Below are positions 1-46,698 of a DNA stretch of 46,698 nt, one piece after another. Every line of letters starts with the position of its first letter. Positions within the stretch are counted from its first letter, which is position 1. Under the pieces are notes generated by a model. That model ran no database searches, was not told the DNA's origin, and was given only the letters and a program-made list of their open reading frames with translations. The position numbers were made by a program, and so were the translations under genes. This DNA is from Chrysochromulina tobinii (taxonomy: Eukaryota): NCBI GenBank assembly GCA_001275005.1, contig JWZX01003327.1, positions 1-46,698 on the forward strand. Reading direction: 5' to 3'.

Positions 1-13
1 GGCGGAGGAGGAG

Positions 14-1903
14 ATGGACAAGGCCGAGGGCGCTGCCAAGATGCGCACGCGGCACGCGCAGCGTAGGCAGCGGTTGCAGAGCGTGACCGAGGAAGACGAG
101 GAGGGCGAGGAGGGCGAGGAAGGTGAGGAGGGCGAGGAGGGCGAGGAGGGCGAGGGCAACGCGGCGGCGGCCGCGGAGAGCGACGCGGCGGCCGCGGCTG
201 CGCGCATCCGCCAGCGGAAGGCCGAGATGGAGCGCGAGGAGCGCATCGCCGAACGCGCAGCAGAGCTCGTCGCGATGCGCGAGGAGCAGAGGTGCAAGGA
301 GGCCGAGGAGCGCAGCGAGGCCGCGGCGGTCGAGGCGGGCCGGCGCGCGGTCGAGCGCGTGCGCCAGAAGCAGGAGGCGGAGCAGCGAGAATGGGAGTCG
401 CGCCGAGCCGCGCACGAGGCCGCGATGGCCAACTACGACGCCGAGGCCGAGGCGGCCAAGGTGGCGATGGCGGCGATGACCGCGGCCAACCGTGCCAAGG
501 CGCTGCAGGAGGCGGAGCGCGAGGCGGAGCGTGTGGCGGCAGAGCGCGCCGCGTGGCAGCTCGAGGAAGACCGGCGGCTCGCGGCGCTCGAGCGCGAGGT
601 GCGCCAGGCGTACGAGGAGGCGCGGGCGGCTGAGAAGGCTCGACTCGACGCGGAAGAGAAGGTACGGCGCAAGGCGGAGGCGGAGCGCCAACGGCTCGCC
701 GTGCAGGACTGGTCGTGGCACGAGGCGATGGAGATGGCGTGGGATCAGGCCGAGAAGGTCGAGGAGAAGCTCCGGCAGCGCGAGCAGCGGATCACCCTCG
801 GTGCCGTCAAGTCTCGTCAGAAGCTGGCGGAGCAAAAGTCCCTCGCACGCTCGCAGATTTCGCAGCAGCTCTCGTCCACCGGCCGCGCGTCCGCCGCGTT
901 CGCGTCGACCACCGGGCGCGACTCGCAGACCGAGTCGGCGATGAAGTACGTGAACCCGGAGCAACGCGCCAAGCAGCGCACGCATGAGCGGATGGTGAAC
1001 CGCTCCAACCGTCGCGCCAAGCGTCTGAATGAGTGCGCGGTCGTGCTGCAGGCGGCGGTGCGCCGGCGGCTCGGGAGGCGCGAACGCACACGAATGGAGC
1101 GGCAGGCGGAGCTGCACGTGCACGCGCCGCCGCTCCAGGCGCTCGTGCGCGGCTGGCGTGTGCGCTCGCGTCTGCGCTGGTGTTTCAACATCGCCGTGTT
1201 GCAGCAGCGGTACATTCGGGGCCACCTGGCGCGCCGACGCGTCGCCATCATGCTCGAGCGCATGCCGAGGCTCCAGGCAGCCGCGCGCGGGCTGCTCGCG
1301 CGCGCGTCGTACCGGCGGCACCTCGAGGCGGCCACGGCGCTGCAGGCGGGCGCGCGCGGTCTGGCGGCGCGCCGGCGGGCCCGCATCTTGATGCACGATC
1401 CGACCAAGGTCGCTGCGGCATCGAAGCTGCGCAGCACCCGGATGCGCGTCGAGACGTTCCACCGGAAGCTGGGTGAGCTCGCGAGCCTCCGCACCAGTGA
1501 GCTGGCACAGCTCAAGCTCGCGCTCAACCACGAGATGGACAAGCTCGGCGCGGGCGCCAAGGACGCGCCGCACGTGATGGTGATGCGCCAGCAGGAGCGG
1601 CTCGCGATCTCGGATGCTCTCCAGATTGCAAAGGGGCGCGAGAAGACCAGCTGCCTGCTCGAGCTGCTGGCGTCCATCCCGTTTGCACGCGCGGCCGACG
1701 CACTCGCGGCGGTCGCGCCCGAGGTCGCCTGGCTCTATGAGCTGGTCGATGAGCAGCAACGCCGTGATGAGCTCTACCGGCCAGACTCGCACCGCGCCCA
1801 CGGCGGCGCCTCGCCCCCGGCAAAGCTCGTCACGGCGACGAGCAGCTCGACAGCTACCGAGCGGTCAGGCGCTCGCCCAGCGCCGCCGGCCACTCGACGA
1901 TGA
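14..1903 (+). CDS. Coiled-coil protein with multiple IQ-like calmodulin-binding motifs (probably 5'-partial)
   Basis: Long E/A/R-rich helical region, then repeated [LI]QxxxRGxxxR-like motifs (LQALVRGWRVR, LQAAARGLLAR, LQAGARGLAAR and variants). The frame is open to the window edge upstream of ATG 14. Confidence 0.7.
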   Translation: MDKAEGAAKMRTRHAQRRQRLQSVTEEDEEGEEGEEGEEGEEGEEGEGNAAAAAESDAAAAAARIRQRKAEMEREERIAERAAELVAMREEQRCKEAEERSEAAAVEAGRRAVERVRQKQEAEQREWESRRAAHEAAMANYDAEAEAAKVAMAAMTAANRAKALQEAEREAERVAAERAAWQLEEDRRLAALEREVRQAYEEARAAEKARLDAEEKVRRKAEAERQRLAVQDWSWHEAMEMAWDQAEKVEEKLRQREQRITLGAVKSRQKLAEQKSLARSQISQQLSSTGRASAAFASTTGRDSQTESAMKYVNPEQRAKQRTHERMVNRSNRRAKRLNECAVVLQAAVRRRLGRRERTRMERQAELHVHAPPLQALVRGWRVRSRLRWCFNIAVLQQRYIRGHLARRRVAIMLERMPRLQAAARGLLARASYRRHLEAATALQAGARGLAARRRARILMHDPTKVAAASKLRSTRMRVETFHRKLGELASLRTSELAQLKLALNHEMDKLGAGAKDAPHVMVMRQQERLAISDALQIAKGREKTSCLLELLASIPFARAADALAAVAPEVAWLYELVDEQQRRDELYRPDSHRAHGGASPPAKLVTATSSSTATERSGARPAPPATRR

Positions 1904-3120
1904 GCGCTCGGCACGGCGCGGCCGGTGACGAGGACCCTGTGGAAGCGGACCCTGTGGAAGCGGCAGCCGTTGAGGCCGCGCGCCGGCTTGCCGCCAGGCG
2001 AGCGCGCGAGGGTATGGGCGTCGCCACCTTGCTCGCGCCCGAGCCCAAGGTGAAGAAGTGGATGGGCAAAGGCCCTCCCCCCCCCGGCTGGAACAAGGTC
2101 ATGAAGGCGCCACCGATGCCCGCGAACTTCACACCCGCGACCTTCACACCCAGCAAGAAGCCACTCGCCGTAGGCAAGCCGTGCCGCCCGATGTACGGCA
2201 CGCCCGCCGTCCTCGGCCCCGGCACACCCAATGGGGCTGATCGGCCCAGAGGAGCCTTCGGCCCGCGCGCTGGCTCGCCGCCCCCGCCTGTGGCCGCCGG
2301 CGGTCCGACCCCCGCGAAGCCGAACCCCTCGCTCGAGACGCCGTCTGGCGCCGTGACGGGCGCGAGTGCCTCGTGCCCGGTGAGCCGCGCGCCCTCGCCC
2401 GTGCCTTCGCTGAACATGGCACGCGACGTGCTGAGCTCGGCTCGCACGAGCACGAGCGGCTCGCAGCGCTCCATGACGCCCTCCGCGCGCTCCTCCGCGC
2501 GCACCGCCTCCCCAATGGCGAGTGGGCGCTCGTCAGCGAGTGGAAGCCAGTTCAGCTCGCGCTCCGTCTCCTCCAACGGCTCGGCGCGACCGAAGACGCA
2601 GAAGGACTTTGAAGAGAATCGGCTCGACCGGATGGCCCGCGCGCAGGCGGCACAGGAGCAGAAGAAGCTCGAGGCGGCCAAGCGCGCGGCGCAGCGCTCG
2701 AAGCGCGTGGCCGGCCTGATGATCCACCCGGAGAAGATCGAGGAGCAGAAGCGTGAACGCGCGCGCGAGGCCGCCGCGAAGCTCCGAAGCGAGCGTGAGG
2801 CTGCCGAGCGTGATGCTGCCGAGGCGATCGCCGCACGGGAGATGGAGGCGGAAGCGCGCAAGGCGCACGCCGCCGTCGCGGGCGCGGCCGCACAGCAGCG
2901 GCTGCGAGAGCGCAAGGCGGAGAGGCTCGAGGAGCAGCGTCGACAAGCCGAGGCCCTCGCCGAGCAGCAGCTCGAGGCGGAGCGTGCCGCCGACGAGCAG
3001 CGACGTCAGAAGGCGGAGCAGCGACGGCTGCGAAATGAGACGAGCTTCTTCGCGCGCGCGGTCACGGACGGCGTCAAGGCGGAGCGCCCGATGGCTCAGG
3101 CCAACGGCCATGGAGTTTGA
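1900..3120 (+). CDS. Hypothetical Pro/Ser-rich protein with C-terminal coiled coil
   Basis: 406-aa ORF with high-GC codon usage and an E/R/A/Q-rich C-terminus. Its ATG overlaps the previous stop (ATGA at 1900-1903). The true start is uncertain. Confidence 0.5.
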   Translation: MSARHGAAGDEDPVEADPVEAAAVEAARRLAARRAREGMGVATLLAPEPKVKKWMGKGPPPPGWNKVMKAPPMPANFTPATFTPSKKPLAVGKPCRPMYGTPAVLGPGTPNGADRPRGAFGPRAGSPPPPVAAGGPTPAKPNPSLETPSGAVTGASASCPVSRAPSPVPSLNMARDVLSSARTSTSGSQRSMTPSARSSARTASPMASGRSSASGSQFSSRSVSSNGSARPKTQKDFEENRLDRMARAQAAQEQKKLEAAKRAAQRSKRVAGLMIHPEKIEEQKRERAREAAAKLRSEREAAERDAAEAIAAREMEAEARKAHAAVAGAAAQQRLRERKAERLEEQRRQAEALAEQQLEAERAADEQRRQKAEQRRLRNETSFFARAVTDGVKAERPMAQANGHGV

Positions 3121-3813
3121 GTAAAGAGATAGCATGGCGGCTTGGCGGGCGCCACCGCTCAAGGCATTCTGCATGGTGACTGTGTCGTGTGATGGCATGC
3201 GTAAGAGCGCGCGAGCACGATTAGTGCAGTCCGGTCCCGGTGCACTGAGGCTGGGCTGCGTGCTGTGAGAGATCGCGCCCAGCCGCGGTTGCGGTGGTAC
3301 CAGGGGTACGCGTATACCTATACGACGGTTATAATACGTAAAGCCCGTGCGACGGGCGCGACACGGACAGACGCTGTGCAGTGCGCGCGGCCCCGGTCCC
3401 GCGCCGCCCGGGCACACAAATGGCGCCGGAGATCGAGATGGCGGCGGTGTTTTCGTCTATATTATCTATTATGAAGCCACAGTCTCGGCCCGGCCCGGCG
3501 CGGCCAAGCTCCGGCCGGCTGGCGTGGAAAATGTGCCTGTGAAGATTTCGACCCACGGTACGGATTTTTTAGCATGCGTGGTGGGTTCAACGTTCAAGAG
3601 CCGACCAGACCCCACATCCCGTCCGGCCACCGGCGACCCGACGGGCACGTAGCCACGTACGCCGGCCCCGCATCGCTGCCGACACGCGGCCACATCGAAC
3701 ACGCACTTGACGTTTGCTTTCTGAGGACAGCTGAAACAGGGCGTGCCGCGGCACCGCGCCAGCAGGTAGGGCCTCACGTAATTCAGGAATGGCATAGATA
3801 TCACTCATGGATC

Positions 3814-4542
3814 TCACGCTCCAAAGAGTCGTTGCAGCATGTCATTACTAATTCCGTCATGATGGAAGATGACATCGTTGCTGCCGACGTCATCTTCGTC
3901 GCTCTCTTCGCCATCGTCCTCGTCGCCCTCCTCGTCGCCATCATTCTCGTCGCCATCGTCCTCTTCGCCAAGATCCTGTCCTAACCCGTCCTCCTCCTCG
4001 CCTTCATCCTCGCCTTCCTCCTCCCCGCTTCCCTCCTCGCCCTCACCCTCGCCCTCGTCGCTCTCACCATCGTCGCTCTCATCGCTGTCGGCAAGCTGCT
4101 TGCCGGGTCCGCATGCCTCCTGGACTGAAAGCGGTATCTGCTGCTTGCACAGCGGGCAAGTTACGTCGTCACCATACATGACTTTCTGCTGGATGTGCGT
4201 CGCGATGCATTGCCTGCAAAATGTGTCCATGCACGTCAATGCCTGCACGCCGCCGTTGGTGCCAAGGGGCTCCATACAAATCGGACACTCCTTGTGATAT
4301 ATGATGAGGTGTCCAGCGGCCGCGGGCGCCGTAGCCACCGCCTCCACGGGCTCGTCGGACGGCTCATCGGAAGCAGTGAGGTCCACGACATCGCTGTCGT
4401 CGCCGCGCGGTCGCTTGCGGCTTGCAGCTCCTGGCAGTGCTGGCAGTGCTGGCAGTGCTGGCAATGGCGTCTCGCACAAAGCGCAAGCCGTTGCACGGTC
4501 GTCCTCGCAGATGAGCGTGCAACTGGAGCAAGCACGTGACAT
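3814..4542 (-). CDS. NZF/RanBP2-type zinc finger + SIM + RING finger protein (putative E3 ligase) with acidic tail
   Basis: N-terminal CSSCTL...CALC, basic RKRPR, SIM-like DVVDLT, RING CPIC...CMDTFCRQC...CPLC, then a D/E-rich tail. Confidence 0.8.
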   Translation of the reverse strand: MSRACSSCTLICEDDRATACALCETPLPALPALPALPGAASRKRPRGDDSDVVDLTASDEPSDEPVEAVATAPAAAGHLIIYHKECPICMEPLGTNGGVQALTCMDTFCRQCIATHIQQKVMYGDDVTCPLCKQQIPLSVQEACGPGKQLADSDESDDGESDEGEGEGEEGSGEEEGEDEGEEEDGLGQDLGEEDDGDENDGDEEGDEDDGEESDEDDVGSNDVIFHHDGISNDMLQRLFGA

Positions 4543-4696
4543 TGGATCGGTTCACAGCTTTTGGAAATAATTCGAAACCCACAAGACACCGGACAGGCGA
4601 ACATCGGATGCGGTTACCACTAGCTCGGGGACCCCTGGACCCCCTTATCACAGCCATCCTCGTGCACACTTCACAGGCGCCACAACCTTTGTTGCG

Positions 4697-5706
4697 ATGG
4701 CGTCCAGCTGGAGCCTCATGAGATTTCGCAGTGAACAGCGTCGATTGCGCGCCGCGCACGTCCGACTGTCGGCTACCAGCGCAGGGCCGCCCGCGAATCT
4801 GCTGCGACTGCGAAACGTCCCGATCCTGAGCGCTCTTCGCCTCGAAGAGGCGCTTTTCCGTGCGGACAGCCGGAGCTGGCTGATCACAAACGAGTGGGAC
4901 GACGTCAGCCCTGGTGCTGAGGCGTGTTGCGTCAATACGCTGACGGGCGAGGTTATGCCAGTGGAATCCGCCAGTGCCATCGTCTTGGGCATTTCCGGAA
5001 AAGCGGCTGAGCTCGTCGATCTTGACAGGGCGCGTGCTGCCAGGGTGCCTCTCTGCCGACGCTTCTCAGGCGGAGGTACGGTCATTGTCGACACGAACAC
5101 GATCTTCGTGACGTTCCTCGTGGCCGAGGGCGCACTCCCTGCGGTTGCACCTTATCCGGAGCCCATCCTTCGTTGGACGAGCGCCGTCTATGCCGATGCC
5201 TTTGAATCGTGCGGCGTGTACGAAGCCTGCCCAGATGCAACGCAGCAGCGGTCGGCCTGGGAGAGGGCAGTGGAGTTGTTCGCTGACCCTTTGGGCTCGT
5301 TCGCTGGTCGACTCTCTTGTGCGCTCGCAGGAGCGGCTTTGCCACGCACGCAAACGACTATTGCGTCGGCGACCGTAAGTTTGGTGGCAATGCGCAGTCC
5401 ATCTCCGGCAATCGCTGGCTCCATCACACGTCTCTGCTGTGGGATTATTCGCCCGCGCGCATGGCGCTGCTGCGCATGCCCGCGAAGCGCCCCGAGTACC
5501 GCGCCAATCGGCCACACGCCGACTTCATACGCGGGCTCGCAGCCGCTGGCGTCCCAGACCGAGGCTCGTTTGTGGCATCGCTCCTCGGCGCCGCCGCCGC
5601 GCGGCTCGATCTGACAGAGGTTGGCTTGGAGGAAACGCACGCAGCGATGGCCGCGCCGCACCGGAAGTCCACGCGCAGCGTGGACATCGACCACATCGAC
5701 CGATGA
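4697..5706 (+). CDS. Lipoate-protein ligase (BPL/LplA/LipB family); exons 4697-5217, 5331-5706
   Basis: RRFSGGGTV motif in exon 1; DRKFGGNAQ and HHTSLL in exon 2. GT-AG intron 5218-5330 joins the frames (298 aa). The Arg-rich N-terminus resembles a mitochondrial presequence. Confidence 0.85.
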
Positions 5707-6027
5707 GCTTGCCGACCCCCCCCGGGGAGTCGAACACACGTGAACTCTTGGTGGCGGCGCCCGGACTGCGACTCGGACGATCGTCTCGTCTCTCCACTCT
5801 CGGCGCTGCGGAGCGGAGAGGCTCGCCCGGGCGCGGGGCAGACGTACCTAACGGCTGCACACATAGTGACGTTCCGTTACGGTGGGGTACGGGCGTCGGG
5901 CGCCCTTTCGACTAGGGGCCGAGCCGGCGCCCGACGCTCCGCCCTCCGGGCTCCGGATCGCGATCCGGCGGATCGGCGCTGGCGCTCCGGGACGCACCGC
6001 AAGAGCGTGTTCAAGACCGCGAGCGCG

Positions 6028-6064
6028 ATGATATTATGATATTATGATATTATGATATGATATT
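6028..6064. repeat. Short AT-rich tandem repeat (ATGATATT)n
   Basis: Visible directly in the sequence, about 4 units. Confidence 0.8.
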
Positions 6065-6519
6065 GTACACATGCGCGGCTAACGGTAATCGGTAACGCGC
6101 CGCGCAAATCCGCAAAATCCGGTATCACCCCCACCGACCGTCGCAGGCGCACTTCGCCCACAGCCCACACGCCCACACACGCCGCTCATCTCGGTTCCGC
6201 TCTCGCATGACCGTCACGTCACACCCCTTCCATCAGCTGCGCATCGCAGATCGAAACTTCACACACATCATCGCGAGAGAGCCTCGAGAGAGATCTTCGT
6301 CATCTTCTTGTCGTGTTGCCAAATGCCAAATTAGCGCTCGGGTATTCGTTCATCCAGCCCTCTATTGCGGGGAGGGATTCCCTACGAGCTTGAAACCCAG
6401 GTGGGCATGACTGACGTGGAGAGCGACCGCAACGTCATCGGCGACAATTCTTCGGCGACCACAGGTCCGCCAACCTCTCCTCCGCTGCCAGTGCCACGCG
6501 CCTTCTCGCCTCCAGCTAG

Positions 6520-8682
6520 TCAGAGCGTCATACCGGCGCGCGCGCCGTGGTTGAAGTCGAGGAACAAGAGTTCCTTGTACGTGGCGAGCGTCCAGAGCGA
6601 CGGGGGCACGAGCGCTTCGACGGCGTCGCAGATCTTGCGGATGTCGACCATAGTCTCGAGACGCAGCACGCGCGCCGCGGTGGCCTTGTCGTACGACGTG
6701 TCTTTGTGTTCCATGGCGTGTAGGTCGGCCTCGAGCTTCTTGACGGCCGCCGTGAGCTGGGTGACCTGGCTGGTCAGGTTCACCTTGGTCGCCGACGGGA
6801 TGATGTGCTGCTGGATCATGTCGACCATGCACTTGGCCTCGATCTCGACGGTGCCCGCGTAGTGGTTGTACATGATCGTGGCGCGCGCCTCGCACTCGTC
6901 GGGCTTCATCACATTCATCTTGGAGAAGAGGTCTTTGTTCTTTTTATCGGTGAGTTTCTTGCACGCCTCGACGCCCGAGTCGATGCGGCACAGGCGGCGC
7001 CTCTCCGCCTCGATCGGCCACTCTTTTGAGTAGCCGTTGCCGTTGAAGATCACATCCCACGACTCGTTGAGCATCTCGGCAGCCACATCGGCGGCCGCCT
7101 TGCCCTCATCCATCTGATCCGCGATCATCTGGAAGGACTCGGCGATGGTGGTGCAGAGCACGGTGTTGATCATCGACACGTTCTGTGACGAGCCGGCCGC
7201 GCGGAACTCGAAGCGGTGGCCGCCGTACGGGAAGGGCGAGGTGCGGTTGCGGTCCTCTGCCGGGATCTTGACGGGTGCCACGCCGTCGATACCGAGGTCG
7301 ACGGTGACCTTGTTCGGGGTGTACACTACGTTCCTCTTGCCCTTGCGGAATTCATCGAGGTAGTCGGTGAGCTGCTGGCCCAGGTACGTGGACATGATCG
7401 AGGGCGGCGCCTCGCACGCCCCCAGCCGGAAGTCGTTACCGGGCGAGGCGATTGCCATGCGGAACAAGTCGCCGTGCACGAACATGGCGCGCACGACGGC
7501 CGAGATGACGATGGGGAAGATGTCAGCGTTGCCCGACTTCGCAGTGAGCTGTGGGCCATTCATCAGGTTGACGCCCTCCGGTGTGCCCAGCGAGAAGTTG
7601 TTGTGCTTGCCCGAACCGTTGACGTGGTTGAAGGGCTTCTCGTGGAGGATTCCGACGAGGCCGTGCTTCTGCGGGATCTCGTCAATGAGCTGCATGAGGA
7701 CGAGATTCTCGTCGATCTGGGTGGAGGCGAGGCCGAAGTAGGGCGCGCACTCGTACTGGTTGGGGGCCACCTCGCGGTGGCGCGTCTTGAACGGGCAGCC
7801 CATCTTGAAGCCCTCGTGCATGATCTCCTGCATGCAGGCCAGGGCCACTTGGTTGAGCGGCGCCATGTAATGGTCGCACAGCTCCTGGCCGCGCGCCGCG
7901 TCACGTCCCATGATGGTGCGGCCGGCGAACTGGAGGTCGGGACGCTTGTAGTACGCCTCGCGCGGAATCAGGAAGAACTCCTGCTCCAGGCCGATGTTCG
8001 GGATGATGTTCGACACCTCGTAGCCGAGCTTCGAGAGCAAGCGCTTTCCCTGCGTGCCGAGGACCTTCATAGACTTGAGGAGCGGCGTCTTCTCGTCGAT
8101 GGCGATGCCGTGCCACGAGACGAACATGGTCGGGATGAAGACGGTGTCACCGCGGATGAACACGGGCGACGTCGGGTCAAGGATCGTGTACCCGCCGGCC
8201 GTGTGAGTGGCGCGCAGGCCGCCGTTGTGGAACGACGATCCGTCGGACTCGCCCTGGATGAGCTCATCGCCCGTGAAGACGTACTCGAGCTCGCCCTTCT
8301 TGTTGAAGTTGAACATGGCGTTCTGCACGCCGGCAGTCTGGCCGAGGCGCAGACCGGCCGAGCCGAGCGGCTGGAAGCAGTGGACCGTCATGGTCGCGCC
8401 GCGTTCCTTCGCCCACTCGATGATGGCCTTGGCGACCTTGTGGGCAGTTTCCCTGTCCAAGGTCCAGTCGGAGGTCGAAAGGAGGTTCGCGGGAAGGCCC
8501 TGCTTCACTAGGTACTTGGCGGCCACCGTGCCCATGAACCGGTTTTGGCCATACGAGCTCCTGTTGGCCTCGAAGTTAATCTCGTACGGCGGCGGCGCGC
8601 TCGGAGGAGGCGTCAGGGTCGCGTCGTACATGTGCACGTCGTCGAACGGCATGGTAGACATGTGGGATTGGCAGCCGCCCAT
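6520..8682 (-). CDS. glnN: Glutamine synthetase type III
   Basis: 720-aa intronless ORF with GSIII motifs: HCFQPL, GESDGSSF.NGGLRATHTA.GY, GLEQEFFL, HREVAPNQYE, HEKPF..VNGSGKHNN, DRNRTSPFPY, FEFRAAGSSQ. Confidence 0.95.
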   Translation of the reverse strand: MGGCQSHMSTMPFDDVHMYDATLTPPPSAPPPYEINFEANRSSYGQNRFMGTVAAKYLVKQGLPANLLSTSDWTLDRETAHKVAKAIIEWAKERGATMTVHCFQPLGSAGLRLGQTAGVQNAMFNFNKKGELEYVFTGDELIQGESDGSSFHNGGLRATHTAGGYTILDPTSPVFIRGDTVFIPTMFVSWHGIAIDEKTPLLKSMKVLGTQGKRLLSKLGYEVSNIIPNIGLEQEFFLIPREAYYKRPDLQFAGRTIMGRDAARGQELCDHYMAPLNQVALACMQEIMHEGFKMGCPFKTRHREVAPNQYECAPYFGLASTQIDENLVLMQLIDEIPQKHGLVGILHEKPFNHVNGSGKHNNFSLGTPEGVNLMNGPQLTAKSGNADIFPIVISAVVRAMFVHGDLFRMAIASPGNDFRLGACEAPPSIMSTYLGQQLTDYLDEFRKGKRNVVYTPNKVTVDLGIDGVAPVKIPAEDRNRTSPFPYGGHRFEFRAAGSSQNVSMINTVLCTTIAESFQMIADQMDEGKAAADVAAEMLNESWDVIFNGNGYSKEWPIEAERRRLCRIDSGVEACKKLTDKKNKDLFSKMNVMKPDECEARATIMYNHYAGTVEIEAKCMVDMIQQHIIPSATKVNLTSQVTQLTAAVKKLEADLHAMEHKDTSYDKATAARVLRLETMVDIRKICDAVEALVPPSLWTLATYKELLFLDFNHGARAGMTL

Positions 8683-10013
8683 GTTGTTTGAGTTGCTTGT
8701 TTATGTGCGGGCGCGTGACCGCGAGGGTTGGGGAGTAGTCGATCCCTTTTTTCGGTCGGAAAATCCTGCATCCGGGGTCTTGCATCGGCTCATTTCCGCA
8801 GCTGGATGCTGGAAGTTGAAGTGTAACGCTTTTTTGGTAGTTTCAACCGTCGGACGATAAAAATGTCGCGAAACACATACCGGTAGCATCCTCTACAAAG
8901 CCTCTTGTCCCCAGATTAACCCAGGAGACTAGGAGACAACGTTCTTGCTCGAGATACATGGAGATAAACAAGCAAGAACGCAAAGCAAGCAAGCAACCGC
9001 ACGCGTTTACGGTTTAGTCGTGTTGTGTTGTACCTGTTGTTTCGACTGCTTCTACAGTGTAGGCAATTGAGTGTAGGTCTTAGCTTGCCACCTTGCTTTC
9101 GAGATACAATGTAAACAAGGTGAAGACTGTAGAAGACTGTAGAAGAGCTTTTGCATGCATTGAGTCTGTGTCAGGCTCTCAGGCATATTACATGTATAAT
9201 TACATGTATTGTGGTTACATGGGTTATTGGCTTATTGCGTCTCCGTGTGCACGGCAGCTGGGGTGTGGAGCTACTCCGGGGTCAGGGGGGGGCGGGGGCT
9301 ATCCCTTTGGGGGGGGTCCTATCGGATACGTATCCTGATGTATCTGATCATGTATCGTGCGTGTAAGGTGTACATGTATCCTGAAGGATTTCGTAATATG
9401 TGGGACTGTCATCTCGCACCTGTGGCGCTCGTGGGAGGAGCGCGCTGCGTCACTGTGCAACGCAGAGCTCTGTCCTGTACCTCCTGTAGGTGCTCGAGCG
9501 ACGAGTGTATCCTCGGCGCGCTCGCGGCGGCGCGAAACGTCGTCAAGGGATGTCGACGGGGGTGTACTGTAACGGGGGTGTACAGTAACAGCTTTTGTAA
9601 CGGCGACGGTGCTCCTCTCGCGTGAGCGCGGGGGCAAGCAAGCTCGCGCTCCGAGCGCGCGCGCGCGCCGCGCGCTCGGCAGCCGCCGCTACAGTACCGG
9701 TACGTGCATCGACGTGCGCGGCCCTCAACATGTAGCTTAGTTGCGCAGGTCGTCGCAACTCGTTGCTTAATCCAGCGGGGGCGCCCGGCGAGCCGCCCTG
9801 TAGGAATCCTACATGCCGAGAAGCGCGAATAAAGCGCGTGGTTTGTCGCTGTTGGAGATTTTCACGAACTTGTGCTGACACACGTGCCCCCTGTAATTTG
9901 CAGCCCCTCTTTTCTCATTGTGAATGGGGGCTCACGCCGTGCCCGCGCGCCGGGCCGTCTCGCATGAGTTCTCGCACGTGGAAAACGGGAAAACGGGGAG
10001 AGAGAGAGTGCGT

Positions 10014-11209
10014 ATGGGCTTCATCCTCGATAGCGACGAGCCGATCGCGCCGTCACCGCTGGCGCATACACCAACGGACCCGTCGCTGTGGGAGTTTGGA
10101 GTCTCTCTCGTCATCCTTGGCTGCATCTCCTCGTCGATCGGGCTCTTGCTCATGAAGCGAAGTGCGGACGTGGAGGACACGCTGCCGCTGTACAAGCGCT
10201 GGCGCTGGGCTCTTGGCTTCGTGTTCCTGGTGGGAAACGCCACCGTCATTGACCTCATCGCTTTCGCTATCACGCCGCTCTCGCTCATCGCGCCGTTTGC
10301 GGCCCTGACCATGGTCTTCTCTGTGGTCCTTGCAAAATCGGGTCTATTTGGCGTGCACGAGTCTCTGCCCGGGCGCCAGATCATCGGCATCGCGTTCGTC
10401 GTCGTAGGCGTGACAACGGTCTCGGTGTTCGGACCACACACGTCCGACGAACCCACCATGGCCGAGATCTTCGACGACTTCGACAACCCGGCCTTCATCG
10501 TGTTCGTGTCGCTTTCGCTCTCGCTGGTCGCGCTCTATCTTGTGCTCCTCTGGACACCTCGGCTAGAACCCTACCGCCCGTCGCCGACCTCGCCGTGGAC
10601 CACTCTGTTCTCCGCCTTCTGCTCCGCTGTCTGTGGCGCCCAATCGCAGCTGTTCCTCAAGGTGATCTCCGTAGGGCTGCGCTTTTTTACAACAGGCGGC
10701 GACCCAAACGCGGCGGTCACTCCCGCCTTCATCCTCTCCCTCATCGGCCTGGCGGTCACGGCGCCGCTGCAGCTGTACTTGCTCAACTCGACGCTTGCAT
10801 CGTCCCCGATTGGATACGCAGTGCCTCTCTGTACGCCTACGCTCCGAATTGGATGGCCACTGATCACTTGCGCTACTGACCACTGAATGCCACCGAATGC
10901 GCCACCGAATGCACAGACCAGTCTCTCCTTATCATGCTCACTGTGGCGGCGGGCGGCATCTTCTTCAAGGAATTTGCCGACATCAGCTTTGCCCGCGGCG
11001 TCCTGTTCTGCGTTGGCGCCATGGTCGCGCTCGGCGGCCTGGTGGTCCTCTCGCTCAAAGTCCAATCACCTGCGCCGACGGAGGAGAAGGTCCTATTACG
11101 ACGGATACCAGGCCTCCAGCCTTCTCCAGCGGAGCCTGCAGAAGATAAGCACGACGACTTTGACAGCCTTGAAGCGCGTGCTGAGATTCGGGGAACGGGG
11201 CGGCGGTGA
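10014..11209 (+). CDS. NIPA-family Mg2+ transporter / DMT superfamily; exons 10014-10830, 10917-11209
   Basis: Multiple TM segments and RWRWALG...AFAITPLSLIAPF. Intron 10831-10916 restores the NIPA-like VPLYQS...GGIFFKEF. An alternative upstream ATG lies at 9924. Confidence 0.85.
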
Positions 11210-11911
11210 ATGGCCTCATGGTCGATGAGGGCCAGGGTCCAGGACTGGTGTAGCTACGTTCTTTTGACTTTTCGCCCCCGTGCTGTGTGAGTTCAAAACT
11301 TAAACGTAACGGTTTGCGGTCACTTACCTCTTACGGAGGTAAGTTGTGTAACGAGCCTTTACTCGGATCATTACAGTTAAAACTGTTTTGACGTGGCCAG
11401 TGCCCCGCCGTCTGTGCCTCGGACGGCGGGTCCTCGGTCCGGGGTGCTCCCGTGTGAGGCGAGGAGAGGCGAGGCAGCTCGAGCTCCGACGCGGCTGCCT
11501 CGGAGCATGCTGCAGGCGTGCCGCACCGGGGGCCACCGCCCACCGCGACAAACCGCGACGCCCAGCATCGCATGTCTCAAGTGTTTAGGTGTTTAAAGCT
11601 GCAGGTTAGCGAAGACATGCCCCCCGGCGCCACGTGTGAGGCGCGGTCCGGCGCGGTGCCGCGGCACGTGTTGTCCGGCCCGGTGCGACGCCGTAACCGA
11701 GGCTATTCTCGGACTGTATAAGCTCCACGGTCTATGTTAGTCAGGGATTGAATAGGGATTGAATACTTATAATGCTCGCCATGTACGACTACCATTAAGA
11801 GATTCACATGTACTATACGCGATTCGTCCCACCATAACACGCCAACACATTCACAGTGCCAACGAACAGTAGCAATGGGGCCGTCCATGTTCGATCGGCC
11901 TGGCCTCACGG

Positions 11912-13309
11912 TCATCCCCGGGCCGTTCTCCACTTGATGAGAGGGACATTTCGCCTTGATCCCCGGTCGCGCTTCCAGCCGCTTCCGCCCTGGGATGGCG
12001 CGAACACCGGCGGTGATCTCGCTGAAGGGCTGCTATAGCTGCAGTTCGCATCACTCCTGAGGCTGCTTCCATCGTGATCGAGGAAGCGAGTGCCCTGATG
12101 GTCATAAGGCGTTACAGCAATTGCATGGACGCGTATGAGCGAATAGAGGCGTTCCGTGAACGGACGGTACAGCTGCACGAGCTCATCTCGATAGCGAGGC
12201 AACAGATGGCCATGGCCGCACGCCTTCGAGTTCTGCTTGCCTTTGCCTCGCACTCGAGCAACGGCCTCAACGGTGATGGCCGAAGGCATGCCTGCGTGGC
12301 GTAGCACATCTCTGAGCACGACGGCGGGGCGGCGCGCGTAGCCAGCAAAGGAGACGAGCAGGAACTGCGACGGCTCAAAGTATGTGAGCCACCGACGCAT
12401 CTGGGGCTCATACAGGCCGTGGTCGAGGTGCGGAGCGCAGTTGGCAAAGGGCGGCGGCAACGAGGGCGGCCACAATGGAGTGGACGGGTCAAGGCTCTGA
12501 CACTCCCGCACGCGAGCGAGCTTGGGCTCCAAAAAGGTGCCGAAGTCCATGGATGACATCACGCCTTCGTACGACTTGAGCTCCCAGAAGTAGGACCAGA
12601 ACTTGTCGACGGGGTCACGCATCATCCACACGAAGCGGAGGTGTCTCGAAGGTGCCACGCCAAAGTAAGTCACCACGTTCTTCGGCGCGTCGTGCCACAC
12701 ATGATATGCAGGTGTGGCATCGATTGTGATCGATGGCGGTAAAGTCCGGAGAGGGCACCTTGGCCAGATCCTATCATAAAAGTGCTGACCTCTACGCCAC
12801 ATTTTGGGGTCACCGAAGAAATCCTTCTCCTTGCGAGAGATGTCGCCCTTGTCCGTGAGCTCACCCGGTATGATGGCGCCGCCCGTTGCATCTACGAGAT
12901 GCGACCACAACGATGTCGTGCCTGCCTTGATGCTGCCGATGATGAAGAGGGACGGCAGCAATCTATTCCAGTGTGATAGCGACCCTACCGGGCTTCGACC
13001 TTGAGCGATCCCACAAAAGTGTTGAAAGGGCTCGACGGGACTCGCTGTCTTGAAGACGCTCATGCTGCTGCTATTCTTGAGGTGTGGACCAAGTGTTGCG
13101 AACTTTTTGAGCAACAGGTTCCAGCGTTCATGGTCCGTCTCTGCATCCAAAGCGGCAACGCGAACCTTCATTTCGGCTAAGTCGGCCGAGCGTTGCAAGC
13201 TCTTGCAGAACGCCTTTATGTCCAGCCCGTCGAGGACTCGTTGGGCCTCGTCGGAGCCGCTCACGAGTGCTTCCTTGCTCACGACCTCATCAGCACAGGC
13301 CATCGGCAT
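11912..13309 (-). CDS. PAPS-dependent sulfotransferase (heparan-sulfate sulfotransferase-like domain)
   Basis: 5'-PSB loop FIIGSIKAGTTSLW, KEKDFF, DATPAY, 3'-PB motif MRDPVDKFWS and GLYEPQMRRW. The start codon is uncertain. Confidence 0.85.
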   Translation of the reverse strand: MPMACADEVVSKEALVSGSDEAQRVLDGLDIKAFCKSLQRSADLAEMKVRVAALDAETDHERWNLLLKKFATLGPHLKNSSSMSVFKTASPVEPFQHFCGIAQGRSPVGSLSHWNRLLPSLFIIGSIKAGTTSLWSHLVDATGGAIIPGELTDKGDISRKEKDFFGDPKMWRRGQHFYDRIWPRCPLRTLPPSITIDATPAYHVWHDAPKNVVTYFGVAPSRHLRFVWMMRDPVDKFWSYFWELKSYEGVMSSMDFGTFLEPKLARVRECQSLDPSTPLWPPSLPPPFANCAPHLDHGLYEPQMRRWLTYFEPSQFLLVSFAGYARRPAVVLRDVLRHAGMPSAITVEAVARVRGKGKQNSKACGHGHLLPRYRDELVQLYRPFTERLYSLIRVHAIAVTPYDHQGTRFLDHDGSSLRSDANCSYSSPSARSPPVFAPSQGGSGWKRDRGSRRNVPLIKWRTARG

Positions 13310-14336
13310 CGGCCGAGGCTGCACGTGCTGTGCAGCTCCCAAAGAGACGCCGTTTGTGCGGAAATCCTCTGTGATCAAGTAGGAAATTGATTGCTCTTCC
13401 TAAAAAAGGTGTGGCGCTGGTAACCTCAAGTTTGGATAATTAATCACCCATTCACCATTCTCCAATCGTTGGAAGCCGGGAGATCACTATCTATCGAACG
13501 AGTTTTGGTGCAGTTGGAAAGAGGGAAGTTGGAACGACAGTTGGAAGTCAGGGGGACCGCAGTGGGCTGGCGCTGGGTCTTGCGTCTTGCGTCTTGGAAC
13601 GGTCAAAGAGTTGGAAAACAAAGAGTTAGAATGATGTGTAGATGTGACAGTTGATGTGAGCAAGTCAGGGTTGAGCAAAATACCCGGACTGAGCAACTCC
13701 GGTTGGCGTGAGCAAATGTGCCCCCGCGTGCAAGTGTGCGATTCACACGTGTCGACCGCTCTCCCCGCTGCTTATCCGCTGCTGTGCCAATCTCACTTAG
13801 TCTCACCACCCAGCACCGGGCGGCCATCGGCATTCTTCGCGCATTGCTTCCCTTAATGCTTCCCAGTGAGCACGGAGCAGTGTGGGTGTGCCGACCCCTG
13901 AGCCCTGTTCCCCGGAGAATCGGCCGGACTTAACGCATACCGGCCGACCCGGGGACGGTCACCGTTTGCCGCACCGTGTGGTGTTCGATGCGCCCGCCAC
14001 AGATGGTCTTCGCTTAAACTGGTCAAGAAACTGGGTCTGGCAAATTGCGTGGCCGCGGAAGCAATTACATGTATGCAGGCTCAACATCGAGCTCAACAAT
14101 TTAATATTAACATGAGGGACCCACTGTCGGGTACGGCCACGGTACCGCCGGTCTTGAGAGTTGAGACTCTAGACGCCGCTCCGCGTCCGGTCCGACGCCG
14201 ACCGCCGACCGCCGACCGCCGGTCTTGAGAGTTGAGACGCACCGCCCGCGCGCCGCGCCCGGCCGCGGTTTAAACGGCCGCGCGGCGGTTGCCGCGGGTG
14301 GTGCGCGGCGCGTACTCTCTCGTTCGTACCACGTTC

Positions 14337-15440
14337 TCACAGTGTGGGGCATGATTCGTCAACCTTCCACTGGGGATGGAAGCCCGTGGCCAGCCGAATC
14401 GCAGCGTATTCCGGCGTGAAGGCGCCCTGCTCGGTGCGCATGACCAAATCGGGCTCGTTCCACGTGGGAGGGATGGGCCGTGGCAGGTCACTCGTGCGCT
14501 GAAGCGCAAAGAGCCCAAGCACGGGCTCGTGCGACGGTTTTGAGCGGATCCGGCGCATCCGTACGACGGTCATACCGAACTGGCTGGCCGCGACCTCGAT
14601 GACACCTCGTGTGCCAAAGAGGGCGGAGAGCGAGCTCGAGCCCTCTCTGATGGGGCCGTTGTCAAGATCCAGGCCCCGCTGCCGTCGCCGATCCCTCGCA
14701 GACAGGTCCTCCAATGAGAACACAAGAGCAAACACGCCACCGGGTGCGAGGTGTCGGCTGGCACATGCAACATAGTCAGTGACGGTGCCTCTCGTCTCAA
14801 AGTGGCATTGCATCCGCTGCGGGCTTGCTGCGAACCGCGGTGTGCTTGGGCTGTACGTCCCGCCACTCAGCGGAAAGTACGGCGGGGAGCCGGTGATCAA
14901 ATCAAACTGCTCGTGCACCTTGAGCGGCGCGCTGTCCGTACCCACCTCTCGAAAGTCGCCGAGTCGCTGGTCGAACCTTTCAGAGACACCATTGTAAGCT
15001 ACAGTGCGCTTAGAGAGCTGCCATGAGGGTTCTTGCGCTTCCACGGTCACAACCTTCGCTCCACGAAGCCGCCACGCCGTCACCAGTGCGACTGAACCTA
15101 TTCCTGAACCGAGATCGAGGTACGTCTCGCATGATGCGCACCACTGGCTACCGTACCAGGCGACGAGTACATCGTCCGCATTGTAGCGGTACCCGGATGC
15201 GAGCTGAAAGATCCGCCAGCAGCCGCAGATTGCGTCTAGCGTCTCGCCCTCACGAGCTGTCAGGTTCACCGCAGGGGCCGGGAGAGGGCCTGGCTTGGTG
15301 TAACCCTTCCAGGCGCGCGCTCCGCTCACGGCAGCTGAACTCATGCGAGGCCAGGTACGCGGACGCCTCGAATAGGATGCATGGGAGGCGGCTCCCATGC
15401 TTGTAGTTGCGAGCAGCATCAGGATGTTCATGTTACCCAT
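14337..15440 (-). CDS. SAM-dependent N6-amino methyltransferase, TrmN6/YfiC-like
   Basis: Motif I YLDLGSGIGSV, motif IV FDLITGSPPYF, HFETRG and LAPGGVF. The short hydrophobic N-terminus may be a targeting peptide. Confidence 0.8.
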   Translation of the reverse strand: MGNMNILMLLATTSMGAASHASYSRRPRTWPRMSSAAVSGARAWKGYTKPGPLPAPAVNLTAREGETLDAICGCWRIFQLASGYRYNADDVLVAWYGSQWCASCETYLDLGSGIGSVALVTAWRLRGAKVVTVEAQEPSWQLSKRTVAYNGVSERFDQRLGDFREVGTDSAPLKVHEQFDLITGSPPYFPLSGGTYSPSTPRFAASPQRMQCHFETRGTVTDYVACASRHLAPGGVFALVFSLEDLSARDRRRQRGLDLDNGPIREGSSSLSALFGTRGVIEVAASQFGMTVVRMRRIRSKPSHEPVLGLFALQRTSDLPRPIPPTWNEPDLVMRTEQGAFTPEYAAIRLATGFHPQWKVDESCPTL

Positions 15441-16210
15441 GAAAGGAAAGGTTCCGTTACAATCTCGTGTGCCACTGTGAAGTGTGAACACAGTCCGAGA
15501 GCAGGTCTGTGCGGGTCTGAGCAGGTCTGAGAGCCTCAACTCAACTGGACCGTTATCAATTAGGCCTTACGCCTTAGATTGTTAGATACGTGATGCGGAC
15601 GGTGACATGCGGCCCGACGAAGGGGGGTTCTCCGTCTGCCTCTCACATTGTGGTCACGCGTACTGTACTCACAATCCAATCGAAAGCGGGGCTGATAGAG
15701 ATGCGGCCGCCGCAGCAGCATCGATGCGCCTTGTCCCCAGGCGCATTCAGTACTCTCAGTGCTCATTCATCCACGCACACGTTCCACAACACGGAGGGCC
15801 TCTGAGTGAGGTGAGGGGAAACGGCGCCGTGGTGAACACCTGCAGCTCTTCGATCCACGTTCCACAGCACTTGAGGACCGCGCGCGTCATAGCACGCGGC
15901 TCTTCCACAGGACGGCCGAGAACGCACGCCGTACTGGGCGGCGTTGAGAGCACGCGCCGCGGCGGCACCGGAGAGAGCCGAGGGTCAGGAGGGAGGCGCC
16001 ATACTGGGCGGCTGCATGCAAGTGCTCACCACGGCGGCACTGGAGAGAGCCGAGGGGAGGGAGAGCAAAGACCAGCCGTCGGGGCGGCTGCATGCAAGTG
16101 CTCACCACGGGGCCATCTCCTCCGTCGGTCGGGGGAAGCAGCCGCGGTCGGGCCGCTGCGTCATCTCGTCGCCGCGCCTTAGGCCACATGCGCCGCAGCA
16201 CGGGCGCGCC

Positions 16211-16290
16211 GTCATTGCGCCTCGGGTTCCGTCATTGCGCCTCGGGTTCCGTCATTGCGCCTCGGGCTCCGTCATTGCGCCTCGGGCTCC
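16211..16290. repeat. 4 x 20-bp tandem repeat of the GSK3 gene's last codons plus stop
   Basis: gtcattgcgcctcggg(t/c)tcc x4. On the minus strand each unit encodes EPEAQ*. Confidence 0.95.
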
Positions 16291-18427
16291 GGGTCCGCGT
16301 GCGCATCCTCTTTGCTCCCGTCTGCCAGCCGACTGCGCCGCCGCCCACTCGCCGAAGCCACGCGCGCCGCGCCGGGCGTGGTGGGCGACAGGCCGATTGG
16401 TGGTACCGTACCCAGATTGTCGGTTTGCAGCTGCAAGCCGCCGAGGGGGGGCTTGCGCACGGCGGGCGAGGGGCCGCTCGCAGGCATCTGGTCGAGCGTG
16501 CCTTGACGGGTTGGCATTGGTGGCGCGCGCCGCCCGAACGAAGCTGCGTGAGCTCGACTGCTCTCAGACTCTTCGCCCTGCTCTCGCGACTCTTCGGAGT
16601 TGGCACCGCCGCCCCCCGCGCCGCCGCGCGGCTGCGCGTGCAGCGCCTCGATCTGCCGCTGCGCCGCCTTCAGGCGCGCAGCGAGAGCTTCCTTCTCGGC
16701 GAGCGCTTCATTGAGTTGTCGCTGTGCCTCCTTAAGATCGGCGAGCTGCTGCTGCGCCATGCGCGCCGCCCCCGAGGCGCCGCTGGCCGAGGCCGAGGCG
16801 GCGGCGGCCGCGCCGCTGCCCGCGCCGCCGTCGGCGGCGCTGCTGCTCGCCCCTTCACAGGGAAGCTGGCGCCGCTGCGCCTCATGCGCTATCCGCTGCT
16901 GCAGCACCCTGATCGTCTCGTCACGCTGCCTCAGGGCCGCCGCGAGATCTTGCCTGACCGACGTGACGACGGCAGTGGAGGTGGCGTCGGAGAGACTATC
17001 GCTCCGGAGAGTGTGCTCCACGTGGCGAAGCACCGTCTCCGACAGCTGCGCCGGCATACCGCCGCGCACCTCGTCAAAGTGCGCTCCCACCTGATGAGGG
17101 AGGCAATCAAAGCTCATCAGGGCTGATGAGGTAGGCAATCAAAGCTCGTCAAAGTGCGCTCCCACCCGTCGCTCCCATTCCGCGGCGGTGATGGTCTGCC
17201 GAGAGCCCTCAATCGCACTCGGCTGTGGCGGCGGCATCGGGGTGGAGCTCGTCGAGGGTACGGTGCATCCCTCGACGAGGGACTCGACGCCGTCGAAGAA
17301 GGCATGCCTCAGCGCCATCGAGGCCGTCAGCCGCTTCTCCGGATCGTAGTTGAGCAGCCGCTGGGCAAGGTCGATGGCGGCCTCGGGTGTCTGTGCTGGG
17401 AACATTCGCTCCCATGGGTACGCCTTCAGTTTTGGCAGGTCGTCGGCGCAGCAGGTGGCGCGCATGGCCTGAAGGTCGTGGTCGGTGGGCGTGCCCAGAA
17501 GCTTCATGATCTCCACCAGGTGCTGCTGAGTCGAGTCCTGCCCCTGGTAGGGCAAGTGGCCGAGGAGCAGCTCCATCAGGATCGTTCCGACCGACCACAC
17601 GTCCACGGACACCGAGTACTCGGTCGCGCCGAACATGAGCTCGGGCGCGCGGTAGTAGCGCGAGCAAATGTACGAGACGTTGGGCTGCCCCTTCACGAGT
17701 ACCTTGGAGCACCCAAAGTCGCACAACCGGCACTTGAGGCTTGCCGGGTCGCACAGCAAATTGTCGGGCTTGATATCTCGATGGCAGATGCGGCGCGCGT
17801 GGATGTACTCGAGCGCCCCAAAGGTTTGCCACAGGTAGGCCTTGATGTGATCGGGGTGGAAGCGCTTGGCGCGCTTGTGGTACTTGAGCGCGATCGAGCG
17901 GATCGTCTCGGGCAGGTAGTCCATCACGAGGTGTAGAAAGGTCTCATCCTTCTTGCGTCCGTTCTTCTCGAAGGAGTGGCGCAGCCGGACGACGTTGTCG
18001 TGCTCCATGACCTTCATCATCTGCAGCTCGCGGTTGTGGTAGCGACGGTCGAGCAGCACCTTTTTTATGGCGACGATCTCGCCGTCCTCGGTGCGCGCGC
18101 GCCACACGATGCCAAAGGCTCCGTGGCCGACGACCTTCTCCAATTGGTAACGGTGGCCGCCGCCGTCCCAGACGGTGCCCTCCTCGACGCCCTCCATGAG
18201 ATCCGCGACCTGCGCGCAGGTGCGAGCGGACAGTCAGGCGTGTGATCGACGTCAGCGCGCCCGGCTGGCCAGGTCACGCTGCGCATGCTCTGCTGTGATG
18301 AGGAGAGAGGCGGTTTGGAGGTGCGCGATGGGAAGGCTTAACGAAGCCAAGAGCTCGCTGCGAGGAGCTGCGTGCGGTCCGGAAGCGGGTGCTGGGGGTG
18401 GCAGTGGCTCACATGGTCCGTGCTCAT
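16272..18427 (-). CDS. GSK3: GSK3/shaggy-like kinase with long C-terminal coiled-coil extension; exons 18427-18413, 18209-17166, 17090-16272
   Basis: GHGAFG, VAIKK, HRDIKP, DFG and the GSK3 activation loop GQPNVSYICSRYYRAPEL. Two phase-0 GT-AG introns give a 625-aa frame. Confidence 0.9.
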
Positions 18428-18652
18428 CGCTCCTTGCGCGTCCTCCTCCTAGCTCAGTAGTAGAGTAAGTTCGGCGCACGGCGTCGCGAAGAAAGCGCAG
18501 CGAACGCAGAGGGAAAAACTTCTGCGGTTCGGAAATCGAATTTTCAAATCTTCAAACCTGGAGACTCTCGTGGGCATCGACGGAAAGTGCCCAGGCCGGC
18601 GCAAATTCGCGAAAAGTGAAGAACAAGAAAGGCGCAACACAGGCGGCACAGG

Positions 18653-19260
18653 ATGCCGCTCGCGTCGCTTCTGCCTTTGGGCATCATCATGGGCGCCATC
18701 GGCGTGTGTGGCACGCTGCTGTCGGTGATCCCGTACGCGACGCGCGGCGAGGTACGTGCCCGCACCCACGCTAGTTCACAGGCCAGGAGAGGCCACGCAC
18801 ACGCAGAGGCGGCGATCAGAGGAGTGCGCAGGCAGCGCTGCGGCCGGCACAGCCGACACGTTCCGTGTTGCGGCTCTCGCACCTCCTGGCACTGTCAGCG
18901 CCTCCGCAGCCTTTTGAATTGGCAAGATCGGCAGGACCGGCAGCTATGGCAGCCATGGAAGTCATGGCATGGCTGCGGCGCAGGCGGCAGCAGGTCAGCA
19001 GCAAACAGCAGCAAACAGCAGCAGTAACCTCCTGCTGAGCTCGAGGGCGCGGCTGCATGTGGAACGAGGATGCAAGAGCACAGGCCCAGGGCTGCCACTC
19101 AGTCACCAGCTCCTGCGCCGCGCGCGTCCCTCCGGTGCTGACCGTGAGCCACCTGTCCCCCTCTGCGTGCTTCGCGCAGCGCAAGCGTGTCATCAAGGAT
19201 CGATGGGTGGAGGCCATGTACGACCGAGACGCTTTGATCAAGATGCAGTTCGGGAAATGA
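18653..19260 (+). CDS. NDUFA1: Complex I accessory subunit NDUFA1 (MWFE)-like; exons 18653-18751, 19180-19260
   Basis: The spliced 59-aa product MPLASLLPLGIIMGAIGVCG...GE|RKRVIKDRWVEAMYDRD matches the MWFE pattern (TM helix, then KR...D.W...M..RD). GT-AG intron 18752-19179. Confidence 0.8.
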
Positions 19261-19968
19261 CGGCGGCATCGCCAACTCATGTACAGTCTGTCACGGCGCG
19301 GCGGGCGTTTTTCCGCACCGATCTCCTGGCTCTCCACACACTCTGACGCTCTCGCATTGAAATGCAGCGGCTGTGTCATGCTGCAGGTGTCATGTGAGCC
19401 ACCTAGCGAGCCTGCAGTGGCCTCCATGTCATTTGGATACTATTATCCGATAAGTCTTTTTAAACAGGTTTGGCTCAATGTATGGAACGCGTCGGCACAC
19501 GCGCAAAACACGCGGCGAACTCTCGATCTCCGTAGACTCGTACCGCTCTCCCGACGTCGCTGGTCGCTCCCGCTCGGCGCATCGACGTCCCTCCGTCACA
19601 CACTCTCACTACTCGACATCGTACATCGAGCGGAACAAGCTGTTAAAATAAAGCGTTCTTGGTCATTGCGGAAACCGAAACCGACGCCGCGCCGAGTGCG
19701 CTACCCCGTACCGCCGAGTCGACGCGATTCGCAGAGTCTCGACCTCGACGGATCCGCGTCCGATCGGAGAGGTGGCAGGTGTTCGAGAGATGGGATCGGA
19801 TCACGGTGGGACGGCCGGAGGGGTACTAGAGCGAAGTTGAAGCTTAATATTACGTAACTAAAGCCGAGCTTGCGGCTCGACTCATAATCCAGCTGTAAAC
19901 ACAATTCAGCTGCAATGTGCATTCACAGTACTTGTAAAAGCTCCTACGCAGCCGACTCGCGAAAAACC

Positions 19969-22227
19969 ATGTCGAGTTTGGCATCTTCAGGTAACCTTAC
20001 CCACGAGCGCCACGTTGACAGGGCCGTGACGGGCTCAAACATCAAGGGCAAAGAGGGTATTGTGATGTGGACGCCTCTCGGCATCCACATGGACGCGTAC
20101 TTGGATAAGGCGTTCCAACCGCACTTGACGATGTACGGTGTGGACTTCTCCGACCCAGGAAGGCGCTCTGATAAGATACCGCGCAAGCAGCGGCATGGCC
20201 GAAAGGCGCTCGGGCCGGAGCAGCAACTCGGCTCACAGGTCGCGGACCTCGTCTTTGGAACGGGCCCTATGCAGCGCGATGGGCAACGGCTGGAGCACAA
20301 TGTGCGGCCACCTTGGACTCCGGCCTCCATCCCCGGCTTCATGGGAATCAATTCGGCTTTCACGTCCGAGGTCGCCGCGGGCATGGCGATGCCACCGGAC
20401 GAGAAGGCCGACTTCCTCGTCGACTCAAGCAGCGGAGCACGCTGCTACGTGCACCGCAGCACCTCTGCGCCGCCACGGTCGTCGGCATGGGGGCGGTCTC
20501 ATGGCTTCCGAGACGACGTGATCGTCATCTCGCCGTCCGAGGATTGTGCGCGTGCGGAGCGGCGCGCGCTCGTGCCCGACGGGCACCGGCGCTCGGACCA
20601 CAACTTTTCGGGAGGCAGCATGCTCACCTCATCCGACGCCGACGTGGCCGGCTACGTTGAAGGGGCCCACCGAACGCTGCCACGCGACAACTTGCAAGTC
20701 GGCAGCTGCGCAGTCGACCCAGCGAGTGCGTCGCGCAGCCACGATCGAGGCGTGCGCATGCGCCGGCCCACGCAGCGGCACGTGAGTGAGGCCCACTTTC
20801 TGGGCTCCGAGCTGGACGACAGATCGCTCAGCAGCCCTCGGGCGCGTGTGCGCGCGAGCGATGAGGCTGAGCGCGCTGCTGCCCTCAAGCCGCACGGCAC
20901 GCACACACGGGACCTAGCTTCCCACTTCACGTCGGCGCCGTCGGTGTACGCTCAGCACGGCGCTCCAAAGCTCGACGTTGAGATCGACGATGGCGTGAGC
21001 CACGGTCGGGTGGACGTGATGCGCCGTCTTGGGCGCATCCACGGCGATCGGGTCGATGGCGACCGAGGGCACGCTCGGGACGGCGCTTGGGACGGCGCTC
21101 GGGACGGCGCTCGGGACGGCGCTCGGGGTGGCGGCGCTCGGGTCGGCGCTCCTCCGCGGGAATCAGAGCCGCCGTCGCCCGAGGCGCGTCGGGGCGTCGT
21201 CCCGGGCGCCGCGGCGATGAGCCGGAGAGCGCCGTCCCGAGCGGGTCTAGCATCGCCGCTGCTCGCGCGTCGCTCAGCGTTGGAGGGCCATCCCCTCCAC
21301 TACTTCTCCGAGCGGCTCCACTTCGCCGACGACCACGCCCACGACGGCGCGGCGCGCGAGGGGGCGGCGGGCGCCGTCGTGGGCGCAAGGCATGCAAGGC
21401 ATGTAAGCGCCCTTCGGCCCTCGGTTTGGGGCGTCGGCTCGCACGACGTGAGCACACACGGGATGCTGCACTACCACGACGAGCCGAACGCTCACGACGG
21501 CGCGAGTCCTCCGGTCGTTCCAATGAGGGGCGAGGCACGCGACACAATCCGAGCGCCTATGGGCGAGGCACGCGACACAATCCGAGCGCCTATGGGCGAG
21601 GCACGCGACACAATCCGAGCGCCTATGGGCGAGGCACGCGACACAATCCGAGCGCCGCGCTCCCTCTCGCCACGCCCAGAGGCCAGACCAAATTTGGATC
21701 GCCCGGAGGCCAGCCCAAATTTGGATCGCCCGGAGGCCAGCCCAAATTTGGATCGCCCGGAGGCTAGGCCTCAACCATGGCACGGCGATCGATCGCCGCG
21801 TGGCGGAGGTGGTGGTAATGGCGACGGCGGCGGCGCTCGAGACGGCGCTCGAGGCGGCGCTCACGGCGGCGCTCTCGGATCGCCACGTGGGCGCATCAGT
21901 ACTAGCGTCAGCGGCGGCAGCGTCTGCAGCAGCCCTCGAAGCAGGAGCAGCAGCAGCAGCCGCCTCACCTACGCGCTCGTCTCGCCGCGCCCGTCACGGC
22001 GCGGTACCTCTGCCGCCGCGCTCGAGGCCCGTGCAGGCCACCTTTTCGGCGGAGGGCTCACGCCGGTCGACGTGAGTGCCCGGCACAGCGCTCACGGATG
22101 GGAAGGGCTCGAGTCGCCACGCAGCTTCCCGCCCACGCCCCGGGGGGAAGGGCTCGTTCACAGTCACACCCCTCGGGAAGGGCTCGAGTCGCCACGCAGT
22201 ACCCCTCGCGCTCATCTCTACGATTGA
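19969..22227 (+). CDS. Hypothetical low-complexity protein with internal tandem repeats
   Basis: Long ORF of about 750 aa with no recognisable domain. Introns within the repeat region cannot be excluded. Confidence 0.5.
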   Translation: MSSLASSGNLTHERHVDRAVTGSNIKGKEGIVMWTPLGIHMDAYLDKAFQPHLTMYGVDFSDPGRRSDKIPRKQRHGRKALGPEQQLGSQVADLVFGTGPMQRDGQRLEHNVRPPWTPASIPGFMGINSAFTSEVAAGMAMPPDEKADFLVDSSSGARCYVHRSTSAPPRSSAWGRSHGFRDDVIVISPSEDCARAERRALVPDGHRRSDHNFSGGSMLTSSDADVAGYVEGAHRTLPRDNLQVGSCAVDPASASRSHDRGVRMRRPTQRHVSEAHFLGSELDDRSLSSPRARVRASDEAERAAALKPHGTHTRDLASHFTSAPSVYAQHGAPKLDVEIDDGVSHGRVDVMRRLGRIHGDRVDGDRGHARDGAWDGARDGARDGARGGGARVGAPPRESEPPSPEARRGVVPGAAAMSRRAPSRAGLASPLLARRSALEGHPLHYFSERLHFADDHAHDGAAREGAAGAVVGARHARHVSALRPSVWGVGSHDVSTHGMLHYHDEPNAHDGASPPVVPMRGEARDTIRAPMGEARDTIRAPMGEARDTIRAPMGEARDTIRAPRSLSPRPEARPNLDRPEASPNLDRPEASPNLDRPEARPQPWHGDRSPRGGGGGNGDGGGARDGARGGAHGGALGSPRGRISTSVSGGSVCSSPRSRSSSSSRLTYALVSPRPSRRGTSAAALEARAGHLFGGGLTPVDVSARHSAHGWEGLESPRSFPPTPRGEGLVHSHTPREGLESPRSTPRAHLYD
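21523..21770 (+). repeat. In-frame minisatellites: 4 x 33 bp (MGEARDTIRAP) and 3 x 27 bp (PNLDRPEAS)
   Basis: Visible directly in DNA and in the translation. Confidence 0.9.
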
Positions 22228-22772
22228 ACGGCGGCTGCTGCGGCGGGGGTGTGACTGTGAACGACGTCGTTGGGACCCGACGTCAGATTGATTCCTCAGA
22301 GCTCAGTGCCCAGACTCGAGACTAATACCACAGACCCGAGACCCTCAGACTTTCAAGATTCAGTACCTGAGTGAGAGTGTGCGGCCACGCAGGTCGCAGC
22401 CACGCGCGACGGGGCGCGAGTCCGTCGGTGTCTGCACCGACGCATCATCGACGGTATACCTGTCATGGACGGTAATAGAACCGTCACGGCGCGTCGACGA
22501 CCCGGCGCGCGGTCCACCGTGTCGCGTGTGGGGGCGACTCGGACAGACAGTCAGACACTCGGACAGCGGAACGAGCGGTGCCGGTGGCGGGCCGATCGAA
22601 CGGAATGAAAAACGTTGACCAGCCGGTTTCGCGAAACCTCCAATACCGGGAATACGGACGGGTTGTTCATCTAAGATTAATCTAAGATCACATCTATTTC
22701 TTAGAACGTTGACGTGACGTCGTGACGGAAAACCCACTACCCTCTGGCTCCCTGGGGGATCTACTCCCGGAT

Positions 22773-24373
22773 TCAGTCAAACCCCGGCCCGAAGCAGCCG
22801 GAGCCTGCACCGGCGCCCATGGCAACGCGCTCATTCTCCGTCATCTTGGAGCGTGGCTTCTCGTCACGGAGCCACTTGTGCCTCTTCTTGGCCTTGGCGT
22901 CTGCGGGAGAGTACTTGCGCTTGTGCTCGGCACCGTGCTGGGCGCCGGGAAGCGTCGGGCCCGCGGCGGCCGCAAGCTCGCCGTCGGACGGCGCCGTCGC
23001 GGGCGGCGGCGGCGGCAGCACGCCTTCGAGACGGTATGTGCGCGAGGAGGCGCCGAACGTGAGCAGCGAGCCCTGCTTGAGCAACACGGCCTCGAAGGGG
23101 CGAAGCCGTGTGCCGTTCACGGCGGTGCAATGGCTCGATTTGAGATCGATTAGGTAGAGCCCGCCGTTGGTGTGGTGCACGAGCGCCGCATGCTGGCGTG
23201 AGATGGACGGGTGATCGAGCTGGAAGTCGCACGTGAGCGAGCGCCCGAACGTGTACATCGGGTGCTCGCCCACTGGGAGCACCTGCAGCAGTCATCAGCA
23301 ATCATCGGCAGTCATCGGCAGTCATCATAATTCATCAGCATTCATCAGCATTCATCAGCAGTCATCAGTGGGCATGGGAGCACCTCGAGCTCCTCGCCGC
23401 CCTTGGACACCACAAGCGACGCGTCCTTCCCGAGGGAGGGCGGAGCAGACCAGCTCGGAGGGAGCTCGAAGTCGCCCTCGTCAATGGGCTTCGGTTTCGG
23501 CAACGGGACGTACACGCCAGTACGCTCGCCGCTGAGCTCCTTTTGGAACTCGAGCAGGCAGCGCCAGAAGCCTTCATTCGGTTGGATGATCGGGCGCGCC
23601 GCAGCGACATGCTCGCGAGCCCGCTGCGCACTCCACCCCTCCTGACGCATGAGGTACGCGATGCAGAGCGACGCAGAGCGTGAGACGCCTCGCGAGCAGT
23701 GGACGAAGACGGCGGTCTGCGCGGCTCGCGCGGCCTCGATGATGTCGAAGGCGGTGCCAAAGTGCGCCTTGATGTCCGCCTCCTCCACGTCGCGCACGTC
23801 GCACCATGTGTGCCGCACGCCCGACTCGGACACGCTCGCCTTCAGGCTAGACGGCAACTCGGCGAGCGCGGTGAGGGCGTGCTGGATGTTGAGCTGCTCG
23901 CGCAGACGCGGGAGCGCGGCCGCGTCGGTGAGATCGCCGAGGTAGAGCAGCCCCGGGAGCACGCACGACGGGCACAGCGGCCGCTTGGCTGCCTTGGACG
24001 ACGACTGCTTGGCACACATGAACGGGAAGGCGGACTCGAACGCCGAGAAAGGCTCACTAAGCAGCAAGAGTTCGCGGCAGCCGCCTCCGCGAAGCAGCGC
24101 GAGCGCGACTGCGTGGTCTCCACTCGCCGGCTCGGCATCTATGAGGCAGATGTCACGGCCCATCCATGAACGATCCGAGGCTCCGACCACCTCCACCTCG
24201 CCCTCTGAAGTGAGCTCCACGCGATGCGAGCCCCGGATGATGCGCTGCTTGCTGCTACCGCTCTCACGCAGGTCCAAACACACTGGGGAGCCACCAGAGG
24301 GCCAGTTGGACTGGTGCTGCAGCAGGTTGAAGAGCTCGAGAGAGGTGACTAGGCGAGGAGGGCGGTCGGTCAT
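22773..24373 (-). CDS. Rhodanese-like + dual-specificity phosphatase + FHA domain protein; exons 24373-23384, 23282-22773
   Basis: CLDLRE...IRGSHRV (rhodanese-like), DVEEADI and VHCSRGVSRS...IQPNEGF (DSP), YTFGRS...HPSISRQHA...DLKSSHCT.VNG (FHA). Phase-0 intron 23283-23383; 499 aa. Confidence 0.85.
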
Positions 24374-24748
24374 GAAGTTGAAGTGGAAGTGGCGAGAGAG
24401 GGTGTCGGTGTGCTGTGAATTCAAGAGCTCGGTCTTTTGAAGTACTATTGTAGGAGTGAGCTCTGCTACGCCGACCGGCGGAACGCCTGGGCGCCGGAAC
24501 ATTATTCCCCGCGCGTACTGTACCTGGTACGTGTATCCACCGCAAACAAGCACCGCGGCGCAAGCGCGCCAACGTGAGCGTGCCGGTTCGGCGTGCGCCA
24601 GGGAGCTGAGTCCGAAACATCAAACCGATCCATCTCGCCACACCCGACCAGACGCTACAAGCACGCCGCGTGCGGCGGCGGCGCCCGTCGAATCGTGGGG
24701 CACCCAGATTCGGATGCTCATGTGCTGGCGGTGTCGGCCATCTCAACA

Positions 24749-25382
24749 TCACGGCGTTGTCGCTGCACGACCCTTTTCCACGCGATCGGCGTTGCCGTGG
24801 TCAGAATTCGGTGCAGCGTCCTCCTCCGCGTGCAAACCCTCGTCGACGCCCTCAGCGCCGCTGCCATCAAAGAGACCAGCGACCTGAGGCCTGCGGCGCT
24901 GGGACTCCAAGCGCAATAGGTACTCCTTTGCCCACTGGACACTTTTCGCAACGTCAGCCTCTGGCGCTCCTGCGGCCTTTAGCACGCGACCGAGGATCTC
25001 CTCGCTGCGTTGCCCAGAGACGTCGAACTCGCTCCGGTGGCCGTCAGCGAGCTCGACAATAACCGCAAGCACCCTTTTTGTCCTCCTCAGCCCATCGCTG
25101 CACAATGGACGCATCGGGGTTTTGCCATCGCAGCGCTGGCATGAGCTTGTTGAATTTGCGCGCGCCCGCCAACCCAACGCCTTCTGAAGCGTGCAGAATC
25201 TTCAGTGAGGTCAGTGAAGCCAATCGCAGCGGTGCCGCCTCGAGCGGCTCACGCAGCTTTCCCCATCCAAGGTCAACGTCTTTGACCTTCGCGAGCTTGC
25301 CCCCCGCGCGCTTGCTCGCAAATCCACGCGTTGCTGCACCCCCCCGCAGCGGCCCAGCAGCGGATGTTGCCCGCGCGAGCAT
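24749..25382 (-). CDS. Mitochondrial L51/S25/CI-B8-domain protein with apparent +1 frameshift near 25075
   Basis: Presequence-like MLARATSAAGPLRGGAATRGFAS. GARKF..LMPALRWQNP lies in one frame, and the domain continues as VIVELADG...FDVSGQRSEEIL in the +1 frame. Confidence 0.65.
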
Positions 25383-25624
25383 CGACCTGTCTTTTCCTCG
25401 TGCCGTGCCTGCCGCGAGTTCGAGCGTCCTCCTGGGCGCTCGATTTCGACGCACCCCTCAACACGACGTTGCTTTTCTCCGACACATCGTCTTCTTTTCG
25501 CTCTCCGCTTTCCACAGCTCCACAAGTAGCTTCTCCGAAGTCGGCCACTCAAAAACTTGCAAACTCGCGACGCGCGCGCGCGCGCACTCACACGCAGACT
25601 GGCCGAAGATACTCCGCGTCGGCC

Positions 25625-26686
25625 ATGGGATTGTGCGGAGGCGGCATCAGCGCGACCATCGATCCGGCAGTCACGCTCCGAAACACTCACTGCCTGAAGA
25701 AGATACGCGAGGATTGTGAGAAGGCTCACAATAAGAAGAAGCTGCTTCTGCTCGGCGCGGGAGAGTCGGGCAAGTCGACCGTCTTCAAGCAGATGCGCAT
25801 CATCAACGCCTCGGGATACTCGAGTGGCGAGTTGCGCCAGTTCCGCTGGATCATCCATCGCAACATGATCGACGGCATGCGAACCCTCGTTGAGGCGGCA
25901 CAAGAGCGGGAACTTGAGCTCACCGAGAGCAACGAGGACGTAGCCGACGCCATGCTTCTCTATCAGGGTGAGAACGTCAACCCCGAGATGGGCGAGTCTT
26001 TCGCGTCCCTTTGGGCAGACCCAGCCATCCAGCAATCCTTTGCTCGCCGCGCCGAGTTCCAGCTGGGCGACGGCGTCCAGTACTTTTTCAACAACCTGCC
26101 CCGGGTCGCCGCCATCGAGTACCTCCCCACTGTCGAAGACATCCTGCACGCGCGTGTTCGCACGAGCGGTGTCGTGAGTCGCGACTTCGTGATCAACAAC
26201 CAAGCCTTTCAGATGTATGACGTCGGTGGGCAGCGCAGCGAGAGGCGCAACTGGCTGCCACTCTTCGACAATGTCACTGCAATCGTCTTCGTGGCAGCCA
26301 TCAGCGAGTACAATCAGGTGGTCGCCGAGGATCGCTCCAAGAATCGCATGCAGGAGGCCCTGGAGCTATTCGAGCAGATTGCCAATAGCAAGCACTTTGA
26401 GGGCATCGATATCATCTTGTTCCTCAACAAGAAAGACCTTTTTGAGCAAAAGATCCGGACCGTTGACCCGGTTACCTGGTTTCCGGACTACAAAGGTGGA
26501 TGCGACTTCATCAAGGCAGAGGCGTACTTCAAAGCGCAGTTTGAGAAGCGTATCAACGACAAAAAGAAAATGCTCTACACCTACACGACCTGCGCGACTG
26601 ACACATCGAGCATGCAGGTTGTGTTCACTGCAGTCGAAAGCATGTTCCTCACGCAGGCCTTCGACTCGGTCATGCTCGGGGCGTAG
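25625..26686 (+). CDS. Heterotrimeric G-protein alpha subunit
   Basis: MGLC acylation start, GAGESGKS, RVRTSG, DVGGQ, NKKD and TCATDT; 353 aa, intronless. Confidence 0.95.
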   Translation: MGLCGGGISATIDPAVTLRNTHCLKKIREDCEKAHNKKKLLLLGAGESGKSTVFKQMRIINASGYSSGELRQFRWIIHRNMIDGMRTLVEAAQERELELTESNEDVADAMLLYQGENVNPEMGESFASLWADPAIQQSFARRAEFQLGDGVQYFFNNLPRVAAIEYLPTVEDILHARVRTSGVVSRDFVINNQAFQMYDVGGQRSERRNWLPLFDNVTAIVFVAAISEYNQVVAEDRSKNRMQEALELFEQIANSKHFEGIDIILFLNKKDLFEQKIRTVDPVTWFPDYKGGCDFIKAEAYFKAQFEKRINDKKKMLYTYTTCATDTSSMQVVFTAVESMFLTQAFDSVMLGA

Positions 26687-27523
26687 TACAAGTAGCTAGT
26701 ACGGTGAGTTGCACTCACTCAGAACTTGTGCGAACGAGCGAGACGCGCGAGACGCGCTGCGGAATAGCTGCGGGACGCACCGATCTATTTCGTACCGCGT
26801 GCGAGGAGCAGAATGGTTGCGGTTCCTGTTGAAAAATATGGTGATGTGATGTCGTTGTGTCGTTGATGATGCTGTTGCTGATGTGGCGTGGTCGTTGTTT
26901 CGTTGACGCTGGGTCGAGCGAGACTTTGAGATTTTGAGTTCTGTTCTTCGGTATTTACGCAAAAAATGCCGCTATGCCTCTGGACCCCAACACGCAACAG
27001 TTACATGTAGAGCCGTTCAACACAAATCCACTCTAAATCCACTCTAAATCCACTCCGGTCCTTCACCACGTCTCGCACCGCTTTTCCCCTTGCATCTCGC
27101 ATGCAGAATTGCAGTTATACGTCCAGGTTGAGCTTCATGGTCAGTGACCGTATTGAAAAGGATGAAAACGCCTAAACGCCTTGTAAGGCAGCGTCCAATT
27201 AGGAGATGACTTGACAGAACCCACAGCCTTGCCCACAGCAGTGATCCAGTGATCCACACATGTTCACCGTGTGTGCTCATGTAACCGTGTGTGCTCATGT
27301 AAGCTTCTATTTGTACACTAAACACTATTAGTTATAACTCAGCTTCTATTAGTGTACGAATTGCTAGGTTGTGAGGTTCGTCAGTGTGATCTGTGTGTCA
27401 GTCCCGTGTGTGTCCCGGCGCCCCCCTGTGTTTTTCAACCGGATCCGTTTCGTTCAAACTTTGTGTAACGCTTTGTCGACCTTTGCGGTACAGCATAAAG
27501 TTCGAAGGAAGCAGAACGGCACG

Positions 27524-28675
27524 ATGCAACGCATCATTTCGCTGCTGCTGTTGCTCGAGATGGCTATCGCATTCGACGAAACCATCAACGAGGCGAAATC
27601 GAACTGCACAGACGTTTTGTTTAGATTCACTTGCCGCAGTCGCTTGGCTGCGGGAAAGTGTGACCACAAAGGTTGCGACCTCACGTGTGGCAAATGCAAC
27701 GTGCCGGATGGCTGGCACAAGACGCGGGCCCGCTGGTTCCCGGGAAAGGAGTACCATCGGCTTGTGGCTACAGGTGATTGGTGGCTGAGCCTTACTCACG
27801 CCGAGGGAGCGTACGCCACCGTCGTTGTGCCCACCATCTGCAAACGCCTCGAGCGGCTCAAGGTTCTAGTCTTGCGGCTGAGCACTGAGATGCAATGCGT
27901 CGGGGAGGTGATGATTGTTGCACATGCCCCATGCAGCGAGCGTGTGACGGAGATGCTTCGGGGAGTGAATCAGACATTGCTCAGAAGCAAGAAAGTGATT
28001 CAGACTGTGATGGACATGGGTGGCTGGGACCCAATGTACGGGCCCGGCGCGCGCTTCCTTGCCGCGCGCAGCGCTCGTGGCACTACGCTCGTGCACCTCG
28101 ACGACGACGAGCTCCCATGCGAGCGACAGGTATGCGGCGTCGCAGCTGCGGCGGCCAAAGAGCCCATCGGTATCTATGGCCACCATAAGCGCAACTGCAA
28201 TCCGCTTAAGGGCTACCAAACGTCAGGGGATCCGCGACGGTTGAGATCCAACAAGCCGTTCAACGTGCTGCTTACGCTGTTTGCGGCGACGTCTCGAGCG
28301 TATAACGACATCTTCGTGCGCCACTTTGATCGCTACGCGAAGGCTCTAGCGAGCGTCAAAGGTAACGGCGAGGACATTGCCTACAGCCACTTCTTACTCA
28401 AGCATTTCAACAAGACGCCCTCGTATGTTGAGAGGGCGCCGTGCTACACGTACGCTGTCAACAATACGGTGGTAGAGACCTATGCCAAAGGCTTCTCACA
28501 CATGAATGACGAGACCGGCATCTCGTCGAACCTGTTTTCACACTACACCGCGCGCCGTATCATCTGTCGCCGTCTGTGGAACGACACACGGTGGGAGTGG
28601 CGGATCAAGGGTCGCAAAGAAAAGGACCCGGTGCTGGTGCCACGTAACATCAAGACCCGCCTCTGGACGATTTGA
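27524..28675 (+). CDS. Secreted/lumenal glycosyltransferase, GT64 (exostosin C-terminal)-like, with N-terminal ShK-like Cys domain
   Basis: Signal peptide MQRIISLLLLLEMAIA, six-Cys module ending CDLTCGKC, DxD motif in LVHLDDDE, and NGEDIA resembling the GT64 NCEDI motif. Confidence 0.7.
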   Translation: MQRIISLLLLLEMAIAFDETINEAKSNCTDVLFRFTCRSRLAAGKCDHKGCDLTCGKCNVPDGWHKTRARWFPGKEYHRLVATGDWWLSLTHAEGAYATVVVPTICKRLERLKVLVLRLSTEMQCVGEVMIVAHAPCSERVTEMLRGVNQTLLRSKKVIQTVMDMGGWDPMYGPGARFLAARSARGTTLVHLDDDELPCERQVCGVAAAAAKEPIGIYGHHKRNCNPLKGYQTSGDPRRLRSNKPFNVLLTLFAATSRAYNDIFVRHFDRYAKALASVKGNGEDIAYSHFLLKHFNKTPSYVERAPCYTYAVNNTVVETYAKGFSHMNDETGISSNLFSHYTARRIICRRLWNDTRWEWRIKGRKEKDPVLVPRNIKTRLWTI

Positions 28676-29261
28676 TTGTACATATGCGTAAAAGTGTTTC
28701 TGAGCGTTCTAAGAACTTCCCGCCCGGGTGCGGTGGCGGACCCCCCCGCGACCCGCGCGCGCCGCGGTCAACACCGCCCGGACCCCCCCCCCGGGGACAC
28801 GGGCGGACTGACCCCGCGGTCTGACCCGCCCGCGCGCCCGCGCGACCCCGGCCCTTTTAGTTCCCTATAGTAGCGTTGGGGGCGAGCGGGTCCCTACCTA
28901 CCCCTGTCGGATCACCAAAAATTCACTCAGGATACTGTATCCTGCCGGACGGTGCAGAGATACATTGTACATCAAAATACGTCAGGCAAGATTAACAAGA
29001 TAACAGGCACGTCAGGCGTCAACGCGTCATGTGGCGCTTACCAATTATGGGTTTCTGGCGCAGGATACGATAGGAAACCCATCTAAAATCGAAGAAAACA
29101 CTCCACCTCTCCCTGAGCTGAATCCCAGGAGTGCAGCCGAAGGTCGATTCCCAAATCAGCTGCGAATAAAAGACCTCAAAAAGGAAAGTGACGCGAGGAC
29201 TCCAGAAAACTCCACAAAGAACAACTCTTTGGCGTCCAGAAGGCTGTGCGACACTTCCGAC

Positions 29262-31061
29262 ATGACGCGTATCAACCACGAAGAGGGCGACGCGGAGACG
29301 GCCGATGTCGCGAATCTGGGCGAGGCAGTGGGCACCCTTTCTCTCTCGCCGGCCGCCTCGGAGCCAGCCACGATAGATCCGAGCGATGAGAGCTTCTCCC
29401 GCGGCTCGGAGACCTCGAGTGGTCCAACGATCCGCCTCTTCATCGGTGACCTTCACCGGAGCACTACTGAGGTGAGTCGGCGCTTGCACGTCGAAGCCTT
29501 GTCGAACAATGCGCTCCTCTGGCGTTCGTATGACCTTGCTGAGGCGCCGTGCTACCCTATACCGCCAAACATAGGCTGCACCACTGTTTGAGCGTGACGC
29601 ATGATCCCCCCTTGCCCTTCGCAGGCGAGCCTGCGCAAGTATTTCGAGCAGTACGGGAGTGTTGAGCGCGCGACGGTCAAGCACCCAAATGCGCGCCCAT
29701 GGCAGCGCCACGAGCCTCAAAACCATACCGCGCAGCGTAGCTTTGGCTTCATCACGGTCTTCAGCGACGAGCTTGCGAAGAAGCTCACGTCGATGACGCA
29801 TATTATCGATGGGCATCACGTGGGGACGCCTGAGCTGGCGAAGCCGGCGCGCAACGACCGCGAGAAGGCTCGTCGAGGCGAGGGAGCCGAGGGAGCTCTC
29901 AATGCCAACGCCATCCACGCGTCCGCTGGATGGGCACTCGGTCCGAATAGCACTTGGGAGCCTACGGCGACGCGCAAGATCTTCGTGGGGGGGCTCTCGC
30001 ACCAGATGAAGGATCAGTCGCTCATGAGCTACTTTTCGCAGTTCGGCACCGTCGCCGACGTCGTCGTGATGACCGAGGGCTCGTCCCGTCGGCCACGTGG
30101 CTTCGGTTTCGTCACCTTCGAGGACCCGAAGGTCGTGATGGCCGTGACTCGAACGCGCTACCACCCTATCGAAGGCCGGCTCGTCGAGGTGAAGCCTGCG
30201 GTGCCGCGCGAGATCATGAGCCTCACGCAGGGCCAGAACCCAGCTGTCGTAGGAGCCGGCGACAACGACTTCGCGACCCCGACGGGTGACGCGATGGCCT
30301 GTGGCCTAGTCGTGCCTGACTCCACGCCCGGCTCGCCCACGATGGCCATCCCGGGCCAGGAGTGGTATTCGAACGGGTACGGGTACGGGTACCAACAAAA
30401 CTACGCGGCCCCGAACCAGATGATGATCGGCGGCGGCATGCCCGACATGACGATGACAACGGGCGTCCCGGTCTACAACGGTTACGCTCCGGGATTCGCG
30501 CCCCAGATGATGGTTCCGATGGGCATGATGATGCCGATGGCCAACGTCATGGGCACCGCGATGCCACCCGTAATGTCGCCCGCGATGCCGCCCTCGATGG
30601 TACCGAACCCGGTCGCAAAGAAGATGAATCAGATGGCCGCGCCGCCGCTGATGATGCCCTCGCCCCACAATATGATGCACGGCGGTGCGAACATGATCCA
30701 AGCTTCCCACATGGCCTATGGGGCTCTCGTGCCAACGCCCCATGCAGCTTCCCGCTTGCCTCCCTCGTCGGGCGGGCAGCCTGCGGGTGGCTGCATGTCG
30801 TTCAACGCGGCGGCGCCGATGCCCATGAGCACAGTGCACATGGGCCACATGCCAAATATGGGCCACATGCCAAACATGGTGATGCCCATGGGGACTTTCC
30901 CCACGATGCCCCCCCATGCGTGGTCTTCGGCAGGCACAGCGGCGGCGGCCTCGTACGCTGGACCCCCGCCCATGCCTGGTGCGGTGCCGGTCGACGCGAC
31001 GGCGACACTGAAGGCGCCGGAGGCACAGACGGCGTCGGCGACAGCGGACTCGTCCGCGTAG
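29262..31061 (+). CDS. Two-RRM RNA-binding protein (hnRNP A/Musashi/DAZAP1-like) with Met/Pro-rich tail; exons 29262-29471, 29625-31061
   Basis: RNP2/RNP1 pairs RLFIGDL / RSFGFITV and KIFVGGL / RGFGFVTF, then VEVKPAVPR. GT-AG intron 29472-29624. Confidence 0.9.
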
Positions 31062-31215
31062 GTCTCGTGTCGTAGTGTCCGCATAGGGCTTGGGGCAGCT
31101 TCCAACCGGGAATCGAACAGGGAGCTGGTACACAGGACGAAGAGGGAGGCAAGGGACGTGCGGAATCCCTCCGGCGGCAGGGGACGCACGGGGGCAACCC
31201 TACCAACGACGCGAT

Positions 31216-31429
31216 TGGGCAGTGGCGCAGCGTCGGGAGTTCGATCTGCATGCAAGTGCTCACCACGGCGTCGTTTCTCATGGGCAGTGGCGCAGCGTCG
31301 GGAGAATGCACTCGAGAGGGTGGATCTGCATGCAAGTGCTCACCACGGCGTCGGGAGAATGCACTCGAGAGGGTGGATCTGCATGCAAGTGCTCACCACG
31401 GCGTCGGGAGAATGCACTCGAGAGGGTGG
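31216..31429. repeat. 53-bp tandem repeat (about 2.5 units plus a partial) containing GCATGCAAGTGCTCACCAC
   Basis: Units start at 31295, 31348 and 31401. The core motif also occurs at 16014, 16090, 31248 and 31574. Confidence 0.9.
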
Positions 31430-32131
31430 GCGTGCGGTGGCGGCAAGTGGGGCAAAGGGCGGGGAGTGGGAGGCATTTGGCAGGAACGAGGCAGGCCACA
31501 GAGAGGCAGCAGCCAACAGCTGCGGGGGGCGGCATGGGGGCGGGCAGAGCAGGCAGGCCAACAGGACGCATCAGCATGCAAGTGCTCACCACAGCGCAGA
31601 TGCCTCCGGTTGGGTCGTGGGCGGCATGGGCAACAGTGACCTCGCCGTTCGTTAGGACCTCGTCGAGAGACTCTCCTAATAAAGGACAGGGCTCGCGGCC
31701 AGGGGCCTCGTAAAGGTCATCAGGATCCGCTGGGATCGCCCTAAGCGATCGCGCGCAGCGTCAAGAGGTACTGAGGTAGGCTCCCCCCTCTTGGGGGAGC
31801 AAGGTGCTCGTGGAATTGGCAGGCTCAGATGGAGAGCTCGATGTGCTGGCGGCTTCATTGGCGAACAAGGAAGTGATGAGTTAGTAATGAGATGTGGCAG
31901 GTAGATGGTGCGGCATGCTCGCTAGAGCCGCCGACGCGCGACGGATCTGACGGATTTGACGGGTCTCTCGACTCTCGACCGTGCGTGGTGCGGTGCCTCG
32001 AGTGCACATGGGTGCGAGACGCTGTATGCCTGTATCTCTGGGTTCGTGGATGGGGATGCTGGGAAGGTGCTGGTTATTGTGTTTTTTCCCTTCTGCGCCA
32101 TGTTTCAACGAGTGTGAAATGCCGGATCATG

Positions 32132-32316
32132 TTGAACGTGAACTCAGAGATACAATCTCCCTTCCGCGTCTTTGGTAGGTCTTCACGCGAAATCAGAGTG
32201 GTCTACTATTTTTCATGTTTATAAGGCCCCACCCCTACACCTGTTTGGGAATTGAATGATGAACGTGAACTCGGAGATACAATCTCCCTTCCGCGTCTTT
32301 GGTCTTCACGCGAAAT
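32132..32316. repeat. About 60-bp direct duplication upstream of hyi
   Basis: tgaacgtgaactc(a/g)gagatacaatctcccttccgcgtctttggt...cttcacgcgaaatc at about 32133 and about 32260. Confidence 0.9.
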
Positions 32317-32348
32317 CGCGAAAGCCTTCAACCTTCGCGCCTGCCGCA

Positions 32349-33155
32349 ATGAGAGGCCTTGCCGCAAACCTTTCTTTCTTCTTCAAGGACCGTCCGTTCA
32401 TAGAGCGATTTGCTGCCTCTCGCGCTGCGGGTTTCCGTGCGGTCGAGTTTATGTTTGCCGGCGATGGCAAGTACGCCTGTGACTCTGCCGATGTACGCAG
32501 AGCTCTGGAGGAAAATGAGCTCGAGCAGGCACTCTTGAACGCGCCTGCCGGCGACTGGCTGAATGGCGAGCGCGGTATCGGTGGCATAGCCGCACGAGAG
32601 ACCGATTGGAAGGCGAGCTTCGAGTATGGGCTCCGGTTTGCTCAGGACGTTCGCTGCTCCAAGATGCACATTATGGCAGGGCTGCGCTCACACGGAGCGA
32701 CCTAAGATGTGTACGTCGAGCGGCTTCGGTGGGCGAGCAGAATCGCCGCTGACGTGGGCGCGTGCATTTGCGTCGAGCCCTTGAACCCAACCGACTTTCC
32801 CGGATATCTCGTTCCTGACGTTTCTTCAGCGCTACGCATACTGGAAAGGGTTGACGCGCCAGGCCACTGCCAGTTGCAATTAGATCTGTACCATGTCGCG
32901 ATGGTTGAGGGCACTGACCTTACCAGCGTGATCCGAAGAGCGCTGCCTCACACTGCCCATGTCCAGATTGCCAACCCTCCTGGGCGAAACGAACCCGGCG
33001 TCGGGGTCATCGATTTCCCTCCGCTGCTCGCACAGCTCGGCGAGCTTGGCTACAGCGGTTGGGTTGGGTGCGAATACAAGCCCTCCACGCCGATTACCGA
33101 GCAGTCGCTCGAGTGGGCGCGAGCTGCTGGATGGTTGACCCCAGCAACGGCATGA
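32349..33155 (+). pseudogene. hyi: Hydroxypyruvate isomerase with in-frame TAA at 32703-32705 (pseudogene, base error or readthrough)
   Basis: AANLSFFF...RFAA...GF.AVE, HIMAG, then in the same frame after the stop: VEPLN, QLDLYH, HVQIANPPGRNEPG, GWVGCEY.P. Confidence 0.85.
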
Positions 33156-33488
33156 ACTTGAGCGACCCGAAGTAGACCGGGAGGCACACCACTCTTACGG
33201 GCGCCGGACGACCGGTGCACAGAAGCTTTTTGCGATTACGAGGGATACGCGACGGAAGATGCGTGTGCATATCATGTATGCATATACCACACCTCTTCAA
33301 CTAGGAAATAATCTCTGTTTGCGCTCGCGTGCGAGAAGACCACCTGCACCATGTCGCATGTGGGGGACTGTAAGCCCGCACGCATGGACCCATGGGGCCC
33401 ATCTCTCTGTGCGTGCGAAAGCCACGGGCCACGAGTGCTCCAGAGGCCAAGGGCGGGAGAACTCTTGCGGTGTCCTGCCGATTCTTCT

Positions 33489-33902
33489 TTAGATGGTCAG
33501 GCCGAGGTACACCAGCACGGCGGTCACCACGGCAACCGCCGCCGTGCCATAGATGAGTGGGCTGTCGTTGATTTGAGCGGTCACGCCGCCGGCCTTCTTC
33601 ACGAAGCGTCGGCGCGGGCCCGCGCACTGCGGGCACTTCCAGCGGGGGCGAAGCTCCTCGAACGGCCTGTCAGCGCTCGGCTCGTAGATGTAGCCGCAGT
33701 CAGCGCATACCCACTCGCCCGGCCAGTAGCCCTTCTCCTCCAGGAGCTCCTCGGTCGACTTCTTCTTCTTGCCGAACTGCATGACTGCGGGCTCGGCGCG
33801 GACGGCCGCGCGGGATAGCGTGCGCGCGCCCATCGGGGCGACGGCCGCACGAAGCGCCTCCGACGCAGTGCACGCCAGACACAGAAGGGCGACTCGAAGC
33901 AT
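33489..33902 (-). CDS. Plastid-targeted rubredoxin-like protein with C-terminal TM anchor
   Basis: Signal peptide plus Ala/Arg-rich transit peptide, WVCADCGYIY...WKCPQC, hydrophobic C-terminus. Confidence 0.85.
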   Translation of the reverse strand: MLRVALLCLACTASEALRAAVAPMGARTLSRAAVRAEPAVMQFGKKKKSTEELLEEKGYWPGEWVCADCGYIYEPSADRPFEELRPRWKCPQCAGPRRRFVKKAGGVTAQINDSPLIYGTAAVAVVTAVLVYLGLTI

Positions 33903-34143
33903 TTTTTGCACGGAGTATCTCCGAGCGGAGAGGTGTGTCTCGCGGGGTGCTTTCGCGAAACTTTCTTACGGTTTTAACGAAGTTTAGCCGCCATCCCCTA
34001 AACATTCTGCGTCTCGCACCGGCGACTACGCTCAAACAACCCACAGCAAGGGAAGGACGTCCCCGATAAGTGAGATGACTTCGCCAACTGTGAGTCGGGA
34101 TGATCATTGACAAAACTGATGACAAGACCTCGTCCCCTGTTCT

Positions 34144-37100
34144 TCAGATTTGGAATTCAATGACCTCGGCCGTCGCCGGTGCCGCGCCCGCGGCGGCCGC
34201 GACGAGCGCCTCGTCAATCTCTTCGACAGCAAAGGAGGGCGATTGGTCCATTCCAAAGAGCTCAAGGCGCGACGAATGGAAGTGGAGCAGTGATGGACGG
34301 TGGCCCACGGAGAGGTACGTGATGCCCGGGACGGCGCCAATGGCGCGGTACATGGCGGCCTCATTTTTGAGGTCGAGGGCGGAGGTTGCCTCATCGAGGA
34401 TCGCGAGGCGCGGCTTGTTGACGAGCACGCGCGCGAACGCGAGCCTTTGCTGCTCGCCCAAGCTCAGCTCATCACCCCAGTCGCGCACCTGCAATCAGCG
34501 TCCATCATCAGCGCACCCCAGTCGCGCACCTGCAATCAGCGTCCATCATCAGCGCCCATCTTCAGCGCTCATCATCAGCGCCCATCTTCAGCGCTCATCA
34601 TCAGCGCCCATCAGCGCCCATCATCAGCGCCCGTCAGCGCCCATCAGAGGCCACTCACCTTCCATAAGCGGCACGTCCGCGGCACTCACCTAACACAATC
34701 GCACCTCAATTGCATTCAATCGCACTCTCGAGGAGCCTAATCATTGCTAATCAATCTCATACGATGCTAATCAATCGCACTCAATCGCACTCTCAATTAG
34801 CCGAATCATTGCTAATCAATCTCATACGATGCTAATCAATCGCACTCAATCGCACTCTCAATTAGCCGAATCCACGTACCCGATCAAGCCCCTCCTTGCC
34901 AAGCGCAGCCAGCCGACCAAGCTGCACCGTCTGGAGCGCACGCAGGAGCGCCTCATCCGTGTTCGTGCGCGACCACTCGTCGACAGTGCTTGGGTACACA
35001 AGCTGCTGGCGCAAGCTGCCCAGCGTGCAATAGGGGCGCTGCGGCAAGAACATGGTCTGCCCGACGGGTGGGCGCGTGACCTCACCGGAGCCGCGATCCC
35101 ACAGGCCGGCCATCGCGCGCAGCATGGAGGACTTGCCTGTGCCCGAGTTGCCCATGATGAGCAAATGGTGGCCCGCATGCACGTCGACCGACACGTTGGC
35201 GAAGAGCTTGCGAGTGCCGTCGGGGGTGAGAAAGCACAAGTCACGCACCTGATGAGGGAGGCAATCAGCGGCCATCAGTGGCAATCAAGGAGCTCGCAAG
35301 GGCCGTTGGGAAAGATGAGGCTCAGGCGACGCACCATGAGCAATGGCTCTTTCGCCCCCCCCCAGGGTGCAATCAGTATTCAATCATCATTCAATCAGCA
35401 TGCAATCAACATGCAATCAGGCATGCAATCAGGCGACGCACCGTGAGCAACGGCTCTTTCGGGTCCCCCCAAGGTGCAATCTCTCGGTTGAAGATGCGGC
35501 CCGTCGTACTTTGCCGTGTAACGACGCCCAGTAGGGGCTGAGCCGCCAGCGGCGACGCTGCTGGCGGCGGCGGCGATGCTGCTACTGCTGCCAGCGCCGC
35601 CGCTGCCTCGTCCGCGGCGCCCACGGGCGGTGCGGACGGCGGGCCGCGCTGCCCATACAGAATTCGATCCCATAGTGAGCGCTCGGGTTCATCCACTGGC
35701 TGAGTGAGTCGAGCGAGGTGTTCTTTGCTCAGCCGGAACGTCGCGTTACTCTCGCCGCCGCTTTGGAAGCTCTCCATGCGCTCGACGAATGTGCTCAGCC
35801 GAGCGAGCCCTGTGGGGCAAGCACGAGAGGATGGTCCTCAGAGGTCCTCAGAGATCCTCAGAGGTCCTCAAAGGTCCTCAGAGGTCCTCAAAAGCCATCA
35901 GAGGCACTCAGAGGGCCATCAGAGGGCCATCAGAGGGCCATCAGAGGGCCATCAGAGGGCCATCAGAGGGCCATCAGAGGGCCATCAGAGGGCCATCAGA
36001 GGGCCATCAGAGGGCCATCACCTGCGGAGAAGGACGATAGGCCCTCGAACTGGTTGACGATGATCGACAGGTCATTCAGGACGTGATTGAACGCGCCGGT
36101 CGATTGCGTAATCACGCCGAGCTCTACTGAGCCTGCCAAATGTAGACATCGAGACGATGAGCACCGGCAGTGCCAAATGTGGACAGCGAGACGATGAGCA
36201 CCGGCAGGAGGCCATCACAGGCCATCAGAAAGGCCATCAGAGAGGCAACCAGAGGCTTTCAGGGAGGCCATCAGGGGTCATCAGAGGTCATCAGAGAGGC
36301 AACCAGAGGCTTTCAGGGAGGCCATTACCTGCAAAGTAGAGAGGGGAGACGACGAGAACCGGTAGGATCTGGATCAGGTACGAGTAGCCCACTGTGAAGA
36401 ACTCGAGGTTGCGCATAGTGCCTAGGATGGCGCGCTTGTTGCCCACCACGCCACTCAGCCGCGCGCTCACTTCGGCCGCCTCCTGCGCTTCACCCTGGGA
36501 CAAGAGCGAGCACGGCGAGCATCAGGGAGAGGTGCCCAGAGAGAGAGAGGTGCCCAGAGAGAGGTGCTCAGAGAGAGAGGCGATCAGAGAGAGAGAGGCG
36601 ATAAGAGAGAGGTGCCCAGAGAGGCGATCAGAGAGAGGCGATCAGAGAGAGGTGCTCAGAGAGAGGTGCTCAGAGAGGCGATCAGAGAGAGGCGATCAGA
36701 GAAGGTGCTCAGAGAGAGGTGCTCAGAGAGAGAGGTGCTCAGAGAGAGAGGCGATCAGAGAGACCAGATCGTCGCCGATCTGCGCCCACCTGGTAGACAC
36801 CCACCTGGTAGAGAGACCCTCAGAGAGGCAATCAGAGAGGCAATCAGAAAGGCAATCAGAGAGGCAATCAGAGCCGATCCGCGCCCACCTGGTAGAAGGC
36901 GATAGACTCTGCGTTCTCTCTCAAGCGCACAAGCGAGTAGCGCAAGTCAGCCTCGCGTAAGAGCTGCTGCGCATTCTGACCAACGAGAGCCTGGCCGAGC
37001 TTGATGGTGGTTATGGAGCCCACGCCCGCGTACACGAAGATGGCGTAGAACAGGTTGGGGTAGATGGAGTACAGGATGCCCGAAAAGGAGGCGAGGTCGA

Positions 37101-37947
37101 TGACGGCCGTCATCAGTGTGATGAAGAAGTCGAGAGACACCTTGGTGAACGCTGCCACGTCCTCAGTGATGCGCTGGTCCGGGTTGTCAATCTCGCGGTC
37201 AATCTCAATCTTGTAGTACGCCTGGTCGGAGTAGTACTGCCGTGCGAGCTCCGTCGTCATCCACTCACGCCAGTTGAGTGCGAGCCGCGCGCGCTGGAAC
37301 TTGTAGAGCACCTGACGAGGGAGGCACTCAGCGGGCATCAGCGGCCATCCGCATGAATCAGCGGCAGCCAGAGGCCCACGTGAAACTCATGGGGCACGCC
37401 CATCAGCGGCAGTCAGCGGCAGTCAGCGACCCTCATGATACTCATAGAGCACCGTTAGCGGTGTGGCCACAGCCAAGCCGAGGGCGTAGTTGGCCGTCTT
37501 CTCAAGGAAGAGGACCTGATCCTTGGCCGAAAGGGCCGAGTAGAAGTCACGGCCGACGTACGAGAAGATCACCGAGACGCCCGAGTTCATCAGGACGAGC
37601 AGCAGCATCAGCCCAAAGTTGAGCTTGGCGCCCTCGGCCTGCTGAAAGTAAGGTAGCGCGAGGCGCCAGAAGAGGCGCAGGCGCTCCTGCACGGTGACTG
37701 GCGCCGCCGCGTCCATTGAGACATCGCCTTCAGAAACCTCACCCTCATTTGCCGCCGTCGCGCAGATGGGCCGCGCGCGCGCCGACGACGACGACGCCGC
37801 CACTGCCACGAGCGGCGGCACGGCCGCCGCGCCTCGCCGTCGCAAGACGACGGGCGGCGCGGCGGCGAGCGCGGTCAGGCCTATCGACAGGGCCGAGGAG
37901 GAGGTCGTGGTCGCAAAGAGCGACACCACCAGTAGCGGCCGGTGCAT
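34144..37947 (-). CDS. ABC transporter D-family half transporter, probably plastid-targeted; exons 37947-37453, 37311-36889, 36494-36329, 36132-36022, 35809-35442, 35248-34880, 34488-34144
   Basis: DNPDQRI, EADLR..LVRLRENAESIAFY (EAA-like), Walker A GNSGTGKS, FLPQRPY, LSLGEQQRLAFAR, ILDEATSALD and SVGHR. Six GT-AG introns give a continuous 758-aa frame. Confidence 0.9.
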
Positions 37948-38464
37948 GGTATCGGATCGTCAGTGCTCGCACCGCACGTCCGCGAAAGGCGAGACCGCGA
38001 ACTTTTCGGTCGACTTCCCTCGAAGATGCTGGCGCGAAGATGCGCCGTCTCGGTGTTTTGGGCGCCCGAAGTTACGCCGCGAGAACTCAACGTGACGGGG
38101 TCGATCACATGGGACGGTACATATACATGTATCAAGAATGCAGCTGGTCAAAGAATGCATCAACATGTGTTTACATGTGCGATATGGCACACTAGACACT
38201 TCGACAAAGTCGAAAGTGTAACACGCTAGTTACAATTCCGGTGAGTGAAGAATGCTGCATCGCATGCGTATGCCATGATGTATGCACTAAAATGCGGTGT
38301 AATAAACTACACGGAATTGAGTATAAACTCGAAGTATAGACAAACTACACGTCACCCGTTGCGACAAGCGAGGACACCGGCGAGTGCGCGGGAAATTCCT
38401 GCGCGCGGGCCGCGGGCCTTTTCAAGGGTGACTGGTTGGTTCCCTGTTATCTTCGGCTCACGTC

Positions 38465-40123
38465 TCAACCAAGCATCCAATCCGATCGCGACTTGGATAC
38501 GAACCGATCATAGTGAGCGCGCCGTCGCTCTTCGGCGTCTGTCAGCTTGCGATCCAACAGCTGGCGCTGCTCGCGCAGCGTCAGGCTGCCCTTGGCAAGC
38601 TGCCGCGCACGATGCGCTTCGGCCATGGCTACGGTGCGCTGCTTGCGCGTCTCGTCACGGCGCTGCTGCGCGACCTCTTGGGCGACCCTGCGAGAGGATG
38701 AGGCTCGCAACGCCACCTCGGCCTGGAGGTCTTCCATCCGGCGCCTAAGGGCTTGCTCGGGAGCCAGCAGCACGCTGCGCACGCGCGGCTCGTGTAGGGC
38801 GGTCTGAAGCCGGGGGTGCGGTCGGTGCTCGTCTGGAAGGCTGAGCATCATCCTTGGAATGGAGTCTCCCCCCCGTGCCTCCTCCTCCTCCTCCTCCTCC
38901 TCCTCCTCCTCGCCCCTCGCCGAGATCACCTCCTCGATGCATCGGTACCGGTACTCAAGGTTTCGGCTCACCTCTTGCTCACGCTGTGCCTTCATCACCT
39001 TGGCGTAGCACACCGCCGCCTCCTCCGCCGACTCGAAAGTGCCCAGAAACTTGTCGGTGCCTTTATACGGGCAGACGGCGACGAAACGGCCAGGAGACAC
39101 TGCGCATTCGCTCACGCCCTCGTAGCCGGTGGGGCTGCTAGAGGACAGGTGCAACGGCACGCCGCACGCGTACGTCCTCCTAACCGTCGATGCGGGCGGC
39201 GGGGGGTCCGTCCAGGGGTCCGCCCACCTTACCGTCGATGCGGGCGGCGTCCACCTTCCATATTGAGCTGCACGTTCGGGCGGCGCGCTTAGGGCAAGGC
39301 TTGGCGAAGCGGCCACCGCCGGGCTGTACAGAGGATGGAGAGGATGAAGAGACGAGGTCACGCTGTGAAGAGACGAGGTAACGCTGTGAAGAGACGAGGC
39401 CACGCTGTGAAGAGACGAGGTCACTTTGGACGGGTCTGGTGCCGGCGCCGGTGTCGGCGCCGGAGGTGGTGGCGGTGTCGGCGCCGGAGGTGGCAGCGGT
39501 GGCGGCACCGGTGCAGGTGCCGGCGATGACGCCAGCGTCGCAGGTGTTGGCAGGCCGTGTGGTTTGGATGGCTGCGGTAGCGGAGTACTATGTGACGGAT
39601 CCAACTCGACAGCCGCGCGCCCCTGCTGCCACTCTACCCGCGTTGGATGCGTCCAGGGCTGCTGCCAGGGTACGCTGCCAGGGCTACGCTGGAGCTCTGC
39701 AGGCGGACTCATCCCATGGGGTTGGCACGGCGATCTGACGGCAGATGAGCTGCTCCTCGCGGAGGTACTTGTGCTTGTGCGTGTGCTTGTACTTGTGCTG
39801 GCCCGCCCGACTGGCGCACCATCGACCACTGTCTCCACCTCAGCCCGCTCGTGTAGCAGATCAGCCTCGCTCCCGTCGCAGTCATACTGCTGCAGCCAGC
39901 TAGGCTCAGTCTCGGCCTTGGCGTCATCAAAAGTGACGCGTCGCAGTGCCGCGGGAGCTTCAGCCTTCTCAGCCAGCGCAACTTTGGACACCACCTCGGG
40001 ACCAAAATAGGCGCCAAGATCCACCTTGCTACCCAGTGAGAGCTTCCAGGCAGCCACAGCGTCGGATTCAGATAACCGACGGAGTGCCGTGACCGCAGCG
40101 GTCAATGCGTCCCTGTCCTCCAT
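38465..40123 (-). CDS. AP2-domain protein with Pro-rich linker and C-terminal coiled coil
   Basis: TGYEGV...GRFVA...FLGTFESAEEAAVCYAK is AP2-like. Includes a 21-bp in-frame repeat (VTSSLHS) at about 39347-39425. Confidence 0.7.
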   Translation of the reverse strand: MEDRDALTAAVTALRRLSESDAVAAWKLSLGSKVDLGAYFGPEVVSKVALAEKAEAPAALRRVTFDDAKAETEPSWLQQYDCDGSEADLLHERAEVETVVDGAPVGRASTSTSTRTSTSTSARSSSSAVRSPCQPHGMSPPAELQRSPGSVPWQQPWTHPTRVEWQQGRAAVELDPSHSTPLPQPSKPHGLPTPATLASSPAPAPVPPPLPPPAPTPPPPPAPTPAPAPDPSKVTSSLHSVASSLHSVTSSLHSVTSSLHPLHPLYSPAVAASPSLALSAPPERAAQYGRWTPPASTVRWADPWTDPPPPASTVRRTYACGVPLHLSSSSPTGYEGVSECAVSPGRFVAVCPYKGTDKFLGTFESAEEAAVCYAKVMKAQREQEVSRNLEYRYRCIEEVISARGEEEEEEEEEEEARGGDSIPRMMLSLPDEHRPHPRLQTALHEPRVRSVLLAPEQALRRRMEDLQAEVALRASSSRRVAQEVAQQRRDETRKQRTVAMAEAHRARQLAKGSLTLREQRQLLDRKLTDAEERRRAHYDRFVSKSRSDWMLG

Positions 40124-40472
40124 CTTCCTATCTGTCGTCAATCCGCCGCCGCATCGTCCCGACTCTCGTTTCCTGTCGACCGTATCGCCCTGCCTGTCGC
40201 ATCCTCGGATCCAGACCTCGAGTGAGGTGGTGTCCATTTAATTAATAATGTGGTCACTTCCACGTTCACAGTGAACAAAGGCGTCCGCATCCGAACCGAA
40301 AAACCCTCGTGAAACAGCTTCACACCTCCATGGGGCCTCGTCCTACGTCACTCACTCTCACTCCATGCACATGGAGCAGTCGTTCAGCACTGCCGGAAAA
40401 TGCACGGTCGCGAGACGGTTGCGAAACTGGAAACAAGGAAGGACACCTCTGCGGTGCAACATGCCCAATGGG

Positions 40473-41618
40473 CTAATTGGCCTCGACGACCGCAGGGGCG
40501 GCCTTGACAATCTTGGCGAAGCCGAGCTGCCGGTGCTCATAGTCGAACTTGACGTAGTGGGCGCGCATGAACACGTCACCGAGGATGTACAAAGGGCCGG
40601 CGGGTGCGGGCACATCGAGGCCGGTCATCGCGAAGAGGCACTCCGGGCCGTTCTGGAGCGTATAGTCCTTCTTGGTCAGCACGTACTCGGCACCCGCGAT
40701 CGAGATGGTGATGTCCGGTCCCGGACCATCACAAGGGATCGTGTACTCCTTATTCAGGGGTGGGATGGGGCCGAGAGGCTTGGCGCCGACGGCGGCGGCG
40801 ATGGCCTTGATGTCGGCTGAGGGTGCAGCGAGGAGCGAGGTGCCCGAGTCGATGATCGCCCTGTGCGCCGAGCTCACCGACTTGCCCGCGATCGTGATAT
40901 TGTCCAGCGAGATCTCCCAATAGCCAAATTTGTTGGTCGCCGTTGGGATTACGGGTACATACTTAAACTCACCGGTGAAGTGGGCCGGGTTGACGCCCCC
41001 AAGGACGAGCTCGCCGGCGGCGCCGTCGTGGCCGAGATAGAAGGCGAACACAGGTTCGGAGAGCTTGCCGGACGCCACGAGTGCCATCAGAGGAGTCGGA
41101 ACACCGTCGACTGAAATGTCGTCGAGGCCCATGCCACAGATGCCGTCAAACTTGCCGAGCGCGTACGCGGGTCCGAGGCCGGCGGTGTTGTTGACCTCGG
41201 CGAAGAGGTATGACGTCAGCGGAATGTCGCCCATCGTGACCACGTCACGAGAATAGAAGCCTGACACGGGTCCACTGCCGTACTGGATGTGGAAGGTAGA
41301 GCCATTGACTGTATGCGTTGCAGACTTGCGCGAATCGTAGTAGTGGTGCCGGCCCTCCGCGAAGTTGGCCACCCACAGGTTGGACGAGCCGGTGTCGTAA
41401 ACGACCTCGAGCTTCTGCGGCGGCGTGCCCACTGAGATCTCGCCGTAGTACTGCGCGTCCTGATAATCATTAATCACAATGGAATCGACCTCGCCGAGCG
41501 CGGAGTAGCCCAGGCGCAGGCTGCGCTCCATGGTCGTGCGGTCCGGAAGCTCGCGCTTCTTGAGCGGCATGGTGTAGAAGGCTTCGGAGGCAGCGAGGAG
41601 CGTTACGACGGCGAGCAT
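40473..41618 (-). CDS. Pepsin-family aspartic protease (cathepsin D-like), secreted/lysosomal
   Basis: Signal peptide, DAQYYGEI.VGTPPQ, two catalytic motifs DTGSSNLW and IIDSGTS, and ILGDVF. Confidence 0.95.
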   Translation of the reverse strand: MLAVVTLLAASEAFYTMPLKKRELPDRTTMERSLRLGYSALGEVDSIVINDYQDAQYYGEISVGTPPQKLEVVYDTGSSNLWVANFAEGRHHYYDSRKSATHTVNGSTFHIQYGSGPVSGFYSRDVVTMGDIPLTSYLFAEVNNTAGLGPAYALGKFDGICGMGLDDISVDGVPTPLMALVASGKLSEPVFAFYLGHDGAAGELVLGGVNPAHFTGEFKYVPVIPTATNKFGYWEISLDNITIAGKSVSSAHRAIIDSGTSLLAAPSADIKAIAAAVGAKPLGPIPPLNKEYTIPCDGPGPDITISIAGAEYVLTKKDYTLQNGPECLFAMTGLDVPAPAGPLYILGDVFMRAHYVKFDYEHRQLGFAKIVKAAPAVVEAN

Positions 41619-41708
41619 TATTCGTTGTTGCGTGTGGTCCAGGCGTCAGTGTCAGGAGTCGCCGAGCGAGGGCTGCGCTCCAAACATGAAAGCGAGCGCC
41701 CGACATCA

Positions 41709-43536
41709 AGAGTCCTTTCCGTCGATGGCTCAGGAGAGGCAGATGGTGGGTGGGGGGTTGTCGTTGTACACGGAGGTCGTGGGACCCAGACTGATACTAC
41801 GGCCCGCCACCATGCCACTTTCTACGGACCGATTACGCTCCAGACGACGGCCCCACCTTTCTTGGGCGCCGAGCGCGGTACCAACAACGTGGCTGAACTC
41901 ACGGCCTTTGCGGAAGCCCTCGTGTACCTACGGGACATCGAGGGATCCGCCACGCCCGCCATCATTCGTCCGGACTCCACGTATGCCCGCGACGTGGCCC
42001 TTGGTACCGTCACCATCTCCGCTAATTGTACCCTTGCCCGCCAAGTGCGGCAACTATGGATTCACGAGGAGGCTCGACGCGGTGGCCAACTATGGGCTCT
42101 ACACGTTAAAGCCCACTCCTCTAATAAATGGAACGCAGCGGCGGATCATGCAGCGGCTCGCGGTGCCCGCGGCGAGGCCCGAGGCGTAGGGACACGGTGG
42201 GCGGACTGGCCACCGCTCCCACCCCGCAACCTCCGCGCCCATGAGGTGAGTGAATCTGAGCGTGTCATCCGTGCAACACATGCCTTTGGTGTGCTTGCCA
42301 TCCCTGTCCCTGTTGGTGATCACCTGACGTCGACAGACCAGATAGAGGCGTGCACACGAGCCATCCTACTCCGCCTCAACCTGGACAGGAGTCCACGTGC
42401 TCCACAGGCAGTTGCCCGGGTACGCGCTGCACGGACGCTGCTCCTTGATGCTACCCGTCAGCGTGCGGAGGCTCTCCGCCTCATCCGAGAGGGCCTCCAA
42501 CCGATTACGCGGGTGTTAACCTGTCCGGTTAATGCCGCTGCCATGCGCCGCTACATTCGAAACGCAGGTCCGGAAGCGGACGCCCCCAGGGCGGATGGCC
42601 TTGGCACTCTGCGCGAGCGCGCTCGGGACTTCCTGCACGCCCTCGGACAGAACCACGCCGTTCGCATCACGTACCATCACTGTCGACTCGGCGCTGCCCT
42701 CGTGGCGGCGGGATTCATATGCACTGCTCGTGAGTACGCCCTCCGAGGGGATGTAGATCCCTTCCGACTCCCGCGTGCCCTGCGCGACGTTGCCTTTGCT
42801 GGCCGTGGCCATGACCTGGATGACTCGGCCTCTTACCCCCGTGCGTGCCTTGATGTGTTCCAATCGGGGCGTGAACAGTCCAGACTGTTCCTCGCGCACC
42901 GTGAGCAAGTCCTCGCTGAGGTTGGGCTCTTCTTTCTCGGACCCCATGTCTCAGCACCTGCGCGCCGCAAAGCCGCGAAAGACTTGTTCAATGCCCTTGA
43001 TAATGATGGCTCCCTGGAGGCTTGGGAACGACGCCAGGGATGCCCGGCGATGATGCAAATGCCCCCCTTTGCGGTCGGGACTGACGGGGGAGGTCTTCAG
43101 CCTCCGAGCTTACCAGGATAGCCGCCGCGCTCTGACAGGCGAGTTTACTCGTCGGATGCCCACACTGGTCGCCTTTGTTCGCGCTTGGCTTGCACTCCAC
43201 AAGCCCGATAGCGAGCACAAATTCGCACTCACGGCCAAGTCTTTTTTCCTTCAGGAGGCGGAAGGCCTCTCGCGCGCCGCGAAGCTTACCTGGTCACGTC
43301 TGCGGGGCGCTGGGGAAATCACGAGCTTACAACATGATGGTGTTGTCATGGTACTCTCCCAAGGCGTGACATCTACGGATGCATGTGCTGCCTTGACGGA
43401 GGTGTGCACCGCGGCGCTTGGCTATACGCAGCCCGTTGAGGAGAAACCCTTTCAATTCGACCCTGGTGACTCGGAGGATGACCAGGACAGTGTTGCTGAT
43501 GCGGACGCGCGCCCTAATACTCCCCTGAACCCATGA
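41709..43536 (+). CDS. RNase H1-type domain / degenerate J-domain / TV-Pol-like (family A-related) polymerase, split by a +1 frameshift at 43054-43118
   Basis: RNase H: VDGS, TNNVAEL, PDSTYA, HVKAH, NAAAD. Polymerase-like: AREYA...RLPRALR, HDLDDSASYPR, RKAAKDLFNAL, then in the +1 frame FFLQEAE and SLQHDGVV. Confidence 0.7.
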
Positions 43537-43554
43537 CCCCTCGCAAGCTTGCTC

Positions 43555-43894
43555 CGCCCAGTTCCCCTCTGAGAGTCTCCCGGCAAGCTACGGCCCCGGA
43601 GCAGGGATGCTGGTGCGTGCTATGCTTGCGCCCCTTCGTGCCCCTCGGGGGCTCCGTTCTGGCTTCCACAGGCGCCGCTTCACCCAGTGTCCCTCTGAGA
43701 GCCTCCCGGTCAGCTACGGCCCCGGAGCAGGGACTCTGGTGCGACCCTCGCCTGTGTTGTGTCTGCATCTCCCCCGTTGGCTTCCACAGGCGCCGCTTCG
43801 CCCAGTGTCCCTCTGAGAGCCTCCCGGTCAGCTACGGCCCCGGAGCAGGGACTCTGGTGCGACCCTCGCCTGTGTTGCGTCTGCGTCTCCCCCG
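43555..43894 (+). repeat. 118-bp tandem repeat (two near-identical units plus one diverged partial), each with a hairpin
   Basis: Units start at 43661 and 43779, with a partial copy at about 43556-43617. Confidence 0.9.
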
Positions 43895-44292
43895 AGGGGG
43901 ATGGTATGGTGTGAGCATGTGCCCCGCTTCTTCACCCACACGCACCGTCGGCTCATTCGTGGGCTCGCCTCGCCGTCTACTTAATGATCGTAATCTTTCT
44001 CCTCTTCATCCGCTTCCTCCCCTGGGGCTCATTCTCTTCTACTGGCGCTGGGACTCTTCGCCGAGTGTCACTTGATGACGGACCCGCTGCTCCCGAGACA
44101 CATCTTTGCCTAGGCCGATGATCCTCCTAGCGTGCTGGGGGGGGAGACTGAGGATGGCATTTGTTGAGTTCGGCATAGCATGATTCGTCGCCTTAGCTAG
44201 AGACCGGTATGGTTTCTTTCTAACAAGTCGATTACCCGTGTGTATAAGCTCGACTCGAAGCTATTTGGGGTTCCCGCCGCGTTCACAGTCGG

Positions 44293-44937
44293 GCCGCGTA
44301 CATCGGCACCGGTCGGTACTCCATCGACGCGTGGCTGCTGCCAAACTTCCACCGGCTCCTCGTGCAGCTCACCCAAGGCGGGTGGGAGCGCGACGACGCC
44401 GTCCTCATCGTGGCGGTCTTCATGGTCATGAGGATGCCGCTCGCCTGGGCCCTGCGCGACGTCATTGGTCCATTGTGGTGCGCCGCGACTGCGTACGCTG
44501 TCGCCGAGGTCCTCTCCCGGCGGGCGCGCACCCTGTGGACCTCCGACGCGACGGCCGTCGCGCCTGCGTTCAAGCTACTGTCGGAGCTCGTGCGAGTCAA
44601 TCCCACTTGGGCGGGCCTGACTGCGCCGGGCGTCGCCGCCGGCCTCTCCTTCGTCGTGCGCGACGTCATCGAGACGAACTACGGAGGCAAGTACGGGGTG
44701 CGTGTGTCGTACGAGGAGGGCGACATGCGTCTGTTCCAAAACAAATCGTCCGCCTTGCGCACTGCCAGAGTCCCCGAGGGTCATGATGAACAATCACTTT
44801 TCGACGCCGCCGGCGTCGAATCGCTTTTCCCGTCAACGTACGCGCCGCCGACTGGTGGCGGACCCTTCCTGTCTCTGCAGGAGGCCGGGGCGGCGCAAGA
44901 TGAATTGTCCACGCGCTTCTCGTACATATCTGTGTGA
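44293..44937 (+). pseudogene. Start-less coding fragment of an unknown protein
   Basis: Open frame with host-like codon usage (AAYIGTGRYSIDAWLLPNFHRLLVQ...FSYISV*). There is no ATG between the upstream in-frame TAA (44245) and the internal Met at about 44422. Confidence 0.4.
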
Positions 44938-45027
44938 TCTGACTACGGTGGTGTCGCAAAGAGATTGCTCATCATCACCCTCGGGGACTCTGGCAGTGCG
45001 CAGGGTGGACGATTCGTTGTGGATCAG
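44731..45027. repeat. 87-bp inverted repeat (arms 44731-44817 and 44941-45027)
   Basis: Ungapped alignment by eye with 13 mismatches and a 26-bp perfect core. Confidence 0.9.
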
Positions 45028-45526
45028 GCTTCGAGCCCGCGATCCAAGAAGTGCGGTGAACGCTGGATCAGCTCTGCCTCTGACTCGGGCCCGGACGGCC
45101 CTCGGGAGCTCTGCCCGCACCACAGAGCACAGGTGCCTGCACGCATGCCTGACAGAACGGTACGAGAAGCGCATGCATCGAGCCATCGACCATCGTGCCC
45201 TTTCTACATACGATACATGTACATCGCTTGATCTGTACGGACCAGCGATCCAGCGTTCTGGACACTCGAACTGGACACATCCGATCGGTCAGTCGTTAAC
45301 GTCAGAGAGATCATTTCATCAACGGCATCGGAATCCTAACGTATGGCGCGTAATCACGGTTCGTCGATTCCTGCGTTTACGGATTACGCGGACGGGCGGG
45401 GGGTGCAAGAACGCAGAAACCTGTGTATACGCGAGGGGGTGCATATATACACACCCGCTGTGTTCCTGTGTATACGCACCTACCGCTCGCGTAAACGCAC
45501 CCGCACCATGACCATGACCATGACCC

Positions 45527-46507
45527 GCCCTCGGTCGTCGCGAAGACTTCGACGTCGCTCGCGGCTTCCGACATGAAGTCGTCGACGGCGTAATCGGCGA
45601 GCGCGGCGAACTCCTCCGGAGCGTCGGCGGTCGCCGTGCAGCCACAGCAGCACGGCGTGCAGGTTGCAGTGCCGGCAGTGCCGGCAGTGCCAATTGCATG
45701 CCTTATCGAATGAAAACTCTTCTTTTCTGTTTTCGCGGCGTTCCCAAATTCTCGAGACGTCGCATCCCGACAGCCATCCACACCCTCGTCTCGATGAGCT
45801 CCGCTGCCGCGGCCGCCAGCGGCTGCTTGCCCTTGGCCTGCTTCTGGCGCAGGAGCATCAGACGAGGCCAACATCGTTCTGACGTCACCGAGAAGTTTGG
45901 CAGTGCATGCATGCATGCATGTTGACTTTCTTGGGGACGACAATTACCTAACACATACCTAACACATAAAACCACACGCTGGTCATCCAGGGTGCACCCT
46001 GAGGGTCTGTGGAGGTCTCGCAACGTGTGGGAACCGATCGACGTGCTTCGCGCGCGCCTGCCGACAGGTGGTGAAACCATACAACCTGCTAGGGGTGCGT
46101 TCACTAAGTGGGAGCCTGGGATGCCGGTCGCGCTAGGCGACCAACTCCGCCGGCCTCGACTAAAGTGAGCGTCCTCCCAAAGGCATCCCTATAATAGGTG
46201 GCGCCCCTCCCTGAATATCTACTTAGATACCTATTTCTTTGTCTCTAGCCCTTGTTCCGGTCGCGCTATGTCTCGGGGACAATTGCATGCCTTACCGAAT
46301 GAAAACTCTCCTTTTTTGTTTTCGCAGCGCTCCCAAATTCTCAAGCCCCGTCGCGCCCCTACAGCCATCCACACCCTCGGCTCGATGAGCTCCGCTGCCG
46401 CGGCCGCCGACGCTCCGGAGGAGTTCGCCGCGCTCGCCGAGTACGCCGTCGACGACTTCATGTCGGAAGCCGCGAGCGACGTCGAAGTCTTCGCGACGAC
46501 CGAGGGC
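45527..46507. repeat. Scrambled duplication: 45527-45630 is an inverted copy of 46404-46507, and 45691-45817 is a direct copy of 46280-46408
   Basis: Direct sequence comparison. Confidence 0.9.
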
Positions 46508-46698
46508 CACGGCGACGTGAGCGCCGAGGAGATCCGCTTCCTGGCGAGAGACCCACACGCGCACGACCGCGTCATGAGCCGCGTTGCTCGGCTGCCCCGT
46601 CGGGCGCTCTGGCGCCTCCTGCGTGCCGCCGGCTTCGATGAGCCCGTCTGGCAGACGAGGATCCGCCGGGCCACCGCTGCCTCCCTTGCCGAGGAAGT
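46385..46698 (+). CDS. Hypothetical protein, 3'-partial (MSSAAAAADAPEEFAALAEYAVDDF...)
   Basis: ATG at 46385, open to the window end, host-like codon usage, preceded by an AT-richer promoter-like stretch. Confidence 0.5.
   Translation, partial: MSSAAAAADAPEEFAALAEYAVDDFMSEAASDVEVFATTEGHGDVSAEEIRFLARDPHAHDRVMSRVARLPRRALWRLLRAAGFDEPVWQTRIRRATAASLAEE

What the first reader, a model, noticed from the sequence alone, without database searches (positions are those of the whole stretch)
17070..17166. Intron that begins with a perfect 21-nt copy of the next exon's start: a snapshot of intron birth?
On the minus strand, GSK3 intron 17165-17091 starts GTGGGAGCGCACTTTGACGAG, identical to the first 21 nt of the next exon (17090-17070). 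The remainder is two tandem copies of TGATTGCCT(A/C)CCTCATCAG. The donor GT therefore comes from duplicated exon sequence and the acceptor from an inserted cassette, as expected for an insertion with a long target-site duplication that is spliced out cleanly.
Basis: partly seen in the sequence, partly recalled or inferred. Interest (0 to 1): 0.8.

Follow-up and report, generated by a model that had tools for sequence, protein, structure and literature searches.

The report
Newborn, still-polymorphic intron in haptophyte alga
A 75-base interruption in a kinase gene of a freshwater alga starts with an exact copy of the coding sequence that follows it, is likely spliced out as an intron, appears to be missing from other copies of the same gene in nature, and has dozens of look-alikes in other genes, so it likely shows new introns being made by copying the end of an old intron into a staggered DNA break.

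Summary
Confirmed and generalised. The 75-nt GT-AG segment (17165-17091, minus) opens with a perfect copy of the next exon (22 nt with the preceding G) and holds an in-frame TGA. RNA contigs leave the genome exactly where the copy ends, and the spliced protein aligns gap-free with homologues. A protein identical to the spliced product is encoded without interruption on a 28-kb contig; relatives' genomic-type ORFs also lack the intron. It is therefore likely a recent, still polymorphic gain in Chrysochromulina tobinii or a conspecific. It is not unique: 79 of 139 metagenome sites with the same acceptor cassette carry an upstream copy of the next exon's start (0.5% in shuffled pairs), and 50 look like de novo insertions. 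Duplications run 9-55 nt, junctions show microhomology, repeats are locus-specific chimeras, and events cluster at 60-95 nt. Other alleles carry an antisense cassette with a duplicated target elsewhere in this gene. It works like an introner (donor from the duplicated target, acceptor brought in) but fails the fixed short-TSD, TIR and end-to-end family tests. Best reading: repair-type templated insertion of intron ends at staggered breaks, filtered by splicing; an RNA-templated route is the main rival.

The parts
17091..17165 (-). GSK3-like gene intron 2, 75 nt, GT..AG; in-frame TGA if retained
   Evidence: RNA contigs diverge at 17145; spliced product equals P0167
17145..17166 (-). Left copy of the duplicated target: last exon G plus first 21 nt of the intron; supplies the GT donor
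   Evidence: 22-nt exact repeat, spacing 75
17070..17091 (-). Right copy: acceptor G plus first 21 nt of exon 3
17123..17144 (-). Cassette copy 1 (CTT + 19-mer with one change; its AG would be out of frame); contains the TGA at 17141-17139
17113..17122 (-). 10-nt spacer resembling the last 10 nt of the duplicated exon piece (junction microhomology; 32-nt period)
   Evidence: TRF 17091-17151; sequence
17091..17112 (-). Cassette copy 2: constant family end TGATTGCCTCCCTCATCAG with likely branch A at 17107 (-17) and the acceptor AG
   Evidence: same end plus GT in 134+ metagenome loci; branch point inferred from recalled yUnAy consensus
18413..18427 (-). Exon 1 coding part (MSTDH)
   Evidence: matches the N-terminus of KOO21869.1/P0172
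18210..18412 (-). Intron 1, 203 nt, no exon duplication and no cassette; likely old (relatives' ORFs read through an intron-like stretch at the same place)
17166..18209 (-). Exon 2: GSK3/shaggy-like kinase domain
   Evidence: Pfam PF00069 E 1.8e-61; homologues named CMGC/GSK
16272..17090 (-). Exon 3: 272-aa tail conserved in haptophyte homologues; missing from the 361-aa public model
16632..16655 (-). Site B: empty here; other alleles carry a 15-20-aa in-frame antisense-cassette insertion (with a ~6-aa duplicated target in 3 of 4) or a stop-containing insertion
23283..23383 (-). Class member: intron between DSPc and FHA exons, starts with 9 nt of the next exon, then 10-nt repeats
   Evidence: RNA contig X13 record 15 stops at 23375 and runs on 214 nt
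37312..37452 (-). Class member (older-looking): ABC-transporter intron with a decayed ~17-nt copy of the next exon start and a variant cassette end
35249..35441 (-). ABC-transporter intron ending in the exact cassette; 6-nt match to next exon; internal re-copy of upstream exon end plus donor
34473..34555 (-). Perfect 41-nt tandem duplication across an acceptor (two AG|GT junctions, 34530 and 34489)
31216..31304 (+). Second cassette motif (GCAAGTGCTCACCACGG) between two 24-nt direct repeats not starting with GT, downstream of an ORF
15960..16110 (+). Two 76-nt units with the second cassette motif, antisense to the kinase gene and downstream of its stop

Best explanation
This is a 75-nt segment, very likely spliced as an intron and likely gained recently, that was probably made when repair synthesis copied the 3' end of an existing intron into a staggered break, duplicating the 21-22 nt between the nicks. 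SHOWN: the duplication; the family-wide acceptor end; the same footprint at 79 of 139 sites; variable duplication length; uninterrupted ORFs of the same protein on long contigs. INFERRED steps: (1) Two nicks 10-55 nt apart leave a target that is later filled in on both sides. (2) A free 3' end primes on a few matching bases in another intron's repeat tract, sometimes a neighbour in the same gene. It slips and re-primes, which yields locus-specific chimeric 10-32-nt repeats; here exon CTTTGA/GAG is fused to the cassette. (3) It rejoins the target through 1-4 shared bases (G, AG, CAG). (4) Selection keeps coding-region events that are sense, end at the AG, start the duplicate with a donor-like GT/GC and reach about 60 nt or more; these restore the mRNA exactly. 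Other products survive only inside introns, outside coding sequence or in frame. (5) The two copies then drift apart and the footprint fades. The template is more likely DNA than RNA, but this is not settled.
For: Splicing: RNA contigs stop at 17145 in 3 of 3 runs and continue in 2; expected next-bin depths 5.7 and 16.7 against observed 6.1 and 17.5. No gap against homologues. Polarity and youth: P0167 is identical to the spliced product on a 28,209-nt contig; P0168 (28 substitutions, 15,701 nt) and P0176 (6,122 nt) are also uninterrupted; 6 listed proteins stop at the intronic TGA and 2 start inside the intron. Class: 50 de-novo-type sites, duplicate 9-55 nt with no fixed length, 17 of 50 perfect, frames agree across the predicted junction in 34 of 41. 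Pfam seams: NDUFS1 profile 36 to 37, RhoGAP 74 to 77. Filter: cassette sense in 90 of 104 scorable sites; next-exon start donor-like in 111 of 139 against 38% of GTs in coding sequence; G before donor 43 of 50 against 103 of 507. Drift: 27 of 55 mismatches at third codon positions. Repair-type signs: junction microhomology >=3 nt in 13 of 29 against 18%; 24 duplications break inside a repeat tract, not at the AG, with a similar period (median 73); a second cassette gives the same footprint; same-contig introns share cassette variants, 7 of 22 pairs against 97 of 3218; antisense in-frame insertion with duplicated target in P0200, P0176 and P0183, whose core peptide is the antisense reading of L112's cassette.
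Against: Intron-absent alleles are seen only as proteins, not DNA; a splice-aware caller, a transcript or a collapsed repeat could mimic some of them (5 of the 8 lie on contigs under 3 kb). The G331S/A339T haplotype occurs both with (P0180, P0182) and without (P0181, P0184, P0194) the intron, so recombination, precise reversion through the repeats or parallel gain must be invoked. The junction row was not displayed; X13 stops at the branch, so some unspliced molecules or DNA may be present. 60 of 139 sites show no detectable duplicate. The neighbour-sharing signal comes from only 3 contigs. Ten duplications start at or next to a cassette end without GT/GC (not all independent), which suits a template with a defined 3' end (RNA) better than random DNA switching. 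The negative link between duplicate and insert length (rho -0.65) may be partly due to decayed duplicates being under-measured. No polymerase or nuclease was identified.
Confidence: 0.55

Rival explanations
1. RNA-templated insertion (target-primed reverse transcription by LINE machinery acting on excised intron RNA or a tiny SINE-like RNA): the nick primes on the RNA's ...CAG 3' end, the copy is 5'-truncated, and second-strand cleavage makes a variable TSD.
For: Fixed right end with variable left end, variable TSD and 5'-junction microhomology are the classic signature (established knowledge). Ten duplicates begin at or next to a cassette end without GT/GC. Local copying also fits co-transcriptional RNA. 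Non-LTR-derived introners exist, about 5% of classified cases (PMC12130899, passages).
Against: 24 duplications break inside tracts with a similar period. There is no poly(A). Repeats are built partly from the target's own sequence (e.g. L029, L101). In L102 a unit of cassette plus following GT sequence is repeated on the strand opposite to the other cassette matches, which an excised intron would not carry (one case). No partner element found; the genome could not be searched.
Confidence: 0.22
2. A discrete non-autonomous DNA element: a MITE-type introner, or an HUH element (Helitron/Replitron) with non-canonical variable TSDs.
For: Same splice logic as Symbiodinium and Polarella classes 4/5 (bioRxiv 10.1101/2020.10.14.339549). 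Replitron-1 of Chlamydomonas makes variable TSDs at RG targets, and one Replitron locus is reported in C. tobinii (PMC10288648, passages). The cassette end has a 5-bp CTGAT/ATCAG inverted match.
Against: TSD 9-55 nt, against 3-9 bp for introners (PMC9860276). No terminal inverted repeats and no end-to-end family similarity. No unusual folding (z 0.17). Only 26 of 50 targets end in AG/GG. Two different cassettes give the same footprint.
Confidence: 0.09
3. Old position renewed, or loss polymorphism: an ancestral intron here had its acceptor tandemly duplicated with the exon start and the old part was then lost; intron-free alleles are revertants.
For: Tandem duplication across acceptors is common: 21 of 79 positive sites and window 34473-34555. 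22-nt repeats allow precise deletion. Mixed haplotypes.
Against: Genomic-type ORFs of relatives are uninterrupted at this site: P0168, P0003/P0133 (which seem to read into intron 1) and P0153 (which seems to read through another intron). No remnant of an older intron upstream.
Confidence: 0.09
4. Not a functional intron: an insertion allele that truncates the protein at 361 aa, as in the public model KOO21869.1, or an assembly artefact.
For: The public C. tobinii model ends at the intronic TGA. The kinase domain is complete before the insertion. X13's contig ends at the branch.
Against: RNA contigs of X14 and X18 leave the genome at 17145 and continue, with matching depth in exon 3. The tail is conserved and open. 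The allele is on 30 contigs.
Confidence: 0.05

Closest known systems
Introner-like elements that carry the 3' splice site and recruit the 5' site from the TSD (Symbiodinium; Polarella glacialis classes 4/5 and 6/8/10; bioRxiv 10.1101/2020.10.14.339549, parts 1-2 of 4 read; PMC9860276 passages)
   Same: Acceptor brought in, donor taken from the 5' end of the duplicated target, mRNA restored exactly, many copies.
   Different: Those have fixed 4- or 8-nt TSDs and alignable bodies, with inverted repeats in Symbiodinium. Here TSDs are 9-55 nt, only ~19 nt are shared, the rest is locus-specific repeat, and there are no TIRs.
Staggered double-strand-break intron gains in Daphnia pulex (PMC4202315, passages)
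   Same: Direct repeat of the adjacent exon's terminal bases at the opposite intron end; population polymorphism; secondary internal duplications in young introns.
   Different: Daphnia repeats are 4-12 bp (33 cases) and a review passage (PMC3488318) says the first cases had no obvious source. Here repeats are 2-5 times longer, present at over half of the family's sites, and the insert is recognisably another intron's end.
Marine Chrysochromulina MAG introners (PMC9860276 Fig. 2C legend and supplementary table rows)
   Same: Same genus, intron-generating, TSD, no TIR.
   Different: 4-bp TSD, carry the 5' site and co-opt the 3' site: the opposite logic. C. tobinii and C. parva appear only in the list of genomes screened in the stored part of the file, which was cut.
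Intron gain by tandem duplication of a proto-splice site (Rogers model, recalled; PMC2891723 seen as search listing only)
   Same: Duplicated exon sequence with G|GT gives the donor; pure tandem duplications across splice sites are frequent in this class.
   Different: 54 of the 75 nt are not exon-derived, and the acceptor is imported.
Non-LTR (TPRT) insertions and Chlamydomonas Replitron-1/Helitron insertions with variable TSDs (PMC10288648, passages)
   Same: Variable-length TSD, one defined and one fuzzy end.
   Different: No element body, tail or partner identified; inserts are only 20-120 nt of intron-end sequence.

Membership tests
Introner (transposon-derived intron family) | Many introns at unrelated loci similar along their length | tested here: not met
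   Only the last ~19 nt are shared; 5' parts are target copies and locus-specific repeats
Introner (transposon-derived intron family) | Shared sequence at many unrelated genes, inserted so that splicing restores the mRNA | tested here: met
   134+ loci; frames agree 34 of 41; exact Pfam seams at L012 and L132
Introner, DNA-transposon (MITE) type | Fixed short TSD (3-9 bp) | tested here: not met
   9-55 nt, continuous, 50 sites
Introner, DNA-transposon (MITE) type | Terminal inverted repeats | tested here: not met
   Left ends differ per locus; folding z 0.17
Introner (transposon-derived intron family) | Empty orthologous site | tested here: met
   Protein-level only: P0167, P0168, P0176 uninterrupted on 28-, 15.7- and 6-kb contigs; DNA not seen
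Non-LTR retroelement / SINE insertion | Variable TSD, constant 3' end, truncated 5' end with microhomology | tested here: inconclusive
   Met at de-novo-type sites, but the sample was chosen by its 3' end and 24 events break inside tracts
Non-LTR retroelement / SINE insertion | Poly(A) tail at the element's 3' end | tested here: not met
   None at the 50 sites printed
Non-LTR retroelement / SINE insertion | Autonomous partner sharing the 3' end | not testable with these tools
   No genome held; 0 matches in viral contigs
Staggered-break repair gain (Daphnia type) | Direct repeat of exon terminus at the opposite intron end | tested here: met
Staggered-break repair gain (Daphnia type) | Polymorphic and parallel gains at one site | tested here: inconclusive
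   Alleles ending FDEL* (6), FD* (3) and uninterrupted (8); FD* may be a point change or a second insertion
Pure tandem-duplication intron | Whole intron is a copy of flanking sequence | tested here: not met
   54 of 75 nt are cassette; met only for compound cases such as 34473-34555
HUH transposons (Helitron/Replitron) | Terminal direct repeats or hairpin and a Rep partner | not testable with these tools
   No left terminus or partner seen; genome unavailable
Known structured RNA families | Rfam match | tested here: not met
   0 matches to E 1 in 15800-17400
GSK3/shaggy-like kinase (host gene) | CMGC kinase domain close to GSK3 | tested here: met
   PF00069; same cluster as KOO21869.1 CMGC/GSK kinase; about 50% identity to animal GSK3

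The most novel reading that the evidence does not exclude
Freshwater Chrysochromulina runs a self-feeding intron factory with no transposon: a recurrent ~75-85-nt duplication-insertion process copies pieces of existing introns into nicked DNA, often next door, in either orientation, and splicing alone selects the products that become introns. It is active now, leaving several segregating insertion alleles within one gene, and is missed by introner screens because the bodies do not align.
Probability: 0.35. Interest if true: 0.88.

Novelty: new variant of a known kind. Interest (0 to 1): 0.7.

Why it matters
How new spliceosomal introns arise outside transposon bursts is a long-standing open question. 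Here a culturable alga with a small genome appears to carry many dated footprints (perfect to decayed duplicates), empty alleles in nature, and failed by-products, so break-repair and retro-insertion models can be tested directly. The class would be missed by family-based introner screens, and it misleads gene models: the public 361-aa kinase model stops at the intronic TGA and loses a 272-aa conserved tail.

Tried and rejected
Viral contigs: 0 matches. Prokaryote genomes: 5 matches of the 19-mer, about the 4 expected by chance in 596 Gb (own arithmetic), not followed. A base-level view of the RNA junction was not obtained; only the tables exist. Runs X19-X22 hold none of the stretch and are no evidence. 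Hairpin or ribozyme reading (CTGATGAG/CTCATCAG): fold z 0.17, no Rfam match; rejected. A mirror class (duplicate supplies the acceptor): 28 candidates, mostly re-readings of the same events or duplications across a donor, 11 with non-repeat downstream, frame test 4 of 6; not established. One search's breakpoint count was spoiled by mismatch-split fragments and replaced. Pfam seam test: 34 of the 50 sites had both segments long enough; 5 hit the same family on both sides, 2 were informative and both fit, 3 were uninformative. The orientation classifier was checked only on its training genes (90 of 98). Literature: ten searches found no description of long variable exon duplications at haptophyte intron starts. 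The C. tobin genome paper mentions introns once (PMC4580454, passages); PMC12480563 and PMC8379373 passages hold nothing on it. The Emiliania genome paper and the 2009 Daphnia paper are not held; I recall that the former notes 10-11-bp tandem repeats in introns, unverified. One search fetched an unrelated paper. The 2022 introner supplement was cut when stored, bioRxiv supplements are closed, and subscription papers were not searched; any of these may bear on novelty.

Full report
OBSERVATION. The minus strand carries a GSK3/shaggy-like kinase gene (PF00069): ATG at 18427, intron 1 at 18412-18210, exon 2 at 18209-17166, the segment in question at 17165-17091, and exon 3 at 17090-16272. The 75-nt segment begins with 21 nt identical to the start of exon 3 (22 with the preceding G) and carries an in-frame TGA at 17141-17139. 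The other 54 nt are two CTT+19-mer copies with a 10-nt spacer, a 32-nt-period tandem. The spacer resembles the last 10 nt of the duplicated exon piece, so duplicate and cassette overlap by microhomology.

ORGANISM. The nearest named homologues are haptophyte proteins. The 90% cluster holds KOO21869.1 of Chrysochromulina tobinii, which equals this gene's product up to the intronic TGA. The public model therefore retains the segment and ends at 361 aa.

IS IT SPLICED? Three RNA runs and one DNA run were laid (4 of 22 listed). In all three RNA runs a contig aligns from 17664 to exactly 17145, the end of the duplicate, where spliced and unspliced paths part. In X14 and X18 it continues for 170 and 191 nt. 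If these lie in exon 3 the next bin should show depths 5.7 and 16.7; it shows 6.1 and 17.5. X13's contig ends there. The DNA contigs run through the segment. The joint row was not among the 15 of 32 displayed, and retention cannot be measured from contigs. The spliced protein aligns without a gap to the full-length haptophyte homologues among 47 proteins aligned, and the 272-aa tail has homologues.

IS IT YOUNG? P0167 is identical to the spliced product over 616 aa and is on record from a 28,209-nt contig. The same sources call intron-bearing contigs as a 352-aa ORF ending at the TGA (P0171, 30 contigs) plus a 281-aa ORF starting inside the intron (P0185, 13 contigs), so their callers appear not to splice (15 of 20 and 15 of 24 members listed). 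Among the proteins retrieved, 6 end FDEL*, 3 end FD*, and 8 read straight through. Three of the 8 lie on contigs of 28, 15.7 and 6 kb; two more (P0181, P0194) run into an intron-like insertion downstream; three (P0065, P0183, P0184) could be transcripts. P0168 (28 substitutions) and the more distant P0003/P0133 and P0153 also lack it. Gain in this lineage is therefore likely. Against a simple history, one haplotype (G331S/A339T) occurs with and without the intron. Intron 1 has no duplicate or cassette and seems shared with relatives.

A CLASS, NOT A ONE-OFF. The acceptor end plus GT occurs in at least 134 metagenome loci (scan cut at its limit). Of 139 usable, de-duplicated sites, 28 have an exact upstream copy of 20 nt or more of the next sequence at a GT (null 0.12%) and 79 score 9 or more with mismatches (null 0.47%). 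Removing 21 preceded by another cassette and 14 followed by repeat (overlapping sets) leaves 50 de-novo-type sites: duplicates 9-55 nt, 17 perfect, introns 50-202 nt, median 83 in the 46 simple ones. Coding frames agree across the predicted junction in 34 of 41, and retention would break the frame in 35 of 41. In NDUFS1 (L012) and a RhoGAP (L132) the Pfam profile continues across the seam. The signal is present in both dataset groups, 50 of 93 and 29 of 46. The window has further members in a DSPc-FHA gene and an ABC transporter.

WHAT SELECTION DID. Cassettes are sense to the coding frame in 90 of 104 scorable sites. Next-exon starts are donor-like (GTGC, GTGA, GTAC, GTGG) in 111 of 139 against 38% of coding GTs, and 43 of 50 donors follow a G against 103 of 507. 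Short duplicates go with long inserts (rho -0.65) and only 2 of 46 introns are under 62 nt against 6.9 expected, though decay of duplicates may inflate this. Mismatches fall at third codon positions in 27 of 55 cases, as expected if the exon copy is constrained.

WHAT THE MECHANISM DID. Duplicate length is continuous, which argues against DDE transposases (established: fixed TSD; PMC9860276 gives 3-9 bp). Junction microhomology of 3 nt or more occurs in 13 of 29 against 18%. Repeat units often fuse target and cassette letters. A second cassette, GCAAGTGCTCACC, gives the same footprint in introns (L056, L102, L120, L124) and sits between 24-nt repeats without GT at 31216-31304. Other alleles of this gene carry an in-frame 20-aa insertion with a duplicated IEAL(H/N)A whose core is the antisense reading of the L112 cassette. 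So both orientations occur and the duplication does not need a donor; reverse splicing alone cannot explain it. Neighbouring introns share cassette variants (7 of 22 pairs against 97 of 3218, but from 3 contigs). Duplications that break inside a repeat tract (24) have a similar period to those at acceptors (median 73 against 81.5), while 10 start at or next to a cassette end without GT/GC. The first result favours DNA template switching, the second a template with a defined end. I put repair-type DNA templating at 0.55 and RNA templating at 0.22.

COMPARISON. It works like the acceptor-carrying introners of Symbiodinium and Polarella (parts 1-2 of 4 read) but fails their defining tests. It resembles Daphnia's staggered-break gains, whose exon repeats are 4-12 bp (PMC4202315, passages). 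The Chrysochromulina introners of 2022 have 4-bp TSDs and the opposite logic; C. tobinii and C. parva occur only in the genome list of the stored, cut supplement. The 2024 review (PMC11282704, passages) and the 2025 survey (PMC12130899, passages) do not mention haptophytes. Replitron-1 offers a precedent for variable TSDs. An earlier agent's note on another piece of this genome (e1-2577349) reached a similar class-level view; it is not independent support. New here are the empty alleles, the antisense allele, and the evidence against a discrete element.

VERDICT. Real, very likely spliced, likely recent and polymorphic, and representative of an apparently undescribed variant of intron gain. 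Mechanism moderately supported. Novelty: new variant of a known kind. Interest 0.7.

Noticed in passing
window 41436-43536 (+): Long ORF with an RNase H domain (PF00075, E 1.7e-9) followed by an overlapping 160-aa ORF with an HDG motif reminiscent (recalled) of family A polymerases; possibly a mobile-element remnant. Not linked to the introns by any test.
   Followed up: partly
window 34100-37950 (-): ABC transporter gene (ABC_membrane_2) with about six repeat-rich introns, several with internal re-copies of exon end plus donor (e.g. near 36890-36780 and 35380-35330); a local hotspot.
   Followed up: partly
window 18749-19178: RNA joint with GT..AG ends skipping 428 nt in 3 of 3 RNA runs: a spliced plus-strand transcript upstream of the kinase gene with no ORF assigned.
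   Followed up: no
window 16632-16655 (-), proteins P0159, P0160, P0181, P0194, P0199: A third allele type at site B reads into a stop-containing insertion, so this one gene has several segregating insertions.
   Followed up: partly
L102:250-440: A unit of cassette plus following GT sequence is tandemly repeated on the strand opposite to the locus's other cassette matches, suggesting capture of an intron-exon junction.
   Followed up: partly
L007, L019, L036, L052, L099: Cassette followed by GC instead of GT, in several cases with an upstream copy: likely GC-AG members of the class.
   Followed up: partly
window 6520-8700 (-): Uninterrupted 726-aa frame encoding a type III glutamine synthetase.
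   Followed up: no
window 14144, 15960, 22100, 31216, 31243, 34706: Several direct repeats with 65-80-nt spacing outside the cassette-ended introns, matching the period of the insertion events.
   Followed up: partly
window 16209-16291 (-): The kinase stop codon lies in a 20-nt unit repeated four times.
   Followed up: no

Follow-up and report, generated by a model that had tools for sequence, protein, structure and literature searches.

Introner-like introns with partial copies and variable target duplications in the haptophyte Chrysochromulina tobinii

Genes and introns of the window

The window analyzed here is a stretch of 46,698 nucleotides from Chrysochromulina tobinii (contig JWZX01003327.1). 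Two genes on its minus strand have introns that end in a common 19-nt sequence: a protein kinase gene, which we take to be GSK3-like following the initial annotation, and a gene for an ABCD-family transporter. Their features and those of three other places in the window are listed in Table 1. Splicing of the module introns in both genes is predicted from reading frame and homology. The ABCD model reads through 759 open codons, counting the stop, and homologues align colinearly across all six of its junctions. Retention of GSK3 intron 2 leads to a stop at residue 361, and two homologues, P0114 and P0117, span its junction. The window also contains an RNase H open reading frame at 41736-43118.

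Table 1. Genes, introns and intron parts in the window.
Feature	Position	Strand	Length	Phase	Content and basis
GSK3-like protein kinase gene	16213..18427	-	625 aa		3 exons; reading frame, kinase domain by Pfam
GSK3 exons	18413-18427, 17166-18209, 17090 downward	-			625 aa frame
GSK3 intron 2	17091..17165	-	75 nt	0	copy of next exon's first 21 nt, two module copies
GSK3 intron 2, duplication copy	17145..17165 (exon copy 17070-17090)	-	21 nt		source of GT donor; exact, 21/21
GSK3 intron 2, acceptor module	17091..17109	-	19 nt		exact; window scan
GSK3 intron 2, inner module copy	17123..17141	-	19 nt		1 mismatch, 32-nt tandem period; window scan
ABCD-family transporter gene	34144..37947	-	758 aa		7 exons
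ABCD intron 1	37312..37452	-	141 nt	0	copy of next exon's first 8 nt, repeat units, module at 17/19
ABCD intron 1, acceptor module	37312-37330	-	19 nt		2 mismatches; window scan
ABCD intron 2	36495..36888	-	394 nt	0	repeat units, internal copies of donor junction
ABCD intron 3	36133..36328	-	196 nt	1	mirror class; repeat units from donor on
ABCD intron 4	35810..36021	-	212 nt	1	17 repeat units
ABCD intron 5	35249..35441	-	193 nt	0	copy of next exon's first 6 nt, repeat units, exact module
ABCD intron 5, acceptor module	35249-35267	-	19 nt		exact; window scan
ABCD intron 5, secondary copy	35326-35354	-	29 nt		copy of exon/donor junction
ABCD intron 6	34489..34879	-	391 nt	0	repeat units; acceptor with exon start copied in tandem (41 nt)
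DSPc-FHA gene intron	23283..23383	-	101 nt	0	copy of next exon's first 9 nt, 10-nt units ending CAG
Duplication with second module's core	31216..31304	+			exact 24-nt copies (31216-31239, 31281-31304), 41-nt insert
Second-module fragments	16014..16108	+			two, in local duplications; antisense to GSK3 3' flank, outside called introns

The initial annotation had stated that the 19-mer ends GSK3 intron 2 and ABCD intron 5 exactly and ABCD intron 1 at 17 of 19 positions, and that all three are phase 0 introns followed by an exon starting GTG. The window scan reproduced these matches, and the gene models agree on phase and exon start, in the GSK3 case from its reading frame. The scan added the inner copy in GSK3 intron 2, which the annotation lacked; 100 shuffles of the window gave no match. 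The introns were also said to start with similar GTG sequence. They do start GTG, but each start repeats, without mismatch, the beginning of the exon that follows that intron (21, 8 and 6 nt) and is not a sequence that the three have in common.

Neither ABCD intron 6 nor the DSPc-FHA gene intron has the 19-mer. Three ordinary-looking introns in the window have neither module nor repeat units; 11-12 of 19 positions mismatch the module, and 0-2 nt are shared with the downstream exon start. Repeat units number 33 in 2145 bp of intron, versus 10 in the other 44553 bp of the window. The 24-nt duplication on the plus strand follows the stop codon of an RRM-type gene (the family was named from sequence) and is possibly a UTR intron. 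A scan of the window against Rfam at gathering score gave no match, whether to a tRNA, to another pol III-derived head of the SINE type or to any other RNA family.

The acceptor module and the copied exon start

The 19-mer was found in at least 140 stretches of metagenome contigs, in 187 distinct contexts at 139 loci, where introns of unrelated genes share it. These loci do not overlap the window in unique sequence, so they come either from related genomes or from other regions of the same species' DNA. GT or GC directly follows the module in 103 of 118 distinct terminal copies. The strand and position bias expected at 3' splice sites is present, with the module at an acceptor in sense orientation in 96 of 115 sites. 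Among 70 non-exact sites, conservation spans -20 to -1, an echo of 10 nt lies upstream, and the conserved span is exactly the branch motif through AG. This supports the annotation's view of a short branch/acceptor unit, in which the A at -17 is the predicted branch point. Its contrast with full-length introners holds too: the median shared length anchored at the 3' end is 20 nt over all insert pairs, and the commonest 5-nt insert start occurs in only 3 of 58 inserts.

A bias towards phase 0 turned out to be ordinary. Phase 0 was assigned to 44 of 70 confidently framed module sites (63%) and to 658 of 1065 G/GT sites in coding DNA (62%); some of the ORFs used to train the coding model came from these loci themselves. 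A special phase bias of module introns was rejected because the excess is the same. A viral or prokaryotic source of the module was likewise rejected, with no match in the viral contigs or the prokaryotic genomes searched. One contig of the viral collection (L140) carries the second module described below; it looks like host DNA.

Many module introns open with a repeat of the first nucleotides of the exon that follows. In these, which we call class B, the repeat starts with GT or GC and supplies the donor. An AG-anchored duplication was found at 74 of 166 terminal module sites versus 4 of 498 shuffled ones, so the suspected association with flanking duplications is borne out. After 12 tandem copies preceded by a module and 4 misregistered cases were dropped, 58 of the 74 sites were kept. 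Duplications at these sites, detected at a score of at least 9, are 9-55 nt long with a median of 23, and the shortest intron is 50 nt. The duplication is still exact in 30 of the 74 sites, which means that the copies are young, yet already partial. Where the donor copy differs from the exon, nine differences go towards the donor consensus, two away from it, and four are neutral. The initial annotation had described the intron bodies as local duplications plus simple repeats. The local duplication exists, but it is not incidental filler; it is a target duplication of variable length that supplies the donor.

Several observations describe how the inserts sit in their genes. Removal of the insert keeps the reading frame in 46 of 58 sites (chance is one third). 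A Pfam continuity scan of 46 pairs, most of which have no domain, gave two exact joins, with the models running from 36 to 37 and from 298 to 299 across class B introns. Duplication and insert length are negatively related (rho -0.57 in 40 introns shorter than 125 nt), which is partly forced by the cut-off. The upstream exon end lacks AG in 32 of 62 class B sites (the window's three end CG or GG), and for this reason tandem duplication of AG/GT was rejected as the source of both splice sites. Two broader counts say nothing of enrichment: a first unbiased duplication scan gave 748 matches dominated by simple repeats, and AG/GT was not singled out in a dinucleotide table (36 of 522, below the top rank).

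A long duplication is absent from 92 of the 166 module sites. Donors were called in 41 of these; 14 share at least 5 nt with the exon (null 2.9%) and 13 share just GT or GC. Some module introns may be older introns that acquired the module. It could be argued further that the module is a plain extended splice consensus, old introns having converged on or been converted to an optimal branch/acceptor string, with the duplications as later accidents. The conserved span from branch motif to AG fits this, as do the module introns with canonical donors and no duplication, and some duplications lie directly behind an older acceptor (L008, L067). Such a consensus does not account for the excess of AG-anchored duplications over shuffled sites, for the window's three introns without module or units, for a second, unrelated-looking module with the same layout, or for the absence of these introns from homologous ORFs. 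We consider it very improbable.

A second module, mirror introns and recent gain

The second acceptor module was found without seeding, with a duplication at 28 of 54 acceptor-like sites. It is built in the same way as the 19-mer, with the duplication supplying the donor. In another class, class A, the arrangement is mirrored: the fragment has its own GT donor, and the right-hand duplication copies the upstream exon and ends in the AG that serves as acceptor. This mirror layout was found in 13 of 33 cases versus 1 of 320 controls, and is clear in L027, L030, L045, L056 and L075; at least 3 of the 13 matches are tandem copies spanning an existing donor. Both classes thus have the layout duplication, fragment, duplication, and the fragment's other junction is variable, often with 1-4 nt of microhomology to the 10-nt unit. 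In class B, microhomology of at least 1 nt was found at 13 of the 27 junctions with a unit at the edge (null 8%) and of at least 2 nt at 9 of 27 (null 2.6%); the remaining 31 of 58 junctions have no repeat unit at the edge.

Class A is represented in the window as well. ABCD intron 3 ends in a decayed copy, about 38 nt long, of the last part of the upstream exon, and its AG comes from this copy (0 of 300 shuffles were as good). ABCD intron 4 probably belongs to the same class, with a weak upstream-exon copy (6 of 300 as good). At the 3' end of ABCD intron 2 an upstream-exon copy is not significant (34 of 300 as good).

Donor-carrying copies at four unrelated loci have two repeat units followed by the core of the second module. 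Overlapping pieces can be assembled into a parent of about 70 nt, which is a composite; no copy with both ends was seen in the loci examined. The simple repeats are not independent of the module: they match the 5' half of this longer parent, which also makes the donor-carrying mirror introns.

ABCD introns are absent from homologous ORFs on long contigs (P0016, P0026-P0028, P0001/2 and P0102), and P0003 has no introns at ABCD junctions 1-4. The relatives in this comparison and in that of NDUFS1 below are about 75-91% identical, with no sister species among them. Because a quick tree of the ABCD homologues was poorly resolved and had no close sister, the absences may instead be losses in the relatives. 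For NDUFS1 at L015, all 45 of the 45 best matches examined are contiguous at the intron position, four of them on contigs of 6-19 kb. Near-identical metagenome loci showed repeat-number differences only and no presence/absence of an intron; there is an 80-nt indel between L002 and L004, and L050 and L112 differ upstream. The anatomy of these introns and their recent gain, taken jointly, are in our judgement very probable.

Routes of intron gain

No mechanism has been assigned to about 72% of known introner families, by the figure given in PMC12130899. What is seen here is an introner-like process in a haptophyte that differs from known introners in its partial copies and variable duplication. 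Introners are known from the same lineage, with a strong gene bias: family 5 of Chrysochromulina sp. brings its 5' site along and recruits the 3' site, and an Emiliania family does the reverse (PMC9860276, PMC12130899). Their duplications are reported as 2-5 nt, compared with 6-55 nt here, a difference drawn from the published descriptions. In introner-like elements of Symbiodinium and of Polarella glacialis (classes 4/5 and 6/8/10), the element end likewise forms the 3' site and the duplication the 5' site, and phase bias follows the recruited exonic nucleotides (bioRxiv 10.1101/2020.10.14.339549). As described there, the duplications are fixed at 4 or 8 nt, and those in Symbiodinium come with inverted repeats; here the copies are partial and inverted repeats are absent.

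These likenesses raise the possibility of a conventional non-autonomous transposon, a MITE- or SINE-type introner whose full form is the parent of about 70 nt and whose partial forms have decayed. The parent can indeed be assembled from pieces, introners have been reported in Chrysochromulina sp. MAGs and in Emiliania, and Polarella classes 4/5, in that same description, carry one splice site and co-opt the other. Against this, the duplication length varies over 9-55 nt (2-9 nt is expected of a DNA-transposon introner), no copy has both ends, and exact duplications mark the partial copies as young. Inverted repeats and hairpins were rejected: insert starts match at 4.1 of 10 positions, compared with 4.35 inside inserts, and six of six introns have no folding signal (z -1.35 to 1.86). 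A transposon of this kind is unlikely.

Each of these introns is a fragment of one short family set between two 6-55 nt copies of host exon, and we give even chances to the reading that they were gained when reverse transcription of a piece of an excised family intron filled a staggered break. Nicks on opposite strands, 6-55 nt apart, would leave 3' overhangs, and the antisense strand's 3' end would prime copying of a linear excised intron RNA. Priming at the 3' end of the RNA would give the 5'-truncated copies of class B, and priming inside it would give class A copies that run to its 5' end. The gap would be closed by microhomology end joining, and selection would retain just those events that are spliced out cleanly and measure at least about 50 nt. 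The intron would grow afterwards through slippage and more tandem duplication, and its exon copy would drift towards the donor consensus. Every new intron would be a template, and sub-families such as the 19-mer could spread without coding capacity. Those fragment ends that coincide with intron ends are as expected from excised intron RNA; precise ends can also arise from selection alone. Whether the template was RNA of this kind we regard as a balanced question.

Copies made by target-primed insertion of non-LTR elements are precise at one end and truncated at the other, where microhomology makes the join, and their duplication varies in length. The variable duplications and the truncated, microhomology-joined ends seen here fit that pattern. 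The poly(A) or simple-repeat 3' tail of such copies and their presence in both orientations outside genes were not found: inserts end in CAG with the repeats on the 5' side, and arrays are strand-locked, 124 versus 6, in loci picked around module introns with intergenic DNA under-sampled. Since target-primed insertion predicts both-orientation copies outside genes, the strand lock and confinement to introns require selection or targeting to be invoked. Retrohoming of linear group II introns, in the experiments that PMC3280974 details, also has a 3' junction that is precise and a 5' junction that is truncated and joined by microhomology; there the 5' overhang is lost, whereas here it is duplicated. 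Unlike both systems, these introns have no ribozyme, ORF or poly(A) tail, and either end can be the precise one.

A DNA template could do similar work. A broken or stalled strand would switch by microhomology onto an existing family intron, copy a piece and return upstream, by template switching or in a polymerase-theta-type manner, and selection for splicing would fix one end. This would explain both mirror classes symmetrically without a reverse transcriptase, and it suits the microhomology at the variable junction, the abundant local tandem duplications inside these introns, and the fragments with neither intron end that lie outside called introns at 16014-16108. Small tandem duplications arise from breaks whose 3' overhangs are complementary (PMC8355091). 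The precise junction, however, often has no visible homology upstream (in 32 of 62 non-secondary class B sites the match to the module end there amounts to 1 nt at most), and neutral copies in both orientations should be plentiful, whereas units are rare outside introns. Copying from DNA seems to us possible but doubtful. Intron gain by double-strand break repair, in Daphnia, and by tandem genomic duplication also leaves flanking direct repeats and duplicated exon sequence; the insert there, in the cases that PMC3443670 sets out, is unrelated DNA or nothing, while here one recurring family supplies a splice site.

The strand lock and restriction to genes would follow if the spliceosome carried out half of a reverse-splicing reaction, with transcribed DNA or RNA as the target; this would set the sense orientation and make one end precise, and repair would produce the other. 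Reverse splicing into R-loop DNA has been proposed for introners lacking transposon marks (PMC11146597), a paper that cites just two laboratory transposition events. Classes A and B would need two different half reactions, and fragments with neither intron end exist. We think this route quite unlikely.

More tentatively, the introns of this lineage may spread as partial copies of themselves without a dedicated transposon, by reverse transcription of excised RNA into staggered breaks. Either half of an intron would suffice, with the target copy as the other splice site. A large part of the lineage's introns, with their 10-nt repeats, would stem from this process, which would have escaped introner surveys that compare both ends. 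The Emiliania genome paper is said to mention intronic repeats of 10-11 bp.

The 2022 introner pipeline judged similarity at both intron ends (PMC9860276), so one-ended families would be missed and algal intron gain may be under-counted. C. tobinii has no introner families in Gozashti et al. (PMC9860276, PMC12130899), and a search of literature outside subscription journals found no paper describing the present layout in haptophytes. Each event leaves a readable scar, in which the dead exon copy dates the event and shows the precise end. At three module introns per 47 kb, extrapolation suggests that a related genome would offer hundreds to thousands of sites for comparing RNA- and DNA-templated gain. 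Gene calls are corrupted by the repeats as well: the translated module is present in 22 database proteins matched by a read-through query.

The shared acceptor module and its host genes

The 19-nt sequence that the initial annotation had placed at the ends of three introns was found on the minus strand of the window as described, with two exact copies and one carrying two mismatches, and shuffled window sequence gave no match to it. A fourth, inner copy lies at 17123-17141. In the ABCD gene all six junctions are colinear with homologues (38 aligned). Named ABCD homologues include Prymnesium parvum and Emiliania huxleyi, with pelagophyte homologues more distant, which makes a haptophyte the most probable host. 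Removal of intron 2 from the GSK3 kinase gene gives 625 residues and its retention gives a stop at 361; its junction is spanned by homologues P0114 and P0117, both from short contigs, which may be transcripts.

The 19-mer is present in at least 140 stretches of metagenome contigs, and among the matches listed there were 238 exact copies in 187 distinct contexts in 139 loci. A search of viral contigs and prokaryotic genomes found none. In the loci among the matches listed, 103 of 118 distinct terminal copies were followed by GT (83) or GC (20), and the downstream coding signal was better on the sense strand for 96 of 115 terminal copies, in line with a strand and position bias at 3' splice sites. 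At 70 non-exact sites, anchored on the last nine bases only, positions -20 to -10 agree with the module at 0.61-0.94, so the module covers a branch-type motif followed by a pyrimidine tract and the AG; these sites also show a 10-nt echo upstream of it. The 19-mer intron family is real and widespread in related genomes, and probably represents a new variant form of introner-like intron gain.

The phase-0 excess seen in the three introns is background: 44 of 70 confidently framed sites (63%) are phase 0, matching 62% of G|GT sites in coding DNA. The excess is a proto-splice-site effect, as reported for dinoflagellate elements in the accessible text of bioRxiv 2020.10.14.339549, and not a trait of the family. 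Repeat arrays share the strand of the seeded module in 124 of 130 cases; of the remaining six, several adjoin acceptors of opposite-strand genes. Eleven introns of the window, 2145 bp together, hold 33 eight-base units, versus 10 in the other 44553 bp.

A target duplication that supplies the splice donor

The three introns do begin alike, as had been noted, but GSK3 intron 2 and ABCD introns 1 and 5 each start with a copy of their own downstream exon start (21, 8 and 6 nt), so the shared GTG is a target duplication. A fourth window intron (23283-23383), without the 19-mer, carries a 9-nt copy of this kind. Anchored at the base after the AG, the exon copy is present at 74 of 166 terminal sites versus 4 of 498 with swapped flanks, which confirmed the suspected association with flanking duplications. 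Setting aside 12 tandem copies with the module in front of them and 4 misregistered ones leaves 58, and removing the stretch from the first copy to the AG kept the reading frame in 46. Pfam models joined exactly upon removal in two of the 46 pairs scanned, most of which have no domain: NDUFS1 and a kinesin.

The duplications are 9-55 nt long with a median of 23, and no intron among them is shorter than 50 nt. Where intron copy and exon copy differ, 9 changes are towards the donor consensus, 2 away and 4 neutral, a lean that would mark the intron copy as a working donor. A purine is enriched at +3 (106 of 119 GT starts versus 62% in coding DNA), and in 13 of the 27 cases where a repeat unit starts at the copy end, the two share 1 nt or more (null 8%). 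The other 92 of 166 terminal sites have no long duplication; among the 41 donors called there, 14 share at least 5 nt with the exon and 13 only the dinucleotide. These sites speak against a uniform origin of module introns.

Other inserts were also seen. In L006 (2501-2576, minus) and L011 (2501-2676, minus), two metagenome loci, duplication plus bare module is repeated to 76 nt (unit ~38 nt) and 176 nt (unit ~46 nt), as if doubling were required for a spliceable length. Locus L025 (minus, ~5160-5223 of the reversed locus) holds a duplication-flanked insert of telomere-like TTAGGG-containing repeats with an AG end. Duplication-flanked inserts with an AG end also occur in L027 (minus), L039 (plus) and L077 (plus), built there of different short repeats, and the layout therefore spans more than one repeat type. 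Loci L050 and L112 are near-identical downstream and different upstream, one with an additional repeat-rich intron, possibly through rearrangement or exon shuffling at the intron boundary.

A second module, a mirror class and a composite parent

A second module (core GCATGCAAGTGCTCACCAC) stands at the ends of many introns and was met in flanks without seeding. Its 95 loose core matches gave 54 acceptor-like sites, 42 of them followed by GT or GC and 28 with a duplication. Outside called introns, one fragment lies within an exact 24-nt duplication (31216-31304) and others in local duplications (16014-16108). A further copy with a pyrimidine tract and CAG (15802-15837, minus), ~400 nt past the GSK3 stop, is a possible 3' UTR intron.

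Donor-carrying copies were found in four unrelated loci (table). Their 3' end duplicates the upstream exon end, the source of the AG, in 13 of 33 candidates versus 1 of 320 swapped; at least 3 of these 13 are tandem copies that span a donor already present. By its sequence ABCD intron 3 belongs to this mirror class, and intron 4 probably does; in intron 2 the upstream-exon copy was not significant.

Positions of the ABCD gene (window) and of donor-carrying copies (metagenome loci)
Feature	Location	Positions	Strand	Content
ABCD gene	window	34144-37947	minus	seven exons, 758 residues
Donor-carrying copy	L056	1916-1982	plus	GT, two 10-nt units, second-module core
Donor-carrying copy	L045	2141-2217	plus	GT, two 10-nt units, second-module core
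Donor-carrying copy	L030	1013-1091	minus	GT, two 10-nt units, second-module core
Donor-carrying copy	L009			GT, two 10-nt units, second-module core

From the overlap of donor-carrying with acceptor-carrying pieces a parent of ~70 nt can be assembled, its 3' part exemplified by L011 (4174-4244, minus); no single copy with both parent ends was seen. In L007, L039, L068 and L109 a variant matches the 19-mer over its first 15 nt before continuing like the parent's middle. Since the 19-mer differs from this variant by a 6-nt deletion, we infer that it descends from the parent. The module has two more endings: one continues in TTGCATGCAG (L007 plus, L013 minus, L039 minus, L068 plus, L109 plus), and the other ends in CCCTAATTAG (L002 plus, L025 plus, L043 minus) and also occurs as a graft behind the second module.

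Age, mechanism and relation to known introners

Metagenome gene calls sometimes run through introns (P0095 on L011's contig), and ORFs that stay open over a long stretch of a long contig were therefore taken as a sign of intron absence. Such ORFs cover all six ABCD intron positions in homologues P0016, P0026, P0027, P0028, P0001/P0002 and P0102 (contigs of 5.4-15.8 kb), and the first four in P0003 (323-kb contig). On a quick, weakly resolved tree, which left out 13 near-duplicate or aberrant rows, the intronless ABCD homologues are scattered, with 4 changes. NDUFS1 is contiguous across the L015 junction in all of the best 45 of 120 matches, four of them on 6-19 kb contigs. Duplications are still exact in 30 of 74 cases, and no strain polymorphism of these introns was seen among near-identical loci. 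Intron gain is a simpler reading than loss in relatives.

All classes share one layout, a fragment of the family intron between two copies of a duplication, and this is the scar that a staggered break would leave after being filled in by templated synthesis. The break would have opened in a host exon, and its filling would leave the duplication on either side of the fragment. We favour excised intron RNA as the template, a fragment of which may have been reverse-copied, because the precise ends fall at intron termini, while the variable duplication and the truncated, microhomology-joined end recall target-primed insertion, of which they are a hallmark. An experimental analogue of such an end is described in the accessible text of PMC3280974. 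The main rival, a DNA template followed by selection for splicing, explains the mirror symmetry of both classes equally well, and we hold it somewhat less likely than the RNA template.

The introner-like label stands in part. One splice site is carried and the other recruited, as in an introner that recruits one site from its duplication (accessible text of bioRxiv 2020.10.14.339549). Transposon-type introners, in contrast, show both-end similarity, a fixed duplication and inverted repeats, whereas this family lacks the first, has duplications of variable length and showed no inverted repeats. The available text of PMC9860276 and PMC12130899 records haptophyte introners with duplications of 2-5 nt, versus 6-55 nt here, which sets them apart as described. 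C. tobinii is listed with no introner families, and the 2022 survey (PMC9860276) judged similarity at both intron ends.

Elsewhere in the window, an ORF at 41736-43536 (plus) has an RNase H domain (Pfam E 3e-9; PHROG), and past a frame change come stretches that we take to resemble family-A polymerase motifs. Downstream lie 118-nt tandem repeats (43660-43894) and a gene start duplicated in inverted orientation (~45520-45830 and 46280-46500). The whole is probably a degenerate mobile element. The ORF at 32350-33153 (plus), presumably hydroxypyruvate-isomerase-like, has an apparent in-frame TAA near 32704, a possible pseudogene or sequencing error.

Follow-up and report, generated by a model that had tools for sequence, protein, structure and literature searches.

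A LINE variant that carries a conserved, predicted family-A polymerase is a real feature, and one of its copies lies in the DNA analysed here, a stretch of 46,698 nucleotides from Chrysochromulina tobinii (contig JWZX01003327.1, forward strand; hereafter the window). Positions 41724..44237 are almost certainly a broken, 5'-truncated and frameshifted copy of a multicopy L1-like LINE. The features on which the following argument draws are these:

41724..44237, + strand: LINE copy, 5'-truncated, comprising the 3' 2.5 kb; sister copies extend 5' of 41724 and seven loci stop at 44237/44238
41724..41725, + strand: 5' junction, a 2-nt GA common to host and element (microhomology), from the empty allele versus element contigs
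41724..42167, + strand: RNase H domain (Pfam PF00075, E 1.2e-9) that retains the D-E-D-D residues and the His of HVKAH but lacks its first strand
42228..42509, + strand: J-domain-like helical fold without HPD (model, with VIA and Foldseek matches)
42510..43449, + strand: predicted family-A polymerase domain of TV-Pol type; its key residues are the hairpin Arg (42729), the Asp of motif A (42819), the RxxxK stretch (42966-42980) and the Asp of motif C (43336)
43086..43090, + strand: G run with one extra G, shifting the frame within the fingers region of the window copy
43537..44237, + strand: 3' UTR of about 700 nt with three repeats of about 120 nt, each with a motif also found in distant subfamilies; no poly(A)
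40473..41618, - strand: aspartic protease gene (host, outside the element; Pfam Asp, E 1.5e-79), start codon 105 nt from the insertion

The left boundary of the copy can be read from an empty allele. In two of the four sequencing runs compared (X3 and X10), the host flank continues to 41725 and is then followed by different letters, the element being absent, whereas element contigs start matching the window at 41724. Element contigs of runs X1, X2, X3, X10 and X17 extend upstream of this position and encode the missing RNase H start, and the sequence of loci L004 and L009 likewise extends upstream. Because the element begins at 41724, the first RNase H strand is missing from the window copy and everything upstream is host. 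The preliminary description had placed a catalytic VDGS at 41724; the motif is present (VDGS 41721, Asp codon 41724), but its V is host DNA. On the other side, a search of the window and 34 loci for the sequence that follows the junction in the empty allele gave nothing, and the present right flank is therefore not original. It was replaced by further insertions or a deletion, so that the target-site duplication proposed as a check is not readable in the window copy; at L006 and L007, at most a 5-nt CGGGG stands on both sides of the element.

Sister copies begin at different places (L009 279 nt further up than 41724, L006 and L007 at 42706, L020 at 42716), while the 3' end is fixed at 44237/44238 in seven loci with four kinds of flank besides that of the window, and an A tail is absent from all eight 3' ends read. 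The contig depth of the element is 2 to about 20x that of the flanking gene, a depth that is not a copy number. A dispersed repeat with nested 5' ends, a common 3' end and an empty allele bears out the earlier reading of this region as a mobile element, and a non-LTR-type reverse transcriptase (RT) and an endonuclease in cis, variable 5' and fixed 3' ends and insertion polymorphism are features of LINEs. A single-copy, spliced host gene had been named as the outcome that would speak against mobility; what was found are dispersed copies with nested 5' ends, and the empty allele together with the upstream LINE sequence rules a spliced host gene out. A preferred target in the neighbouring repeat was also considered, given that the window, L003 and an X4 contig share this repeat, and three other flank types argue against strict specificity. 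Of the 87 differences between L002 and the window, 75 are located within the element, so L002 may be a collapsed assembly. A second subfamily (L011, L012 and L013) is 59% identical in the polymerase and has a differing RNase H, upstream region and 3' UTR as well as a polyproline linker, differences which suggest module swapping.

Within the window copy, the RNase H region has RNase HI as its nearest solved sequences, and the remaining catalytic motifs reported for it are all found (AEL 41892, PDSTY 41970, HVKAH 42102, AAD 42138). The polymerase motifs also lie where they had been placed: AREYA at 42726, DLDDSASYP at 42813, RKAAKDLFNAL at 42966, LQEAE at 43249 and LQHDGV at 43327. The last two are in the +1 frame, as described earlier, and the cause is the extra G in 43086-43090. 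This G is absent from contigs of three of the four runs compared, from L002 and from P0003, and is present in L014 and L015, which represent the same locus in other assemblies; it is most likely a real lesion of the window copy. A programmed frameshift was rejected in view of sister copies without the extra G. No in-frame ATG was found upstream of RNase H in a motif and ATG scan.

The coding part of the window copy corresponds to about one quarter of the 2,449-aa frame of P0187, which together with P0192 (2,413 aa) sits in the 90% cluster of P0003. Each of the two proteins is a single frame, and identity to the two window frames amounts to 94.8% and 91.4%. Both have the order APE endonuclease, RT, zinc knuckle, RNase H, J-like fold without HPD and a polymerase domain of 315 aa. 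Pfam recognizes Exo_endo_phos (E 9e-10), RVT_1 (E 1e-20) and RNase_H (E 3e-10) in P0187, and all three in P0192 as well. The matching order was read from DNA in one frame of 2,588 codons at L016 (3-7769), which is open at its 5' end and 60% identical to P0187; here, too, Pfam gives the endonuclease and the RT, and in a ranking against solved structures alone this RT is nearest to human L1 ORF2p (E 3e-10 versus 2e-5 for R2). Longer copies thus carry an APE endonuclease and an L1-like RT in the part that the window lacks, which answers what lies 5' and agrees with the truncation of the non-LTR type proposed in the preliminary description.

Searching with the RT region alone returned nine proteins of 1,423-4,529 aa, five of which carry the polymerase domain (P0167, P0168, P0176, P0178 and P0179). 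Among the other four, P0175 and P0180 have RNase H and two end before RNase H; since four of nine RT relatives do not have the polymerase, related LINEs may move without it. RT identity between the two main carrier groups is 40-47% and the polymerase is kept in both, and the RT tree, with its 10 rows, is too small to tell one gain followed by losses from several gains.

For the C-terminal part of the window frame Pfam gave no match, and PHROGs gave none for the polymerase domain. The assignment draws on predicted structure. P0004, which is 90% identical to the window over residues 270-455, was modelled with a 69-row alignment (pLDDT 93.7), and its residues 1-318 fold into thumb, beta-hairpin, palm and fingers. 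The PDB entries listed by Foldseek for this model were all family-A DNA polymerases (best E 2.6e-5), and a VIA structural search matched Pol theta (Z 15.4, rmsd 4.0, 287 aligned) and Klenow (Z 13.9). In a library of viral structures, 15 matches have E values between 7e-13 and 2e-7. They include virophage replication proteins (of Zamilon and Qinghai Lake virophage) and helicase-polymerase proteins, and a gap separates them from entries named DNA polymerase, which score 3e-5 or weaker; the best among the viral models are virophage TV-Pol-helicases. The C-terminal domain is accordingly predicted to fold as a family-A DNA polymerase, and the superfamily-A palm first proposed from motifs has its counterpart in the model, the absence of any structural match having been named as the result that would count against it.

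Catalytic positions are preserved across the family: per covered column, and among 160 domain rows from 166 proteins chosen by a family profile, which favours conserved rows, the hairpin Arg is kept in 109 of 109, the motif A Asp in 115 of 115 and the motif C Asp in 90 of 92, and in RxxxK the R is kept in 90 of 114 and the K (motif B) in 113 of 116. The polymerase domain is under purifying selection. L002 compared with five close copies gives dN/dS values of 0.07-0.11 in the polymerase (against L004, 37 synonymous and 8 non-synonymous differences), and values of 0.11-0.24 were obtained against distant subfamilies where dS was computable, the distant values being saturated. Two carriers depart from the compact form, P0176 with a duplicated fingers stretch and P0178 with an insert of about 340 aa near the domain start.

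Between RNase H and the polymerase lies a helical linker of 94 aa, which the preliminary description missed. It was modelled with a pLDDT of 90.5, and its best VIA match is a DnaJ-like domain (Z 8.7, rmsd 2.9, 71 aligned), J-domain proteins making up most of the top 20. The best Foldseek E value is 0.049; both searches agree on J domains, with scores that are modest for a helical domain, and at the sequence level no match was found. We describe the linker as a predicted J-domain-like fold. The HPD motif is a feature of J-domain co-chaperones, and because it is absent from all 57 rows of the linker, the fold is unlikely to act as a co-chaperone.

In other LINEs, synthesis of the second strand presumably falls to the reverse transcriptase or to host enzymes. 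For the element described here, we lean towards a polymerase responsible for second-strand DNA synthesis, or for filling in at the 5' junction, when a new insertion forms. Following established LINE biology, the APE endonuclease would nick the target, the RT would copy the element RNA from the nick and RNase H would clear the RNA. The polymerase, kept at the site in the same chain, would then extend a microhomology-paired host 3' end across the cDNA, or might use a remnant left by RNase H as its primer, and the J-like fold could act as a nucleic-acid-binding or priming partner rather than as an Hsp70 co-chaperone. Such activities have a precedent in the TV-Pol CCPol (PMC7581432): given dNTPs, it elongates primers of either DNA or RNA, and it may make use of microhomology. 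For R2, a review (PMC13586686) names host Pol theta, Pol delta/epsilon or Pol alpha-primase as the enzymes behind second-strand synthesis, and describes the details, including which enzyme acts in this step and at the 5' junction after target-primed reverse transcription, as unclear; the R2 RT is also reported there to manage the second strand by strand displacement. Against a second-strand role stands the observation that local copies are still 5'-truncated, at four places, so that full-length insertion is not ensured. The coupling of RNA removal to the polymerase is looser than the preliminary description suggested, Penelope-like carriers of the polymerase giving no RNase H match.

A related but rather unlikely alternative is that the J-like fold and the polymerase together form a primase that starts the second strand de novo on bare cDNA, the J-like fold taking the place of MP, the partner of CCPol. 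PMC2579912 predicts primase-polymerase activity for TV-Pols, and CCPol primes only with MP, CCPol-MP doing so with dNTPs on single-stranded DNA (PMC7581432). The J-like fold also stands directly before the polymerase in most long frames and at several positions, and it is visibly divergent in P0176 and P0179. However, the title of 10.1101/2022.12.02.518924 presents MP as an SSB-type partner, unlike the helical J-like fold, and the 2-nt microhomology at the junction fits a priming-free extension of the host end.

The module occurs well beyond the window's own family. Profile searches over the collected proteins place the polymerase, mostly with the J-like fold, at five positions in three kinds of frame:

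Position 1: after RNase H in L1-like frames
Position 2: after RNase H in another LINE type (P0172, P0173)
Position 3: before the RNase H of that other LINE type (P0170, P0139)
Position 4: between a GIY-YIG-like domain and a CxC motif (P0033, P0038)
Position 5: inside an RT, after a DK motif (P0030, P0171, P0042, P0050)

Carriers at positions 4 and 5 look like Chlamys Penelope-like elements by their motifs. The six long ones have CxC, DK and RT-like motifs, and five of the six have an N-terminal GIY-YIG-like motif by pattern; neither an RT nor a GIY-YIG domain was matched in these carriers by Pfam, by a PDB sequence search or by comparing profiles with L1-type frames, and no RNase H match was obtained in the six. 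Since L1-like LINEs, Penelope-like frames and a further LINE type hold the module at five positions between them, it has likely moved repeatedly among retroelements and is likely common to several of their classes. In a quick polymerase tree built without a viral outgroup from 70 rows, each covering 250 aa or more of the domain, the Penelope-like label needs five changes, at least three of them forced by strong branches, P0170 groups with the Penelope-like carriers apart from P0172, and the window's family joins L016, P0167 and P0168 with a support of 98%. The carrier frames also show shuffling of chromodomains (P0170, P0176, P0178, P0179). Two single observations belong here: P0060 shows, by eye, an APE-like start, RNase H and polymerase without an RT, and P0169 has a weak GNAT-like stretch.

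The same pattern could be taken as the mark of an active hitch-hiker. On this view, RT template switching carries the module as an in-frame insert from one retroelement frame to another, and the module persists through its own propagation or through some side benefit (element DNA might be copied outside the chromosome, for example), integration not being the step it serves. That three kinds of frame hold it at five places, including one within an RT, that the label changes repeatedly on the tree and that chromodomains are shuffled is what this reading would lead one to expect. We nevertheless consider it improbable: no nuclease, integrase or splicing motif of the module's own was seen, and the strong purifying selection in one family requires a benefit to the carrying copy. 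As a tentative synthesis, to which we give slightly less than even weight, a virophage-type module of J-like fold and TV-Pol may have been acquired repeatedly by unrelated algal retroelements as a self-contained second-strand primase-polymerase, allowing them to complete integration themselves.

That the domain is instead an RNA polymerase or an RNA-templated enzyme of the T7-like kind, making for example element RNA or primers, is very unlikely. T7 and mitochondrial RNA polymerases do match the model in the VIA search, but at Z 9.1-9.3 they score below the DNA polymerases, and 111 of 113 rows have Tyr, Phe or His five residues after the motif A Asp, which we take to be the sugar-gate position that is small in RNA polymerases. 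A point in favour of an RNA-templated activity is that CCPol-MP extended a primer on an RNA template (PMC7581432). An artefact, either a chimeric assembly or a chance join of a host RNase H exon and a viral gene fragment, is hardly credible, for although all long frames come from metagenome-type assemblies, the domain order recurs in many independent proteins and in clusters down to 30% identity, an empty allele exists, and pattern scans that reach close relatives turned up none among viral contigs, phage records and prokaryote genomes.

This search for a viral or prokaryotic home of the module used a pattern scan that reaches close relatives only, and it gave no convincing candidate: none of 100 candidate stretches in viral contigs is a relative, no phage record was picked up, and the one hit among 72 candidates in prokaryote genomes lies in a glycosyltransferase-like frame and was taken as chance.

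Plant L1 elements with RNase H are known from the L1 group of non-LTR retrotransposons, and the element resembles them in its single frame with APE, RT, C/H knuckle and RNase H, in its 5'-truncated copies and in their common 3' end. It differs in a frame of 2,400-3,800 aa that ends in the J-like fold and the family-A polymerase. A 3' poly(A) or simple-repeat tail is a feature of the L1 clade, whereas the element has no poly(A) tail. An upstream ORF1, another feature of that clade, was not seen in the sequence covered, where the frame at L016 is open at its 5' end. With the TV-Pol family (Iyer, Abhiman and Aravind, 2008; Sputnik V13, Zamilon, SCCmec CCPol) the domain shares the minimal family-A core, the hairpin Arg, the two Asp residues and RxxxK. 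According to PMC2579912, TV-Pols belong to DNA elements, where they stand by themselves or are joined by a D5 helicase or an all-helical N-terminal domain; their links are to D5 helicase, resolvase or integrase, and fusions to nuclease domains never occur. The domain presented here, in contrast, forms one chain with RNase H, APE and RT in retroelements. It is 11-16% identical to its viral matches, and Pfam scans of the carriers found no helicase. The Chlamys elements (Craig et al., 2021; PMC8557442), to which the six long Penelope-like carriers are likened by motifs alone, are described in that paper as having accessory domains inserted in the RT, with PHD, SAP, Josephin-like and zinc-knuckle additions, and the word "polymerase" occurs 0 times in its main text. 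A full-text literature search at the level of title and abstract found no retroelement with a family-A polymerase; Repbase, Dfam and subscription journals lie outside its scope and may hold an earlier note.

The finding breaks the rule, published in PMC2579912, that TV-Pols are unfused to nucleases, and it links virophage-type replication enzymes to retroelements. With a candidate second-strand enzyme in the same chain, one point mutation could test the second-strand or 5'-junction step. In addition, gene insertion by means of retrotransposons, for which truncation is named as a limit, could benefit from a compact polymerase.

The preliminary description ended the feature at 43536, which includes the coding motifs and leaves out the 3' UTR that runs on to 44237. 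A motif of about 45 nt has three occurrences in the 3' UTR of the window copy (43548-43870) and two in most sister copies; subfamilies with no more than about 50% protein identity have it as well (L017 1582-1656, L018 1832-1906, L022 1869-1943). Its two-stem consensus has compensatory changes in 3 of 16 pairs, and the motif may be an RNA signal bound by the element's protein. Rfam gave no match at E<=1 on 41600-46698, and the last 148 nt of the element fold no better than shuffles (z 0.58).

The insertion lies in the 41618-41724 region, 105 nt upstream of the start codon of the opposite-strand aspartic protease gene, and is missing in other strains; it may alter the promoter of this gene. Downstream of the element are further repeats (44287-44727 and 46098 onward) and inverted arms (44731-45027 and 45527-46507), and L003 (1833-3652) has some of the window's 44287-46698 pieces behind its own element copy in a different order. 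For both the element protein and the adjoining aspartic protease, the cluster-mates that bear names are Chrysochromulina parva proteins, and the best-matching sequencing runs with a stated habitat are freshwater; this haptophyte or a near relative of it is the likely host. Contigs of RNA runs cover small shares of the stretch only. Elsewhere in the window, frames judged by eye are presumably host genes, namely a glutamine synthetase III-like frame (6520-8700, - strand), a GSK3-like kinase (17139-18233, - strand) and a G-protein alpha subunit (25286-26686, + strand).
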